Shown one piece after another: positions 1 to 64,000 of a stretch of DNA of 64,000 nucleotides. Both the position numbers and the translations under genes were made by a program. Numbering within the stretch: the first letter of the stretch is position 1; each line of letters starts with the position of its first letter. Below the pieces are notes generated by a model, which did no database searches, had not been told where the DNA came from, and worked only from the letters and a program-made list of their open reading frames with translations. The stretch comes from Fibrobacterota bacterium (lineage in GTDB: Bacteria > Fibrobacterota > Fibrobacteria > UBA5070): positions 18,905 to 82,904 of the forward strand of contig JADKBN010000030.1 in assembly GCA_016715065.1 (NCBI GenBank), read 5' to 3'.

Positions 1-14
1 CACCACGGAAGGCG

Positions 15-233
15 ATGACGATGCAACGCATGGATCTCAGGATCGGGGGAATGGAAGGCAAGGACGACGTCAGGCTCCTGCGGGGAGTGATGGAAGTCCT
101 GCCCGGTATCGAGGCGTACGACGTGCTGCCCAACAAGATCCGCCTGACGTACGATCCGTCAAAAACTGGCGCCGCCGATATTTTCGCCGCGATCGCCGAA
201 GCGGGTGAAGGCTACGACGTGGAGTTGGACTGA
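15..233 (+). CDS. Small HMA-fold (heavy-metal-associated-like) protein lacking the CxxC metal site
   Basis: 72-aa ORF. The pattern MDLRIGGMEGKDD...IRLTYDP...AIAEAGYDV fits the HMA/CopZ beta-alpha-beta-beta-alpha-beta layout. The usual GMTCxxC loop reads GMEGKDD, with no Cys. Confidence 0.5.
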   Translation: MTMQRMDLRIGGMEGKDDVRLLRGVMEVLPGIEAYDVLPNKIRLTYDPSKTGAADIFAAIAEAGEGYDVELD

Positions 234-244
234 TTCCACCGCTC

Positions 245-1351
245 CTATCGGCGGGGGTTCGAAAATTCCAGCCGATCGAGCACCAACCAGGTCTCATCTT
301 CCACCACGAAATAGACCGCCTCGACGGAAATCGGCTGAGGTCGATCCTTGATCCATTCGGACATCGCGAAAGCCTGACGGATCCAGGTGGAACGAAGCAC
401 GAGCCTCGGCCCCTCCACCTGCCGCCTTCCCGAATCATCGCGCACGGCGAGCACCAATCGGACGTTTCCTGTCCCCATGGCCATGAACCGCATCGAATCG
501 GCGGCCACCACCACCGGGTATGCCCCGCTTCGAGCGAGCGATACCCTCAGGCCTCCGGACCGGACCGGGGTTCCCACGAGGTGAGCCCACAGGCTTGCCC
601 CTTCCCACGAGCCTTCTCCGCTGTCCATAGTCCGGCAGTCGGAAGGTGGATGGACCGCATCCAAGAGCAACTCGCCTTCGATGCATCCCGTTTGAGCCAG
701 GGAACCGGCGGAATCCTCGAAATCCATGCGGAAGGTCGAGCTTCGATCCACGTCGAACTCCCGGTAGACATCCGTGCCACCGGCGGGCATCGCCACCGTG
801 CCCAGATCGAATCGTTTGGAAACGCCCAGACTTTCCGCATCCACCGACAACGGCCAACTCCCCGGGGGGAGATGTGCGATCACGAAGCTCCCGCCATGCA
901 CATCGGCCGATTGCGACAATCCAGGAATGGCCACCCGCACGGGCTGCCAGCCCGCATCGAGGAGGATCCGCCCGTTCAATGCGCCCCAACGCTCCTGGGT
1001 GAGGGTGGTATCCAGGCTTGGTCGCAAGGGTATCCTGAAAACGACCGGTCCATCCCCTCCCCACGAGGTGGATTCCACCTGCAACACCAACAATCGTGCT
1101 CCTTTCGGCACCACGATCCGCACGGATCCAACAGAATCTGTCCAGGCATCCAAACTCCAATCCGGCAGATCCGGCGAGGTGGCATGCACTCTGGCAAGCG
1201 ACAAGGCCGTGCCATCCGCGGCAAGCAGACGGGCGGTGATGGTCTCCCCTTCCACGGCCGAACCGCCGGCCACCCGCGAGACGGCGGGGGAATCGGCTTC
1301 CTGGCAGGCGGCAAGGAAGACACCGAGCAAGATCGCCAGCATCCATCTCAT
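245..1351 (-). CDS. Lipoprotein of unknown function (beta-sandwich-rich), coupled to the upstream TIGR02147-like gene
   Basis: 368-aa ORF. The N-terminus MRWMLAILLGVFLAAC gives a signal peptide plus lipobox. Its ATG overlaps the upstream stop as ATGA (1348-1351). It is beta-rich with carboxypeptidase-regulatory-like segments; no family was recognised. Confidence 0.7.
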   Translation of the reverse strand: MRWMLAILLGVFLAACQEADSPAVSRVAGGSAVEGETITARLLAADGTALSLARVHATSPDLPDWSLDAWTDSVGSVRIVVPKGARLLVLQVESTSWGGDGPVVFRIPLRPSLDTTLTQERWGALNGRILLDAGWQPVRVAIPGLSQSADVHGGSFVIAHLPPGSWPLSVDAESLGVSKRFDLGTVAMPAGGTDVYREFDVDRSSTFRMDFEDSAGSLAQTGCIEGELLLDAVHPPSDCRTMDSGEGSWEGASLWAHLVGTPVRSGGLRVSLARSGAYPVVVAADSMRFMAMGTGNVRLVLAVRDDSGRRQVEGPRLVLRSTWIRQAFAMSEWIKDRPQPISVEAVYFVVEDETWLVLDRLEFSNPRR

Positions 1352-2187
1352 GGACGCGCTCCTCGCGTCGACCTGGTGCGCGAGAGCGGAAACAACTGGA
1401 TCAGGAGCTGGTGGACATCCTGCGGCTTGCCATCGCCTCGCGCCAGCTCCACCAGATGCCTGCGAAACGCCCGCACTTCCTCCACCATTTCCTCCCGCTT
1501 GTCATCGGAGATCGACAAGGTAACCCACGAAAGAAGCCGCTCGTCCCTATCGAAGCGGTCGTGCGATTGGGCAGCGAGCTTGTTGAGCGACAGGTAGAAC
1601 TTTCGGGTCACCGCTTGCGGAATCTCGCGATGGACCGAGAGGATCGGATCCAATTGGCGCCAGCGTCCATCGCTCTGGCGACGCGCCATGCCCAATCGTT
1701 CCAAAAGCAGAAGCGATTCGATGGCCTCGGCCGGATCGATCGCAGGTACCAGCGAAGCGGCCAGTTGCGTGCAATCCTCCCGAACATCCAGGACTTCCAG
1801 AAGCTGCCACACGACCGTATGAAACCAGGTGGCCAAAAATTCCGAACGGTCGCGGGCCAGGCGCTGCAAAGGCTGAGGGCGCAGTTCCATCATGCGATCG
1901 AGCTGCCGTTTTTCTTCCACCAGGCTTTTGGCTTGGTTTGCCTGCACCATCGCCACGAAAAATTCCGTCTCGCGCCGGTCCAGTCCAAAGCATTCGGCGA
2001 ATCGATGCGAGAGATCCAGCGACATGGTGGTCTTTCCCTGCAAAAGCTGGGTGAAGAACCCGGCCGACTTGAAGCCCACCTTGTCGGCGAGGAGGCGATA
2101 GGAAAAGCGGGGATTCACCCCCTTCTTCCACTCGTACCAGTCGCGCAGGAAGGCTCTGTAGTCGTTGTAGGTGAAGACATCAGGCAT
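1348..2187 (-). CDS. TIGR02147/DUF4423-like uncharacterised HTH-type protein
   Basis: 279-aa ORF. The N-terminal pattern VFTYNDYRAFLRDWYEWKK..FSYRLLADKVGFKS..LLQGK..FAECFGL..ETEFFVAMVQANQAK matches the Fibrobacter-type TIGR02147 family as I remember it. A paralog lies at 26119-26952. Confidence 0.75.
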   Translation of the reverse strand: MPDVFTYNDYRAFLRDWYEWKKGVNPRFSYRLLADKVGFKSAGFFTQLLQGKTTMSLDLSHRFAECFGLDRRETEFFVAMVQANQAKSLVEEKRQLDRMMELRPQPLQRLARDRSEFLATWFHTVVWQLLEVLDVREDCTQLAASLVPAIDPAEAIESLLLLERLGMARRQSDGRWRQLDPILSVHREIPQAVTRKFYLSLNKLAAQSHDRFDRDERLLSWVTLSISDDKREEMVEEVRAFRRHLVELARGDGKPQDVHQLLIQLFPLSRTRSTRGARP

Positions 2188-2208
2188 GGCGTGGATCCCC
2201 CGGCAGGC

Positions 2209-4545
2209 TCAAGGAACCAGGGCCAAAGGCACGGTGCGGTCGTCCAGGCGCAGCAATCGCGCTCCATGTCCGGATGGAATCCGGACGAACAACCGTTGGC
2301 CGTCGCGATGGATGGCCAATTCTTGTCGACGTCCGGAAAGATCCATCACGATGGCTCGGGTGGATTCGGTTCCCACCGAACCCGCCAGCTCGACGGACCA
2401 AATTCCACCGTTTCGCGTGATGCCACGCACCGACCAGTTGGATTTTCCACGCGCCGAGCGCAGGACCGAGCTGGCCGAATGGCCCACCTTCACGTAGGCC
2501 GCACCGGCCACGGCCTGGGATCGTCCTTTCTCCGGCGCCCAGAACACCACTTGGCTCACGCCTTCCGTGCTCGGTGCCGTCGCGGTCAACGCGAAGCTCC
2601 CCGTGGCACCCACGTTCGCGTCGGCCTCGGAAACAGACCATCCTTCGGCATTCATCGTGGGAACGGCATCGAGTGTCGATTTTTGTCCAAGGGAATCGCG
2701 CACTTGGACTTCGAAGACCACCTTGGCTCCCGGATCCACCTCCAATGTGTCGGCCTTGACCTCCAGCTGTTTGCCCAAGGGCCGCAAAAGCCAGGTGCCC
2801 AGGTTGGAGTGGACCGTTTTCCCCGTATTGTTGTCGGTAGCGGTCAGGGCCATCTCGAAATGCCAAATGGAATCCTTCGCGGCGGCGGGTATCTCAAAGG
2901 AGACCAGGTTCACGCCCGGTGTCAGGACGCCTTTGCCCATGTCCACCTGGACAAGGGGGTGGCTTGTGGAGATTCCCGAGATGGGATCTTCCACCAGAGC
3001 GCTTTTTTGCGCCCGTGCGTAGGAAGGCAGAAGCGATCCCAATCCCCCATCGGCTTCGACCACCACCGGCAGAAGAACTTTCCATGCGTTGGTCCCGCGC
3101 GTCACATACCCCAAGGTCTGGTCCTGGATGCGGATTCGTTCGGGTGTGCGCCCACTCTGCCAGAGAGCACCCAAGTCGTCACCGAAATACCCTTTGCCAA
3201 CGAGCTTGCGAGCCACCTGGAGCGATCCCCAAGCGGGCAGGAACGGGTCGGCGTTCCTGGCGAACGGAATCACGGAGTCTTCGATATTTCCCGTCGCACT
3301 GGCTGCCGCGGTCGCGGCGATCCAGTTGTTTCGTGCGTTGGGACCGAGTTCGAGGGAAAGCTCATGGGCCGCGTCGAGGGAATCCTGACGCATGGAGAGG
3401 TTGTCCATGAAGATCTGGCTATTGGAGGATCTCCACATCTGGGTGCCCAGGTCGACGGAATTGCGCACCAAAGTATTCCCCTGGAAGATGTTGACCGGAT
3501 AGATCACATCCTTGAGCCGAGCGAATCCACCCGGGTAGTTTCCCCACTCCAAGTCGTCGATGGCCGCTCGCCAGTCTCCGATCACGATTCGCGAACGGCC
3601 GTTGTCCCATGCGCGATTGAACCGCACCGTGGACGCGAGGTCCCACTCGCTTTCCATGTGCAGAAACAGCGCGTTGCCACTGGCGAGATTGCCTTCGATG
3701 CGGTGTCCTCCGACGGCTCCGGGGTTGGACAACGGCAGCATGGCTCCCGAATAGATGCCGTTTTCTGCCTTGATCAAATCGGAAACCGATCCTCCGGGGT
3801 TGTTTCCCACCGATCGGATCGCGATCGACCATCCGGAAAACTCGCACGATTCGATGGTTGCCTGGAGGGAGCGGTTCAGGGAGATCGCCGCGACCCCGGA
3901 ATACTGGCTGAGGCGGTAGGAATCGCTGCCGTAGAGATTCCACAGCACGTATTCTACCGGAACTCCGCCCTCGAAATCCAGATGGCTGATCTTGATGCGC
4001 TTGGAATCTTCCACCTGAAACAACGCAGGCGACAAGAAGCTTTGCGCCATCCAGCCTGCTGGGCGCAAGGGGTCGGGCTTTCCATCGGTCCCGCGTCCGG
4101 CAGAGAGCAAAAACTTGGAGAGCTTTCCTTCGGGACCTTTCGAGACGTGGACATTTCGGTAGGTGATCGAACCATCCGCGTTGACCACCGAATCGTTCAT
4201 GAACACCCGCTTCCACTCGACAGGATATGTCCCCTTGTCGGAATTGTAGCCAGCGGGGATGTCCCCGAGTTCGAACGCGGAAGGAGCCAGTTTGAGAATC
4301 GGCTTTGACCCACCAACACGCGAGCCCGTGATTTCGATGTCCGATTTGCCGCGGATGGAGACCGGCTCGGAAAACGAGTAACCGGCATCCGTCAGCGAAA
4401 TGCGACAGCCTGTTTTGGGGCAAGCATCCACCGCTTGTTGGAGGGTGGAATGGGTTGCGCCGCTGGAACCCACAACAAAATCGGGCACCGCGGCCAGCGA
4501 AGCCGCTGCATACCCGAGAAGAAAGAAGGGGGATGGGGTTTTCAT
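2209..4545 (-). CDS. Secreted right-handed parallel beta-helix (pectin-lyase-fold-like) protein with T9SS-like C-terminal tail
   Basis: The ORF is 2209-4659. I place the start at ATG 4545 (MKTPSPFFLLGYAAASLAAVP signal peptide). STLQQAVDACPKTGCRISL..IRGKSDIEITG is typical of beta-helix N-termini. The C-terminus IVMDLSGRRQEL..ARLLRL resembles a T9SS sorting domain. Confidence 0.7.
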   Translation of the reverse strand: MKTPSPFFLLGYAAASLAAVPDFVVGSSGATHSTLQQAVDACPKTGCRISLTDAGYSFSEPVSIRGKSDIEITGSRVGGSKPILKLAPSAFELGDIPAGYNSDKGTYPVEWKRVFMNDSVVNADGSITYRNVHVSKGPEGKLSKFLLSAGRGTDGKPDPLRPAGWMAQSFLSPALFQVEDSKRIKISHLDFEGGVPVEYVLWNLYGSDSYRLSQYSGVAAISLNRSLQATIESCEFSGWSIAIRSVGNNPGGSVSDLIKAENGIYSGAMLPLSNPGAVGGHRIEGNLASGNALFLHMESEWDLASTVRFNRAWDNGRSRIVIGDWRAAIDDLEWGNYPGGFARLKDVIYPVNIFQGNTLVRNSVDLGTQMWRSSNSQIFMDNLSMRQDSLDAAHELSLELGPNARNNWIAATAAASATGNIEDSVIPFARNADPFLPAWGSLQVARKLVGKGYFGDDLGALWQSGRTPERIRIQDQTLGYVTRGTNAWKVLLPVVVEADGGLGSLLPSYARAQKSALVEDPISGISTSHPLVQVDMGKGVLTPGVNLVSFEIPAAAKDSIWHFEMALTATDNNTGKTVHSNLGTWLLRPLGKQLEVKADTLEVDPGAKVVFEVQVRDSLGQKSTLDAVPTMNAEGWSVSEADANVGATGSFALTATAPSTEGVSQVVFWAPEKGRSQAVAGAAYVKVGHSASSVLRSARGKSNWSVRGITRNGGIWSVELAGSVGTESTRAIVMDLSGRRQELAIHRDGQRLFVRIPSGHGARLLRLDDRTVPLALVP

Positions 4546-4748
4546 GGCATGATTCCAATGGAGGAGGTGAGGAAGGATTTCGGTCATGGAGTGGTGCGCA
4601 CGTTCCAAACCTATCGCCCAACACCTCCAGCCAGAGTTCCGGGAGGCATCTCTCTCCACAAAGCGTTCAGTGGAACGAAACAGAGGGTCAGGCGAGGTCC
4701 GCCCCGAATCCCCCCGTTTGCGCTTTTACACCAAAACCCAAGCCTTCC

Positions 4749-7400
4749 TTAGCTTCCCAGATCCGCGAGGGTCTCCCGGATCAGCTTGGCACGGTGCTCC
4801 TGGTTTTGGAGCTTTTCGCGTTCGGCTTCCACCACCTCGGGCTTGGCGCGGGACACGAAGGACTCGTTGGAAAGCTTTCCGCTGATGGCCACCGCGAACT
4901 TTTCGGCTTCCGCCAGCTCCTTGGAAAGACGCGCGACCTCCACGGCCTTGTCCAGGATGCCTTCCAGCGCCACGTGCACCTGCATGCCCTTGATGATCTC
5001 GGTTCCGGAGAAGGCCGGCTTTTCTCCGCCCACTTGCAAGGTCACCTCGGCACCGGCCAATCGCGATAACGCGGCGCGGTTGCCTTCCAGGTCGGAAAGC
5101 ACGTCCTGGTCGTCGCAACGCACTGTTACGGACAGAATCCGGCTGGGGGCGATCTGGTAACGGCCACGCAGGGAGCGCACGCCCTCCACCGCCGCGATGA
5201 GCCGCGCGAAGGAGCGCTCGGCCGATTCGTCCACCGCTGCATCCGCGAAGACGGGCCAGCTGGCGAGGATGGCCTGACCCAGACCCAAGTGCTCGCGCAA
5301 TTCTTCCGACAAAGCGGGCATGAAGGGCTGCAACAATCGGGTGAGGTTGTCCAGCACCATGCGACACGACGCCACGGCAGAGCGCTTGGCGGGAGAATCT
5401 TCGCCGTGGATCTCGTTTTTCCGAAGTTCCAGGTACCAGCTGCAGAAGTCGCCCCACGCGAAATGGTAGAGCTCCATGGCGGCTTCGGCGAACTTGCAGC
5501 CCTCCAGCGACTTCGTGACGTTTTTTGTCACCGTGGCCAGGCGCGAGCGGATCCAGCGGTCGGCCGGATCCGAGGCTTCCACGGAGTCGTCGGCGCCTTC
5601 CAGGTGCGGCAGCACGAAGCGCGTGGCGTTCCAGAGCTTGTTGGCGAAGTTGCGGCCCATCTCGAACTTGGTGGGGCTGAGCTTGATGTCCTGGCCTTCG
5701 CTGGACAGGATCAGAAGCGAGAACCGCACCGCGTCGGCGCCGTACTGGTCGGCCATCTCCAGCGGGTCGATGCCGTTGCCCAGCGACTTGGACATTTTCC
5801 GTCCCTTGTCGTCCAGGATGGTGCCGTGGATGTACACGGTGTGGAATGGGTCCATGCCGGTGAGCTCGTTGGCCATCATGACCATGCGCGCCACCCAGAA
5901 GAAGATGATGCCGCGGTCGGTCACCAGCACGTCCGTGGGGAAATGACCCTTCACTTCGGGCTGGATCCAGCTTTCCACCGGCATTCCCGCCTTGGCGGCC
6001 TCGCCCGGCCATCCCAGGGTGGAAAACGGCCACAGACCGGAGCTGAACCAGGTGTCCAGCACGTCGTCGTCCTGCCGGACAATTTTCTTCCCCGTCTTGG
6101 GGTGGACCTTGGGTTCTTCCAAGGCCGCCACGGGCACGCCGTCTTCGTCGTACCACACCGGGATGCGGTGACCCCACCAGAGCTGGCGACTGATGCACCA
6201 GGGGCGCACGTTTTCCAGCCATTTGCAGTAGTAGTCGTTCCAGCGATCCGGCACGAACTTCACGCGCCCTTCCTTGGTGGAGGCCAAGGCCTTTTCCGCC
6301 AGGGGCTTCATGTCCACGAACCATTGATCGCTGAGACGGTACTCGATGGGCTCTCCGGAGCGATAACTGCGACCGATGGGGGTCATGCGGTCTTCGATTT
6401 TTTCCAGCAGGCCCAGCTCTTCGAATTCCGCCACCACGCGCTTGCGCACCTCGAACCGGTCCAAGCCGCGGAAACGTTCCGGCACCTGGTCGTTGAAGCT
6501 CGCGTCGTCGTTCATCACATCGATACATCCGATGTGCGGATGGCGCTGGAACACACCGAAGTCGTTGAGGTCGTGGGCCGGGGTCACCTTCACGCAGCCG
6601 GTGCCAAAGTCCATTTCCACGAAATCGTCGGCGATCACCGGGATCTCGCGATCGGTCAGCGGGAGCTTGATCTTTTTGCCCACCAAATGGGTGTAGCGCT
6701 CGTCTTTGGGGTTGACCGCCACGGCGGTGTCGCCCAGCATGGTTTCCGGACGGGTGGTGGCCACCGTCAGGAAGGTGCCGTCGGCCAGCGGGTAGCGCAG
6801 GTGCCAGAGGTGGCCGGGCTCGCCGCCGTCCTTGGTCTCCACCTCGTCGTCGGAAAGCGCGGTGCGATCCTTGGGGCACCAGTTCACGATGTATTTGCCG
6901 CGGTAGATCAGACCTTTTTCGTACAAGTGAACGAAGGCGGCGCGCACGGCGCGGGACAAGCCCTCGTCCATCGTGAAGCGCAGACGGTCCCAGTCGCAGG
7001 AATTGCCCATGCGCTGGACTTGGCTCACAATGCGGGCCTCGTATTGGTTTTTCCAAGCCCAGACCTGTTCCAAAAACGCCTCGCGACCCATCTCACGACG
7101 CTTTTTGCCTTCCTTGGCCAAGGCGCGTTCCACCACGTTCTGGGTGGCGATGCCGGCGTGGTCGGTGCCCGGCTGCCACAGGGCGCGACGGCCGCGCAGA
7201 CGCTCGAACCGCACCAACACATCCTGGATGGTGTGGTTCAAAGCGTGGCCCATGTGCAGGGCACCCGTGACGTTGGGCGGCGGGATCACCACGGTGAAGG
7301 GTTTTCCATCACCTTTGGGCTGGAAAGAGCCATTCCCACGATGGAGGGCTTCCCACTTTTTTTCGACGTCGATCGGCGAGTACTTGCTGTCCATGGTCAT
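4749..7400 (-). CDS. valS: Valine--tRNA ligase
   Basis: Class I aaRS motifs are present: PPPNVTGALHMGHAL (HIGH) and KMSKSLGN (KMSKS). Full-length similarity to ValS includes the C-terminal coiled coil. The ORF opens at TTG 7421; ATG 7400 or 7394 (MDSKYSPIDVEKKW) is the more likely start. Confidence 0.96.
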   Translation of the reverse strand: MTMDSKYSPIDVEKKWEALHRGNGSFQPKGDGKPFTVVIPPPNVTGALHMGHALNHTIQDVLVRFERLRGRRALWQPGTDHAGIATQNVVERALAKEGKKRREMGREAFLEQVWAWKNQYEARIVSQVQRMGNSCDWDRLRFTMDEGLSRAVRAAFVHLYEKGLIYRGKYIVNWCPKDRTALSDDEVETKDGGEPGHLWHLRYPLADGTFLTVATTRPETMLGDTAVAVNPKDERYTHLVGKKIKLPLTDREIPVIADDFVEMDFGTGCVKVTPAHDLNDFGVFQRHPHIGCIDVMNDDASFNDQVPERFRGLDRFEVRKRVVAEFEELGLLEKIEDRMTPIGRSYRSGEPIEYRLSDQWFVDMKPLAEKALASTKEGRVKFVPDRWNDYYCKWLENVRPWCISRQLWWGHRIPVWYDEDGVPVAALEEPKVHPKTGKKIVRQDDDVLDTWFSSGLWPFSTLGWPGEAAKAGMPVESWIQPEVKGHFPTDVLVTDRGIIFFWVARMVMMANELTGMDPFHTVYIHGTILDDKGRKMSKSLGNGIDPLEMADQYGADAVRFSLLILSSEGQDIKLSPTKFEMGRNFANKLWNATRFVLPHLEGADDSVEASDPADRWIRSRLATVTKNVTKSLEGCKFAEAAMELYHFAWGDFCSWYLELRKNEIHGEDSPAKRSAVASCRMVLDNLTRLLQPFMPALSEELREHLGLGQAILASWPVFADAAVDESAERSFARLIAAVEGVRSLRGRYQIAPSRILSVTVRCDDQDVLSDLEGNRAALSRLAGAEVTLQVGGEKPAFSGTEIIKGMQVHVALEGILDKAVEVARLSKELAEAEKFAVAISGKLSNESFVSRAKPEVVEAEREKLQNQEHRAKLIRETLADLGS

Positions 7401-7472
7401 AAGGAATGCCAATTTAGCCAATCTGTGGCCGGACTCTGGAAAAGAGGTCCCTCGGACCGAAATCCGACCAAA

Positions 7473-9542
7473 ATGGTAGCATTCCCTGCAATGACACCAT
7501 CGATGTCTGATTCATCCGATCGCCCTTCCCTCGAGCAAGGCATCATCCATCAAGCGCTCGCGGAGTCCATGTCCGTAGGGGTGATTGTCCTCGACAAGAC
7601 CGGCACGATCGTGTCGTGCAATCCGGCCGCGGAGCGGATTCTGGGCCTCAGCCGCGACCAACTGACCGGCAGAGCCCTGACCGATCCGCGCTGGCGGTCG
7701 ATCCATGAGGACGGAACCGACTTTCCCTGCTCGCAGATGCCCGCCATGCGCACCCTGGAGACCGCAATGGCCTTCCAAGGAGTGATCATGGGGGTGGACG
7801 ACCCCCTCAGGCATCGTCGGATCTGGATTTCCATCGATTCCCAGCCAATGAAGGACCCATCCGGCCTTGGACTCATCGGAGTGGCCACCACTTTCACGGA
7901 CATCACCTCCCTGCGGGAGAAAAGTCTGGCCATCGATCTGGAGCGGGAACGACTATTGACCATCCTCGAGGCCACCCGGGCGGGAACTTGGGAATGGAAC
8001 GTGCAGACCGGCAAAGTCACCTGCAACGCGCGTTGGGCGGAAATCATCGGTCACACCATGGAAGAGCTCGGCGAAACCACGCTGGAGACCTGGGTTGGAC
8101 TGACCCATCCCGACGACTTGGCGGAAGCCTGGAGCCGACTGGAGCGTCACTTCGCAGGCGAGCTAGCATTCTACGATAGCGAATTTCGCATGCGACACAA
8201 GAATGGTCATTGGGTTTGGATCCGTGATCGAGGCAAGTTGATTTCCCGATCCGAGAATGGTCTCCCGTTGATGGTGATGGGAACGCACGCCGATATCACC
8301 GAGCGCAAGCTCGCCCAGGAAACCCTTCAAAGGAACATGCAGGAGCTCGAGAAATCCCACCGGCGCTCCGAGGAATTGGCCCGATCCGCTGAGGAGGCCA
8401 ATCGCGCCAAAAGCGAATTTTTGGCCAACATGAGCCACGAGATCCGCACTCCCATGAACGGAGTGATCGGGATGACGGACCTGCTTATGGACACGGAACT
8501 CGACGCAACCCAGCGAGGATACGCCACCTTGGTGCGAAAGAGCGCGGACTCCCTGATGGAGATCGTCAACGACATCCTGGATATTTCCAAGATCGAAGCC
8601 GGCAAATTCTCGCTGGACCCGGTCGATTTCAGTCTGCGCACCCTGCTGGAGCCGTTTGTGCAGGAATACAAGTTGCGGGCCCGTTCCCAATCGCTCACGT
8701 TCCAATTGGAGATCCACCCGGACGTTCCCGATTCCATCCACCTCGATCCGGGTCGACTTCGACAAATTCTGATCAACCTCGTGGGCAACGCCCTGAAATT
8801 CACCTCGCAGGGCGGGGTCCATATCGCAGTCGCATGGCGCACCTCCCTCGCGGAAGGGCCGAGAATCGACTTCACGGTTCGGGACACCGGAATCGGAATC
8901 CCCCGGACCAAGATTCCGCTCCTGTTCCAGGTATTTTCGCAGTTGGATCCCTCCATCACCCGCAGTTACGGCGGCACGGGACTGGGATTGGCGATCTGCA
9001 AACAATTGGTGACCCTTATGGGCGGAGAAATTTCGTTAGAAAGCCAGGAAGGTTCCGGTTCGGCGTTTTCGTTTGCGGTCCCCTGCCAGGTCGCGAGGAC
9101 ATCCGCTGCAAATGTTCCCGCCGAGGGAAATTGGCGAAGCCGCCGTTTCCCAAATGCAAAACTTTTGCTGGCCGAAGACAATGCGGTCAACCAGCTGGTG
9201 GCCAAAGGGATCCTCGGAAAATTCGGCATCGTCCCCGACGTGGTCCCCGATGGGCATCTGGCCCTCAGGACGCTTTCCGCAAACGCCTACGACCTGGTGC
9301 TGTTGGATATTCAGATGCCACTGTTGGATGGGTTCCAGATTGTCCAACAATTGCGCACAACCCCTGGACCCAACCAGCGCGCGTGTGTGGTGGCGCTCAC
9401 CGCGCAGGCGGGGGAGGAAGATCGCGAGAAATGTTTGGAAGCGGGCATGTCCGACTGCCTTTCCAAACCGATCCAACCCAAGGACCTGATGCGGGTGCTG
9501 GAGCGTTGGCTCCCCTTCACCGAGACAACAGTCACGCACTAG
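7473..9542 (+). CDS. Hybrid sensor histidine kinase/response regulator (PAS-PAS-HisKA-HATPase-REC)
   Basis: This is the C-terminal part of ORF 5289-9542. There are two PAS-like units. The H-box is [14 protein letters not shown] and the G-boxes are DTGIGI and [10 protein letters not shown] receiver domain is present ([26 protein letters not shown]). Start candidates are 7473, 7491 and 7503. Confidence 0.9.
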
Positions 9543-9607
9543 ACTTGGCTCCTGGGATCGCTGGGCAAGCGAGTGAAAATTCCTGGTTCTGGGTTACTTT
9601 GGAAGCC

Positions 9608-11911
9608 ATGCCCGAACTTCAATTGCCCAACGCCGACGCTTCCGATTTCCGAAAACTCGCCGATCGTCTCCAGGCATTGGACATCGCCTACTACCGCGAT
9701 GCCGCCCCCCAGGCCACCGACGCCGAATATGACCTGCTACGGGCCGAATACGACCGTCTGTGCGATGCGGCCGGAATCCCGGAAGCCCAGCGATACACGC
9801 GTTCCGTGGGAGACGACCACGTCACGGGCTTTGAAACCGTGGTCCACGCGCAGAAGATGCTCTCGCTGGAAAAGGCCGCCACCCGGCCCGAGTTCCTGCC
9901 TCCCTCGGGAATCGACGAATCGGTGGCGTTGGTGCAAGCCGAACCCGGCTGGGAGAACGGATCTGCCTGGGGGCGCCTGCGGGCCTGGGCCGAGAGGATC
10001 TCCGAGTCGATCTCGATCTCGGTGGAAGATCTGGACCTGGTGGTCGAACCCAAGATCGACGGCATGTCGGTTTCGCTGGTGTACGAAGGCGGTCGCCTGG
10101 TCCGTGCGGTCACGCGCGGCGACGGCACGCGCGGCGACGTTGTCACCGCCCAGGTGGTGGCCTCGGGCGCGGCGCCGGTAACGATCGCGGAAACACGAAA
10201 GTTCGAGGTGCGCGGGGAACTGTACCTTCCCCTGGAAGCCTTCCGAGAACTGAATCAAAAATTGTCCTCCGCCGGCGAGAAGGAACTGGCCAATCCACGC
10301 AACGCCTGTGCCGGGCTCATGAAGCGAAAGGACGCGTCGAGCCTCGCAGGCACCGGGATCCGGTCGTTTCTGTACTTCATCCCCGCTGGTGAACACCAGA
10401 TGGACCTGCCCGCCTCCCAAGCCGATCGCCTGAAATGGCTCTCGGCTCTGGGGTTCCAAATCCATCCCGATCTCGCGACCTGCAAGGGCATCGATGCTGC
10501 CTACGAGCGATGCCGCACCTTCGTGGAGCGCCGCGATGGATTGGACCACGAAATCGACGGCATGGTGGTGAAGCTCGACGACACCTCGCTGCACGCCGAA
10601 CTGGGCTCCACCGAACACCACCCCCGCTGGGGCATCGCCTACAAGTTCCCCCCCGAACGCAAACCCACGCTGCTGCGCGACATCTCCATCCAGGTGGGGC
10701 GCACCGGTGCACTGACTCCCGTTGCGGAACTGGATCCTGTGCAATTGGCCGGCACCACGGTATCGCGCGCCAGCCTGCACAACCGCACCCACCTGGAAAG
10801 GCTCGATGCCCGCATTGGCGACACGGTGCTGGTGCAGAAGGCAGGCGACATCATCCCCCAGGTGGTGGGTGTGGATCTTTCAAAACGGCCTGCGGGCCTT
10901 GCTCCCTTCGCCTTTCCCATCGCGTGTCCGGAATGCGGCAGCGCCATCGAGAACCGTGGCCGAGGCCAGGATGAACATGGCCGGGAGATCGAGCTTTGGG
11001 CCTGCATCAATGCCGATTCCTGTCCACCGCAGGTGGAAGGAAGGCTTGAGCATTTCGGGTGCCGGAAAGCATTGGACATCGAGGAAATGGGTGCGATCGT
11101 GGCTTCCGCCCTGGTGCGCAAAGGCTTGGTGCGCGAAGTCACCGATGTCTTTTCGCTGGAGCTGGCCACGTTGGGCCAACTCAACCTGGGCACGGACACC
11201 GAGCCCCGCACCTTTGGAGAGAAAAACGCCGCGCGCCTGTTGGAAGCCGCGCGCAAGGCCCGCACGGCGCCATTTTCCAGGTGGATCTATTCCTTGGGGA
11301 TCCACGAAGTCGGAGACTCCGTGTCCAAGGCTCTGGCCACCTGCCACGCCAACTTCACCGAACTGGCTACATCTCCCCTGCTGACAAAAATCGTGGAGCG
11401 CGCGGATCTGGAGGCGCGGCGCAAGGCGTTGGGCGCCCGCACGGAGCAAAACAAGCTTCGCGACGAGGCGGCCAAGGCGGCTGGTAAGGCCGAGCAAGCC
11501 CAACTGAAAGAGCAGATCCAGACTCTGGATCGCGAGCTTTCCCAGGTTCCCTCCGAAGTCGGGCCCTCCGCGGCACGGAGCCTGTTGGAATTTTTCCGCA
11601 CCCCACGCGGAGCGAAGATCCTGGCCGATCTTTCCGAGATCGGGATCTCCCCCGCCACCGAACAACGTCGTCCCACCGTAGGGCCGCTGTCGGGATGGGT
11701 GGTGGTGATCACCGGCACCTTGTCCAAGCCGCGCGAGGCGTTCAAGACCATGCTGGAGGAGGCGGGCGCCAAGGTGACGGATTCCGTCAGCAAGAAGACC
11801 ACCGCGCTGCTGGCAGGCTCCGAAGCCGGATCCAAGCTGGACAAAGCCAAGACCCTGGGGGTGCGGGTTTTGGAGGAGTCCGAATTGGAGGGTCTATTGG
11901 ACGGGAGGTAG
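9608..11911 (+). CDS. ligA: NAD-dependent DNA ligase
   Basis: This is the C-terminal part of ORF 8834-11911, starting at ATG 9608 (MPELQLP). It has the adenylation motif EPKIDGMS, OB and Zn-finger regions (CPECGS..C..DSCP), HhH, and a C-terminal BRCT (VVITGTLSKPREAFK..AGAKVTDSVSKKT). Confidence 0.96.
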   Translation: MPELQLPNADASDFRKLADRLQALDIAYYRDAAPQATDAEYDLLRAEYDRLCDAAGIPEAQRYTRSVGDDHVTGFETVVHAQKMLSLEKAATRPEFLPPSGIDESVALVQAEPGWENGSAWGRLRAWAERISESISISVEDLDLVVEPKIDGMSVSLVYEGGRLVRAVTRGDGTRGDVVTAQVVASGAAPVTIAETRKFEVRGELYLPLEAFRELNQKLSSAGEKELANPRNACAGLMKRKDASSLAGTGIRSFLYFIPAGEHQMDLPASQADRLKWLSALGFQIHPDLATCKGIDAAYERCRTFVERRDGLDHEIDGMVVKLDDTSLHAELGSTEHHPRWGIAYKFPPERKPTLLRDISIQVGRTGALTPVAELDPVQLAGTTVSRASLHNRTHLERLDARIGDTVLVQKAGDIIPQVVGVDLSKRPAGLAPFAFPIACPECGSAIENRGRGQDEHGREIELWACINADSCPPQVEGRLEHFGCRKALDIEEMGAIVASALVRKGLVREVTDVFSLELATLGQLNLGTDTEPRTFGEKNAARLLEAARKARTAPFSRWIYSLGIHEVGDSVSKALATCHANFTELATSPLLTKIVERADLEARRKALGARTEQNKLRDEAAKAAGKAEQAQLKEQIQTLDRELSQVPSEVGPSAARSLLEFFRTPRGAKILADLSEIGISPATEQRRPTVGPLSGWVVVITGTLSKPREAFKTMLEEAGAKVTDSVSKKTTALLAGSEAGSKLDKAKTLGVRVLEESELEGLLDGR

Positions 11912-11948
11912 AGCCGTCTTCGGCACGTCCACCCTTTCGCTGTACCGC

Positions 11949-12151
11949 TCGCCCTTCGAGACGGCCCTGCGGGCCTCCTCAGGACGAACGGCTCCTATGT
12001 TCCCGGACATTTCCTGACTTTCCGTTCGTCCTGAGGAGGTGGCGCAGCCACCGTCTCGAAGGGCGGACGGCTTTTCTGGATTCCCGGGCATTTCTTGATT
12101 TTCCGTTCGTCCTGAGGAGGTGGCGCAGCCACCGTCTCGAAGGGCGGACGG
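11949..12151. repeat. Three copies of a REP/MITE-like hairpin repeat between convergent ligA and the CDF gene
   Basis: The core is CCGTTCGTCCTGAGGAGG-[short palindrome]-CCGTCTCGAAGGGCG(G/A)ACGG. Copies lie at 11949-11991 (inverted), 12019-12070 and 12101-12151 (direct). The last two sit inside a 71-nt unit repeated with an 81-bp period. Confidence 0.85.
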
Positions 12152-12161
12152 AAAGATCCGA

Positions 12162-13145
12162 TCAGCCTTCTTTGCGGTCCTTCCACTGGCTGTGGCGGGT
12201 CTCGCGCTCCTGATCGGGAAGCAGGCATCCGGATTTGCAAGGGGCTCCGCAGGCTCCGTCGCAGGCGTCCACGTGGATGTTGATCGTGCAGTGTTCCCAG
12301 TTGTCCAGAAGCATCCGCTTGAAACTCTTGCCGCGGTTGTGCCCGTCCAGGACGGTGAGGTCCCAATCCACGGCCACATGGGCGTCGATGATCCGTTCCG
12401 GACCCGCCTTGCGGGTCTTGAGGTCGTGGAGGCTGCGGATGTCGCCACGGTCCAAGGCGGCTTTGTGGATGAAGGCGATTTCTTCTTCCGGCAGGGCCTC
12501 GTCCAAAAGTCCTCGAGTGGCCTGGGTGGTGAGCTCCCAGGCGGCGTGGATGATCAACAACGCCACCGCGATGGCGCAGACCGGGTCCACCCAGGAAAGG
12601 TTCACCGAAGGGAAAACGAGTTTGCCGACCCAGATGATCACCAAGCCTGCCAAAACACCGACGGACGTCCAGACGTCTGTCTTCAGATGCATGGCGTCGG
12701 CGATCAAGGCCAAGGAATCGTATTTCTTGCCCACCCGCATGAGGTTGGTGGATACCGCGACGTTGGCTGCCGCGGAAATGGCCATGATCAACATACCCCA
12801 GCCGGGGGCCTCCACCCCGCCACCCACGCGCAGCTTGTGCACCGCCTCGTAGATGATCCAGATGGCCGCCACGAAGATCAGCGCCCCTTCGATGGCCCCG
12901 GAGAGGTTCTCGTACTTGCCATGGCCGTAGGGGTGTTCTTTGTCGGCGGGCTGCCCCGATGCCCTGACGGCAAACCAAGCGATCACGGCCGCCAGAAGGT
13001 CCACCGCGCTATGGATGGCCTCGGAGATCACGGAAACAGACCCGATCGCGAGTCCGGCAACAAGTTTTCCGACCACCAACAAGGTGTTGGAGGCGACGGA
13101 AATCGCGGCCGCCATCGATTTCTCGCGATTTTGCTGTTGGTTCAC
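12162..13145 (-). CDS. Cation diffusion facilitator (CDF) family metal efflux transporter
   Basis: 327 aa. The pattern VASNTLLVVGKLVAGLAIGSVSVISEAIHSAVDLLA..HPYGHGKYE..ADAMHLKTDV is the typical CDF TM2/TM5 metal-site signature. The C-terminal tail is Cys-rich (HVDACDGACGAPCKSGC). Confidence 0.92.
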   Translation of the reverse strand: MNQQQNREKSMAAAISVASNTLLVVGKLVAGLAIGSVSVISEAIHSAVDLLAAVIAWFAVRASGQPADKEHPYGHGKYENLSGAIEGALIFVAAIWIIYEAVHKLRVGGGVEAPGWGMLIMAISAAANVAVSTNLMRVGKKYDSLALIADAMHLKTDVWTSVGVLAGLVIIWVGKLVFPSVNLSWVDPVCAIAVALLIIHAAWELTTQATRGLLDEALPEEEIAFIHKAALDRGDIRSLHDLKTRKAGPERIIDAHVAVDWDLTVLDGHNRGKSFKRMLLDNWEHCTINIHVDACDGACGAPCKSGCLLPDQERETRHSQWKDRKEG

Positions 13146-13191
13146 CGGTGAGCACCCTTTCGTGGTCGTCCGTGCAAAGTAATTTCAGTCC

Positions 13192-13407
13192 GTGTTCAAC
13201 AGCTCGTCCGAACCTCCGGCGCACCCAGGCATTCCTGGCCATCGCAAATGGATCTGTCGCATTTGCGGTTGGATCCTGGACGAATCCTTGGGCGACCCGG
13301 ACCAGGGGATTTCTCCCCATACCCCCTTCGAGCTCTACCCTGCCGAGTGGCGCTGTCCGGAGTGCCGGGTGGGAAAGGGCGAGTTCGCCCCATTCCTGGA
13401 CGGCTAG
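13192..13407 (+). CDS. Rubredoxin
   Basis: WICRICGWILDE..GDPDQGISPHTPFE..WRCPECRVGKGEF carries two CxxC knuckles and the conserved rubredoxin spacing. The N-terminal extension and start are uncertain. Confidence 0.85.
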   Translation: MFNSSSEPPAHPGIPGHRKWICRICGWILDESLGDPDQGISPHTPFELYPAEWRCPECRVGKGEFAPFLDG

Positions 13408-13408
13408 C

Positions 13409-13954
13409 TCAGCGGAGAACTTGCCGGACTCCCACGTGGAGGCCGGTGGAGTCCAAGGTTCCCCCGTTGGCTCCCGGCACTTGGAACAGCACATGCAATT
13501 GCGAGGAGTCCTTTGCCGTGTCGCCCAAGGCCCATTGCACCGCCACCGCGTTGGAATCGATCATGGTCCGCATCCAAGCGGTGATCAGGCCTTGTTGGTC
13601 CACCATGTTTCCACGGAGGGTGGCGTTCCAATCGATGCAACCGGAAACCGATTCCAGGGCACCCCCATGCAGACGCATGGAGTCGCGGTAGCGGTTGGCG
13701 GAAGAATCCATGCTGTGCACGGAACGTTCCAAACGCTCCCTGACCGATGGGTCGGCTTGCGCGGAATCGAGCTTTCCGGTGATCCGCAGCCACTGAAGGG
13801 ACAGACGTTCTTCCTCGGCGGTTTTCCCAACGGAATCCCGCAGCCCAAGCGGGGGGCAGGTCGGCTCCGGAGTTTTGCACGACTGGACCAGCCAAATACT
13901 GGCGATGCAGAAGGCGGCGGTGGCGATCGAACGAATCATGTTGGTTTTCCTCAT
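13409..13954 (-). CDS. Putative lipoprotein, unknown function
   Basis: The ORF is 13409-14008. ATG 13954 gives MRKTNMIRSIATAAFCIASIWLVQSC (signal peptide plus Cys). It starts 7 nt after the stop of the upstream Omp85-like gene. Confidence 0.5.
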   Translation of the reverse strand: MRKTNMIRSIATAAFCIASIWLVQSCKTPEPTCPPLGLRDSVGKTAEEERLSLQWLRITGKLDSAQADPSVRERLERSVHSMDSSANRYRDSMRLHGGALESVSGCIDWNATLRGNMVDQQGLITAWMRTMIDSNAVAVQWALGDTAKDSSQLHVLFQVPGANGGTLDSTGLHVGVRQVLR

Positions 13955-13961
13955 TATCGGA

Positions 13962-15215
13962 TCATCGGACCCGGAATCGTTGGGCCTGGGTCTTCTCGAA
14001 CATCCCAAAGGAGAATGCGAAACCGGCGCCCTGCGCGGGGCTCCAGGTCAGGTTGGTGCGCAGCCTCTCCACGAACGGCACGATCGCGTCCAGTCCCGTG
14101 AACAAGCCGTATTGCGCCTCCAGCGGAGCCTCCCCCCAGGCGGAGGCGACATCCACTCCTCCCACGGCCTGGAGGCCCACATACAAATTCTGTCCGACCA
14201 CAAGGACCGGCTTCACCGGCATGAGAGTCCATCGGACTTCCATCGTGCCCAGATCCTCCGAAGGCGCCACCGCCCAGGCCCCCGGCAGGCCGCGTGCGCT
14301 GTTGGCACCGCCCACGACGTAGGTCTGCCACCGATCCATCCTCCCTTCGCGGTTCTCGAAGAGGTTGGCAAGATGCACCCCCCATCGCGCGCCCAAGGGC
14401 ACCCACAGGCGGGTGTCCGAGAGAACCTGCCAGGCGTCCACCGGCCCCCCGAAGGGGTTTCCGGATTTTTCGAGGGTCAGTTCCTGGTAGATCCCCGAAG
14501 CGGTATTGGACGGATCGTCGCGCCCGTCGAACACCGTTCCACCTCGGAGAGAAGGGATCAGGTCCTGGCGACCTGACAGACAGATTCCGTCACGGTCGGA
14601 GCGGACATCCACGACCTTGGCCTCTCCCAGCAGGCGCAGGAACCGGTCGGTGGGACCCCACAGCCGCACGAACCCCGCGTGCGACAATTCCTGGTATCCC
14701 CGACCATCGTCCCAGCGTTCCGTTCGACCAGCCATGGCCTCCCATCCCAAGGCGAGGCTTCCGAACCTGGAGGCGGTGATGCTCGCCTGGTATTCCAGCG
14801 AATTGCCCACCAAGAACAGGAACTCCCCCGCGATCGCCCTGCCCAGAAGGTTCGGGCTCTTGAGGCCGGCCCCCAGGGAAAGGCCTTCCTCGTCGCTGAG
14901 GCGACCATTGGGCACTGGCAGAAACGTCGGAAGTTCGCGGAACGAAAACACCAAGGTGTCCTGCGCCATGCGGGTCTCCACCGAAGCGAAGATCCCCAAC
15001 GCCTTCAAGCGTCTGATATCTTCGTCGACGACCGGAAATTCCGTGCAGGGGCGGCTTTTGATCTCGGAGCGGACCACCTCGGGGCGTGTGGCGCGCAACC
15101 CTTCCAGGCGCAGTGCCGCGAACCCTTTGGGAAAGGATCGCTCCGGCTCGTTTTGGCAGGAATCCGGAGAGCCCGCAGCTGCGCGAAGGGCCAGCAGAAG
15201 AAAATGGACAAACAA
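13962..15215 (-). CDS. Omp85/BamA-family outer-membrane protein (single POTRA-like region plus beta-barrel)
   Basis: 417 aa with a signal peptide (MFVHFLLLALRAAAG). The N-terminal POTRA-like segment reads LEGLRATRPEVVRSEI..DIRRLKALGIFASVE. The barrel-like C-terminus is rich in alternating aromatic/Gly strands and ends ..GAGFAFSFGMF.... Confidence 0.65.
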   Translation of the reverse strand: MFVHFLLLALRAAAGSPDSCQNEPERSFPKGFAALRLEGLRATRPEVVRSEIKSRPCTEFPVVDEDIRRLKALGIFASVETRMAQDTLVFSFRELPTFLPVPNGRLSDEEGLSLGAGLKSPNLLGRAIAGEFLFLVGNSLEYQASITASRFGSLALGWEAMAGRTERWDDGRGYQELSHAGFVRLWGPTDRFLRLLGEAKVVDVRSDRDGICLSGRQDLIPSLRGGTVFDGRDDPSNTASGIYQELTLEKSGNPFGGPVDAWQVLSDTRLWVPLGARWGVHLANLFENREGRMDRWQTYVVGGANSARGLPGAWAVAPSEDLGTMEVRWTLMPVKPVLVVGQNLYVGLQAVGGVDVASAWGEAPLEAQYGLFTGLDAIVPFVERLRTNLTWSPAQGAGFAFSFGMFEKTQAQRFRVR

Positions 15216-15260
15216 TTCCTATTGCCCCTGTATGGTGTGTAGGATTATATTGATTCGCAT

Positions 15261-15689
15261 ATGAAGGTGACCACCAAGACCATCTACGCCATGCAGATCC
15301 TTCTGGCGCTAGCCGAGCGAGCGAAGTCGTCTCGATCCCCCATCCAACTGCGGGAGATCGCGGAAACCTACAACCTTCCGTTCAAATTTTTGGAACAGAT
15401 CGCCATCGTGCTCAAAGGCGCGGGCTGGATCCATGGCCAGCGGGGGAAGGAAGGGGGGTACATTCTGGCCGTTCCCGCCCAGCAAATCTTGATTTCCGAC
15501 CTCCTCCACCAGTTGGAAGGAGACGCTCCCAAGCGCACCACCATCGGCAATCCCGACGAGGAGGCCATCCACGCCTTGCTGGATCGATGTAGCCAGGCGA
15601 TCGACCAGATCCTTACCCGGACCTCCCTTGCCGACCTCCTCGCCGACACGACCAGTCGTCGGCCGGACTCCCTGGAATACCAGATCTAA
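15261..15689 (+). CDS. Rrf2-family transcriptional regulator (CymR-like position upstream of cys genes)
   Basis: The N-terminal wHTH reads MKVTTKTIYAMQILLALAE..PIQLREIAETYNLPFKFLEQIAIVLKGAGWIHGQRGKEGGY. No Cys-cluster ligands are visible. It ends 18 nt before cysH. Confidence 0.88.
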   Translation: MKVTTKTIYAMQILLALAERAKSSRSPIQLREIAETYNLPFKFLEQIAIVLKGAGWIHGQRGKEGGYILAVPAQQILISDLLHQLEGDAPKRTTIGNPDEEAIHALLDRCSQAIDQILTRTSLADLLADTTSRRPDSLEYQI

Positions 15690-15707
15690 GCCATTGGAGC
15701 ACCAAAC

Positions 15708-16390
15708 ATGAATCTTATCGAACAAAGCGAGGCTCTCGATGGCCTACCTCCTCGGGATATTCTGAAATGGTCCTTCGAGCACCTGCCCAACGTGGTCCTC
15801 ACGACCGCCTGGCAGCCTAGCGGGATCGTGATCCTGGATCTTTTGCACGATCTGGGTTTGCGACCTCCCGTGATTTTCGTGGACACCCTTTTCCAGTTCC
15901 AGGAAACCTCGATCTAGCCCAAGCGCTCCAGGAACGGTATAACCTGGACTTGCGCGTGTTCAAGCCTGCGGGTCTGGCGACGGAATCGGAATTCATCGCG
16001 CGCCACGGAGAAGCTCTTTGGGACCGCGACCTGGATGCCTACCAGGAAATCACCAAGGTGGAACCCATGCGCCGGGCGATGCTGGAAACCGGTGCCCAGG
16101 CCTGGATTTCCGGGCGGCGCAGGGACCAGGGCGGAGACCGGACGGACCTGCCCATCCTGGAGCAGTCCGGCGAGCGGATCAAGGTGAACCCCCTGGCCGC
16201 TTGGACCCGCAAGGAGGTTTGGGGACACATCTTGTCCAGGAATCTCCCGTACAATCCCCTGCACGATCTGGGTTATCCTTCCATCGGCGACCGCCCCCTC
16301 ACCGAAAAAGCCGATGCCGAGGCCGGCGAACGGTCCGGAAGGTGGAAGGGACGTGGCAAGACCGAATGCGGCATCCACACGAATATTTGA
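15708..16390 (+). pseudogene. cysH: Phosphoadenosine phosphosulfate (PAPS) reductase, interrupted by a 1-nt frameshift
   Basis: ORF 15708-15917 gives ..PPVIFVDTLFQFQET then a stop. ORF 15950-16390 gives the rest, up to KTECGIH. Reading frame -1 from 15908 gives ..QETLDLAQALQERYNLDLRVFKP.., a continuous CysH. There is no CC..CxxC Fe-S motif, so it is the PAPS-reductase type. Confidence 0.85.
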
Positions 16391-16405
16391 ATCGATAGAA
16401 TCCAG

Positions 16406-16534
16406 CCCGTTCGTCCTGAGGAGGCCGTAGGCCGTCTCGAAGGGCGAAGCGGGAATACCAGGCGAAAATCAGTAACCATCCGCCTCCGTCCGCCCTTCGA
16501 GACGCCCCCTTCGGGGGCTCCTCAGGACGAACGG
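16406..16534. repeat. Inverted pair of the REP/MITE-like hairpin repeat between cysH and cysD
   Basis: Copies lie at 16406-16453 (direct, central palindrome GGCCGTAGGCC) and 16487-16534 (inverted, central palindrome GCCCCCTTCGGGGGC), separated by 33 nt. Confidence 0.85.
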
Positions 16535-16558
16535 AGCAGAGAGCCTTCCAAGGACTTT

Positions 16559-17491
16559 TTGATGACCACGACCAAGCCAATCATCGAATCGCTCGACGAC
16601 CACCTCGAACATCTCGAGGCGCTGGAAGCCGAGAGCATCCACATCTTCCGCGAAGTCGCCGGCGAATTCGAACGCCCCGCGTTCCTGTTTTCCGGTGGCA
16701 AGGACAGCATCGTGATGCTGCGCCTGGCGGAAAAAGCCTTCCGCCCCGGCAAGTTCCCGTTCCCGCTGGTGCATGTGGACACCGGCCACAACTTCCCGGA
16801 GGTCATCGATTTTCGCGACCGTCGCGCGGCCCAGCTGGGCGAGCGGCTGATCGTGCGCAGCGTGCAGGACTGGATCGACGACGGCCGGATATCCGAAAAG
16901 GCCGGCGAGAACGATTCCCGCAACCGCATGCAGATTCCGGTGCTGTTGGGCGCCATCGCCGAGTTCAAGTTCGATGCCCTGTTCGGTGGCGCGAGACGTG
17001 ACGAGGAGAAGGCCCGCGCCAAGGAGCGGATCCTTTCTTTTCGCGATACCCATGGACAATGGGATCCGAAAAACCAGCGTCCGGAGCTCTGGAATCTCTA
17101 CAACGCCCGCGTGCATCTGGGCGAGCACATCCGGGCCTTTCCGATCTCCAACTGGACGGAACTTGACATCTGGATGTACCTGGCCAAGGAAAATCTGGAG
17201 ATCCCGAGCATCTACTACGCGCACGAGCGCGAGGTGGTCTGGCGCGGGCAGTGGATCCCCATTTCACATCTGCTGGAAGCCAAGCCCGGCGAAAAAATCG
17301 AGCGGCGCGTGGTGCGCTTTCGCACCGTGGGCGACATGACCTGCACGGGCTGCGTGGAAAGCCCGTGCGCCAACGCCTGGGACATCGTGGCGGAAACCGC
17401 CTCCAGCCGCGTGACCGAGCGCGGCTCGCGCGTGGACGACAAAGCTTCGGAAGCGGCCATGGAAGACCGCAAAAAAGAAGGATATTTCTAA
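16559..17491 (+). CDS. cysD: Sulfate adenylyltransferase subunit 2
   Basis: 310 aa. LEALEAESIHIFREV..FSGGKDS..HVDTGHNFPE..FGGARRDEEKARAKERI..WDPKNQRPELWNLYN..FPISNWTELDIW..VRFRT.. is collinear with E. coli CysD. Confidence 0.95.
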   Translation: MMTTTKPIIESLDDHLEHLEALEAESIHIFREVAGEFERPAFLFSGGKDSIVMLRLAEKAFRPGKFPFPLVHVDTGHNFPEVIDFRDRRAAQLGERLIVRSVQDWIDDGRISEKAGENDSRNRMQIPVLLGAIAEFKFDALFGGARRDEEKARAKERILSFRDTHGQWDPKNQRPELWNLYNARVHLGEHIRAFPISNWTELDIWMYLAKENLEIPSIYYAHEREVVWRGQWIPISHLLEAKPGEKIERRVVRFRTVGDMTCTGCVESPCANAWDIVAETASSRVTERGSRVDDKASEAAMEDRKKEGYF

Positions 17492-17523
17492 TGGAAATCC
17501 AGGTTTCCAGCAGCCTAACGCAG

Positions 17524-17569
17524 CCGTTCGTCCTGAGGAGGCCGAAGGCCGTCTCGAAGGGCGAAGGGC
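17524..17569 (+). repeat. REP/MITE-like hairpin repeat copy downstream of cysD
   Basis: The sequence is CCGTTCGTCCTGAGGAGGCCGAAGGCCGTCTCGAAGGGCGAAGGGC, with central palindrome GGCCGAAGGCC. Confidence 0.85.
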
Positions 17570-17859
17570 TCATCAACGAGACGTGATGGGGCCACCTGCT
17601 ACAGGCTGACCCTCTCGCAGGGAGCCAACACTCGGCACAGCACCATGCAGGTGAAGGATCTGTTTGGACCAAAACCCGGCTTCCAGTGACATTGATCTGG
17701 TCAGATTCGTTTCAATCCGGGATGCCTGCGGTTGAACCAGAGTTGGGGGGGTCGGGCGAAAAAGCGCCTGCCAACGGTGACCTTGTTTCGGTTCGCATTC
17801 TCGCATCGGGAAGCTCAGACCCGATCGGCCCCGACGAAGGGAGAAAGGAATGCTCTTTA

Positions 17860-19722
17860 ATGGACCTCCTCCGCTTTTCCACCGCCGGATCCGTCGATGA
17901 CGGCAAATCCACCCTGATCGGCCGCCTTCTGTACGATTCCAAGGGGATCTTCGAAGACCAGTTGGAGGCCGTGCAGAACGCCTCCAAGCAGCGTCTGGCC
18001 ACCGGCATCGATCTGTCGCTGTTGACCGACGGTCTGCGCGCCGAGCGCGAACAGGGCATCACCATCGACGTGGCCTACCGCTACTTCGCCACGCCCAAGC
18101 GCAAGTTCATCATCGCCGACACGCCGGGGCACGAACAGTACACCCGCAACATGGCCACGGGCGCGAGCACCGCGGATCTGGCCATTGTTCTGATCGACGC
18201 GCGCAAGGGCGTGCTGGAGCAGAGCCGCCGCCACAGCGCGATCTCCGCGATGCTGGGGATCCCGCGTGTGTGCGTGGCCGTCAACAAGATGGACCTCGTG
18301 GACTGGTCCAAGGACGTGTTCGACAAAATCCGGCAAGACTTCCTGGACCTGGCCGCCAAGCTGGGGATGGAAAACATCGAGTTCATCCCCCTGTCCGCCC
18401 TGTTGGGCGACAACGTGGTGGGACGTTCCGAGAACACTCCCTGGTACCAGGGTCCCACCCTGATCGAGCACCTGGAGACGGTGGACATCCCCAAGGAACT
18501 GTCATCCGACAAATTCCGGTTTCCCGTCCAGTACGTGATCCGCCCGGATCTCACGTTCCGCGGCTTCGCAGGACAGATCACATCGGGTTCGGTGAAGCCC
18601 GGCGACGAGATCGAAGTCCTGCCCTCCGGCAAGCGCGCGATCGTCAAGCAGCTACATTTTTTCGATCGCGAACTTCCCGTCGCGAGCTTCCCCAAATCGC
18701 TGACCATCACGTTGGACCGCGAAGTGGACGTGTCGCGCGGCGATGTGATCGTGAAGGCTGGTGCGGCCCCCAAGGTCGGACGCGACCTGGACGCGCAGGT
18801 GGTCTGGATGGACGAGCGCCCCTTGGCCCTCACGCGCCCTTACTTTCTGAAGCAAGGTTCCCGCACGGTGCGCGCCCGCATCACGCGGGTGTTGCACCGC
18901 ACCGAAATCAAGACCCTTTCGGAGATCCCGGCGGCGAACCTCGGCCTCAACGACATCGGTCGGGTGCGCATTTCCGCGGCCCAGCCCATTTTGCTGGATC
19001 CCTACCTGCAGTTTCGGCGCACCGGTGCGTTCATCCTGATCGACCCTGAAACGAATGCCACCGTGGCCGCCGGCATGGTGGCTGCCGACCAACCCCAGTC
19101 CAGCACGGATGTGGTATGGTCGGAATCGGAAGTGTCGCGCATCTCCCGCGAGGTCCGCAATGGGCACCGCGGCGGCGTGGTGTGGTTCACTGGCCTTTCC
19201 GGCAGCGGCAAGAGCACCATCGCCAAGGCTCTTGAAAAACGCCTGTTCCACGACCACCGCCAGGTGTACCTGCTCGATGGCGACAATTTGCGTCACGGAC
19301 TGAACAAGGATCTGGACTTCACCCCGGCAGCCCGCAGCGAAAACCTGCGCCGCGCCGCCGAGACCGCCAAGATCCTGGTGGATGCCGGCTTTCTGGTGCT
19401 GGCCACGTTCATTTCCCCCACCCAGGCAGATCGCGACATGGTCCGCGAGGTCGTGGGAGCCCGCGACTTTGCGGAAGTGCATGTGTCCACACCGTTGGCA
19501 GCGTGCGAATCGCGCGACCCCAAGGGGCTGTACGCGCGGGCGCGGTCCGGCGAGATCCGCGAATTCACCGGGATCAGCGCGCCGTGGGAACCGCCGGTTT
19601 CTCCGGCCTTGGAGCTTCCTGCCCATGAGCTTGCGGTGACAGAATCTGTGGAGCGCGTGGTGGCCTTGCTGGAGGCGCGGGGGTTGTTCGCGGATGTGCA
19701 GGAGCCGGGGGCGGGGATCTGA
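17860..19722 (+). CDS. cysNC: Bifunctional sulfate adenylyltransferase subunit 1 / adenylylsulfate (APS) kinase
   Basis: This lies in ORF 17686-19722, starting at ATG 17860 (MDLLRFSTAGSVDDGKSTLIGRLL), preceded by GAAGGGAGAAAGGA. GTPase motifs are GSVDDGKS, DTPGH and NKMD. The C-terminal APS kinase has the P-loop GLSGSGKST and LDGDNLRHGLN. Confidence 0.95.
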   Translation: MDLLRFSTAGSVDDGKSTLIGRLLYDSKGIFEDQLEAVQNASKQRLATGIDLSLLTDGLRAEREQGITIDVAYRYFATPKRKFIIADTPGHEQYTRNMATGASTADLAIVLIDARKGVLEQSRRHSAISAMLGIPRVCVAVNKMDLVDWSKDVFDKIRQDFLDLAAKLGMENIEFIPLSALLGDNVVGRSENTPWYQGPTLIEHLETVDIPKELSSDKFRFPVQYVIRPDLTFRGFAGQITSGSVKPGDEIEVLPSGKRAIVKQLHFFDRELPVASFPKSLTITLDREVDVSRGDVIVKAGAAPKVGRDLDAQVVWMDERPLALTRPYFLKQGSRTVRARITRVLHRTEIKTLSEIPAANLGLNDIGRVRISAAQPILLDPYLQFRRTGAFILIDPETNATVAAGMVAADQPQSSTDVVWSESEVSRISREVRNGHRGGVVWFTGLSGSGKSTIAKALEKRLFHDHRQVYLLDGDNLRHGLNKDLDFTPAARSENLRRAAETAKILVDAGFLVLATFISPTQADRDMVREVVGARDFAEVHVSTPLAACESRDPKGLYARARSGEIREFTGISAPWEPPVSPALELPAHELAVTESVERVVALLEARGLFADVQEPGAGI

Positions 19723-19726
19723 CGCC

Positions 19727-21814
19727 TCAAGGCAGAGGCGCGGTCCACATCAACCTGGGACCGGCATCCCATCGGCGCCCCAGGATATCCAGTCGTTTTC
19801 CGTCTGGGCGGACCACGCCGGGAGGAATATATCGGCCTACGGCGGGGCCGTACCAGGGCACCAGATCCTTGCGGCCGAGTTCCCGCAGCCCGTCGATCTG
19901 GAAAACCCTGGTGTCGCGCCCCTCCACCACCAACGGCACCTCACCCGTATGGTTCGCGATCGTCAAAATCCTGGAATCGCTTCCCAGGAGCTCGGTCATC
20001 TGGTAGGCGCCGTTTTCCACCTTGGCGAAATGGAGTCCGCCCTTCACCTGCGACTCGCCGGAGTTGGACACCACCACGATGACGCTCCCGTGCTGGTCGA
20101 TGAAACCGAACCCGCCCAGGCTGTCTCCTGCGAACGAAAGGGGGCAGGAATCGCGCACCTGGGATTCGGTCAGGATCGGGGCGATCGCCTCCAGCCTCGC
20201 CTTTTCTTCGGGCTTGAGATGGGTGAATCCCAGGTTGTCGACATACACGAACCAACCGCTCGGACGGTTCACCGGGGCTAGGTTCGCGAGTGCCGTGTCG
20301 CTCACGAAATACCCGCTGGGAATTCCCGACAAGCGCCACCCGACCACCCTTGGTTCGAACCAGTAGTAGAAGTTGGGATCCCGTGTGCTCTCGCTCTGCC
20401 GCTCAAGGTCGGTCGAGTAGTAGAATGCCGGGCCGAACGGGTGTTTTGGAGCATGCGCGCGCATCAGCGCGACAACGGGGGTATCGACCACCCCGGCATC
20501 CCAATAGGCCCGGTTGAAGGCCTGGGGTGCGCGGCGCACCGATCCGTCCAGGTTGGCCACATGGGTCCAGCCCACCGATAACCAGGCGTGCTTCAAGTAT
20601 TTGCGCGCCCATTCCATGTCCTTGCCCGCATTCTTCACCGCGTTGGTGAAGTTTTGCTGCCAGGCATCCATGTGCGCACCAATGGGGAGCTCGGGGGATC
20701 GCGCACAGTGCCCGCCCATGCCCGTGGATGCGCTCCAGTAGGCGGGGACCGCTCTGCCTTCGTCGGACTGCAGTTCGACGTTGAAGTACCAGTTCCTGGC
20801 CGGCAGGTGCTTCAGATAGATCCGGAAATCGTTTCCCGACCCACGGACCAATGCCGCTTGTTGCAAAATCTGTCCGCCAACCAACGGCTCACGCCCGTCG
20901 GCGCGGATGGTCTCCGCGGCGCGCGTGTAGAAACGGGCGAACCGCTCCGACTTGAAATCGTTGAACCGCGCCGAGTGGTTTGGCTTGATCGCCGAAAACC
21001 GCTCCGCCACCGTCGCACCCGGCAGTTTCAAGCCCGCCCAACGCTCGAAGTCGTCGAGCACCCGTGGATGATAGTCGTTGCCGCCGTAGAGTCCCACGAC
21101 GAAATCCGCCGCGAGGAATCCCCGGGAATGGATCCGGTTGGCGAGCCTGCCAAGTTTCAGTCCCGCGAAATCGCCGAAGGTCGCATTCCGGATTCCCTCG
21201 GGCCAATCGACCGAGTCCAACGGCATCATCGGGGACACGTACCCCGCCGACGTGTAGTAGACGACACCGTTGGCATCTTGCGCGAAGTATTTTTCCTTTC
21301 TGGGCGTCAACCACGCGCCCCATTGGGCCCACCCCTCGGCCTTGCTCATGTCGCCGATCCCCAACGAAGCATTGCCACCGGTCGCGGCCAGGTATTCGTA
21401 CCCCCAGGCGACGCAGCTCATGACGGGAACCTTTCCGTCGGATTCCGTCCCTTCGCTCGATTGGATCATCTGGGCCGACATCCGATCGATCTCCGATTTG
21501 TGCTCCCAGAACAGTTGCTCTGGCCAGGTGTAGGATCCCGCCCCCCAAGGAAAATCGTAGACTCCGTTGTGCTCCGTCACGAAGGGCGGAAAGTCCGGGT
21601 CGGGGCCTGGAACACTCGGATGTGGAAGGTCATAGGCACGAGCCTGCAAACCTATGCAAAGGAGCGAGGAGGTGAGCAACCTCCTCACGCCGGTGCAGTC
21701 GAACTCGCTGTTCCACAGGAACTTGTTGTGGGGCGCGGAATATCCGGCGGTCGCCTGACTCGGAAGCATCAGGATGGTGCGCATGGGGTGTACCCTCGGT
21801 GGCGTAGGATGCAT
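19727..21814 (-). CDS. Secreted protein of unknown function (tandem paralog 1), T9SS-like C-terminal tail
   Basis: 695-aa ORF, collinear with and clearly homologous to 21852-23876 (DLPHPxxPGPxPDFPPFVTExNGVxDxPWGAG.., HSRGFxAADFVVGLYG, WLSVGWTHVAN). A signal-like segment is RRLLTSSLLCIGLQARA, so the start is uncertain (a GTG at GVRRLL is possible). It ends ..RPDGKRLDILGRRW... Confidence 0.6.
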   Translation of the reverse strand: MHPTPPRVHPMRTILMLPSQATAGYSAPHNKFLWNSEFDCTGVRRLLTSSLLCIGLQARAYDLPHPSVPGPDPDFPPFVTEHNGVYDFPWGAGSYTWPEQLFWEHKSEIDRMSAQMIQSSEGTESDGKVPVMSCVAWGYEYLAATGGNASLGIGDMSKAEGWAQWGAWLTPRKEKYFAQDANGVVYYTSAGYVSPMMPLDSVDWPEGIRNATFGDFAGLKLGRLANRIHSRGFLAADFVVGLYGGNDYHPRVLDDFERWAGLKLPGATVAERFSAIKPNHSARFNDFKSERFARFYTRAAETIRADGREPLVGGQILQQAALVRGSGNDFRIYLKHLPARNWYFNVELQSDEGRAVPAYWSASTGMGGHCARSPELPIGAHMDAWQQNFTNAVKNAGKDMEWARKYLKHAWLSVGWTHVANLDGSVRRAPQAFNRAYWDAGVVDTPVVALMRAHAPKHPFGPAFYYSTDLERQSESTRDPNFYYWFEPRVVGWRLSGIPSGYFVSDTALANLAPVNRPSGWFVYVDNLGFTHLKPEEKARLEAIAPILTESQVRDSCPLSFAGDSLGGFGFIDQHGSVIVVVSNSGESQVKGGLHFAKVENGAYQMTELLGSDSRILTIANHTGEVPLVVEGRDTRVFQIDGLRELGRKDLVPWYGPAVGRYIPPGVVRPDGKRLDILGRRWDAGPRLMWTAPLP

Positions 21815-21851
21815 GGATGGAAGTATGCCACCTCACTTCCGACGTTTCTCA

Positions 21852-23876
21852 TCACGGCAACGGGGTGCTCCACATCACCCGGGGACCTTCCTCCAGCCTG
21901 CGCCCGAGGATATCGATGCGCTTGCCGTCTGGGCGCATCACGCTGGGCAGAACGTGTTTGCCTCCGGGCTGCCCGTTCCAAGGAATCAGATTCTTGCGTC
22001 CGAGTTCCCGCAGGCCGTCGATCTGGAAGACCCTGGTATCACGACCTTCCATCAACAGCGGCATTTTCCCGGAGTGATTGGAGATCACCAATTCCTCTTT
22101 CTGGCTACCCAGCAGTTCGGTCAGCTTGTAGGTGCCGTTTTCCACCTTGGCGAATCGGAGCGCACCTGTCACAGGAGTTTCCTTGGAATTGGACACGACC
22201 ACGATCACGCTGCCGTGTTGATCAATGAATGCGAAGCCTCCGAGACTATCGCCTTCGAAGGAAAGAGGGCAGGAATCGCGCACTTGCGAGCCTTCCAGAA
22301 TGGGGGCGAGGGCCTCCAGCCGCGCTTTCTCTTTGGGATTGTTGACCGTGGCGAACCAACCACTTGGTCGATTCGCGGGGGTGAGATTCGCCAAAGCGGT
22401 GTCGCTTATGAAATACCCACCCGGGACGCCTTCTCTTCGCCAACCAATGGCCAACGGTTCGAACCAGTAATAGTTGTTGTTCAGATTCGAATCCTCGATT
22501 TGGCGCTCGAGATCGGTCGAGAAGTAGAAGGCCGGGCCAAAAGGATGTCGCGGAATATGGGCCCGAACCAAAGCCACGATTTGCGTGTCGATTCCTCCCG
22601 CATCCCAGTAGGCGCGTTGGAAAGCCTGGGCTGCTCGGCGTACGGATCCATCGATGTTGGCCACATGGGTCCAACCGACCGAAAGCCAGGCATGCTTCAG
22701 ATACTTTTCACCCCATGCGGAGTCTTTTTTCGCGTTTTTGACGGCGGTGAAAAAACTCGACTCGCGAGCATCCATATGGGCTCCGAACGGGAATTCGGGA
22801 CTCCGGGCACAGTGTCCTCCCATCCCGGAGGAGGCGCTCCAATAGGGTGGTACGGGCCGACCATCATCCGACTGGAGTTCGATGTTGAAGTACCAGTTTT
22901 TGGCAGGTAGGTGCTTGAGGTAGATGCGGAAATCGTTCCCGGAGGTGCGCACCAAGCCGGCATTCTGCAGGATTTGTCCGCCGACCAACGGCTCTCGCCC
23001 GGATTCGAGAATGGTTTTGGCCGCACGAGCGTAGAAGCGCGCGTAACGCTCCGCCTTGAAGTCGTTGTAGCGGGACCAGTATTTGGCCCTGAGCACGTTG
23101 TAACGTTCGGTGACCGTCGCGCCCGGAACCGAAACCCCTGCCCAGCGCTGGAAGTCGTCGATCACCCGTGGATGGTAGTCGCTGCTCCCGTAGAGTCCGA
23201 CGACAAAATCTGCCGCAAAGAATCCGCGGGAGTGGATCCGGTTGGCCAATTTTCCAAGCTTCAACCCGGCGAAATCCCCGAAGGTCGCGTCTCGGATGCC
23301 TTCCGGCCAATCGACGGAATCCAAAGGCATCATCGGGGTCACGTACCCTGCCGCCGGGTAGTAGACATCCCCGTTGGCATCCTGGGCGAAATACTTCTGC
23401 TTGCGAGGCGTCAGCCAAGCCCCCCACTCGGACCACCCTTCCGCCTTGCTCTTGTCCCCGATGCCCAGGGTAGCATCGCCACCGGTCGCCGCCAGGTATT
23501 CGTAACCCCAGGCGACGCAGCTCATGACGGGAACCTTGCCTTGGCCTTCCATGCCGATGGCGCCGTCGATCATTTCCTGGAGGTGGTGATTGTTGAGCTG
23601 GGGCATTCCCTCCCAGAACAACTGTTCCGGCCAGGTGTAGTTGCCTGCACCCCAAGGGTAATCGAAAACACCGTTGCGCTCGGTCACGAAGGGAGGGAAG
23701 TCCGGATTGGGACCGGGAATGCCCGGGTGAGGGAGATCGAAACCTCGGGCCGGCGCGATCAAGCACAGAATTCCGATCGAAAAAGCCGAAAGGGCCCTGG
23801 CTAGCCTTCCCGCAAGGTTCCCCGTGGTCGCATTTGCCGCAAGGGTTGGCGGAGCGAAATATCGGTCAGCGAACAC
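21852..23876 (-). CDS. Secreted protein of unknown function (tandem paralog 2), T9SS-like C-terminal tail
   Basis: 674-aa ORF with a signal-like N-terminus (RLARALSAFSIGILCLIAPARG). It is homologous along its full length to 19727-21814 and ends ..RPDGKRIDILGRRL... Confidence 0.6.
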   Translation of the reverse strand: MFADRYFAPPTLAANATTGNLAGRLARALSAFSIGILCLIAPARGFDLPHPGIPGPNPDFPPFVTERNGVFDYPWGAGNYTWPEQLFWEGMPQLNNHHLQEMIDGAIGMEGQGKVPVMSCVAWGYEYLAATGGDATLGIGDKSKAEGWSEWGAWLTPRKQKYFAQDANGDVYYPAAGYVTPMMPLDSVDWPEGIRDATFGDFAGLKLGKLANRIHSRGFFAADFVVGLYGSSDYHPRVIDDFQRWAGVSVPGATVTERYNVLRAKYWSRYNDFKAERYARFYARAAKTILESGREPLVGGQILQNAGLVRTSGNDFRIYLKHLPAKNWYFNIELQSDDGRPVPPYWSASSGMGGHCARSPEFPFGAHMDARESSFFTAVKNAKKDSAWGEKYLKHAWLSVGWTHVANIDGSVRRAAQAFQRAYWDAGGIDTQIVALVRAHIPRHPFGPAFYFSTDLERQIEDSNLNNNYYWFEPLAIGWRREGVPGGYFISDTALANLTPANRPSGWFATVNNPKEKARLEALAPILEGSQVRDSCPLSFEGDSLGGFAFIDQHGSVIVVVSNSKETPVTGALRFAKVENGTYKLTELLGSQKEELVISNHSGKMPLLMEGRDTRVFQIDGLRELGRKNLIPWNGQPGGKHVLPSVMRPDGKRIDILGRRLEEGPRVMWSTPLP

Positions 23877-24130
23877 GGCAAGTCTCCAACGCGGAGGGAT
23901 CGGAACGGTCTCTCCATAAGATGGCTTCCAATCGCGAATTCCCCAATGGTCACGCTTTTCCCTGGATTTGGATTCCCTGGGCGGACCCCGATTGCCACGA
24001 AAATACCCCGCAGGCTTGCTGCGGGGTGGATATCCCGCGATGGTGGGTTGGTGAGGCGGAGGCGATGTGAATTGTATGCCGGAATATGTCTGGGTCGGAT
24101 GCGTTTCAGGGATCGGGAAATTGGAGGATT

Positions 24131-24166
24131 AAACAAACAAGGGGAGCCTGGTGGGCTCCCCTTGTT
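24131..24166 (-). terminator. Intrinsic terminator downstream of the lipoprotein gene
   Basis: The stem is CAAGGGGAGCC / GGCTCCCCTTG (24138-24148 with 24154-24164) closing a 5-nt loop. On the minus strand it is followed by TTTGTTT. It lies 25 nt after the stop at 24191. Confidence 0.7.
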
Positions 24167-24190
24167 GTGCTCAGGTGCGGGGTAGACCCG

Positions 24191-26122
24191 TCAATAGCGA
24201 ACAGGGACTTCTGTTTTCTTGACCCAGGCTCCCAATGGGTCTCCATCGGAGACACCCGACAGAATTCGACCAAGGTATACGCCAGAATCAGAAACGGACA
24301 CCACCTTTCCACCGAACATTCGTTCGAAATGGCTGCCACCACCGGGCCACGCCATCGCATGCACGCTGGAGACCGAGTCATCCGTCGAACAAGTGCCGCC
24401 TCCCCCGAAGAGGGCGATTTTTCCCGGACCCATACGCACAACCCGGGCGTCATCAAAGAAATCGTCATTGGACATGGAGCACCGGATTTTTTTCCCGTTG
24501 AGGCGTCCATCGCCGATAAGGCTCCACCACCCGCCGTCCCACCTCGAGGTGTACCAAGGGCTCACATATTCTCCCTGAACAGGCATAACAGGCATGCCCT
24601 GCTGACCTGCCGTGCGGACGCTCCAGGTTGAGCCTGCAAACTGCCGAAAACTGAAATCGTTAACGCCGTATCCAGCATACATCGCGGTGTACCTACGAGA
24701 ACCTACCACCCAGATGCCGTCGGCATCCGTCTCCATCCGGAATCCGTTCAGGGGATCAGCTTCATGCCACGTCGTCACGGAGTCCCACCGGATCCCGTCC
24801 AGACTCGACATGACAATCGGATCGCTGTCGAACCGAGAAAGATCCGCCGGTCTCAATGAATTGCTGGCCGCGATTGAATCGGAGTAGGTGGGAACCAAGC
24901 TTGCCTGCGGAGTACGAACACTCCACCACTTACCTTGGAATCTCACGGGAAATGCCGAGATGGGCATCGATTCCGCAGCCTTGATCCAGGTGATACCGGT
25001 GTCGGCGGATGTCCACTTTTCGATGGCTCCGGAGGACAAGATCTTACGGGGCGCACCTTCCCCAGGCAATGTCAGCTCCGCCCCGTATTCACCGGATCGC
25101 CATGCCACCAGGCTTCCGTTGGCAGTGTCCAGCTGGAATATTCCGCCCGACCAGGGGAGGCTTCCCTGTCTGCGCCAATCCAACTTCACTTCCTGGTAGA
25201 GGAAGGCGCTCACTATTTGCAATGTGATCGATTCCCACTTCGGTCCTGTGGTGTCGGCGTTGGCGACCAAAACTTGGTAGGTGGATCTGCCTTGCGAAGG
25301 AGTGTTGCCGGGATATTTGCCGGTAACGTCGTCAATCCATCGCGGACCAGCGGTTTCTCCCAGCAGAGTATCATCCCTGTAGATCCGGTATCGCCAAGTT
25401 TCGCGCAGCGGGATGGAATCCCAGCGCAGATACACAAGCCCCGCCAGCGTATCGAAGCGGGCTTCCAGATTGCGCACCACCGGCAAGCCTGTGAACACCA
25501 TCTGGATGTCCCCGGCGTCAACCGTACTGTCGGAAATTGTCTTGACGCTCGCGAAGGTGGGCGTGTAGCCTTCCACCAGCGTGTAGGCCGCCACCGTGTA
25601 TTTCCCTGAAGGCACTCCATCCAAGCGGAATCGGCCGGAATCGTCCACGTTCGACCAGATCCCCGCGCCCAGCGCATGGATCCAGGCGATGCGCGGCGAA
25701 TGCTGGGGTTGCACGCGGATGCGGCCCGTCAGGACTCCGGTACGCATCAGGGTGTCGGATGCGATGGAAAAGACCGTTCCGTTGGAATACAGCGAGTCCT
25801 GGAAGAGGGCGTCGCCATCGCGTCCCCGGACCACCAGGTTGTAAAAGCCTCTTCCCGGCACAGGCACTTCCACACCTCCCTGCGCATCGGCGATCATCTG
25901 CACGCGAGGTTCCACGCCCGTGTCCTCGGATCCGTAGAGTTGCACTCTTGCACCTGCCGCTGGTGACCCGTCCTTGCGGTGGAAGGCCAGCGTTGAGGTC
26001 TCGTCCATCGAGCCTCCGGATTCCAACGTCTTGTCCTGGCATCCAAGTAGCCCCAGCGCCGCCGCGACCATGCTTGTCCATAGCATTCGTTGACGTTTTC
26101 TGACCATCTTGTGGAAGTTCAT
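24191..26122 (-). CDS. Lipoprotein with carboxypeptidase-regulatory-like repeats and a BNR/Asp-box beta-propeller-like C-terminal region, coupled to TIGR02147-like gene
   Basis: The ORF is 24191-26584. I place the start at ATG 26122 (MNFHKMVRKRQRMLWTSMVAAALGLLGC, lipobox). This ATG overlaps the upstream stop as ATGA (26119-26122). There are repeats such as GRFRLDGVPSGKYTV and Asp-box-like SADTGITW and SLDGIRW. Confidence 0.7.
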   Translation of the reverse strand: MNFHKMVRKRQRMLWTSMVAAALGLLGCQDKTLESGGSMDETSTLAFHRKDGSPAAGARVQLYGSEDTGVEPRVQMIADAQGGVEVPVPGRGFYNLVVRGRDGDALFQDSLYSNGTVFSIASDTLMRTGVLTGRIRVQPQHSPRIAWIHALGAGIWSNVDDSGRFRLDGVPSGKYTVAAYTLVEGYTPTFASVKTISDSTVDAGDIQMVFTGLPVVRNLEARFDTLAGLVYLRWDSIPLRETWRYRIYRDDTLLGETAGPRWIDDVTGKYPGNTPSQGRSTYQVLVANADTTGPKWESITLQIVSAFLYQEVKLDWRRQGSLPWSGGIFQLDTANGSLVAWRSGEYGAELTLPGEGAPRKILSSGAIEKWTSADTGITWIKAAESMPISAFPVRFQGKWWSVRTPQASLVPTYSDSIAASNSLRPADLSRFDSDPIVMSSLDGIRWDSVTTWHEADPLNGFRMETDADGIWVVGSRRYTAMYAGYGVNDFSFRQFAGSTWSVRTAGQQGMPVMPVQGEYVSPWYTSRWDGGWWSLIGDGRLNGKKIRCSMSNDDFFDDARVVRMGPGKIALFGGGGTCSTDDSVSSVHAMAWPGGGSHFERMFGGKVVSVSDSGVYLGRILSGVSDGDPLGAWVKKTEVPVRY

Positions 26123-26952
26123 CGGGAGGCCTTTTTCAAGAGGGGGATCAGGGAAAGGGAAATCTGCAGGACCCGCTCCTGGGGAGAGGGGTCTTGCTGG
26201 ACAATGGCTCGCAAGGCGCGGCGGAAGCTTTCCACCCGCTCCAAAATCAGATCGGCGCCTTCGTTGGAAATGGCCACCGTGTTGGTGAACACGCGCCGGT
26301 CCGGGTCGTCTCCAGACATCAAGGCGGTTTGCACAACCTGCATCTGCTGGATCTGCAACTGCTTCACCAGCTCTTCGCGACTTTGCTCGGGAGTGGCCAG
26401 CATCTTGGTGGTCTGGCGCAAATACCCTTTGGCGTCGCGTTCGACCAAACCCAACTCCAAGATTGTGGCGATGGCCTCTTTCACCTGGCCCGGGGTGACC
26501 GCAGGCCGCAAGATTTGCGCGATGGGCTTTGGGTCGTCGGTAAAGTCGCCGGTGGCCAACATGGCCCGCACCGCGCCGGTCCACCAGTGCCGGTAGTAGC
26601 GGTAGGAGGCCTGCTCCAGCTCGGTGCGCTGCACCCGGCTCATTCCCGTCAGCTGATCGAAGGCAAGTTCGCGGTCTTCGGGGGTGTCGGCTTGGTTGTA
26701 GCGTACCAGGATCCGGAAGTAGCGGGCCTCGTCGCGATCGATCCCCAACAAGCCCACCATGCGATCCACGAAGGTGGGCGTGAGCTTGCGACCGGCCAAC
26801 ACGTCGGTGAAGAAGCTTCGGGTCCGGGGCAGACCCAATTGGCGGGACACCTCGCTCTTGTTGAAGTCGGGGTTTTGTTCCTGGGCCCAGGCATGCCAGT
26901 CCGACAGGTAGCGCCGGAAGTTTGTGTAAGAGTACACGATTGGTTGTTCCAT
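26119..26952 (-). CDS. TIGR02147/DUF4423-like uncharacterised HTH-type protein (paralog of 1348-2187)
   Basis: 277 aa. The pattern VYSYTNFRRYLSDWHAWAQEQNPDFNKSEVSRQLGLP..VLAGRKLT..MVGLLGIDRDEARYFRILVRYNQA follows the same family pattern as 1348-2187. Confidence 0.75.
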   Translation of the reverse strand: MEQPIVYSYTNFRRYLSDWHAWAQEQNPDFNKSEVSRQLGLPRTRSFFTDVLAGRKLTPTFVDRMVGLLGIDRDEARYFRILVRYNQADTPEDRELAFDQLTGMSRVQRTELEQASYRYYRHWWTGAVRAMLATGDFTDDPKPIAQILRPAVTPGQVKEAIATILELGLVERDAKGYLRQTTKMLATPEQSREELVKQLQIQQMQVVQTALMSGDDPDRRVFTNTVAISNEGADLILERVESFRRALRAIVQQDPSPQERVLQISLSLIPLLKKASR

Positions 26953-27030
26953 GCCCTTAAACTAAGGCTTTTCCTGCGCACAGGGAAGGCCAATGATGGG
27001 CATGATTTAGAGTACACTTGTGCGGCCAGC

Positions 27031-27687
27031 CTATGCCTTAGGCGATTCTGTCGAGACGACGTAGGATCGCAGCAAAGCGTTCGCTTTGGCCTTGCTTGCT
27101 TTGCACAGCTTGTCGGCGAGGTCGAAGGGAACCTCGAGAAGGCCGGCCTGCACGGAAATTCGTTCGAGCATGGCCAGCCACACCTTCCCCGCCATTTCCG
27201 CATCGTACTGGGCGCGGTGGAACGTGCCTTCGGAGGCGATGTTCAGGTGGCGGACCAAGGTCTCGAGCTTGTGGTTTTGCGCATCCTGGATCAGTCTCCT
27301 GGACAACAGCATCGAGCAGGAAAATTTCCCGGAATACGACCGGGAGATTTTGGAGAACTCGGAATCCAAAAATTTCTGGTCGAAAGTCGCGTTGTGGGCC
27401 ACAAGATTGTGGTTGCCTAGAAATTCGTGGAACTCGCTCATGACCTCGCGGCACGGAGCCGCATCCCTCAGCATGGAGTTGGTGATGCCGGTATACTCGG
27501 CGATGAAGCCGCTGATCGCGAAGCCTGGGTTCATGAGCTTCTGGAATCGCTCGACGATCGTACCACCGACAATTTTCACCGCGCCGATCTCGATGGCGCG
27601 ATCCCCGTACTGCGGCGAGAGGCCGGTGGTTTCAAAGTCCAGGACCACGACGGTGTCGGCGAGTGCGTGCGAGAGGGCGTTGGTCAT
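27031..27687 (-). CDS. DEDDh 3'-5' exonuclease (DnaQ / Pol III epsilon-like)
   Basis: 218 aa. Exo I is VVLDFETTGL, Exo II is LVAHNATFDQKFL, and Exo III is HRAQYDAEM. Confidence 0.88.
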   Translation of the reverse strand: MTNALSHALADTVVVLDFETTGLSPQYGDRAIEIGAVKIVGGTIVERFQKLMNPGFAISGFIAEYTGITNSMLRDAAPCREVMSEFHEFLGNHNLVAHNATFDQKFLDSEFSKISRSYSGKFSCSMLLSRRLIQDAQNHKLETLVRHLNIASEGTFHRAQYDAEMAGKVWLAMLERISVQAGLLEVPFDLADKLCKASKAKANALLRSYVVSTESPKA

Positions 27688-27721
27688 GATCGTTTCTTGG
27701 AAGTGGCACAGCGATGAGGCG

Positions 27722-29278
27722 CTACGCCGGACAAACGAGCCAACGCCCCAGGTTGCGCGTCTGTCGATCGAACTCCACGCCCACCTTCACCACCGTGTGG
27801 CCGTCGGCCTGCCACGCCACGGCGTAGCCCCGAGCGTCGATCTGCGCCAACGCCTGTTCGGCGGTGCCGTTGAGCTTGAACTCGAACACGAACACGTGCG
27901 TATCGGTGCGGACCACCGCGTCGGCACGGCCATTGGCCGACTTCAGCTCGGCTTGCAAAAATTGTCCTAGCAGCGTGAAAACCAGGTAGAAAACCACCTG
28001 GTAGTGCCGTTCCGTCTGGTCGTTCAGGTCGTAGGGGATCTTCTCGAAAAAGCAACGCAGACGCTTCAGGAACGCGTCGACATCGCCGGCGCGCAACTCC
28101 TGCGAGAACTTGGCGATATGGAAGCCACCACGCCCCTTTTCCGCGCCCGAGTAGCTGGGGAGTAAAAAGTTCAGGAAACTGTTGCGCACCTCGGCGTTGG
28201 GGTAGCCGAGCTGGTAGAGACCCAACGATGGATCGTAGCCCTGGATGGTGAGGTACCCGCTTTGGTAGATCACCGGCAAGGGGCGGTCCGCGTCCAGGCG
28301 ATAGTCGGAGAACTCCGGCGAAGCCACCTCGATACCGTCCAGATCCCTAAGGTCGGTGTCGGCCTGCTTGAGAAGCTCCACCAGGAAGGAGGGCGTGCCG
28401 GTCTGGAACCAGAAGTCGCGAAACTCGCCGGTGCGCAGCAGGTTGAGCGTACTGAACGGATTGAAGACGCTGGGCCCGGACGGGTGGAAGCGGTAGCCGT
28501 TGTACATCCGGCGCACCTCGTCCAGAGTGCCATCGAAGGACAATTTCTGCACGTCCGCGAGCTTCTCCAGCTCGGGGCGGAACGCATCCACGAGTTCGTC
28601 CTCGGTGATGCCGCAGACGGCGGCGAAGGCAGCTTCGGTGGATAGGTCGGTCAACTGGTTCAAGTCGCTGAACACGCTCACCTGGCCGAACTTGGTCACG
28701 CCTGTGAGCAGCACGAACTTCAGATGGGCGTCGGAACTCTTGAGGACGCCGTAAAATGCCTTCAGACTATCCTTGTACTCGGGTAGAAGCTCAGGGTTGC
28801 TGAGGACGCTCAACAGGGGTTTATCATACTCATCCACCAGAACGACCACGCGCTTTCCACTGCGTTCGTGGGCGCGCTCGATCACCCCGAGGAAGCGCTC
28901 TGCGGCGGAGCGATCCGTTGGTCCACCTGGATAACGATGCTCCCAGCCTTCAAGATGCCGGTTCAAGATCGCTTGCAGCGCTTCTGGGCTATCGTATTTC
29001 TCCGCGTTCAGGTCCAGCCGCAGAACCGGATACTCGATCCAGTCCTGCTCCAACTGTTCAATAGCCAGGCCAGTGAACAGTTCCTTGCGTCCCTCAAAGT
29101 ACGCCCCGAGAGTAGACAGAAGCAGACTCTTCCCGAAACGCCGGGGGCGCGAAAGGAAGTAGACGCTTCCTTCGGTCGCCAACTTGTGTACGAATGTCGT
29201 CTTGTCGACATACAGATAACCATCCTGCCGGAGGCGAGGAAAGTCCTGGATCCCGATGGGCAACTTCCGAAGGAGCAT
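27722..29278 (-). CDS. AAA-ATPase-like / PD-(D/E)xK (DUF1703-type) protein
   Basis: The ORF is 27722-29413, with a likely start at ATG 29278 (MLLRKLPIGIQDF). YVDKTTFVHKL..FLSRPRRFGKSLLLSTL is the predicted-ATPase N-domain. The C-terminal GRADAVV..VFVFEFKLNGTAEQALAQI is a PD-(D/E)xK-like core. Confidence 0.8.
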   Translation of the reverse strand: MLLRKLPIGIQDFPRLRQDGYLYVDKTTFVHKLATEGSVYFLSRPRRFGKSLLLSTLGAYFEGRKELFTGLAIEQLEQDWIEYPVLRLDLNAEKYDSPEALQAILNRHLEGWEHRYPGGPTDRSAAERFLGVIERAHERSGKRVVVLVDEYDKPLLSVLSNPELLPEYKDSLKAFYGVLKSSDAHLKFVLLTGVTKFGQVSVFSDLNQLTDLSTEAAFAAVCGITEDELVDAFRPELEKLADVQKLSFDGTLDEVRRMYNGYRFHPSGPSVFNPFSTLNLLRTGEFRDFWFQTGTPSFLVELLKQADTDLRDLDGIEVASPEFSDYRLDADRPLPVIYQSGYLTIQGYDPSLGLYQLGYPNAEVRNSFLNFLLPSYSGAEKGRGGFHIAKFSQELRAGDVDAFLKRLRCFFEKIPYDLNDQTERHYQVVFYLVFTLLGQFLQAELKSANGRADAVVRTDTHVFVFEFKLNGTAEQALAQIDARGYAVAWQADGHTVVKVGVEFDRQTRNLGRWLVCPA

Positions 29279-29577
29279 TGGACAAAGATACCTCCTGCAG
29301 ACCACTCCCCTCCCCACCGGTCCGAGCGCCAGCGTGCGTTCCGGAAGGTGAACAAGCTCAGCAGGAACATTGGGAATTCTGGGTTGATCTTGACCAGAGA
29401 ATGGTCGCAGCACTCATCGAAGAACACGAGCCAGCCGGTATTTTTCGAACATCGCCGCTCATCGCACCGGAAATCAAGAGCCATGATCCACAAAGCGAGA
29501 AATGTTGCATCGATGATCCACAACCACTGCAAGGCGTTCGCGCTCGGACCGAAGGGCCTCAATGGGGTGAGGAATAA

Positions 29578-29628
29578 AAACAAAAACGGCCCGCATCGCT
29601 GCGAGCCGTTTCGTGAGTTGGGGTACAA
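29578..29628 (-). repeat. Direct repeat copy L: last 11 nt of tRNA-Gln plus its terminator hairpin (att-like)
   Basis: Of its 51 nt, 44 are identical to 32126-32176. The only difference is a 7-nt block in the hairpin apex (atcgctg versus cgttagg), and both versions keep the stem. The copy contains ttggggtacaa, the tRNA-Gln 3' acceptor end. Confidence 0.85.
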
Positions 29629-29749
29629 TCATCGTAACCCACCAGCATTCATCGAGGTTCCCGGGCGATGGCCGGGACTTTTATCCAATTCCTATCCATT
29701 CGAGAGTACCATCCAACGGACGGCCTCAGAACATTCCCGACATGTCAAA

Positions 29750-30163
29750 GATCCGATATGGAAACTTACCACAGGATTGAAATTGAAGGGATCGCGTCAA
29801 TGGAGATGGCTTGAGATCCCAGGGCCCCAGACCTCGATGGACACCAGCAGCACGGATGGACTGATCTTCGATGGCGAATCGCTGGCTGTCGGTCGCATCA
29901 AAGAGGATCAATTCTACGAAGGCATCCGCGTGCGGTTGGTTTGCTACTTGGAGAAGACGAGAATCCCACTTCAAGTGGACATCGGGTTCGGGGACGCGGT
30001 GACCCCGACGGCAAATTCTGTCGAATATCCATGTCTTCTGGATGCTCCAGCCCCTCGGCTCAACGCCTATCCCATGGAGACAGTGGTCTCCGAGAAATTC
30101 CTCGCCATCGCGTCGTTGGGAATGTCCAACTCCCGCATGAAGGACTACTATGAACCCGACTGA
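29750..30163 (+). pseudogene. Fragment of an AbiEii/AbiGii-type nucleotidyltransferase toxin (type IV TA)
   Basis: The tail of ORF 28868-30163 reads ..DGLIFDGESLAVGRIKEDQFYEGIRVRL..IPLQVDIGFGDAVTP..PCLLD..LNAYPMETVVSEKFLA..NSRMKDYY. This matches the middle of the AbiEii (DUF1814) family. The N-terminal GGT..NTase motif region and the C-terminus are missing. The 5' boundary is approximate. Confidence 0.6.
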
Positions 30164-31874
30164 GGCTTGGGAACGGCGAAAGCTCGATCTCGAACGTCGG
30201 ATCACCGAAATTCGGGAAGATCTCAAACTCGCCGAAGCGGAACTAAACGCTCACCTCCAGCAACTACCGAAATCGGCACCCGTCGTCGAATCGACACTGT
30301 CTCCGGATGACAAAATTCGACTGTTCCGAGAGCGATTCGTAGGTCGTGACGACGTGTTCGCTCGCCGTTGGGAAAATCCACGCACGGGCAAGTCGGGATA
30401 CTCGCCCGCATGCGGCAATGAATGGGTTCGCGGCATCTGCGAAAAACCAAAGGTCCGCTGTGCGCAATGCCTGCACCGCGACTTTCTCCCACTGGACGAT
30501 TCCGTTCTGAGGGCACATCTTCAGGGCAAGCTGGTTGCAGGAGTCTATCCTCTAACTCACAGCACCGAGACGATCTTCTTGGCTGCCGATTTCGACGGAG
30601 AGTTTTGGCGTAGAGACACCCGGGCCGTACCTCGACGCCAGCGCCGATTACCGAAAAACCCGATCGGCTGAAGGTCATCCACGGGCAGTCGTTGTTCATC
30701 GAGAAAGCCCAATTGTCCACGCCGATCAAGGCACGTCTCAAGCGACTCGCGATCCTCGCCAACCCGGAGTTCCATCGCAAGGAAGCCATGCGACTGAGTG
30801 TTTCCGGAACTCCCCGCGTGATCCGCTGTTTTGAAGAGGACGAGCAGTGGCTCTCGATCCCGCGTGGCTGCAAAGTGGCCTTGGAGAAGTTGGCACGCGA
30901 CCTGGACATCGCCTTGGATTGGGAAGATCAGACTCTCACGGGAAAGCCTTTGGAGACAACGTTCCGCGGCGAACTCCGTGATGGACAAGCGGAAGCGGTT
31001 GCGGCACTGGAGGGCCAAGTTTTCGGGATCCTTAGCGCCCCGCCTGGCTCCGGAAAAACAGTCATGGCCGCCAGCTTGATCGCTCGCCGGAAGGTCAACA
31101 CCTTGATTCTGGTCCATCGCCAGCCTCTGGTGGACCAATGGAAGTCTCGGCTTTCAAACTTCCTTGGGTTGGACCCAAAGGAGATCGGAACGATCTCGGG
31201 AGGCAAATCGCGGCGCAACGGCTCCCTCGACGTCGCCATGGTCCAAAGCCTGATGCGAGATTCTCACGTGGAAGATTGGATCAGCGAATACGGGATGGTC
31301 ATCGTAGACGAGTGCCACCATGTTCCACGAGACCGGTGTTGCGCCCATCGAAGTGGAAGGTGCTGCGGGAATTCAAGCCCAGTTCGGGGCGCTCGCGGAA
31401 CACGGATCCAGAACGTCTCGAATCGTACAAGACACGCTGGCGCTCCTGGACGAAGGGTGCCACCCACTTGTTCTGACAGAACGTGTCGAGCATCTGCAAA
31501 CCCTCGAAGCGGAACTTCGTCCCCATGTCCCGGATCTGATCGTCCTCAAAGGTGGAGAAACCGCCAAGCGACGGAAGGCCAAGGGAGTTGAACTCGGCAA
31601 CCTGGGTGACAACGATCGCTGGGTCATCTTGGCCACGGGCCGGTATATCGGTGAAGGCTTCGACGAGCCTCGACTGGATGCCCTGGTCTTGGCCATGCCG
31701 ATCAGCTGGAAGGGAACGCTGACCCAATACGCCGGTCGCATCCTTCGCCACCATCCCGGCAAGTCCAAGGTCCGTATCCTCGACTATGTCGATGAGGGGA
31801 GGCTGCTCCAGTCGATGGCCAGGAAGCGCCGTGTGGTGTGGAGAGCCCTCGGATTCCGGCAGGTAGTCGGCTGA
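30150..31874 (+). pseudogene. Degraded PrimPol-domain / DExH helicase gene (defence-type primase-helicase), in three frame segments with internal deletions
   Basis: Segment 30150-30671 has the PrimPol-like N-terminus (RLFRERFVGRDDVFARRWENPRTGKSGYSPACGNEW..GVYPL..FLAADFDG). Segment 30692-31330 has the helicase core (SAPPGSGKT, DECHH). Segment 31320-31874 has the helicase C-domain (ATGRYIGEGFD, QYAGRILR). Frames run 0, 2, 0. Motif III and most of the PrimPol domain are absent. Confidence 0.7.
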
Positions 31875-32125
31875 ACTTCGGTACTGTCGTTAACCGATTT
31901 TTATCCAATCGGTAGTGTCAAACTCACCCCAACCTCAGATGAATTGAAAACTCCGCAGCCCGCACGCACCCACGACAGCTGCCTCTAAAAGGGTTCGCAG
32001 GAAACCCTCAATAAACCATTCACGAGGTTTGTGTCCGGATCACGGATCCGAACCAATCGGAAACCCGTTCAGTCCGCTTGCCCGCTGAAATCAGCAACCA
32101 TCGGCCTTCGCGATCCACGGACCAC

Positions 32126-32176
32126 AAACAAAAACGGCCCGCCGTTAGGCGAGCCGTTTCGTGAGTTGGGGTACAA
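32126..32176 (-). repeat. Direct repeat copy R: 3' end of the intact tRNA-Gln plus its intrinsic terminator
   Basis: See copy L. On the minus strand the sequence reads ..CGGCTCGCCTAACGGCGGGCCGTTTTTGTTTGT, a canonical hairpin plus T-run immediately after the tRNA. Confidence 0.85.
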
Positions 32177-32236
32177 GGATTCGAACCTCGATAGTCGGAA
32201 CCAGAAACCGAAGTCCTGCCATTGGACGATACCCCA
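32166..32236 (-). tRNA. tRNA-Gln (anticodon CUG)
   Basis: The reverse complement is TGGGGTATCGTCCAATGGCAGGACTTCGGTTTCTGGTTCCGACTATCGAGGTTCGAATCCTTGTACCCCAA. The cloverleaf folds by hand, the anticodon loop is TTCTGGT, and it closely resembles E. coli tRNA-Gln. CCA is not encoded. Confidence 0.9.
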
Positions 32237-32353
32237 GTTGAGGGGAGTAAAATTATGCGAAAGACCTCGCTTTGTCAAGACCCTGCAAGGCGTGGCGGCC
32301 TCAAGAAGTCCTTGACGGATGCAAGATCCGGGTTAAATTTGTTAACCCTTACC

Positions 32354-32427
32354 GGGCAATTAGCTCAGCTGGTTAGAGCGCGCCGTTCACATCGGCGAGG
32401 TCACAGGTTCAAGTCCTGTATTGCCCA
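32354..32427 (+). tRNA. tRNA-Val (anticodon CAC)
   Basis: GGGCAAT-TA-GCTC-AGCTGGTTA-GAGC-G-CGCCG-TTCACAT-CGGCG-AGGTC-ACAGG-TTCAAGT-CCTGT-ATTGCCC-A forms a perfect cloverleaf. Confidence 0.92.
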
Positions 32428-32454
32428 CTCCCAACGGAGGCTCCGCCTCCAAAC

Positions 32455-32527
32455 GGGGCCATAGCTCAGTTGGTAGAGCGTTTCGTTCGCAATGAAAAGG
32501 TCTGGGGTTCGATTCCCCATGGCTCCA
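32455..32527 (+). tRNA. tRNA-Ala (anticodon CGC)
   Basis: GGGGCCA-TA-GCTC-AGTTGGTA-GAGC-G-TTTCG-TTCGCAA-TGAAA-AGGTC-TGGGG-TTCGATT-CCCCA-TGGCTCC-A. The G3:U70 alanine identity pair is present. Confidence 0.92.
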
Positions 32528-32566
32528 TAAATAGAGGATCTAAAGAGGTCCGAAACAGCAGAAAAA

Positions 32567-32598
32567 CCGCGAAATCTCACTAATTTCGCGGTTTTTTT
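32567..32598 (+). terminator. Intrinsic terminator after the tRNA-Val/tRNA-Ala pair
   Basis: CCGCGAAAT-ctcacta-ATTTCGCGG followed by TTTTTTT. Confidence 0.85.
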
Positions 32599-32739
32599 GT
32601 GCCCAATGGTTCCAGTTAGACCCGTACAGACCCAGTCGTTTTCGTGTACAGGTTGGTGTATCGTCCCCCGAGACCGCTGGTCGGTACACGAAATCGGCCG
32701 GAGGCGGCACCACAGCGGGCTTGCAGGTCGATCAAGACG

Positions 32740-33606
32740 TCAGTTATGCACACAGACGTTCGGCCCTGCTTCAACGCCTCCTGAGGCTGTACCGTGGCTT
32801 CCACGAAGCGCCGGTGGGTGCCGTCTCAGTGGCCGAACTGGATCGACAGCACGAGGAACGGGAAAAGGATCGAAGACCGCCGTCCGGTGATACCAAGACC
32901 GAAGGATCTTGTGGGCATGCCATCGCCGACACGGCGCAGCCCTGGCGTACCATCGAAAAGGGACCCTCCGGTAGAGCGCCTTCAGGCCTAGCAGGTGTGC
33001 GCCTAGCTTTTTGCGCAGCTGGCTCGTTAGGCGCAAAAAGAAAATTGGCGATGGCCGTCGCAGCTTGCGGAGGTAACGGCGCACGGAACGGTCGGAGCCG
33101 GTGTAGCCTTGGTATTCGACCAGCTCCTGCCGTATCCAGCGGGCATATGCCGTTCGGAACGATCTCCAACACGGCAGCGATCACATCAACCAGCTCGGAA
33201 AGCTGCCCACGTTGAGTGGGAGCTCGAAGGGGATCGGCAAAAACCTCGATGGCCACATGCGAATCAATTCGGGTGTCCGGCACCGCCTTGGCAAAGGGAT
33301 TCTGGGTGTCCACCGATGGAAATTCCCAGGCGGACACCGGTGGATCACTTTGAGTCGTTAGCCATTGCCGACGGACCTTCGCAATGGTCTTGGTGTGGAT
33401 TTGGGTTGCTTCTCGGATCCGCCGTACCGACCATCCGGCCGCCAGCATCGATCGCAACGGCTCTGTCTTGTCCATGCGTAGGTGATTTCCCATCCAAGGA
33501 AGGGTGCAGCCTGTACCACCCCGGACCCTTGGTCAACCGCCGCAGCGAATCACTTTGAACCCAGCAAAAGTGTCCGATCCCGAATCACTTTGGGTGTCCG
33601 GCGACA
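32740..33606 (-). mobile_element. Truncated, frameshifted IS21-family element (left end plus 5' part of istA)
   Basis: IstA-like pieces lie in three frames on the minus strand. These are an HTH (MDKTEPLRSMLAAGWSVRRIREATQIHTKTIAKVRRQW), ..RWIRQELVEYQGYTGSDRSVRRYLRKLRRP.., and ..FDGTPGLRRVGDG.. (degenerate RFETxPGxQxQVDxG). Upstream at 33541-33606 the minus strand reads TGTCGCCGGACACCCAAAGTGATTC..CGGACAC..CAAAGTGATTC, which is like IS21 multi-repeat termini. No istB or right end is present. Confidence 0.55.
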
Positions 33607-33857
33607 ACGGGAGGCGTTGTCTGCGGTACGTCCCGGCACGCTGCAGGACCTGGATCCTTCAGCAACGGTTCGATCTGCCGGATGCGCTACGCGTACTCAA
33701 CCAGGTCCCTGTGAAGTGGTAGTTGCACAAGTCCAGGTAGCACTGCGTAGGTCAACGGTGTTCGCACGACCAAACTCGCGACCTGACCACCCGAGAAATC
33801 GACAGAGCCAGGTGGAGTCGAGCGGGTCATGGTGGTGACCCGGCCGACACACTTCAT

Positions 33858-34424
33858 CTAGGGGATTGGGCGAATCCTACTAAACCCTGGATCCGGTTGC
33901 AGCTCGATCACACCCGATTTTCTGCGAAAGGGTATTGGCGGGGCGAATGACAATCTGTAGAAGGTTTGCCACTCTCCCCATGATCCCGTGGAATTGATCC
34001 GGTATGCTGTTCCTTCGATGAAGGCTGTCCCCTTGAGGTCGATGTCATTTAGGCGATCCGCCTCGGTCAACGTCGAACTGGAGCCTTGGAAGAGATTGAC
34101 CACGCATCCGTTGATCTCGATCTCCACCCATTCGTCGGCTTGCCAGTTGTAGGTTTCCTTGCAGACGGATTCTGACTTGGCGAAGTACTTCGCATAGTAG
34201 GCCTTCACCACGTTGTACAAGGAGTCTCCGTTGGAGTCCACCTCATAGTAGAGGGCTGGCAGATTGCGTGATGGTCGAGGAGGCTCTTCAGCTTCAACAG
34301 GACGCGTGCCACGATCTCCTCCGCAACCCGATAGGATGAAGCCAACGAAAAGGAAGGCTATGGCTGTCACCGCATTCAAACCTCGCCCCCACAAGAGGTG
34401 GCATGTCAAAATTTGATGCGTCAT
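33858..34424 (-). CDS. Lipoprotein, unknown function (possible orphan immunity protein)
   Basis: 188 aa. AVTAIAFLFVGFILSGC is a lipobox. It lies at the distal end of the toxin locus. No family was recognised. Confidence 0.55.
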   Translation of the reverse strand: MTHQILTCHLLWGRGLNAVTAIAFLFVGFILSGCGGDRGTRPVEAEEPPRPSRNLPALYYEVDSNGDSLYNVVKAYYAKYFAKSESVCKETYNWQADEWVEIEINGCVVNLFQGSSSTLTEADRLNDIDLKGTAFIEGTAYRINSTGSWGEWQTFYRLSFAPPIPFRRKSGVIELQPDPGFSRIRPIP

Positions 34425-34712
34425 TCAGCAGCCTGTTGGAAAAAGGGAAATGAGGTGACGGCAAAACCCATGATTGATCCTGGCTTGTTGTTGTTAAGGC
34501 AGGATAGCTTCGAATTTTGATCACGCCACACCCAACCCGGTCTCTGTGAGAGTGCAGATGCACGAGTCCCGGTAGCCTTGCGTTGGTCACCGGTGTGTCC
34601 AAAGAACTGGCACACCCGCCAGGGAAAACGGTGGACTCCGCGCGACGGACATATATCGCTCCCACCGGAAAAGCGCTGTGGTGGGAAAGCGACCCCTATT
34701 TTTCTACAAAGG

Positions 34713-34910
34713 ATGAGCGTCCGCAATTGGTACATCGCCTTTTGCGCCATCATATTCTTGGCCAAGGCTTTCATTACCCCTCCGTGGTCGATTGCAACCA
34801 AAGAATGGGTCACGCAATACATTTCGCTACTTGCCGATTTCATAACAATTCTAGGCTTCCCCTATCTTCTGATGACCCTCATCAAGGAAAGGCCGGCCAA
34901 AAAGGAATAG
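34713..34910 (+). CDS. Possible small two-TM membrane protein
   Basis: An internal ATG of ORF 34578-34910 gives MSVRNWYIAFCAIIFLAKAF..LLADFITILGFPYLLMTLIKERPAKKE. There are two hydrophobic helices. No other support exists. Confidence 0.25.
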   Translation: MSVRNWYIAFCAIIFLAKAFITPPWSIATKEWVTQYISLLADFITILGFPYLLMTLIKERPAKKE

Positions 34911-35012
34911 TGGAAATCTCCACAACCAGAGAACAAACGCCCCCAAAAAGCGCCTTCAAGAGCGGCTATTGGGGGCGCATACCGCCGAACCGCTTGCCGG
35001 AGACGAGACATC

Positions 35013-35504
35013 CTATTCATTGCTTTGCGAAACAATGACGCCCCATGTTGCCAACAATTGCCATGCAATAATTGGGACAACAAAAGCAATTTCCATTTCA
35101 AAATACGGAAGCTGTTGGACAAAAAAGCCGACAAGAGCGCCCATCATAGGTATTAAAATCAATGAAATTGACCGCGAACTCAAACCCAAAGAAACTTGAA
35201 GAAACACATACAATGAGATCGCATTTATGATTGGCAGCAGCGCCCAGTCTGCAATTCCAATCTTCTGCAAGCCCCCGGAGAACATCAGCATTGCAGGCAT
35301 TCCCAATACAGACAAAGCGAAGCAAATCCACTTTCTTTGCTTAACAAGAAAAGCCATATGCAAGCCAAGAAGCAGCCCGGGTATTAGCAATGAGGCCATA
35401 AAGAAGGCAGATCCAAAAATGCGTTTCCCACCGACCACTAAAGATGCTGTCACAATGGAAACAGCCAGCGATAACAGAGCATTACGAGCAATGTTACTCA
35501 TCAC
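35013..35504 (-). CDS. Integral membrane protein (4-5 TM), unknown function
   Basis: 163 aa, almost entirely hydrophobic helices. It sits in the AT-richer block downstream of the toxin/immunity pair. Confidence 0.6.
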   Translation of the reverse strand: MMSNIARNALLSLAVSIVTASLVVGGKRIFGSAFFMASLLIPGLLLGLHMAFLVKQRKWICFALSVLGMPAMLMFSGGLQKIGIADWALLPIINAISLYVFLQVSLGLSSRSISLILIPMMGALVGFFVQQLPYFEMEIAFVVPIIAWQLLATWGVIVSQSNE

Positions 35505-35565
35505 CCCTCTTTTCTTGACTGAAATCCAAAGACTTTTGCCAACGGCCTCAGGCTAGAGGATTTCG

Positions 35566-36045
35566 TCAAATCTTATTGAATCGAAACCACTGAGAGGGAC
35601 CCACCAGAAGTTCGAATGAGGTTCCGGGCACGACCCAGCGGAATAACGAGGGCTCACCAAAGAATGCGATCTCATCTTGAGTCAACTTGGAGAGAGGAGC
35701 GCAACCCGTTCCTGTGTACGCGAAATTCACTCCGACCCCTTTGACCAGATTGATTTCCAAGCCGACCATTCCTTCCTCCGTGACCAGCCGGGCAGTTCCT
35801 GTATCCTGTTCAGTCACGCAAGCCCCCATCTCACGCTTGTAGATGACTTGGCTATCAGGCCCGAAGGTCATGGTCTGGTATTCTCCCTTAACCATCTCGG
35901 CGGACTTGTAAGCACCCTGGAGAGTCCCAGCAGTGTTTGTGGAGCCTGGATTTGCGGTGGGCGCCGTGGTGGAACCACCAGACGACTTGTCGTCGCAGGC
36001 AACGAGGCCAACCAATAGGGCAGAGAGAGCGATGAATTTGCGCAT
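35566..36045 (-). CDS. Lipoprotein, unknown function
   Basis: The ORF is 35566-36234. ATG 36045 gives MRKFIALSALLVGLVAC (lipobox), followed by a Ser/Gly/Thr linker. Confidence 0.6.
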   Translation of the reverse strand: MRKFIALSALLVGLVACDDKSSGGSTTAPTANPGSTNTAGTLQGAYKSAEMVKGEYQTMTFGPDSQVIYKREMGACVTEQDTGTARLVTEEGMVGLEINLVKGVGVNFAYTGTGCAPLSKLTQDEIAFFGEPSLFRWVVPGTSFELLVGPSQWFRFNKI

Positions 36046-36136
36046 GAAGGAGTTCCTTCGAAGGATGGAGCGGAGACGAAGAGTAAATATGAATGCTTCA
36101 GAGCTCAACCTTGACACAAAGCCACATTGAAATTCT

Positions 36137-36703
36137 TCATCGCTTCTTTGTCGGGGGCTCCGGAGGAATTGGAATTTTCCAATCCACAGATAGCTGCAAC
36201 CACTGGAGCGCAGATTTTCCCAATTCCTCATCACTCTCAGGAAGGACCGTCTTGAATTCGCGAGAGATATTTGTTTCTACTTTCAGCTTCTCCAATAGCC
36301 GCTGCTCAGTGAAAGTTATATTTGGATAAATTTCACCAATTGCCTCAGGATCATCCGTATAGGTGTGCAACGAAATTGTTGGATACGTATTCGGCGTCTT
36401 CTTGAACGCAACGTCCGTATTTAGATACTTTCCATTCTCCTTATAGAAACTCCTATATTCTTCACAGGGAATAGTTCGCGGACGAAGGCTAAGAAAATGC
36501 CTTACAGCCTGCCCAAATTCGAGGGCATTCACACCCTTATCATTGAAGAGATACTGCTCTGGGTCAGTTTGATCTGGCATCCACATCTCCGGAAAGCTAC
36601 ACCATCGCATCAGGACAATTTTGCTCCCGTATTTCCGAATTTCAATTGACGCTTTCCAACCGGATCTGCGCCTATCAAACAATGCAACATCAGAGATATT
36701 CAA
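36137..36703 (-). CDS. Candidate cognate immunity protein for the upstream toxin
   Basis: 188 aa with no signal peptide. Its start overlaps the toxin stop by 14 nt (36690-36703). This is the position typical of polymorphic-toxin immunity genes. No family was recognised. Confidence 0.55.
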   Translation of the reverse strand: MNISDVALFDRRRSGWKASIEIRKYGSKIVLMRWCSFPEMWMPDQTDPEQYLFNDKGVNALEFGQAVRHFLSLRPRTIPCEEYRSFYKENGKYLNTDVAFKKTPNTYPTISLHTYTDDPEAIGEIYPNITFTEQRLLEKLKVETNISREFKTVLPESDEELGKSALQWLQLSVDWKIPIPPEPPTKKR

Positions 36704-39700
36704 CTACGACCTCCACGGGATTATTCTTCCTTATTTTTGCGTTAATAATGACAGTTCTGAGGATGTCTTTTTTGGTATCATCAAGTGCGTCTTTTTCAAG
36801 GACAAGTAATAACTTCCTGGATTTGACTTCCGTCGGCAATATCCTTCTCACGCCAGCCCAAGGCTTGTATCCATTCCAATCAGACATTTTTTTTACAAAT
36901 CCGTTCAATCTCGCCTGGAATCGCTCTGGTCGATAGCCAAGTACATCCATGGATTTGATGGACGCGGCAAGCCCAGTAACCTTATCAAAGTGATCAATCA
37001 CAGGATAATTCCCTGGAGCCTCCCCTATAATACGAGCCTTTTGCCCACCAAATATGGACCATGGCATTTCCTCAATTAATCGACCTCTGCGAGTTGAGGC
37101 TTGGAGCACAGTCTCACCTTCGGCTATTTTGAAAACGGAAGTTACGGCTCGACTTGCATTATGGGACGGCAACGCGTCCAACCCTTTTTGGGTTTTTTCC
37201 ACGACCTCGGCAAGTAATTCTTCTGCGTGGCTGGCAGCTTTTGCAGCATGATAGACTTCATCCGCCGATTCTGCCGCTCTTCCAACATCCTTGAGCGCTC
37301 GAAATGATGGCACAACTGGCAGAGCTGCTAATCCAACTTGGGAATAGCCCCAGGCGCCACTAATTTTACCAGATTGGACATCACCGGTGGTTCTTCCAAC
37401 GTCATATAGGTCGCCAAAACCAGGCACCAATGTGAGCCCAATATCAGCAACAGAATGAATAGCATTTGCTATACTCTGACGATTTTGCTGATAAAACTGC
37501 GGCTCAAAACAGTCCATCCCCCCCGCAAGGGTCGAGTAACAAAGCACACTTGGATTTACGACGCCAATCGGATTATCTGGCGAATTTCGATCATTCCAAG
37601 CTTGAAGTTTTCTTGAAATTTCCTTTATCTCAGCGGGATCTGTGATCCCAAATCCCATATCCGCTAATGACTGAGGATTCGACCAATCAACATCATTTAG
37701 CAACTTCCCCGCTTGGTTTGCGTTTATTCTATCGCGAATCACCCCAAGCTTTTTGGCATTCCCTTGATTAAGCGAAAGAATAAAACCATGTGATAGCGAT
37801 TCAAGACCGCCCATGGGCAGAGTAGTACTAAATAATGGACGAGCATCGGCGAGAAGTACAGCGAGCTCCCCTTTTTCAGACCCCTCTGATACGGTAATCC
37901 CATTCGCCTGAAAATAGACTCTTCCTAATAGCCAGTCATTTAAATCAAGTACCTGAACATAATGATGGTATTTGCGTTCGACAAATGCTGCCGCTGCATC
38001 AGCAAATCGCCCCCAAGTTTCTCGATCAGCATCACCAGTTCTTCCGGAGATTAGAATTGTCGAGACAAAAGGTGAAACATAATAGGAAAGCGGAACAATC
38101 TGATCTGGGCCGGAAGCTCCAGACTGCTTTGAAATTTCCAATGTCCTATGATGTAGTACGGCCGGATCGAATTCTGCCGCATCAGAATTCGGCGTTAGAT
38201 GAATTGTACCCGGACGTGCTCCAGCCTCAACATCGAGAAAAGTTTCATCAGCCGCAATCTCATCTAGACCAAATTCGTCAACTTTAATAGATCCCGCTTC
38301 AATCTGCGGAGGACCTGGAACGCCAATCCCAGATTTTGGCATTCTCAACATTTGAGGATTTCGCGCAGCGAAAACAGGGGTCACTTTCGGAGTGCTCCAC
38401 CCCACTACCTCAGGCAACGCAATATTTGGAGACAATCCTTGAAGCTGTTGATAACCAATTTTTATTTTCGGGAAATTTAGGAGATCACGAGAATCAAGAA
38501 ATCCTGAGTACCTACCAACCTCTGATAGAATCGTTCGTGTCCGGCGAAAGATCTTCAAATCCCAGGTTTCCCTGGAAGGAATTGTGTTATCCTCAAGCCT
38601 CAAGCCATCATCAAACCATTCGTCATTCTCAGCGTTTCTTACCCAAAGACCTCGCTGTATGATATTATCGAGGACTTTTTCTGAAAGAGGGGCAACAATT
38701 GGAGTTTCTCTTCCGGGCACCGGAAATTCATCACAATCAATACACCTACAATCCTCAATTGGTGAAAGCTTGCCATCTTCCGACAGGGAGAAGAAGCCAA
38801 CATTCCCTCTCCATGCCAAATAAAACCCTGTTGCGAGATTCTTCCCTGTTGACTGAAAATTATAGTCTTGGATTTCTACTTTCGAATATCCCTGTGAAAA
38901 TGCCTCGCCTTCCGCAGTTGAGGGGAACCGAAACGAAGAAGCCGGGTAATACCCGCGATTTGGGTACCACTTTACAATTTGGGATACGTACTCTGGGTTC
39001 GTTAGGACATCAGGATGTAACGGCAAATATTGCTTAACAAACTTATTAAGCTCCCGTCCCCCATCGAATCCTTTCCCTTCAAGCCAAACGCTCGCGGTCA
39101 GAACCGCAAATTGTTGATCAGTTAATTCCTGACCAGCAGTCTCCAATGCCCCGGACACCAAATCATTAACCCAAGAGGTACGAACAGGTGTGGAACGAAG
39201 AGTTTTTATTTCCCCAGTCTCTAAGTTTGTTACCATAAGGACCAGATTATTTACGACTTCATTCGTGGTGGAGTAAACCCATTGCGGATTTGATCCTCCT
39301 GAATAGGCTGATCCGGAGCCTAACTTATAGCCTTGTAGATATTCTTTGAGAAACTCTTGGGGAGACGTAAAGTCAACGTCAATTGTTCTCGATCCACCAT
39401 CCGAATTAATCGTTAACTTGTACGAGTTAAGCTCCGGAGCGAAGCCCTCAACACGAATAGTGGTGATCTTCCGATCATTCCCACTCGTTACTGATTCTAA
39501 CTTTGCTTCATCAGCGGGCAATGACAAAATCGAAAAGTCATTGCTGTACCAAGGCATCCAACCCGCTTTTCTGATCTCGACCGGATTATTTTCATCACAT
39601 GCGATCGCTGAAGCATAAATTCTATATGCCCTTCCCTTCGGAAGAATGATGCCGCTTTCCACACCTTCTGCGTAACTGGATGAAATTCCAACTGAAGACG

Positions 39701-40049
39701 AGACATAAATCCTTGATTCGCCAATATCGGATAAATGCCCTTTTGTGGTAGAAAATTCCGCCGCCCCTTCATCCGGCGCAAAGTACAGGATCAGTTTATT
39801 TCCGGCTTTGCCATTCTCGGGAAGATCGGTTGTTGTACGCCACTGCACAGTGACTTCTCGTTCATTTTTGCCAGCGGGAACTTCACTGACCTTTATGATT
39901 TTAACAGGAAAAAAGTGGCTTGCAGAAATAGCCTCTAATTGCTCATTTCCAGTACACTTTCGGGCACTGATACTTTGAGGCAATGAGCTTATGATCGCTA
40001 AGAAAATAAATATCTGGTTCATAATTTTTGCCTGAAATCGACTCCCCAT
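36690..40049 (-). CDS. Secreted polymorphic toxin: large N-terminal region, PT-TG-like pre-toxin motif, C-terminal PD-(D/E)xK (restriction-endonuclease-fold) nuclease-like domain
   Basis: 1,119 aa with a signal peptide (MGSRFQAKIMNQIFIFLAIISSLPQSISA). LVPGFGDLYDVGRTTGDVQSGKISG (about 37355-37430) resembles the pre-toxin TG domain. The last ~130 aa carry E(37071)..PVID(36993)..SIK(36954-36962), an E/D/SxK nuclease signature. The gene is AT-richer than its neighbours. Confidence 0.75.
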   Translation of the reverse strand: MGSRFQAKIMNQIFIFLAIISSLPQSISARKCTGNEQLEAISASHFFPVKIIKVSEVPAGKNEREVTVQWRTTTDLPENGKAGNKLILYFAPDEGAAEFSTTKGHLSDIGESRIYVSSSVGISSSYAEGVESGIILPKGRAYRIYASAIACDENNPVEIRKAGWMPWYSNDFSILSLPADEAKLESVTSGNDRKITTIRVEGFAPELNSYKLTINSDGGSRTIDVDFTSPQEFLKEYLQGYKLGSGSAYSGGSNPQWVYSTTNEVVNNLVLMVTNLETGEIKTLRSTPVRTSWVNDLVSGALETAGQELTDQQFAVLTASVWLEGKGFDGGRELNKFVKQYLPLHPDVLTNPEYVSQIVKWYPNRGYYPASSFRFPSTAEGEAFSQGYSKVEIQDYNFQSTGKNLATGFYLAWRGNVGFFSLSEDGKLSPIEDCRCIDCDEFPVPGRETPIVAPLSEKVLDNIIQRGLWVRNAENDEWFDDGLRLEDNTIPSRETWDLKIFRRTRTILSEVGRYSGFLDSRDLLNFPKIKIGYQQLQGLSPNIALPEVVGWSTPKVTPVFAARNPQMLRMPKSGIGVPGPPQIEAGSIKVDEFGLDEIAADETFLDVEAGARPGTIHLTPNSDAAEFDPAVLHHRTLEISKQSGASGPDQIVPLSYYVSPFVSTILISGRTGDADRETWGRFADAAAAFVERKYHHYVQVLDLNDWLLGRVYFQANGITVSEGSEKGELAVLLADARPLFSTTLPMGGLESLSHGFILSLNQGNAKKLGVIRDRINANQAGKLLNDVDWSNPQSLADMGFGITDPAEIKEISRKLQAWNDRNSPDNPIGVVNPSVLCYSTLAGGMDCFEPQFYQQNRQSIANAIHSVADIGLTLVPGFGDLYDVGRTTGDVQSGKISGAWGYSQVGLAALPVVPSFRALKDVGRAAESADEVYHAAKAASHAEELLAEVVEKTQKGLDALPSHNASRAVTSVFKIAEGETVLQASTRRGRLIEEMPWSIFGGQKARIIGEAPGNYPVIDHFDKVTGLAASIKSMDVLGYRPERFQARLNGFVKKMSDWNGYKPWAGVRRILPTEVKSRKLLLVLEKDALDDTKKDILRTVIINAKIRKNNPVEVVVEYL

Positions 40050-40050
40050 C

Positions 40051-41688
40051 TCACTCCCCCATCTTCACGGAACGCGTCCAACCGGTGGCTGGCGAACCTT
40101 CCAAAACAATCCCACGCGTTCCGGCACTCACCGGTCGCCCCCGCAGATCCACACGATATTGCGGCCCTGCCAGTGGCGAGGGCGACGTTTTGTGGCGGAT
40201 CCCGACTGCATCCTTGGTCACTTCCATTTCCACACTTGTATATGAAGTTCCATATGGCGCTTGCATAATGCCAGTTAGCCAAGCTGTGTCACCATCTTGT
40301 TTCCCGACGACAATTGGGCTCGATTCCGGATGAATTCCATCTGCTTTCAAGGATGGGAATCGCAAAAATGCCGCAGAGGAATATGACGGTGACCATGTGT
40401 ATAATAGGTTGTACCCATCCTTAAGTTGATCTGGGTGGAGTTTTAGAATCTGCACACCATGTCCTTGTGCACCTCCTGCTCCTAAACCGATTTCCCGAAT
40501 AAGCGGAAACTGTTGTATCGGCAACTGCACTTTTAGGGAGCCATTCTCATTTAAAATGTTTGGAGCATTCGCAACCAATTCCAAAACCGACTTCACATAG
40601 AGTTTCGAGAACGGGACTGGATTAATTTTGAGAGTATCAAATGCATCCCTGAGCCAAAAATCTTCGCTCGTTTTAAACAATCTTTGGTGAACATTCCACA
40701 AATCCTTCAGTACTCCCTCACCCAACGCACCCACCAAAGCCGTCACAAACGGGAAATTCTCGTAAGGTCCATTCCCATCCGTCTCGAAAGCGGAAACTTT
40801 AATGTTCTTCAAGTATCCGGGATAATACTGCCAGTGGTGTTTCACCGCGGGGTAGCAGCGAGTGGCAAACCACACCGCCGACATTTCGTGGAAACCGTAG
40901 AGGTACACCGCATCGTACCGGTGCTGCAAGTTGTGGTAGAACTCATGCGAGATCGCCACCTTCCAGCCTTTCACCGGATCCTTGGAGTAATCGATCAACA
41001 CACTGTCCGTTCCGTTTGTGTTGACCGGATCCACTTTAACCTGGATCGAACGATTGTTGTCGCTATCCACAAAATCGTTTTCGATCAACAGGCTCTGCCG
41101 ATTGGCTCCCGTCTTATCAGAGGTTGGCTTGTCTGCATACCCCATGTAAAACTTGCCACCCCAAGATGGGACCATGGTCACAATGTCGGCCACCTCGATC
41201 GGGAACTTTCCCGCAGGCACCAACACCTTGTACCCAATCGTCGTGTCATAAGGCTTTGGCTGTAGATACCCCAACGTATCCACCCCCAAGCGCCACACCC
41301 GTTCTGCAATGGCGCCAATCGAGTCGATATTGTCGGGGTGTCCGTTCCCATCCTTATTCGTCCCGCTGCCCGCCACCGCATGGGCGCCTTCGGTCTGGTA
41401 GAAGATGGCAAAGTGCGCCGTTTCCAGCATATGAGTAGCAGGCTCTGCCGCACGCCGAGCTGCCAACGGCGAGCCTGACACCACACTTGACCCGCGCCAA
41501 TTCGGCTCTTTTTCAGCGTGGCTGGGGCAACCAATGACATCGGCGCTCGCAGCAGTCGCTAGCCCCAGCATGGCACAGACAAACAAAAGTTGGCGTGGAT
41601 TGGTCATCGGTAAGTTCCTTCCCAAGGTCCGTATTCCCGAGCGGCGAGTCTGGGTTTCAAGGTAGGTCTGGTTTCGGTTCCCGGTCAT
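40051..41688 (-). CDS. Secreted HExxH zinc metalloprotease with T9SS-like C-terminal tail
   Basis: 545 aa. HEFYH lies at 40933-40947. The signal peptide is MTNPRQLLFVCAMLGLATAASA (ATG 41607), while ATG 41688 overlaps the upstream stop as ATGA. The C-terminus is ..YRVDLRGRPVSAG... The stop is followed after 1 nt by the toxin ATG. Confidence 0.75.
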   Translation of the reverse strand: MTGNRNQTYLETQTRRSGIRTLGRNLPMTNPRQLLFVCAMLGLATAASADVIGCPSHAEKEPNWRGSSVVSGSPLAARRAAEPATHMLETAHFAIFYQTEGAHAVAGSGTNKDGNGHPDNIDSIGAIAERVWRLGVDTLGYLQPKPYDTTIGYKVLVPAGKFPIEVADIVTMVPSWGGKFYMGYADKPTSDKTGANRQSLLIENDFVDSDNNRSIQVKVDPVNTNGTDSVLIDYSKDPVKGWKVAISHEFYHNLQHRYDAVYLYGFHEMSAVWFATRCYPAVKHHWQYYPGYLKNIKVSAFETDGNGPYENFPFVTALVGALGEGVLKDLWNVHQRLFKTSEDFWLRDAFDTLKINPVPFSKLYVKSVLELVANAPNILNENGSLKVQLPIQQFPLIREIGLGAGGAQGHGVQILKLHPDQLKDGYNLLYTWSPSYSSAAFLRFPSLKADGIHPESSPIVVGKQDGDTAWLTGIMQAPYGTSYTSVEMEVTKDAVGIRHKTSPSPLAGPQYRVDLRGRPVSAGTRGIVLEGSPATGWTRSVKMGE

Positions 41689-44600
41689 GGACGCAGCTCC
41701 CCGCTTAGGTTGCCCCGGTTGTTCCTGGTGCTGAATTCCCAGACTCCCAAGTCCCGCAGCGTCCCGGGCAATACCTGGACGCGGTCGGTGAGGTTGGAAT
41801 CCGTTCCGATCTCCAGGTCTTCAAAGGCGTCAGCAGCCAGAGGTTGCGTGGTTAGTACACGATTTCGCTCCACGGTGCCGTCGGCATTGGTGCGCACCAG
41901 CACGATTCCCGCAGGTAGCGTGGTTGTACCAGAGTTGGCAACCCTTACCCACACCGACCCCACCCGGACCTGAATCCCTGACACCGATACATCCGCGCAA
42001 CGTGCCGGATGGGCCAAGATCGCTGAAAGCTTCGGGTACCTTCCGGTAATGGCACAGCCAGTGCCTTGGCTCCAGAGCACCTCGCCGGTTCCTGCAATTA
42101 CCGTGTGGCAAGCACTGGATCCACGCAACGTATCCGTGCGGCCATCCGCGTCAAAGTCGCTCCAGGTAGTTCCGGTGAAGTTTTCAGCGTTCCACAGGAC
42201 TGTCCCGTCACGGCGCAACACGGTGTTGCCTGCCACAATTTCCGGCACTCCGTCCGCGTCCAAGTCGGTCACAGACAGATCGGAGTTGGAGCCAACCGAG
42301 GGTGCCGCCACGCACCACAGCGTGTCAGCATCCAAGGACAACGCCCGGCAAACATTGCCCGCCTGGTACCACAACACATCCATGCTGTCGCGATCGCGCA
42401 CGAGATTGTCGTGATCGGTGTCACGCAAATGCACCTTCACCACCACAGTGCCGTTCGGACGCGTCAGTGGCTGGGCGTCCAGCCAACGCGTGGCTTTGGC
42501 CTCGCGGCATGGGTTGCCTCCCAGAGCCACGTGGTCACCCATCACGCGCTCCGGAGACACTGCTCCTGCATCGATCCACGCCATGAACACCTCTTCAGGG
42601 AAGTTCCGGGAATGTTGGTCCAAGGCAAAATCGATCTTCACCGATTCTCCCGCCCCAATGCTTCCCACAGCTTCCATCCCAATGAGGTCGTCAGCTCCTG
42701 CCGTGTAGCGCATGTCGCCGTTACGATCGCGGAACAGAACCGCGTAAATTCCGCCCACAAATCGGGTCGCACCGTATTGGGTCACCGTGAGGCGAGCCTT
42801 GCCCGATGCCCGCAAATTGCGGAGGTCCACTTTCACACTATCCGCGTCCAACAGGTCTGCTCGCAAGTCATGCAAGGCAAACTGGCTGGAAACCTGCACG
42901 TACTCAGGCAATCCGGTCTCGGGATCCCGAAGCTCCTTGATCTGGGGAACACCCAGGCTCAACACAGAGGACACCAATTTCTGTCCCAAACCGGTTGCGG
43001 ACAACAGCTTCATGGAATACTGCTGGCTGTGCAGGTAGAGAGCCGCCGCGTGCTGGATCTCCAGATTCTTGATCCGATGGATTCCACCTTGCAACACCGC
43101 GCTACCACCAACCGCACCCAGCCTTACTGAAGGGAGGGTCCAGTCGGGCAGGTTCCGCCAACGTTCCACAGCCACCAGCAGGAAGGATACACAGGTCCCT
43201 TCACCGAATACAAGCGTTGCATCCCAGGTAAAGCGCCCTGGCTCGATGGACCGTGTCCATTGGGTCCATGTCTTGCCTCCCAGCGCCACCTCACCGGCAC
43301 TCTTCCAGCCCAGCAGTGCCTGGGTGCGGACACCCGGAGGCAATGCCAGCCAAAGCTCCGAAGGTCTCCTGAAATTGGCCTCAAACACACGCTCTTCGCA
43401 GGTACGCGGTCCGAGCACCGGAGCAGGCATGTCCCACCGGGGCGTGCTGCCGTCTGGCAACTTCACGGAATCCTTGCTGGTAAAGATCTTCCAGCTGGCG
43501 CTTGGATCGCGCGGCACCACGGCCCGTGGCGGAGCCACAAGCACCCGGATGGAATCGATCTTGGGAGCCGTTTCTGTCCAGACCACCAGCACTTGGGAGG
43601 TGGATCCATCCACCTTGCGCACCCAAACCGTATCCACCACCGTACCCATGGATGGCAGGAACTGAGCCAAAGGCACCAGCACCAGGAAGCCACCAGGGCG
43701 ACGGGAATCGACCAAAGTTCCGTCAGGAGACTTCACCGTGTTGGGAAGACTTGCCCCTGACAAGCTGGCAGGCAAGGTGGCAGGCAAGGTCCAGCCATCC
43801 AGATTTTGTCCAGGCTGGATCACCACCGGTGTGGTCGTACCCGTGGTAGGCAACACAAACCACGAGAGTGCTGTCTGCGAAGCGGTCTGAGCATCGCGCG
43901 GTCCCGGAAGGCCAGAGACCTCGGAAGGAAGCGGATGGCACCACACCGCACGGGCACCCAAGCTGGTGGACAAGTCTGTGCTCTGGCGGGTCCAACCCGT
44001 CCGAGGCTGCCAAGAGGCATCGCCCACCGCGCATACTTGGGCAAAGCGCTCGGCACGGATCCACGCCGCTTGCAACGCAGTGTCCTTTGCACGGAACGCC
44101 AAGCCAGGCAACCAAGCGGCTCCCGCCCAGGCGGCGGGAACGGAGGTCACTTGTGCTTCGCGGTCGGCCCAAACCGGCGCGCCGGTAACAAGGCTCAAGG
44201 TATTCCCCACCGCCCCACGGCTTTCCAAAACGTGCGGTGCAACAGGAGCCATTGAAGTCCATGGCTCCCACAACTTGGAGCCTGGACGTTCGCTTTCCCA
44301 GCGAAGCTTCCAAGAAGTGGTATTGGCTTGGCTCCAGCGGAGCTCATCCACCGCGTAGCGGCCTCCCACTTGCACAGTGGCTGGATCGACCACGCGCTCA
44401 TCCTGGGCCGCCACCATCTTGGATGCTACCCGTTGGCCGTTGGCCCAAAGGGAGAGTCTGCCAGAGGGCACTTCCCACGAGGCTCCCACAAGCATGGGTC
44501 CTTGGGCATCCAGCACACCCGGTGCCGATACCACGGAATCCCCCCGATACTTCAACCACAGACTTCCGTTGGTCCGCGTTCCCCATTCCAGAGGAGTACT

Positions 44601-47600
44601 GCTCCAGACAGTTTCTGCGGCATCTGGGTTCCAGCGCAACCACAGCGAGCTTGTCCAGCCTCGCATCGCAGATGCAGGCAAGCTCACGGATTGTTTTTGG
44701 CCTGCTGCCGCCACCGCTGCACCAATGGTCCCAGCGGATGACGAGCTTCCATGCCATGCATCCAATGCAGAGGGCGCCTGAACAGGGCTCTTGTCGTTGA
44801 GCCACAATTCCAACGTCACGCTGCGATTGGGTGCCAAATCGGCAACTTCCACCCAAGCCTCATAGCGCTTGGCCACCGGATCCCAAACTTCCGTCTGCTG
44901 TGGCAGGATCTGTCCGGATACATCACGCACCACAGGGGCCGTGGCATCCCAGCGAGAAAGTTCGGTGCCACTGCGACGTACCCGCAGGACAGTCTTGGTC
45001 ACCTGTCCATCGATCAGGTGAGCCAGACGTTGGCCATCCAAGCGTAACGTCACGCGCTCCACATTGTCCAGATTGGTGGGACGCACCGACAAGCTCCAGC
45101 TCTGGACCGGCTCCCAGACCATGGTATCACCCACGGGCAAGAAGAGCTTCCAGCCCAGGCGCAGCTCCAAGGCTCCCTGCCGTTGCAGATCCACCTTCAG
45201 AGACTGATCCGCACAGGTTTCCCACACAGCATCGTTCCAACGGCACTGCATCACAGGCACCGATGTCCCGTTGCGGCCACGAGTGGCCACAGGGGCCAAA
45301 CTCCAGGCCAGGTTAGTGCCTGCGGGCAAGGTGTCGCGACGGCGCAAGGTTCGGGCCGTTGTCGCCAGACTGATCTCGCGCGGCGGAGTCACCACCAGCC
45401 ATTTGGCCTGCCACTGCACTCCTGTTTCCGGGCGACGCAGACGCAAATTCAGCCAATCAGTTTGAGGCACATCAGATGTGGTTGGCATTCCTTGGATCCA
45501 GTTCCACGCCCAACCCTGTGGCGGATTTCCGCGCACCCATTCAAACCGCTGATCTGGCAGAAGGCTGGGGAAGCTCACCAGCGGAGCTCCGCTCTGAGCA
45601 GATGCCTTGAGTTGTCGAGGCACGTTGCTGCCACCCACCGCCGGAGCGGTGGTCAAGGTTTGGTGCCAATTTTGGTCCTTGCAGAATTCTCCAGCCGAGG
45701 TATCCGGGATGTTCAGCACAATCTCAATCCGTTGATTTTCCACTACCCAGTCTGGCAGCACGAAGCGCACTCTACCAGCATCAACATCCACCACTTTAGC
45801 AGGAGTGGAGTGAGTGTCCTGGGCCACCCTCACCTGCCAAGTGACGAAGTCAGGGTTGTGAATCTCTGAGAAGAGAGCTGTTACCGTATCCCGCAAGCCA
45901 ATGGTTTTGGGGTAGAATCCCACGAAATCCATCGCTCGAATCTCGTGACGCGTTTCCGAACCAACACCAGTTCCCAAACACTCCCAATTCCCAGGCTTCT
46001 CAATGTAGGGTAGGCTCGTAGATTTTTCCCACCTCACTCCAGCAGCATCGCGGTGGAAGACAATCAATTCCAACCGGTTATCCACTCCGGGCACGTTGTA
46101 TTCATTCCCAAGTTCCACTTCAAAGGTTGTGTCCACGCGGCCATTGGCGTCTGGAACCAGTTCGCGTTCGGTACCACGTGTCGTAGTGCCATTGGCCACA
46201 AAACGCACCCAGTTGCCTTGGCCGTCGCGCAAGGCCACCACGGGCTTGCGACCTTGGGCATCCACCCACAGGTTGGATGCCTCCAGACGGATCTTCTGTC
46301 TGCGCATTCCCAGCAGATAATCCGGGCTCACGCGATCGATCCGTGGACGCGGTGGGGTGACTTTCACAGGCACCATCACTACGGTCTCCTGGCCAGCTTC
46401 CAAGCGACCTTCGTTCCAGATCCGGAGCTTCACCTGATAATCGCCCCTCGTCGTGGCAGGCATCAATGTGTCGCCGACCTTGCACACGGAAGTATCCGTG
46501 TTCACCCAGGAAGAATCTTTCATCATGAGCCGGGCTTGGCACAACTGTGCTGCCGAACGCGCGGTGAAGTGCAAGGGGATCTTGAGAGAATTGGAACCGA
46601 ATCGCCAGGATTCCAGCGCCGCAGACACAGAAGGCGCCGCCTTCTGCAAGGCCTCCGACAACGGCTGTCCGGTGGGACCCATCAACTGCAAGTCCATATG
46701 CGCATAGTCGGTGGCGACACGGGTCGATGTGCTTCCCACATCAAATTCTGTCACGTTCAATTTTAACGTATCCACCCTGGTCTGGTTGAGCTCCACCGCC
46801 TGCATGGCAGGAGTGGTGGCAAAAGTCAGCCCGTTTTTCGTGCCGCCGGCGGCATGTCCCAATACGCTCGATCCACTCCAGCTGGCGGCCAGATCCCAAC
46901 GCGGCGACAGATAGAAGCTGTCCTTGTCCGGAGCGCGCAACAGCACAGCGGGAGCCACTTCCAGCTTGACAGGTGGCTCGAACATCCACTGGTAGGCGGT
47001 CTGCACACCTCGGACCCGACCCATCGTATCCGTGGGATCCCATAGGTCGGATTCTTTTGTCACATAGGCATCGGCCAACGGGATGTCCCAGCTCCACTGG
47101 CCCGCGGTTCCCGCATGGAACATGTGTTGGGCATTGCGGCTGTCTGTCCAGCGCACAAAGTGGCCTTGCATGTCTGGGTGATTTCCAGCGACCCAGCGGG
47201 CAAAAAACGTACGCCGTTGGTCAGACGCTCCCGATTGGGCACTATCCAGCGCCGATCCAAACACCGCCAAACCAGTGATCGGCGCCATGGGGTCGGGGTA
47301 GCTAACCGCAATGGAAAGCGGAGTCGACTCGCCGGGCTTGGACAAAATCCGGCGTGTTTGATCCAGCAAGAACATTTCGCCGGGTTGTGTTGGATCAGCC
47401 AGGGTGGGAAGAAGGTCTTCACCTTCCACGCCCGCCATCAGGCCGTAGCGTCCGCTCTTCCAACGTCCGGGCTTCCATTGGCAATTGTTGAGTGCCACAC
47501 CAGTTTGCCCGGTGGGAAGCGCCGTCACGCAAGTGGCCAGATTGGTGAGCTCCGAAGAAGGAATCTCCAATGGGATGGCCGAATCACGCGCGCCCACGCC

Positions 47601-49812
47601 ACCTGTGGTATCCCAAACCGGGATGGCCCAGAATTTCAGGTGATGCTTCTGGAGAAGGACAACTTTTGAGGTGAGATCCGCATCCTTGTCGAGGATGGTA
47701 CGCTCTGTATCGGATAGGGACTTTTTGTATTCGATCGGATCCTTCCGGAAGTCCACCACCGAACCACTCACACAAACTGTCGTGGTATCCGCGATGCACT
47801 TCTGGGCCGTCAAGGATACGGTGGGATCCATAAGCCCCAGGAACACCTGGAGGTCATCCGTGGAAGAAGCTAAATTCGCTCCGTCCACTGGCTGCTCCTC
47901 TCCTGTCGGGTCTGTTCCGGCCCTTTTTGGAATCGCTACGAGCACTCTTTGTTTAGTACTCCGATTCAGATAGATCAGGCTGTGGATATTCGCAGAATCT
48001 TCACGTCGCGTGACGGTTGTGTCGTCCATTTCGTCGATCGTGGTCAAGTTCTTGGTGGAGATGGAGGTGTTTCCACGTCCGTCATCGGTGAGGTTCGTCT
48101 TGATCAACTGGATCTTGGCTCCCCGCCAATCCACGCCTTCGGCTGCACCAACGTTCACCGACAAAACCTCGCCGCCATGAAGCTGCAGCCCTAGTGGAAC
48201 CAACCGGTAATCCGATCCTCCCAAGAACAAAGAACCATTGGACTTGGGCTTGGCCAATCGATAGCTCGCCACATTGCCCAGACGGAATCTGCTATCCACG
48301 TATCCAACACCCCAGGTGCGACCCAGTGCCCGCACGCCCGTGGTGAAGCCATTACTTCCCCCCTCGAACCGTCCAAACCGGGTCACGAAAGGCCCAAGCC
48401 AATAGGTGGAACGTGGGAACTTAAACCAACGACTCTTGATGATCGCACCGCGCTCCAAGCCAACGCTCGCAGAAGCTTCAGCGGCCATGTTGTTGCCGGA
48501 GTTATCCGACCAGATATCGATGATGAATCCACCCTGCACGGCAAGCATGGTGTGCAGCCGCACGTTCACTTCACCGTGGAACTGCTTGCCCCCTCCGAAT
48601 ACCGCCGCACACGCGTCGGCATCGGCGGTTCCCTCCAGCATCTGGAAATCACCGTAGATGCCAAAGTTGATCCGATTGAGCTGGACCCAAACACCAGTGG
48701 TCCCCTTCAGAATGGATGCGCTCTGGGCTTCCAGGAACACAGCCAGCTCCACCTTCATGCCGCGTGGCATGTCCACACCGGTGCATTTTTTGGCACAGGG
48801 AGGCTGGTGGTCGCCATCGTAGAACGCGCCTTTGAGGCCCGCGATGTACAACCCTGTCGTACCCAACGGAACACGTGCCCCGTTTTTCAGGCGCATCGAC
48901 ACCACTGCTTTGCAAACACCGACCTTGCACCTATTCGGGTCGGGTTTTTCAACGGCAAGTTCGGCGTTGAGTTTACCGATAGGCCCGGCGAGGTTCAGAC
49001 CTGCGGTGCCTTCAAAGCTCCAACCACCCTTTCCGTTCAAAGTCTTGTTAAACCGGATCACCATCTTGGCTCCATCGAAGCCGATGTCATCGGTCAACTT
49101 GATGCCAGGAATCCGGAGGGGCAGCTCGTTCATACTCCCGCGTACATGAACGTAGGATGGGTTGCCATTGAAAAGCACCGAGAAGTTGGTGGACAGTGTG
49201 TCGCCACCCAAGGCACCGGGCAGAGCCAAGCGCACGTTATCGAAAGCAAATCCCGGATCATCGTCAAACAACGGCATCACATCCAGTTTGGAAATTACCG
49301 TGACGCCAATTCCTGGAATTTCCAACGCCAAGTTGTCAAGATCAGGCAGGCCCACAGGTCTGACTGCATCGAATCCAACCACTCCGTCGTACCTGAGTCC
49401 ATCGATGCGCACGCCCTTGCCCCTGAGTTTGTCAGCGTAGCCCGAGCTGGACGAGTACCCCACTGATTTGGAAGCGTCATTCTCTGGTTTGTCGGCCAGA
49501 TATTTGGAAGCTTCACCGATGGCCACTTGGAAGGTCTTGGTGGAAACAGTGAGGTCGTTGTTCTTCTTGCCCAACTGAAGGCCCTGCACCACTACGTCCA
49601 TTCCCGCAAGTTTGCAGGCGAAGTCGTCCACGTGGAATCCCCAGCCCAATTCAACCGGGTCGGCGCTACTGACATCCTTGGTGAATTCCACAATGCCATT
49701 GCCGTTCGCATCGCACTTGCCCGCGTCCAAGTCAATTTTTGGTTTGAGTACGAAGGCGATCTTGTTGAGAAAATTCCGACCGTCGGCGAAATTGGTAGGA
49801 ATGGTTTTTTTT
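41685..49812 (-). CDS. Giant surface protein, segment C (C-terminal ~2,700 aa; LamG-like, FG-GAP/VCBS-like and CARDB-like regions)
   Basis: ORF 41685-49730 has no signal peptide. Its frame stays open upstream to 49835 and gives protein-like sequence (KKTIPTNFADGRNFLNKIAFVLKPKIDLDAGKC). Recognised regions include a LamG-like stretch (SLWLRWNP..LWANGQRV), FG-GAP-like repeats (VTDLDADGVPEIVAGN, SDFDADGRTD) and a CARDB-like end. Confidence 0.7.
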
Positions 49813-50943
49813 GCTGTCGTTGGGGTCTGGCACCGTCACCACGGCATCCTGGGCGGTGGTGTTGTAGAAGAACCGAAGATCGGGAACCGTCACGCTGAAC
49901 GGTTTCATGACCTTTACCCATCCCTTGTTGTCAGCCCCTAGCTTCAGGAAAGCGCTTCCTTGTTTGAGACGGAGTGATCCGTCCTTCACGAACACGCCGG
50001 CGGAGATGATGGCGTCCACCCCAGCTGGGAACACGGGTTTGATTTCCTTGGTCCGCAGGTGGGCCTTGCTCAAGGTGATCCCGAACTCTCCATCCTTGAT
50101 CTGCAGACGCAGCTCGTAAGGAATCGTTCCATTCTCGCCACCAGCGATCCACACGTCGGGTTTGGGGTCGTTGAGCGGATACACTGCGATTGTGTCGGTA
50201 GCCTGCACGCATACGTCGCCCTCGAAATCACCATCCAGCGACACGGAAATGGAGGACGTGCCATCGCACCCAATGTTATAGGTCTTGTTCCCGATCTTGA
50301 TCTTGGCAGCTGTCAAGGTAAAGATCGGACTTTGTCCTTTTCGCCCAGCAAGAGTGACCGTCACAGGATTTTGGGGCGCCCCCAACAATTTGACATCCGA
50401 AGTGATGGCCAGTCCATCTGGGAACGACTTCGTGCCACTGGCCTGGAACTGCTTCACATCAAAGGACGTTCCATTGGTCTGGACCGAAAGACTATCCAAG
50501 TGGAATGCCGTGTTGCGCATCGCCTCGATGGGGAAATCCTTCGTGAGTTCGATTTCCCAGTTCGTCAAGCTCAGGTCCAGATGCTTGTCCGCGTATTTGG
50601 CATAAACCGGCCATCCCTGGGTGGTGAGTCGCACCACCACTGGAGTCTGGTCAGAAGCCTTGTTGTACGAGCCCTTGATGACCGTTTTGATCCGCTCGCG
50701 CGTCAGTTGCAAATCCAATGCAAACCCGATCGGCGCGGTCTCAAAGCCCACCGTCCAGTCGAGATCATCCACGCTCAGGTTAGGAACCATTTCACCTGAC
50801 TTGACGCCAAGATCCATGGTCACCCCCTTGATGGGAAGTTTGTAGCCGTCCAACCCGAGCTTCTCAAAGGCAGCTCCCAGCTTGACCACAGTAGGGGAGG
50901 AAAGGCGAATCGCCGGGTAGAAAGTTCCTTTGATCTGGATCCC
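49732..50943 (-). CDS. Giant surface protein, segment B (~400 aa, middle frame)
   Basis: This is the protein-like part of ORF 49732-51219, starting around ..GIQIKGTFYPAIRLSSPTVVKLGAAFEKLG. Upstream of ~50943 this frame is R/C/W-rich noise. The tail after the A8 tract (NHSYQFRRRSEFSQQDRLRTQTKN) looks non-native. Confidence 0.6.
   Translation of the reverse strand, partial: GIQIKGTFYPAIRLSSPTVVKLGAAFEKLGLDGYKLPIKGVTMDLGVKSGEMVPNLSVDDLDWTVGFETAPIGFALDLQLTRERIKTVIKGSYNKASDQTPVVVRLTTQGWPVYAKYADKHLDLSLTNWEIELTKDFPIEAMRNTAFHLDSLSVQTNGTSFDVKQFQASGTKSFPDGLAITSDVKLLGAPQNPVTVTLAGRKGQSPIFTLTAAKIKIGNKTYNIGCDGTSSISVSLDGDFEGDVCVQATDTIAVYPLNDPKPDVWIAGGENGTIPYELRLQIKDGEFGITLSKAHLRTKEIKPVFPAGVDAIISAGVFVKDGSLRLKQGSAFLKLGADNKGWVKVMKPFSVTVPDLRFFYNTTAQDAVVTVPDPNDSKKNHSYQFRRRSEFSQQDRLRTQTKN
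49805..49812 (-). repeat. A8 homopolymer (coding sense) at the segment B to C frame change
   Basis: The plus strand has T8 at 49805-49812. The coding sense reads GACAGCAAAAAAAACCATTCC. Seven A residues would join the two frames (..DSKKTIPTNF..). Confidence 0.9.
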
Positions 50944-53900
50944 GTTGTGCGGTCGCCTCCAGGTAAACCTTGTCCAACTGGAGAGATCCGATCGATCCCG
51001 GAATCTGCCAATCCCGCCAAGATGCAGGAACGTCAAGTTCAGCACCAACAGCCACCGGCATACGGTCGGTCGAAAACACCGCTGTTTGCACTTCGGCGCT
51101 TGGCGCACCCGGTAGGCCACCGGTTCCAAAATCATTGAGAGCCATCTGTGGTCGGTACAGCCGCACAAACAAGCGGCCGCGGTTTGCCATGATCTGGTAG
51201 CGGCCGCTCGGGATGGCATTCACCACCGGGAGTCCTCCCACCCACACTTCGTACTGGGCGGTCTGCGCCGGAGTTCCCAGCGAACCCACTCCCTCGATGT
51301 CGGCGAGTTCAAATTCTGGATCCAACGTGAGTTCGGGATCGGGAACCGTCACAGGCTTAAAGTCTAACCCACCCTTTTCGGTGAAGAATTTGTCCAGGAT
51401 CACCTTCGGTGTGGCAGCCTGGATCCGCAATTCGTCATCGTTGGGATCAATGTTCAACTTCGCCTGAATGGTCGCACCACCAGTGGAAATTTTCACGTCT
51501 TGGCTGGACGATGCGGCCACGTAGCTTCCTGCCCCGAGCTCAAGGCTCGTGAACGGGAACCGGAATCTGTCATCCGCCTGGGTGATGGTTCCAATCTTGG
51601 TGTACTTCCAATTGGCGTCTTGCGCTTTGCTCAACACAAGCGTCTTGTTGGTCGCAGCCAGGGGAGTGAGCACCCAACCAATCCCATCCTTGCGGGCGTA
51701 GGTCCACATTACCACATCATCCAGCCTCAAGCTGGAACCCAAATTCAACTGCACTAAATTCGTCGAGATGCCCGTCCCCTGCAGCACAGGAGAACCTTTC
51801 ATGATCGTGGCGCTGGAAACGATCGACATGCCCGTGAACGACTTCACCCGTTGTGACACACCCGCTTGAGCGGGGGTGAGCTTGGAATCAGGGAAGACGA
51901 GATCGAACACCAAGTTGGACACACCACTGCGGCCAAAGGAGTATGACTTCACGTCGTAACCCCAGAGAGAAGCTCCGCTCACATTGTGCAAGGAGGATTT
52001 TGTCAGATTCACGTTGGTCGCAGGAACCTGTAGAGTTCCGCGCGAGAGGGGTGACCCGCTTACCCACTTCGATCCAGGATTGGCGTCCGGCGTCCAATTC
52101 AGATGGTACGCAGTATCCAGAGAATCAAAGGCAGCGCCCACCACAGACCAAGGACCATCGGTCTGGATATGTAGAGGGAACGTCAGGAACGGCCCCACGT
52201 TGGGCTCACAGCCCATGGTCTTGAACTCCAATCCGCTCGCAGTGCGACGGATCTCCGTTTGGCAAGCCTCGATGCCGAACGCTTCTTCGTCGCCGGAAGC
52301 GACAACGTTCCTAAACCAGAATCTGTCCTTCGAGAAATTCGCCAGGCCCAGATATTGAGTCCCTCCACCACCAGTTACACCGGCATCGGAGAGGGAGAAT
52401 GCAGCCGAATTGCGCGACGGACGTCCCGCGTCGTCAATCAACTCTGCCTGTTGAATGAGCAGGCTCCAAGACGAACTAGTGAGGTCAGTGGTCATGGATT
52501 CGGTTTCGAGGAACCCAGCCCAACGACCTAAGGTCCAGGGCATCCGCGCCACGTCGTGGCATCCGGATTCCACAGTTCCGGTCAGCTTGCAATGCACGGC
52601 CGCCAACCGGCCACCGATCACGTTGTTCAGGCGCAACCCAGACGCTTCTTGGGTGAACGAAACCAGGGCGCCGCGCAAAAGCAAACGGTTGGTTGCAGTA
52701 TCGTCTTCCTGAACACGGAAGGCAGGAAGCTCCAGGTCTGCGTAAGTGATGGAGTTCGTGCCGGACTGCTGCTGCCAAGCTTGCCGAACATGAAACGTAA
52801 GCCCCTTGTTAGGCGGTCCATCCAAGAAGGTGGCCGTCATGGCACCCGGATGGGTTTCGCTCAAAATGGCGAAGTCGATACCCGAGCGATTCCCGCGAAG
52901 AGAGCCAGACTGGACGTAAGCCACCAACACGGTGCGGTCGCCAATTTGGAAATCTTGGAGGGTCTGGCCAAATGCGCCAAGTCCTGTCAGCGTGGCCGTA
53001 TAGGTGCCATCTTGGTTCTTCACCACGGGTACTTCCGTAGAATCATTCGTCAATGCGCCATTGGTTCCACTGCGATGACGGAGCCACGCCTTGATCTCGG
53101 CGTTTTCCGGAAGAGTGAATCGACCATCCGGTACGAAGGATGCCGTGGCGACGTTTCCGGTGATCCATCCCGAACCATCCCATGGTGCCAAAGCAATTCC
53201 CACCGTGGGGAACTTGGCAGCGCTGGACTGGGTAGCCACCGTGATGGTGTCAGACGACGTGTTCCCCATGCGGTCGGTGGCAGTGATCCGGAATCCGTGC
53301 AGCGTACCAGACGCCAACGAGGGTGCCGAGACCAGAATCTCATTCATGCCTTGGGTGCCCACATAGGGAAGAGAGGCAATCGCTTCGGCAGGATCTGTGG
53401 TGATAGCGGAAGGTCGCAGACCCAACGCGCGGAAGGTCACGCCGGGATCCATCATCCGGATTTGCAGTTCTTGATCGCCAGGCTGCAGGACAAGTTCATC
53501 TGCCTGCTGATGCCAGCCTTGGGCAAATCCTGTACCAGAATGCCAAATCACACCAGGAGGAGTCAATCCACCACTTGTACCGACCGGCGCTAACCGGAAC
53601 TCGAAAGCCTGCCGGGTTTGTCCGGCGTAGGGCCCCGGAACGGTCCAAAGTTTGACCTGCGCTGGTGTCAAAGTTGGGTTGCGAACCGTGAAGGAAACCC
53701 AAGCACGCTTTTGGGATGCCAATGGCGTTGGCAACACCATCAAGGGGAAGAATCCTCCCCCTTCGGAATGATCCAACCACTGGTGACGCAACCTCGGTGC
53801 ACCTGAGCTTGTATCGGTCCACCCACCAAATCCCGTTGCCTTCGCAGAAGACAACCTTGGGCGGAACAAGATGGTCCCGCTGTTGTCCGCCACAAAAACC

Positions 53901-56900
53901 TGCTGGAATGCCACGTCCACCGTGGAACTGGAAGCACAATGTGATCCTGGAGTCCACTCCACGCTGAGCCTGCCGGACATTGTTTGGCGGGTCTGGCTGG
54001 ACGAATCGTCCAACCCGCTCACCTTAAGTTGGATGGAGTCCAATCCGGCGTAGACCACCGAGACAGCAGGCTTGGGCAGCGGACGCAGATCATGTCCGGA
54101 CTTCCATTCACCGAATCCGGTCCAGCGCAATTGGATCGAATCCGGTTTGGTATCGGTGTAGGAATTCCAAATGGTTTCACATCCCCAACCACCGAGCAAC
54201 CCATCATCCCAGCATTCACGGGTCGTCCAGCTGTAAGTGGTGCTCTTGGTTGTCAAAATCTGGATGGAATCCAGAGGCCCGTTCTTGGAAAGACCGGGCG
54301 TCGAAAAGAACTCCGGTGGAATCCGGTTGCGTGGGATCCGGATTACAAGATGATCGGAATTATCAACATCCGGAACAATCGCCGGAGTGCGGGGAGCCAA
54401 GCGAATCTGGACGCCGCCAGATCCGGGTGTGAGTTGGGTCTGACCCGCTCTGAGAATCAGGTCGCCCGATGCCTGCGCCTGTTCCAGGATCAGGTCTCCA
54501 AACAGTCCGTCAGGTTGCACCGGGAATCCAGAAATGCTTTTGGAGTTCAATCCAAAAGCGTCTCGTACGGTGATGGTGGCTTTGTAGAACTGGTCGAGTT
54601 GAAGATTGTTCGTCACTCTTGAGGCAACAGGAGCATGGGAGAACGGAAGCGTTGCGATATCCATCGAAGGCGCAGGAGATCCCGCCTTTTGCACCAACAA
54701 GGCATGGATATTCGGCCCCTGGGAAGCTCGCAAGCTGATAGCGTTCCAGCCTCGCAGCAACTCCATAGATCCCAATTGGTTCCAACCCTCGCGGAGCAAG
54801 GTGGTCTGAATCGACCAGGTTGCTCCTTGGTCCTTACTTACACTGAAGTCATCCGCAAGGTGGTCTGTCGACCAATAGATCCAAACATCGTAGTTCGTGG
54901 TCTGAGTGGTGAAAACATCCCACTGGGAAGCGGCGGCTGACTTGCCCAATGGAACCCTAACACCCCCCCCAGAGAGAGGCTCCTCGAAATTGACGTAGCC
55001 TGGGACACTGAATGCACCAGGCGTAGTAAGCCGAAAAGCAAGTTTCGCAGATTCCGGATTCACCTCACGATCGTTACATGTTTCTGGCGCATTGTCATTG
55101 CGGCGGCAAGTGGTCAGGGTCGCACGTGCACCATGGGTTGCCGGGACACTGAGATTCCAGATTGCTCCCCCATCGTTATTGATCGTGCGGCGGCCTCCTT
55201 CCACAATCGCAGGGCCGTCCGGATCCAGGACATGCCATGCCACAGGCCTCGAATCCACATGATAGACCACACTATCCCGAATCTTCGCGATCCGTTCCGG
55301 AGTCCAGGAATTAGCGAACCTTGCGACGGCACCGAGATAGCGGACCGAGTGATCACTGGCTTTTGCGAACAAGGCGGCTCCGGAACCATTCTTCAAATCG
55401 GCCAGGCTTCGACGAACCGTCCAGGAATCCAGATCACCAGGAGTATTGGACTCGTCATATTCCGTCACGGGAATGCGGACATCCACATTCCGCAGGCTTC
55501 CGTCCACCATCATGCTGACACCAAACAAGACGGTATCCAGGATTCCACCTGGGAATTGATTGCGCTCAAATTTGAAGACAAGGTCTCCCGTCCCCAACTC
55601 TTGCTCAACCGAAGCTCCATCCTGTGCGAGGAAATTCCTTCGGAGAAGAGAAATCTTCATGTCCGGGGCCGTGTCGACGTTCTGTCTTGAAACCGGGTAA
55701 TTCGGAGAGTGTTCGAAGAGAACAGGTCCCAACCGGTGACTTCCCGGCATCACATCCAGGATGATTGGCTGATAGCGAGGATCCTCGACTGTCACCTTGT
55801 AGAGATCGCGCGGAACATCCATGATCCGACCTGTGGTCAACTGGCCTGCTCCATAGGAATTGAAATCGGAACAGCCTCGGAACCCTCGAGTGCCACTGAT
55901 ACAAACCTGACCTGAAGGCCGTGGAATCTGAAGCAGGTTCACGGTGGTGATTCGCAACTCGAATTTCGATGACGGCACGGAAAGAGTGACCGACCCGCCT
56001 CCCTGGTTGGCTTTGTCATCCGCTCCCACGAGTTCCACCAGGTAATCCTGGCCATCGCGAATGTACGGAGCCTTCGGGTCGACAGGATAGGTGTCCCATT
56101 GGGGTTCGATCCAAGGGATGTCCACACTTGTCGCACCGGTTGGTACTGGAACGATTCGTTCATGCCGGTCGTCGCCACTGGTCAGGGACAGCCGAATGAA
56201 TTGTGGAGTTCCTGGCTCGAGCCATTTCCAATCCACATGAACGTCCGGCTCTCCAAGGCGGTTGGGCACAACGATTGCCGAGACCATCGCAATCGGTCCG
56301 TTCAGATCCAGCCCTGTGAATTGCGCATCCTTCTCCAAGGCCTTCCCGTCCGCCGCCAACGGAAGCTTGACAGAAAGTGACGTACTTCCGCGAGCCAGGG
56401 ACACCAGCGACATGCTGGTTCGATCAAGCGTCCATGTGGACGATCGACCCACGACCAACTCGTACTGTCCATCCGTCCAACGACCATCGCGGAACGATGG
56501 CGCCTGGACCACAGCCAAACGCGCGGGTACTGTTCCCCAAGCGCCCGTTGCCGGATTCAGAACCTTGATCACACCGTTCTGGAGAGCAACTGCTTCCAAG
56601 GAGTACCTCGAGAAAAAGGTCGCCTTCAAATCGCCAGAGACCAATTGTTCAGTCTTGATGCCATAGATTTCCACCTGCGGCGGAACCACCTTGATGATCA
56701 CCTCTTTTGTGGTCTGGGCACCAGCCAGATCTTTGACGGTAACCTCTACAACCACCGGCCCTGAGAATCCTGCGGGTGCCTGGAAAATCAGTTTCCTATC
56801 CGTGACCGTCACGACTGCCCCCATTGGAGCACCCACTGAAAGCTTTGCGGTCCACGTAAGGTTCAGATAGCTGTCGTCCGGGTCATCGACCCAAACCGCC

Positions 56901-58732
56901 TTGCCACTTCGTGTCGAATCCAACCTCACACTCAAGAGACTTCCCGCAGCCACGCTCCATTCGGCAGCCAGGATCTTTGGTGCGTCATTCACGGGACGAA
57001 CGGTCACCGCCAGCGCTGCAGTTGCGGAAGCACCGGTGGAACCGGTAGCGACCAATTGCAGATTCGCTGTTCCATTGACATCACTGCCGCTCAGACCTAC
57101 CCGTAGCGTTCGCAAAGCAGGATCCAACTTGAAGGGAATCGGATCACCCGTCGCCGTAGACACGGACCAAGAGAGAGGATACCCAGCACCCCGCGGATCC
57201 GATGCCAGGTTGCCGAGTTGAATCACCATTTCCTGTCCTTCGTCCAGCGCAATCGCTGACGGAGGATTTGGCGAGAACACAGGCCTCTGAGAATATTGCT
57301 GGACCAGCACCAAGTTGCCAGAGGTGGTGGAATTCCAAGCGACCGCTTCCGGCTGGTAGGAAAACCCATCTTTGCTAACCACCACGGTATAGTCACCGGG
57401 AGCAATTCCTGTCCAAGTCACTTCACCGGAGGTGGCGGACGCTGTTGCCGATCTCACCAAGGTTGCACCCTGAAGCAGTCGAACGAGTGGCGCTTGTTGT
57501 GTGGGAGCCAGCACGCGGACAGTCAGTTTGCCGATGGTAGGCTTACTGCTCTGGTCCACCACTCCGAAAAACCGAAGTGAAGGTGGTTGAGCCCTACGAA
57601 GCACCACAGAAGCAATATCGAAACTCGCGCCTGGCTCGACCCATGAGGCCATGACATTGAATGCGGATAGAGGAATACTGCCGATTCTATCTACATCAAA
57701 TACGCCAGCGGCGTTGGTGATTAATTCCGAAGCGGGAATGGAAATATGCGTCATCTCCCCATTTCCTACTGGACTGATATCTTTCAGTACAAACTGTTTA
57801 AGTGGCTCTTGATCTTTATCAAAAAACCACAAGCTCCACTTGTCCTGACTACTGACACCACCAGGATTTGCCCGGTAGTCGATTTCAACACTGGAAAACT
57901 CCCCCCAGACCAAATTGTTATAACGAAACCGAAACATGGCTCCGTATTCGCAAGCGTGGCCCAAATCATTTTCCCCACAATTCACAGCGTATGGCAAAGT
58001 GAATCCCATGTAGCCGGAATACCGTTCTCCGTAAAGCGGATTTTCAAACTCCTTCCATCCTGTAGAATAATCCCCGTTTGGATACCCATCTTGCATCAAA
58101 ACGACGTCAGAGCTTCCGAAAGCTGTATTCAGCAACGCAGCCAGATTCACTTCAAAAGGATTGGCTCCATCATACAAGAGCATTTTGATGTTGTCGTCAC
58201 TCAACACCGTGCCGGTTCCCGGTTTGGAGACCTTCCAATTCACTCGCAGCGGCACGAGCCCTTTGCCTTCCGAGACCGCTATCTGATCGTAGACCAATTG
58301 TGCGGATACCCGATAGGTGGCATCGAAGCCTGCAATCCGGTAGTCGAGCAGATTGATCAGGAGGTTGCTCTGGTAGGATCGAAACTCGAGCCTGGAGGAT
58401 GCATCGGGTACGAGCAACGAACCGGTCACGTCAAGAAATGGCACACCAACGGCTGCGTAGTTCCGTTGTGACCGGACATACTTTGTGGCGGGCAGCCCAA
58501 AGTAGGCGACTCCATTGGTGGAGTCGACGTGGATCGCCGTCCGTCCCGCCAACGGTAGATCGTTGGAGGATTTCGTATAACCACCAGCCACAGGGACCTT
58601 GCCCTGAAGCACAGCTTCTGTGTTCGAAATCCACTGGGAGAACCCGAGGTAGCCTGCCGCTTCCGGCATGATGGCAGCACTCGCCACCGCGCAAATCGCG
58701 GCGACCGAAAGGAAAATCTTGCGGAGAATCAT
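50864..58732 (-). CDS. Giant surface protein, segment A (N-terminal 2,6xx aa; signal peptide, beta-sandwich/cadherin-like repeats)
   Basis: 2,622-aa ORF. The signal peptide is MILRKIFLSVAAICAVASAA. Its ATG overlaps the upstream stop (ATGA, 58729-58732). There are carboxypeptidase-regulatory-like units (GDYTVVVSKDGF) and a cadherin-like VRPVNDAP motif. The last ~25 codons look non-native. Confidence 0.75.
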   Translation of the reverse strand: MILRKIFLSVAAICAVASAAIMPEAAGYLGFSQWISNTEAVLQGKVPVAGGYTKSSNDLPLAGRTAIHVDSTNGVAYFGLPATKYVRSQRNYAAVGVPFLDVTGSLLVPDASSRLEFRSYQSNLLINLLDYRIAGFDATYRVSAQLVYDQIAVSEGKGLVPLRVNWKVSKPGTGTVLSDDNIKMLLYDGANPFEVNLAALLNTAFGSSDVVLMQDGYPNGDYSTGWKEFENPLYGERYSGYMGFTLPYAVNCGENDLGHACEYGAMFRFRYNNLVWGEFSSVEIDYRANPGGVSSQDKWSLWFFDKDQEPLKQFVLKDISPVGNGEMTHISIPASELITNAAGVFDVDRIGSIPLSAFNVMASWVEPGASFDIASVVLRRAQPPSLRFFGVVDQSSKPTIGKLTVRVLAPTQQAPLVRLLQGATLVRSATASATSGEVTWTGIAPGDYTVVVSKDGFSYQPEAVAWNSTTSGNLVLVQQYSQRPVFSPNPPSAIALDEGQEMVIQLGNLASDPRGAGYPLSWSVSTATGDPIPFKLDPALRTLRVGLSGSDVNGTANLQLVATGSTGASATAALAVTVRPVNDAPKILAAEWSVAAGSLLSVRLDSTRSGKAVWVDDPDDSYLNLTWTAKLSVGAPMGAVVTVTDRKLIFQAPAGFSGPVVVEVTVKDLAGAQTTKEVIIKVVPPQVEIYGIKTEQLVSGDLKATFFSRYSLEAVALQNGVIKVLNPATGAWGTVPARLAVVQAPSFRDGRWTDGQYELVVGRSSTWTLDRTSMSLVSLARGSTSLSVKLPLAADGKALEKDAQFTGLDLNGPIAMVSAIVVPNRLGEPDVHVDWKWLEPGTPQFIRLSLTSGDDRHERIVPVPTGATSVDIPWIEPQWDTYPVDPKAPYIRDGQDYLVELVGADDKANQGGGSVTLSVPSSKFELRITTVNLLQIPRPSGQVCISGTRGFRGCSDFNSYGAGQLTTGRIMDVPRDLYKVTVEDPRYQPIILDVMPGSHRLGPVLFEHSPNYPVSRQNVDTAPDMKISLLRRNFLAQDGASVEQELGTGDLVFKFERNQFPGGILDTVLFGVSMMVDGSLRNVDVRIPVTEYDESNTPGDLDSWTVRRSLADLKNGSGAALFAKASDHSVRYLGAVARFANSWTPERIAKIRDSVVYHVDSRPVAWHVLDPDGPAIVEGGRRTINNDGGAIWNLSVPATHGARATLTTCRRNDNAPETCNDREVNPESAKLAFRLTTPGAFSVPGYVNFEEPLSGGGVRVPLGKSAAASQWDVFTTQTTNYDVWIYWSTDHLADDFSVSKDQGATWSIQTTLLREGWNQLGSMELLRGWNAISLRASQGPNIHALLVQKAGSPAPSMDIATLPFSHAPVASRVTNNLQLDQFYKATITVRDAFGLNSKSISGFPVQPDGLFGDLILEQAQASGDLILRAGQTQLTPGSGGVQIRLAPRTPAIVPDVDNSDHLVIRIPRNRIPPEFFSTPGLSKNGPLDSIQILTTKSTTYSWTTRECWDDGLLGGWGCETIWNSYTDTKPDSIQLRWTGFGEWKSGHDLRPLPKPAVSVVYAGLDSIQLKVSGLDDSSSQTRQTMSGRLSVEWTPGSHCASSSTVDVAFQQVFVADNSGTILFRPRLSSAKATGFGGWTDTSSGAPRLRHQWLDHSEGGGFFPLMVLPTPLASQKRAWVSFTVRNPTLTPAQVKLWTVPGPYAGQTRQAFEFRLAPVGTSGGLTPPGVIWHSGTGFAQGWHQQADELVLQPGDQELQIRMMDPGVTFRALGLRPSAITTDPAEAIASLPYVGTQGMNEILVSAPSLASGTLHGFRITATDRMGNTSSDTITVATQSSAAKFPTVGIALAPWDGSGWITGNVATASFVPDGRFTLPENAEIKAWLRHRSGTNGALTNDSTEVPVVKNQDGTYTATLTGLGAFGQTLQDFQIGDRTVLVAYVQSGSLRGNRSGIDFAILSETHPGAMTATFLDGPPNKGLTFHVRQAWQQQSGTNSITYADLELPAFRVQEDDTATNRLLLRGALVSFTQEASGLRLNNVIGGRLAAVHCKLTGTVESGCHDVARMPWTLGRWAGFLETESMTTDLTSSSWSLLIQQAELIDDAGRPSRNSAAFSLSDAGVTGGGGTQYLGLANFSKDRFWFRNVVASGDEEAFGIEACQTEIRRTASGLEFKTMGCEPNVGPFLTFPLHIQTDGPWSVVGAAFDSLDTAYHLNWTPDANPGSKWVSGSPLSRGTLQVPATNVNLTKSSLHNVSGASLWGYDVKSYSFGRSGVSNLVFDLVFPDSKLTPAQAGVSQRVKSFTGMSIVSSATIMKGSPVLQGTGISTNLVQLNLGSSLRLDDVVMWTYARKDGIGWVLTPLAATNKTLVLSKAQDANWKYTKIGTITQADDRFRFPFTSLELGAGSYVAASSSQDVKISTGGATIQAKLNIDPNDDELRIQAATPKVILDKFFTEKGGLDFKPVTVPDPELTLDPEFELADIEGVGSLGTPAQTAQYEVWVGGLPVVNAIPSGRYQIMANRGRLFVRLYRPQMALNDFGTGGLPGAPSAEVQTAVFSTDRMPVAVGAELDVPASWRDWQIPGSIGSLQLDKVYLEATAQRDPDQRNFLPGDSPFLPYCGQAGSCL

Positions 58733-61623
58733 TGGTCGAGGGCCCTCCAGCCCGAAGTGTCACGGAACCAAGTCTTGCCTGAAGACTGATCCAGATAAAG
58801 CGTTCCCAAGCCATATGTGCTTGGCGGAATTCCAATGCCTAAGACGATTTTTGCGCCGGCCTGCAGAGAATACGGGGTCGCGGTCAGCAGGATCCGAGGA
58901 GTGAATACCCGGGGCATTCCTCCCTCCAGAACGACCTCCAAGTAGAGCGTCGGGTTTGCGGCAACCGTGCGCAACAATCCTTCGAGCGCCTTGGTTTTAC
59001 CCAGCTCGATGCTCCATCCACCTTCCAGTACGGGCACATCCCAGTGCTCTTCTGTCCAGAGCTGGGTTCCACCTTTGGCAGTTGAGTACAGCCGCACCGA
59101 GAGGTCTACGGAAGTATCCGGGGGGACTGTCGCATCGGACTTGGCGAAAAAGCCTTTGACCACCATTCTCCCAACAGCAGGCCCAGGCAGAGCCAGTCGC
59201 ACGAACGCGACCCGGCTGTCGCGCACCTGGCCATTGGCGTCGGTCACTCTCACCCAAATGGGCTCAAGGGTGTCGTCCGCGGATACGATGGGCAAGGTAA
59301 GGATCGACGTTTTCTGTCCCGCGATGGGACGTGATCCCTTGTACCACTGGTAGGTCACTTTGCCATTGCCGGTCGCGTAGACTTCAAATCGAGCCTGACC
59401 TCCGAGCCGGACGGTGTCGTTTGATGTCTGGATTCCAATGGTCAAGTCCAGCGGCTTGCGCACCACGGTCAACAGAGCCTCCCGCGTGAGCACTTTGCCT
59501 GTGCCGGATTTCACTTGGCATTGGTAATGGTCGCCATCCATCTCCGCCCGGGCACGGTCGATCCGGTACACGGAACCCGTAGCACCCGGGATATCCTGGC
59601 CGTTGCGACGCCACTGGTAGAGAATCTGTCCATCACCTGTGGCTCGAACTTCGAACGTTGCGGTCTTGTCTTCGTCTACGCGCGCATCGGCAGGCTGAAC
59701 AACAATCACCGGGGCCACATAGACGACTTCCACATCGTCATCGACCTTCAGAGTGTCGCCCTTGCGGTCTCCTGGTTGGCCAGGATCCGTCCAGGCTGTT
59801 CCCGTCAGACGGTTACCCCAGCGGTCGTACACCGGGATCCTGGGATTGGAGACCAGGGTCTGCGAATTGGAGATGTGCGACCAATCGTTGGTGCGATCCC
59901 AAGCGAGCCAGTCAGAGTAGTGGACTCCGACAACGTTACCCGTGTTGTTGGGTATCGAGTTGCCTGGAGCGACGGTCACACCCAGAAAATCGTAGCGGAC
60001 CTTGTAGCAAAATCCACCCAATGCTTCCAGCGTGATCCGAGGGGCCACCTGGTAGTACGGGTCCATCACCGGCTGCTTGCCGTTTTCTGTGCAGAAGAAA
60101 TAGTCGTAGTAGAAGTCGGATAGCGCACCCGGTCCGTTGTTCTTGATCAAGATGCGGGGGCGGATGATGTTCGCGGTCAAGCCTTCATCCAGCCAGAACA
60201 CTTCGATGTTGGGCTTGTCGTCGCGACGCGACGTCATCAGCCAATCCTTGCCAGCCACCGGATTGCCGTCGTTTCCGAACACCCGGATGTAGGGCGCTGC
60301 AGTCCAGGTAGAGGTGGTTGGCAAGGCCACGTCGCCAGTTCTGTCCCATCGGAAATCCTGGTTGTTGTAACGCAGAGCCAACAGCCAGCCGCGACCATCG
60401 CCGCCGATTCCGCCAGGCGGCAGTGCCTGCGTGGAAGTGATGGTGAGCATCCACCATCCGTCACCGAGAGAAGCGATGCTGGCCGTTGCGGAAGGGACAT
60501 CGTAAGCAGAGAGGGCTGGAGTCAGGTAATTCGGTACGCGGAAAGGAAGTTTGGTGGTCCAGCCGGTTGCCAGACTCCGGGAACCGACGTTCTTGACCTG
60601 GATGCGAAATTGCGTGAAGAGGGAATCCGTCAACGCTTCCCGCTTGGCGGTCACTTGCACTGCTGTCCAAGGGACAACAGGTGAGAACTCAAGGATGGAG
60701 GTGAGCGGGCTCTGCAGATTGGGCACCAGGGTCCTGGCAGCCACGGTCATTTGGTTTCCATTCACCTGGACACGAGAGAGCTTGGCGTTTTCTTGTGCGG
60801 CACCGGAGATCCACAAGCTGTCACCCCGGAACACGGGAAAATCACCCAGTGGATCGGATGTTCCCGGACCTACCACGGAGACTTTCGCCCAAAGCACATC
60901 GCGGGGCACAAACCGCACATCCACAACGTGATCCTTGCCATCTTGACGGATGGTCGCGGAATCAGATCCATTGTGCCGGTTCCCATCAACCCAAATTTGG
61001 GCAGGAAGGGAAGCCCTTGCGCGCATGCACCTCAAATCAAGCCGGTCGGAATCCACCAGAACCACTGTCCCGGTGGCGTTGCAAGATCCTTCTCCATTGA
61101 TCTTCACAAAGACGCTGGAATACCCCTTGGCGGAAACCGGCGGCGGCGGAGGCGGCCCCCAAATCTGCTGTCCGGCGGCGTTCCATACGGTGATTTTCTG
61201 GTTGATGGCCCAAACGCCCGTGTTCCCGTCAAAGGAAGGCGAAGTCCAGGGCTGCCAAGTCGACCAATCGGACAGATGCACACCGACTTGCGCGCCATTG
61301 CCGGAATTCCACTCCTGGGATGCGGCAAGATTGCCATCGTAGTTGAACCAAAGACGCCAAGCCCCGTTATCCGCACGTTTCTCCAAGCTAATCCGCACAC
61401 TTCCGACGGACCACGACTCCACGACCGGAATCTTTCCTGTCGGAATCGCGAGATCGAACGCAGCCCGTGGCGCTTGCACAACGGAAGTCCCCACGTTCTT
61501 CAATGAGACGGTCAACCGTGCCCATTGCTGATCTTGAGGCTGGTCTGCCCTGAGCTTGACTTCAACTTGCGCGGATCCTGCCACGGCGAGCGCGGCAACG
61601 AAGGCGAATAGGCGGCGGATCAC
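58729..61623 (-). CDS. Secreted protein: three CBM3-like modules, two Ig (I-set-like) domains, C-terminal tail-fibre-like module
   Basis: The ORF is 58729-61659. A GTG at 61623 overlaps the upstream stop (GTGA) and gives the signal peptide IRRLFAFVAALAVAGSA. CBM3-like signatures include ILIKNNGPGALSDFYYDYFF..VVGVHYSDWLAWDRTNDWS. An Ig-like unit is VVQPADARVDEDKTATFEVRATG..YQWRRNG..YQCQV. The C-terminal ~140 aa are homologous to those of the 276-aa protein. Confidence 0.7.
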   Translation of the reverse strand: MIRRLFAFVAALAVAGSAQVEVKLRADQPQDQQWARLTVSLKNVGTSVVQAPRAAFDLAIPTGKIPVVESWSVGSVRISLEKRADNGAWRLWFNYDGNLAASQEWNSGNGAQVGVHLSDWSTWQPWTSPSFDGNTGVWAINQKITVWNAAGQQIWGPPPPPPVSAKGYSSVFVKINGEGSCNATGTVVLVDSDRLDLRCMRARASLPAQIWVDGNRHNGSDSATIRQDGKDHVVDVRFVPRDVLWAKVSVVGPGTSDPLGDFPVFRGDSLWISGAAQENAKLSRVQVNGNQMTVAARTLVPNLQSPLTSILEFSPVVPWTAVQVTAKREALTDSLFTQFRIQVKNVGSRSLATGWTTKLPFRVPNYLTPALSAYDVPSATASIASLGDGWWMLTITSTQALPPGGIGGDGRGWLLALRYNNQDFRWDRTGDVALPTTSTWTAAPYIRVFGNDGNPVAGKDWLMTSRRDDKPNIEVFWLDEGLTANIIRPRILIKNNGPGALSDFYYDYFFCTENGKQPVMDPYYQVAPRITLEALGGFCYKVRYDFLGVTVAPGNSIPNNTGNVVGVHYSDWLAWDRTNDWSHISNSQTLVSNPRIPVYDRWGNRLTGTAWTDPGQPGDRKGDTLKVDDDVEVVYVAPVIVVQPADARVDEDKTATFEVRATGDGQILYQWRRNGQDIPGATGSVYRIDRARAEMDGDHYQCQVKSGTGKVLTREALLTVVRKPLDLTIGIQTSNDTVRLGGQARFEVYATGNGKVTYQWYKGSRPIAGQKTSILTLPIVSADDTLEPIWVRVTDANGQVRDSRVAFVRLALPGPAVGRMVVKGFFAKSDATVPPDTSVDLSVRLYSTAKGGTQLWTEEHWDVPVLEGGWSIELGKTKALEGLLRTVAANPTLYLEVVLEGGMPRVFTPRILLTATPYSLQAGAKIVLGIGIPPSTYGLGTLYLDQSSGKTWFRDTSGWRALDQ

Positions 61624-62450
61624 GGCGCCAAGACCCAGCTCTTGAAGGAGCGCAGCCAAATCTTCGAGGTGGATGTATCCAGGTACCTGGTACCGATCGG
61701 GGCGTCAATTCCCAACGTCGCGGGTGTTCCCGCGCCTTGGATTTGTCCTCCAGCGGAGGAGATCGCATACGGCATGGCCGTCAAGGGCGACCGAGGCGTG
61801 AGGATCTCACGAGAATCAATCTTTCCAACGCTGAACTGAACGTAGAGCGTCGCCTGTTGTTGGACGACCGTCTCCAGGACTCCAGTGGTCGCTTTTCCGG
61901 TGCCGAGTCTTGCCAAGAAGCGGCCATCCAGCACCGGGATCCCACGCCCTTCTTCCACAGAAAAGACCTCGACGTAATCCGGCGTGCCACCTTCCACTTT
62001 ACGGAAGATCTCGACGACCATGTCGATGGTCTTGCCTCCATCCTTGCCGACCAGACTTCCAAAGCGATCGGACAGTTCCCCGCTGAACGTCAGCATCTGG
62101 CGACTCGGGCGCAGCACCGTGAGCGTCGCCTTGTCGGTGATCCGCATGGAGCCGTCCGCCGCCACCAGGACGCAATGGACCTTGGCTTTGTCCTGGGAAA
62201 GCTGGACGTTGGCCAAGGCAAACTTCTGGTTCGCACCCGGGAGAGTCGAGCGCAGCGTGTCGTTCACATACCACTTGAGCGTATCGACCTTGTCCGCTAC
62301 AAGCTGGAACACTGCGGTATCGCCGGCATGGGCTTGGACATCCGAGGGTTGAAGCAGGATCTGAGGAAAAGCCGCCCAGCTTCCCGCTTGAACAACAAAC
62401 AACGCGAACACAAGACGGTGAAACACCCTTTGAAAGGCAGGCATGGACAT
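61620..62450 (-). CDS. Secreted protein: one Ig (I-set-like) domain plus tail-fibre-like C-terminal module; first gene of the operon
   Basis: 276 aa with the signal peptide MSMPAFQRVFHRLVFALFVVQAGSWA. The Ig-like unit is ILLQPSDVQAHAGDTAVFQLVA..LKWYVND..VHCVLV. The C-terminal module is ..LYVQFSVG..LTPRSPLTAMPYA..GTPATLGIDAPIGTRYLDTSTSKIWLRS... Confidence 0.7.
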   Translation of the reverse strand: MSMPAFQRVFHRLVFALFVVQAGSWAAFPQILLQPSDVQAHAGDTAVFQLVADKVDTLKWYVNDTLRSTLPGANQKFALANVQLSQDKAKVHCVLVAADGSMRITDKATLTVLRPSRQMLTFSGELSDRFGSLVGKDGGKTIDMVVEIFRKVEGGTPDYVEVFSVEEGRGIPVLDGRFLARLGTGKATTGVLETVVQQQATLYVQFSVGKIDSREILTPRSPLTAMPYAISSAGGQIQGAGTPATLGIDAPIGTRYLDTSTSKIWLRSFKSWVLAP

Positions 62451-62894
62451 AGGTTCCTTGGGCAGAAAACGCTGGGAAAATGAAGCCAGGTGAGTTTCTC
62501 GGCGGAGAACAGCAATGGTGCCGAGTCAAGAATTTGGGCAAAAGGTAGGTGAACACTCCACTATTTCAAACCAGGAGCAACCCGATCGAAACTCCAGCTG
62601 GCAACTGATCGTTGCCTTCCAAACCCCAATTTTTCTCGCACTGGAGAGGGGTGTTTTAGTTTCCAGCTCGTTGGATGCTCCAAACCCACACTCCCCTGAC
62701 ACCCTTCATTGAAGAGGTACTGAAGCCACGAATTCGAGCATGCGTTAACGAGAGAACGGACCTGAGCGGAGGTTGCAATTCGTGAACCAGAGGTCTTTTC
62801 ATGCTCCCTTTGGAGAATTTGGAGTGGGTCTCACCCACCCTCCTCGCTGATCCCGACAACCAAATTCACCATTTAGGCGTATATTCACTCCGTA

Positions 62895-63947
62895 GTGAAG
62901 ATCAACGATTCAGTAAATATCGCCGAACCAAACGCCTCGATCGTGAGCGTCTTCGAAGACCTCTTGCAGAAGCTCCAGGTGCCTTGGAGCACCGTGCTGG
63001 ACGAGAGCCAAAACACAACGGATTACCTGGTGGACGGAACGAAGATCCTCCTCTCCTACAAGCAGAGGCTCCATCCAGCTGATGTTCCGGGCTTGCTTTT
63101 CAGCCTGAAAGAGCGAATCCTTCAGGCTGGCCAACCAGCCTATGGGGTGATTGCGGCCGACTTCATCTCCGAGTCGACTCGTGAACGGATCCAGGCTTCA
63201 GGGCTTGGCACACTGGACAGGTGCGGCAATTGCAGCCTCCGCTTTGCCAGAACCATCGTTGAGATTCAGGGTAAGCCCAACCTCTTCAAGACCCCCAAGG
63301 AGACAACGTCCCTTTTCAAGCCCAAAGCTCAGAGGGTTCTGCGTGCGCTCCTTTCACCGCCACTGCGATCGTGGACAGGCACGGAGCTCGCGAACTTTTG
63401 TGACGTCAGTACCGGTTGGGTAACCGAGATCCGGAAAGCCCTGTTTGCTCAGGAATGGGCGAAAGGAGATCGAAACAACATTGTCGTCAGCGAGCCGCGG
63501 CGGCTCCTTCAGGCATGGGCTTCAGAAGACAAGTGGAAGCAACGCACGGAGGTCAAAGAGTTCTCGTCGATCCTTTCGAAGGAATTGATCTGCAAGAAAC
63601 TGGCTGGAGAGTTTCCCAACGGAACGCTGGCCTTCACACGTTGGGTGGCCGCATCGCTTCGGCGGCCGGTGACGGAAACAAGTCTGGTTACGGCATACTT
63701 GCAGGATTTGCCAACGCTCGAATTCCTTCGGAGCGAACTTGGAGCTCGACCTGTTGAACGAAACGGAAACCTGCAACTGGTGATCCCGAGTGACTCAGGA
63801 GTTTTCCTCGCCCTGCAAGAGGTCGACGGGCTTCCACTGGTTTGCGACGCTCAGATCTGGCTCGATCTTCAATCGGCGGGAAACCGTGCCGAGGAGCAGG
63901 CGCAAGCTCTGTGGGAGTGGGATGAATTCGGAGGCTGGAACCTTTGA
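62895..63947 (+). CDS. wHTH protein, AbiEi-like (type IV TA antitoxin-like)
   Basis: 350 aa with a GTG start. A central wHTH-like segment reads AQRVLRALLSPPLRSWTGTELANFCDVSTGWVTEIRKAL. The C-terminal part (..GLPLVCDAQIWLDLQSAGNRAEEQAQALWE) resembles AbiEi antitoxin C-domains. The partner gene runs off the window. Confidence 0.4.
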   Translation: MKINDSVNIAEPNASIVSVFEDLLQKLQVPWSTVLDESQNTTDYLVDGTKILLSYKQRLHPADVPGLLFSLKERILQAGQPAYGVIAADFISESTRERIQASGLGTLDRCGNCSLRFARTIVEIQGKPNLFKTPKETTSLFKPKAQRVLRALLSPPLRSWTGTELANFCDVSTGWVTEIRKALFAQEWAKGDRNNIVVSEPRRLLQAWASEDKWKQRTEVKEFSSILSKELICKKLAGEFPNGTLAFTRWVAASLRRPVTETSLVTAYLQDLPTLEFLRSELGARPVERNGNLQLVIPSDSGVFLALQEVDGLPLVCDAQIWLDLQSAGNRAEEQAQALWEWDEFGGWNL

Positions 63948-64000
63948 AGTACGAGAAGCATTCCGACTATCCCGACCAGGCGAATGATCGTGTTCTGAGC

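Follow-up and report, generated by a model that had tools for sequence, protein, structure and literature searches.

The stretch of DNA analysed here (the window, 64,000 nt) comes from a Fibrobacterota bacterium (UBA5070; assembly GCA_016715065.1, contig JADKBN010000030.1, positions 18,905-82,904). At window positions 36137-62450 its minus strand carries a six-gene operon encoding, in that order, a 276-aa protein, a 964-aa protein, a giant protein, an HExxH protease, a toxin and a 188-aa immunity candidate. A Sec signal peptide is predicted for five of the products; none was found in the sixth, the 188-aa product, in keeping with its first-pass annotation as cytoplasmic. The features, all on the minus strand, are:

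61620..62450, minus: 276-aa secreted protein with a signal peptide, a weak Ig domain and a C-terminal module of ~130 aa in common with the 964-aa protein
58729..61623, minus: 964-aa secreted protein whose C-terminal module, shared with the 276-aa protein, follows three CBM3-like modules and two Ig domains
50864..58732, minus: giant segment 1, frame A, 2,622 codons, 59% identical to orthologue residues 1-2606
50912..50950, minus: giant frameshift 1, one extra base, no long repeat; CGGGAT minus one G restores the frame
49813..50925, minus: giant segment 2, frame B, ~370 codons, 55% identical to orthologue residues 2602-2978
49805..49812, minus: giant frameshift 2, eight A's in a row (A8) on the coding strand; with A7 the reading frame would be continuous
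41685..49804, minus: giant segment 3, frame C, ~2,700 codons, conserved family core and C-terminal FG-GAP/VCBS-like repeats
40051..41688, minus: secreted HExxH metalloprotease, 545 aa with ATG 41688 as start; ATG 41607, giving 518 aa, is the likelier start
36690..40049, minus: polymorphic toxin, 1,119 aa, with signal peptide, beta-sandwiches, scaffold, helical linker and C-terminal DNase
36693..37097, minus: toxin C-terminal domain, residues ~985-1119, an EC869-type PD-(D/E)xK DNase
36137..36703, minus: 188-aa cytoplasmic immunity candidate, TTG start preceded by GGAGG, its first 14 nt shared with the end of the toxin gene

The near-zero spacing claimed for the five junctions can be read in the sequence at every one of them: GTGA between the 276-aa and 964-aa genes (61620-61623), ATGA between the 964-aa and giant genes (58729-58732) and again between the giant and protease genes (41685-41688), TGA-g-ATG between protease and toxin (40049-40053), and the 14-nt overlap between toxin and 188-aa ORF (36690-36703), where GGAGG lies six bases 5' of the TTG start. 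The GTGA and the first ATGA are also present in the orthologous locus L010 (10001-10004 and 12895-12898), and the 14-nt toxin/immunity overlap in L009 (4865-4878). Judging by database gene calls and by where homologues begin, translation of the protease more likely starts further in, at 41607, and that of the toxin possibly at 40022; two of the 'overlaps' would thereby become gaps of 77 and 28 nt, and the spacing would still be tight. A helicase pseudogene with an internal deletion lies nearby (30692-31874).

Conservation of the operon extends to about a dozen related loci from metagenomes. The full six-gene order is found on two other contigs (L010 with L003, and L023 with L004), its first three genes on two further contigs, and the giant-protease adjacency in 10 loci with protease identities of 32-69%. 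In all eight loci with downstream DNA, the protease gene is followed by one for a low-GC, signal-peptide-bearing protein of at least 900 aa and then by a small ORF. This protein is a proven homologue of the toxin scaffold in six of the eight; in L020 and L021, the two most distant loci, homology to the scaffold was not detectable. For each scaffold relative with visible upstream DNA, the gene immediately before it is that of the protease. The co-localisation test, which had been set beforehand, thus came out positive: giant, protease and toxin genes stay together in related loci. The genes flanking the operon differ completely between loci: a 37-kb contig that bears one copy also encodes ParA, ParB, a primase and a DnaB-type helicase, a second copy has an IS3 transposase next to it, and a third is neighboured by a type I restriction-modification gene.

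The first two products are secreted, modular proteins. The 276-aa protein, with an orthologue of 77% identity in L010, has a weak Ig_3 match (E 0.015), and its C-terminal module is 35% identical to that of the 964-aa protein (E 6e-16). The latter carries CBM3-like modules at residues 18-165, 319-468 and 469-618, a distinct beta-sandwich region at 166-318, Ig domains at about 633-812 and the shared module at 838-959. The three CBM3-like modules are mutually homologous (hhalign probability 96-99%), and the profile of module 3 (residues 473-612) matches the CBM3 structures 2l8a (E 2e-8), 3zqx (E 9e-7), 4c8x and 2ylk; PF00942 (CBM3) appears in the database's precomputed matches and was not reported by a direct Pfam scan. 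Ten orthologues of 949-972 aa share 38-100% identity. These profile and alignment matches agree with the layout first proposed for the 964-aa protein, namely three CBM3-like modules, two Ig domains and the same C-terminal module as its neighbour. The label 'tail-fibre-like' found no support: matches in PHROGs, PDB and BFVD are confined to the Ig domains, the 276-aa protein has no PHROG match at all, and a search of viral contigs returned no relatives. For the shared C-terminal module, a phage tail fibre or tailocin component was considered and rejected, as no similarity to a tail-fibre family was seen in PHROG, PDB or BFVD.

The giant gene had been described as one ORF of ~5,680 aa, but in the window it is split into three minus-strand ORFs, each in a different frame (58732-50864, about 50925-49732 and 49790-41685). 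Its orthologues are single ORFs of 5,622-5,689 aa, and the 5,689-aa one among them is colinear with the whole series, indicating two 1-nt insertions in the window's copy. Segment 1 has a signal peptide and Big_9/tandem-95 and CarboxypepD_reg-like domains, its last ~15 codons being an out-of-frame tail. Conservation within the family peaks in a core that belongs to segment 3 (alignment A6, positions ~740-1150) and for which no Pfam or PDB match was found. Since the giant protein is nearly devoid of recognisable domains, a scaffold role for it is a guess.

For the protease, the proposed HExxH motif was found as HEFYH at residues 248-252 and is conserved across the family: 13 of 15 aligned sequences have it (alignment A5), P0004 reading HDFYH and P0013 being degenerate. 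A conserved HEM lies 19 residues downstream, and the C terminus carries a conserved RVDLxGRPV...LEG...GE. By its conserved HExxH the protein fits a zinc metalloprotease (zincin), with catalysis predicted. It shares the HExxH core and overall N-terminal similarity with the MXAN_6640/DUF6055 family, but scores below the family cut-offs (NCBIfam MXAN_6640_HExxH, NF045524, 70.9 bits against a cutoff of 140, E 1.5e-19; Pfam DUF6055, PF19527, 24.8 bits against 27), and its clade has its own conserved C-terminal motif. Judged from these similarities, it is a distant relative only of that family. Sixteen relatives were found, and in four loci (L001, L006, L011 and L018) the protease family occurs without giant gene or toxin.

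In the toxin, FN3/Ig-like beta-sandwiches (roughly residues 35-280) precede a scaffold peculiar to the family, which extends to about residue 900 and is connected to the DNase by a helical linker; its predicted structure is poor (mean pLDDT 50.7). Apart from the Sec signal peptide, the N-terminal ~980 residues gave no match in Pfam, NCBIfam or PHROG, and a search of 1.84 billion (1.84e9) representatives yielded just seven relatives of the scaffold. Their N-termini can be aligned to about residue 900 (alignments A1 and A3), and their C-termini are of at least three types, among them an EC869-like one (P0001, P0018, P0019) and another D..(D/E)xK type (P0020, P0021, P0023), the others being unassigned. 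The C-terminus of the window's toxin, initially read as an E/D/SxK nuclease, matches the EC869 CdiA-CT DNase: it scores 25.9 bits against PF21111 (CDI_toxin_EC869_like), just under the cutoff of 27, aligns to PDB 4g6u with E 0.008, and keeps the four catalytic residues, E993, D1019, S1030 and K1032, in conserved columns of a 21-sequence alignment including EC869. About 28 relatives of this domain were found with phmmer, and nine of the ten scanned exceed the PF21111 threshold. Some reside on other carriers, namely eCIS_core (P0025, P0040) and PT-TG (P0028), as expected of a polymorphic toxin module. The PT-TG motif ascribed to the toxin itself was not recovered: Pfam PT-TG is undetected in it and in its seven relatives at E up to 10, and one weak alignment to a PT-TG protein is its only support.

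The small ORF following the toxin changes along with it. Our 188-aa ORF is 37% identical (E 1e-26) to the ORF after the closest toxin relative, in L009, where the 14-nt overlap is the same and the toxins are 42% identical. The ORFs after the toxins in L003 and L004 are unrelated to it. L003 and L007 have different toxin C-termini together with unrelated small ORFs. The anticipated co-variation of toxin C-terminus and immunity gene is therefore borne out across loci with the exception of L004, whose toxin C-terminus is related, yet whose 143-aa ORF is not. GC content falls from the giant gene (0.57-0.62) through the protease (0.50-0.55) to the toxin (0.41-0.47) in nine of nine loci measured; the toxin gene here stands at 0.453 versus 0.572 for the giant gene. 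On sequence grounds, the toxin and immunity genes are shown to be a compositionally foreign, low-GC cassette with a history of repeated exchange.

How might such a toxin leave the cell? The first-pass annotation saw no known export or trafficking signature in the toxin or the window, and this holds for the window ORFs scanned: TpsB/CdiB, Rhs, PAAR, VgrG, LXG, WXG and MafB are absent from them, from the operon and from the homologous loci, and no known secretion genes lie within about 10 kb in any locus. Nor is the scaffold family ever found with a known secretion system. The sole ORF of the Omp85 superfamily in the window (13962-15215, 26.4 bits) is 21 kb away, and its presence is not conserved around the other copies. 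No T9SS sorting domain (Por_Secre_tail/CHU_C) was seen at the C-termini of the protease, giant, 964-aa and 276-aa proteins, and an internal CHU_C match is at chance level (E 0.06).

This pattern points to an undescribed way to deploy an interbacterial toxin. In the reading we prefer, to which we give an even chance, the conserved six-gene operon houses a polymorphic toxin system specific to Fibrobacterota, with proposed surface delivery. The two lectin/Ig proteins, which may dock via their shared C-terminal module, would form a cell-surface structure together with the giant protein; the family-specific ~870-aa N-terminal scaffold of the toxin would dock on this structure, and the protease would mature or release either the giant protein or the toxin. 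The DNase could then be delivered into neighbouring bacteria, while the immunity protein would protect the producer and its kin. A bolder version makes the giant protein, the two CBM3/Ig proteins and the HExxH protease an undescribed delivery machine of Fibrobacterota, with the ~1,000-aa scaffold toxins as its exclusive, interchangeable cargo and the A8 tract perhaps as an on/off switch. We consider this speculative and rather unlikely; if true, it would constitute a new trafficking route for polymorphic toxins.

Does the window's copy still work? With the giant gene frameshifted twice, either the machine is inactive, with the toxin/immunity pair intact, or the assembly contains two indel errors. 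The locus could be a decaying remnant with a true giant pseudogene, in which the toxin/immunity pair, or the immunity gene alone, is kept, for example against relatives still firing the system. The two independent frameshifts relative to single-ORF orthologues speak for this, as do the homopolymer being present at only one of them and the helicase gene nearby as a second genuine pseudogene. On the other hand, the three giant segments run without stops at 55-60% identity to the orthologue, so that inactivation must be very recent or the indels assembly errors; the remaining operon genes are intact, and the A8 tract could instead be a site of phase variation or transcriptional slippage. We regard decay as a real but minority possibility, somewhat ahead of the bolder delivery scheme.

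The toxin may also need no machine at all. It could be a self-sufficient, Sec-exported soluble bacteriocin of the colicin/S-pyocin kind, its N-terminal ~870 aa giving receptor binding and translocation, and the giant, lectin and protease genes forming a separate adhesin or polysaccharide-binding apparatus, joined to it in a 'competition island' only through shared regulation or shared mobility. For a bacteriocin layout the toxin's own signal peptide, long N-terminus and FN3-like domains are sufficient, Sec-only polymorphic toxins are a recognised category (Zhang et al. 2012, PMC3482391), and the exchange of the whole toxin gene as a low-GC unit fits an autonomous cassette; moreover, the CBM3 modules suggest carbohydrate binding over cell targeting, and the protease is found alone elsewhere. 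But a cassette acting on its own should turn up elsewhere in genomes as well, whereas the scaffold family is never found apart from the protease and giant genes; it keeps its post-protease position over protease identities from 32% to 69%, although the genes around the operon are replaced completely. This explanation seems to us improbable to the same degree as the bolder delivery scheme. Least probable by a clear distance is a main role of the operon in substrate adhesion or as a surface coat, in Fibrobacterota that degrade cellulose or polysaccharides; the toxin/immunity pair would then be an accessory of a mobile element, serving its selfish stabilisation or kin discrimination. The CBM3-like modules of the 964-aa protein and the copies beside the ParA/ParB/primase/helicase, IS3 and restriction-modification genes would suit it; however, a secreted toxin with a signal peptide makes a poor post-segregational killing module, and its fixed position and exclusive scaffold association argue for a functional link.

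Finally, we would like to place the operon among known systems. As in CdiB/CdiA/CdiI, the toxin gene is followed by an immunity gene and shares its operon with the gene of a very large surface protein, and the toxin domain is homologous to the Zn-dependent DNase of EC869 o11, including the E/D/S/K residues. However, a CdiB transporter (TpsB), a TPS domain and FHA repeats are absent from the operon and the homologous loci, the operon has no VENN-type pre-toxin motif, and the toxin is a separate Sec-signal protein, unfused to the giant one. Tc (ABC) and Rhs/YD-repeat toxins likewise comprise a multi-gene set with a very large protein and a carrier with a hypervariable toxic C-terminus; the operon bears no Rhs/YD, SpvB, TcA or TcB signatures, and its immunity gene and nuclease, unlike Tc/Rhs, indicate a bacterial target. 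The toxin may also resemble myxobacterial SitA/SitI, Sec-exported polymorphic nuclease toxins with an escort-like N-terminus and adjacent immunity, which are delivered by TraA/TraB outer-membrane exchange through a lectin-domain surface receptor without a classical secretion needle. To our knowledge, the present toxins differ from these in having no lipobox, no TraA/TraB homologues and an operon link to a giant gene; the nearest named family of the protease, MXAN_6640, is myxobacterial as well. The operon's layout is also like that of polymorphic toxin systems (PMC3482391), in particular the Sec-only class: a multidomain secreted protein with a common N-terminus and a variable C-terminal nuclease, an immunity gene directly downstream that co-varies with the toxin, and a toxin domain reused on other carriers (eCIS_core, PT-TG, CdiA). 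What sets the operon apart from them is an N-terminal ~870 aa that falls in no described trafficking or pre-toxin family, an exchanged low-GC cassette that comprises the whole toxin gene and not only its tip, and a toxin fixed behind a separate HExxH protease, a ~5,680-aa protein of constant length and two lectin/Ig proteins.

The polymorphic DNase toxin/immunity module of this window is, on well-supported grounds, an integral and conserved part of a Fibrobacterota-specific operon. The genes listed in the first-pass annotation are all present on the minus strand, from 62450 to 36137, encoding a 276-aa protein, a 964-aa protein, a giant protein, a protease, a 1,119-aa toxin and a 188-aa ORF; the five junctions claimed between them are exact. 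Three of these junctions, the GTGA, the first ATGA and the 14-nt toxin/immunity overlap, are the same in orthologous loci. Database gene calls and homologue N-termini favour later starts, 27 codons in for the protease and possibly 9 codons for the toxin, which would replace the overlaps with gaps of 77 nt before the protease and 28 nt before the toxin; the operon genes are tightly packed under either choice. Scans for promoters and terminators stayed at chance level. Window GC is ~60%, and ordinary housekeeping genes (ValRS, LigA, CysN/C) together with two genes of a Fibrobacter paralogous family place the window on a bacterial chromosome:

1348-2187, DUF4423 gene
26119-26952, DUF4423 gene

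Apparent in-frame stops at 9.6-12 kb come from reading an intact ligA on its antisense strand. Genes for tRNA-Gln(ctg), tRNA-Val(cac) and tRNA-Ala(cgc) cluster at 32165-32527, ~3.6 kb downstream of the operon, and the lower-GC stretch between cluster and operon holds two lipoprotein genes (33858-34424 and 35566-36042) and a multi-pass membrane protein gene (35013-35504), none with an assigned function.

Is this association conserved? This was the key check of the first-pass annotation, and the answer is yes. The locus survey was anchored on the protease alignment because the toxin alignment is too divergent to seed a locus search. Giant and protease genes are adjacent in 10 loci (protease identity 32-69%), among them a named Fibrobacterota MAG and contigs 188 kb and 863 kb long. 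Operon-protein relatives belong to MAGs that carry the Fibrobacterota label, and these names, with the two DUF4423 genes, are the basis for assigning the window to that phylum. The full six-gene order is found as follows:

JGI Ga0136458_100093: 268 aa (77% identity), 965 aa (69%), giant (55-60%), protease (61%), 979-aa toxin relative, 202-aa ORF
ERZ21838769 bin.63 NODE_917: 281, 971, 5,672, 521, 1,087 and 143 aa

The first three operon genes occur on two more contigs. Eight loci extend past the protease (duplicated in L007), and each of them continues with a signal-peptide protein of 908-1,258 aa, then a small ORF. Homology to the toxin's N-terminal scaffold was found in six of these eight post-protease proteins, by BLAST (E 1e-30 to 1e-41) or, for those of L017 and L007, by hhalign at 97-100% probability, and in the two most distant loci, L020 and L021, no scaffold homology was detectable. 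A word-indexed homology search with the toxin matched nothing but the toxin itself; relatives emerged only when 1.84 billion representative proteins were searched exhaustively with HMMER, which returned just seven for the scaffold. One locus departs from the canonical order: at L013:3-4735, ORFs of 420, 176 and 132 aa come after a toxin relative (94% identical to another family member, P0023), and a further protease homologue (75% identical) comes next; this may be a rearranged locus or a second system alongside the first.

The toxin itself consists of a signal peptide, FN3/Ig-like beta-sandwiches and a long region matching no family; its AlphaFold model is poor (mean pLDDT 50.7), and only the N-terminal beta-sandwiches are interpretable. 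The proposed nuclease C-terminus is borne out by a match to the EC869 CdiA-CT in the PDB, with E993, D1019, S1030 and K1032 falling in the catalytic columns of a 21-sequence alignment. The domain scores 25.9 bits against PF21111 (cutoff 27), a model that is above threshold in 9 of 10 C-terminal-domain relatives scanned; some of these relatives ride on eCIS_core or PT-TG carriers. The toxin's own PT-TG label is not supported by Pfam: PT-TG went undetected in all eight family members even at relaxed thresholds, and the label's only support is a PG.G...TG..(S/T)G...W string plus a single PT-TG protein that aligns weakly. As described, the 188-aa ORF is cytoplasmic, with no signal peptide, and it matches no family. 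An A8 homopolymer in the toxin's C-terminal region (36887-36894) is in frame as assembled.

Variation within the family follows a polymorphic pattern. The nearest relative, P0018 in locus L009, aligns along its full length at 42% identity and keeps the EC869-type C-terminus; the ORF downstream is 37% identical (E 1e-26) to the 188-aa ORF and has the same 14-nt overlap. P0020, P0021 and P0023 have a C-terminus of another type, D..(D/E)xK, and P0022, P0034 and the L007 protein carry still others; the ORFs downstream of relatives with other C-termini are unrelated to the 188-aa ORF. In L004 the C-terminus is related to that of the window toxin and the small ORF is not. Sequence identity varies sharply along the operon: between the window and L003, the toxin is only 23% identical, the flanking genes 55-77%. 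GC steps down in all nine loci measured (window 36137-58732, L003, L004, L007, L009, L015, L017, L020 and L021), from 0.57-0.62 in the giant gene through 0.50-0.55 in the protease to 0.41-0.47 in the toxin and 0.40-0.48 in the immunity gene. The cassette is compositionally foreign in all lineages, not in the window alone, and this stepwise fall indicates that the exchanged unit is the whole toxin-plus-immunity cassette.

The 964-aa protein has a signal peptide, and its three CBM3-like modules, as first described, are mutually homologous (hhalign probability 96-99%); a profile search links the third to CBM3 modules of solved structure (2l8a, E 2e-8), and a direct Pfam scan reported no CBM_3. 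A protein 100% identical to it is present in a Logan assembly. Its two Ig domains were also found, the nearest matches being phage Ig-like decoration and tail proteins, as was the C-terminal module of ~130 aa shared with the 276-aa protein. The label 'tail-fibre-like' is unsupported because this module has no counterpart in PHROG, PDB or BFVD; Ig matches dominated the fold searches run with the 964-aa model and left these uninformative on the module. An origin from a phage or tailocin was rejected, given the lack of viral relatives and of a PHROG match for the module.

The predicted HExxH protease does carry such a motif, HEFYH; its relation to MXAN_6640/DUF6055 is distant, with scores well under the family thresholds. 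Its C-terminus (40051-40170) is strongly conserved across the family alignment as RVDLxGRPV...RG(I/V)(I/V)LEG...GW.R.V..GE, which looks like a sorting or secretion tag; the T9SS models of Pfam and NCBIfam gave no match to it. A stand-alone homologue, P0004 (L001:10001-11551), shares 61% identity and has neither a toxin nor a giant gene in its vicinity; its motif reads HDFYH, and that of another homologue, P0013, is degenerate. One lineage (L007:814-3905 and L008) has two tandem protease paralogues (513 and 507 aa), with the giant gene on one side and the toxin on the other.

The giant protein gave only weak Big_9/tandem-95, CarboxypepD_reg and C-terminal FG-GAP signals, and neither it nor the protease matched the PDB in sequence or profile searches apart from those FG-GAP repeats. 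Its best-conserved stretch (window 48100-49300, segment 3; positions ~740-1150 of the giant-family alignment) is rich in Gly and Ala, contains many invariant Cys, Trp and Gly residues and has no known relative in Pfam or PDB. It is the obvious candidate for the functional core.

The length of ~5,680 aa first ascribed to the giant gene is right for the family, whose orthologues are single ORFs of 5,689, 5,672 and 5,622 aa, but in the window the gene is interrupted, running through three ORFs in three frames. L010 and L003 lie on a single JGI contig, and the 5,689-aa orthologue pieced together from them is colinear with all three: its residues 1-2606 match frame A at 59% identity, 2602-2978 match frame B at 55% and 2984-5689 match frame C at 60%. 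The first frameshift lies within 50912-50950, without a long repeat; the second coincides with an A8 run (49805-49812), where A7 puts the frame right. A G8 homopolymer in segment 1 (54963-54970) is in frame as assembled. The interruption may be an assembly error, recent pseudogenisation or phase variation, and inactivation of the locus in this genome is a possibility. A ResIII/SNF2-type helicase gene (30692-31874, plus strand) is a pseudogene, broken just past its DECHH motif by a frame change, with ~100 residues deleted ahead of the helicase C-terminal domain; it attests real gene decay near the operon but is not decisive for the giant-gene frameshifts.

How might such a toxin be presented? 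In line with the first-pass annotation, no T1SS, T5SS, T6SS, T7SS, Rhs, PAAR or VgrG occurs in the annotated flanks or window ORFs scanned. A lone weak Omp85-superfamily ORF lies 21 kb off the operon and is not kept near other copies, and no T9SS sorting domain was detected, relaxed thresholds included. We consider it a roughly balanced proposition, drawn only from an exclusive, position-fixed association, that the giant and lectin/Ig proteins would build a presentation or delivery structure and that the protease would process the toxin. In the chief alternative, the toxin may be a self-sufficient bacteriocin whose only tie to an adhesin system is a common island. The protease family is broader than the toxin system and stands alone in four loci; every scaffold relative with visible upstream context directly follows a protease. 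Flanking genes differ for every operon copy: one (JGI 3300047160) adjoins an IS3 transposase, another (ERZ1426827) a type I R-M HsdR gene. On the 37,104-bp L023/L004 contig of ERZ21838769 bin.63, genes for a ParA-like protein, ParB_N, a DnaG-type primase and a DnaB_C helicase (L023:3968-8591) lie immediately upstream of a complete operon, and this contig is possibly a plasmid, or a mobile element of another kind, that consists mostly of the operon. The proposal of a contact-dependent antagonism system survives the refutation criteria set out with it but is unproven, with its readings of the giant ORF, PT-TG and the tail-fibre label corrected.

To our knowledge, the interbacterial weapons of Fibrobacterota are essentially unstudied, and we found no published description of the operon in the literature searched on DUF6055, MXAN_6640, Fibrobacter polymorphic toxins or Fibrobacterota giant genes. 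Even if its partners are not a delivery device, the locus offers a clean natural case in which toxin/immunity cassettes are exchanged as whole genes at one fixed docking site on the chromosome, marked by a consistent 12-20-point GC drop. If they are, one of many orphan giant bacterial proteins would gain a function. Polymorphic toxins are usually classed by the export machine that carries them; the family described here is small and sharply delimited, its constant partners being only the giant protein, the two lectin/Ig proteins and the protease. Polymorphic toxin systems as such are known; what is new is this undescribed partner set, which, as a delivery device, would represent a new route among contact-dependent or surface-mediated antagonism systems.
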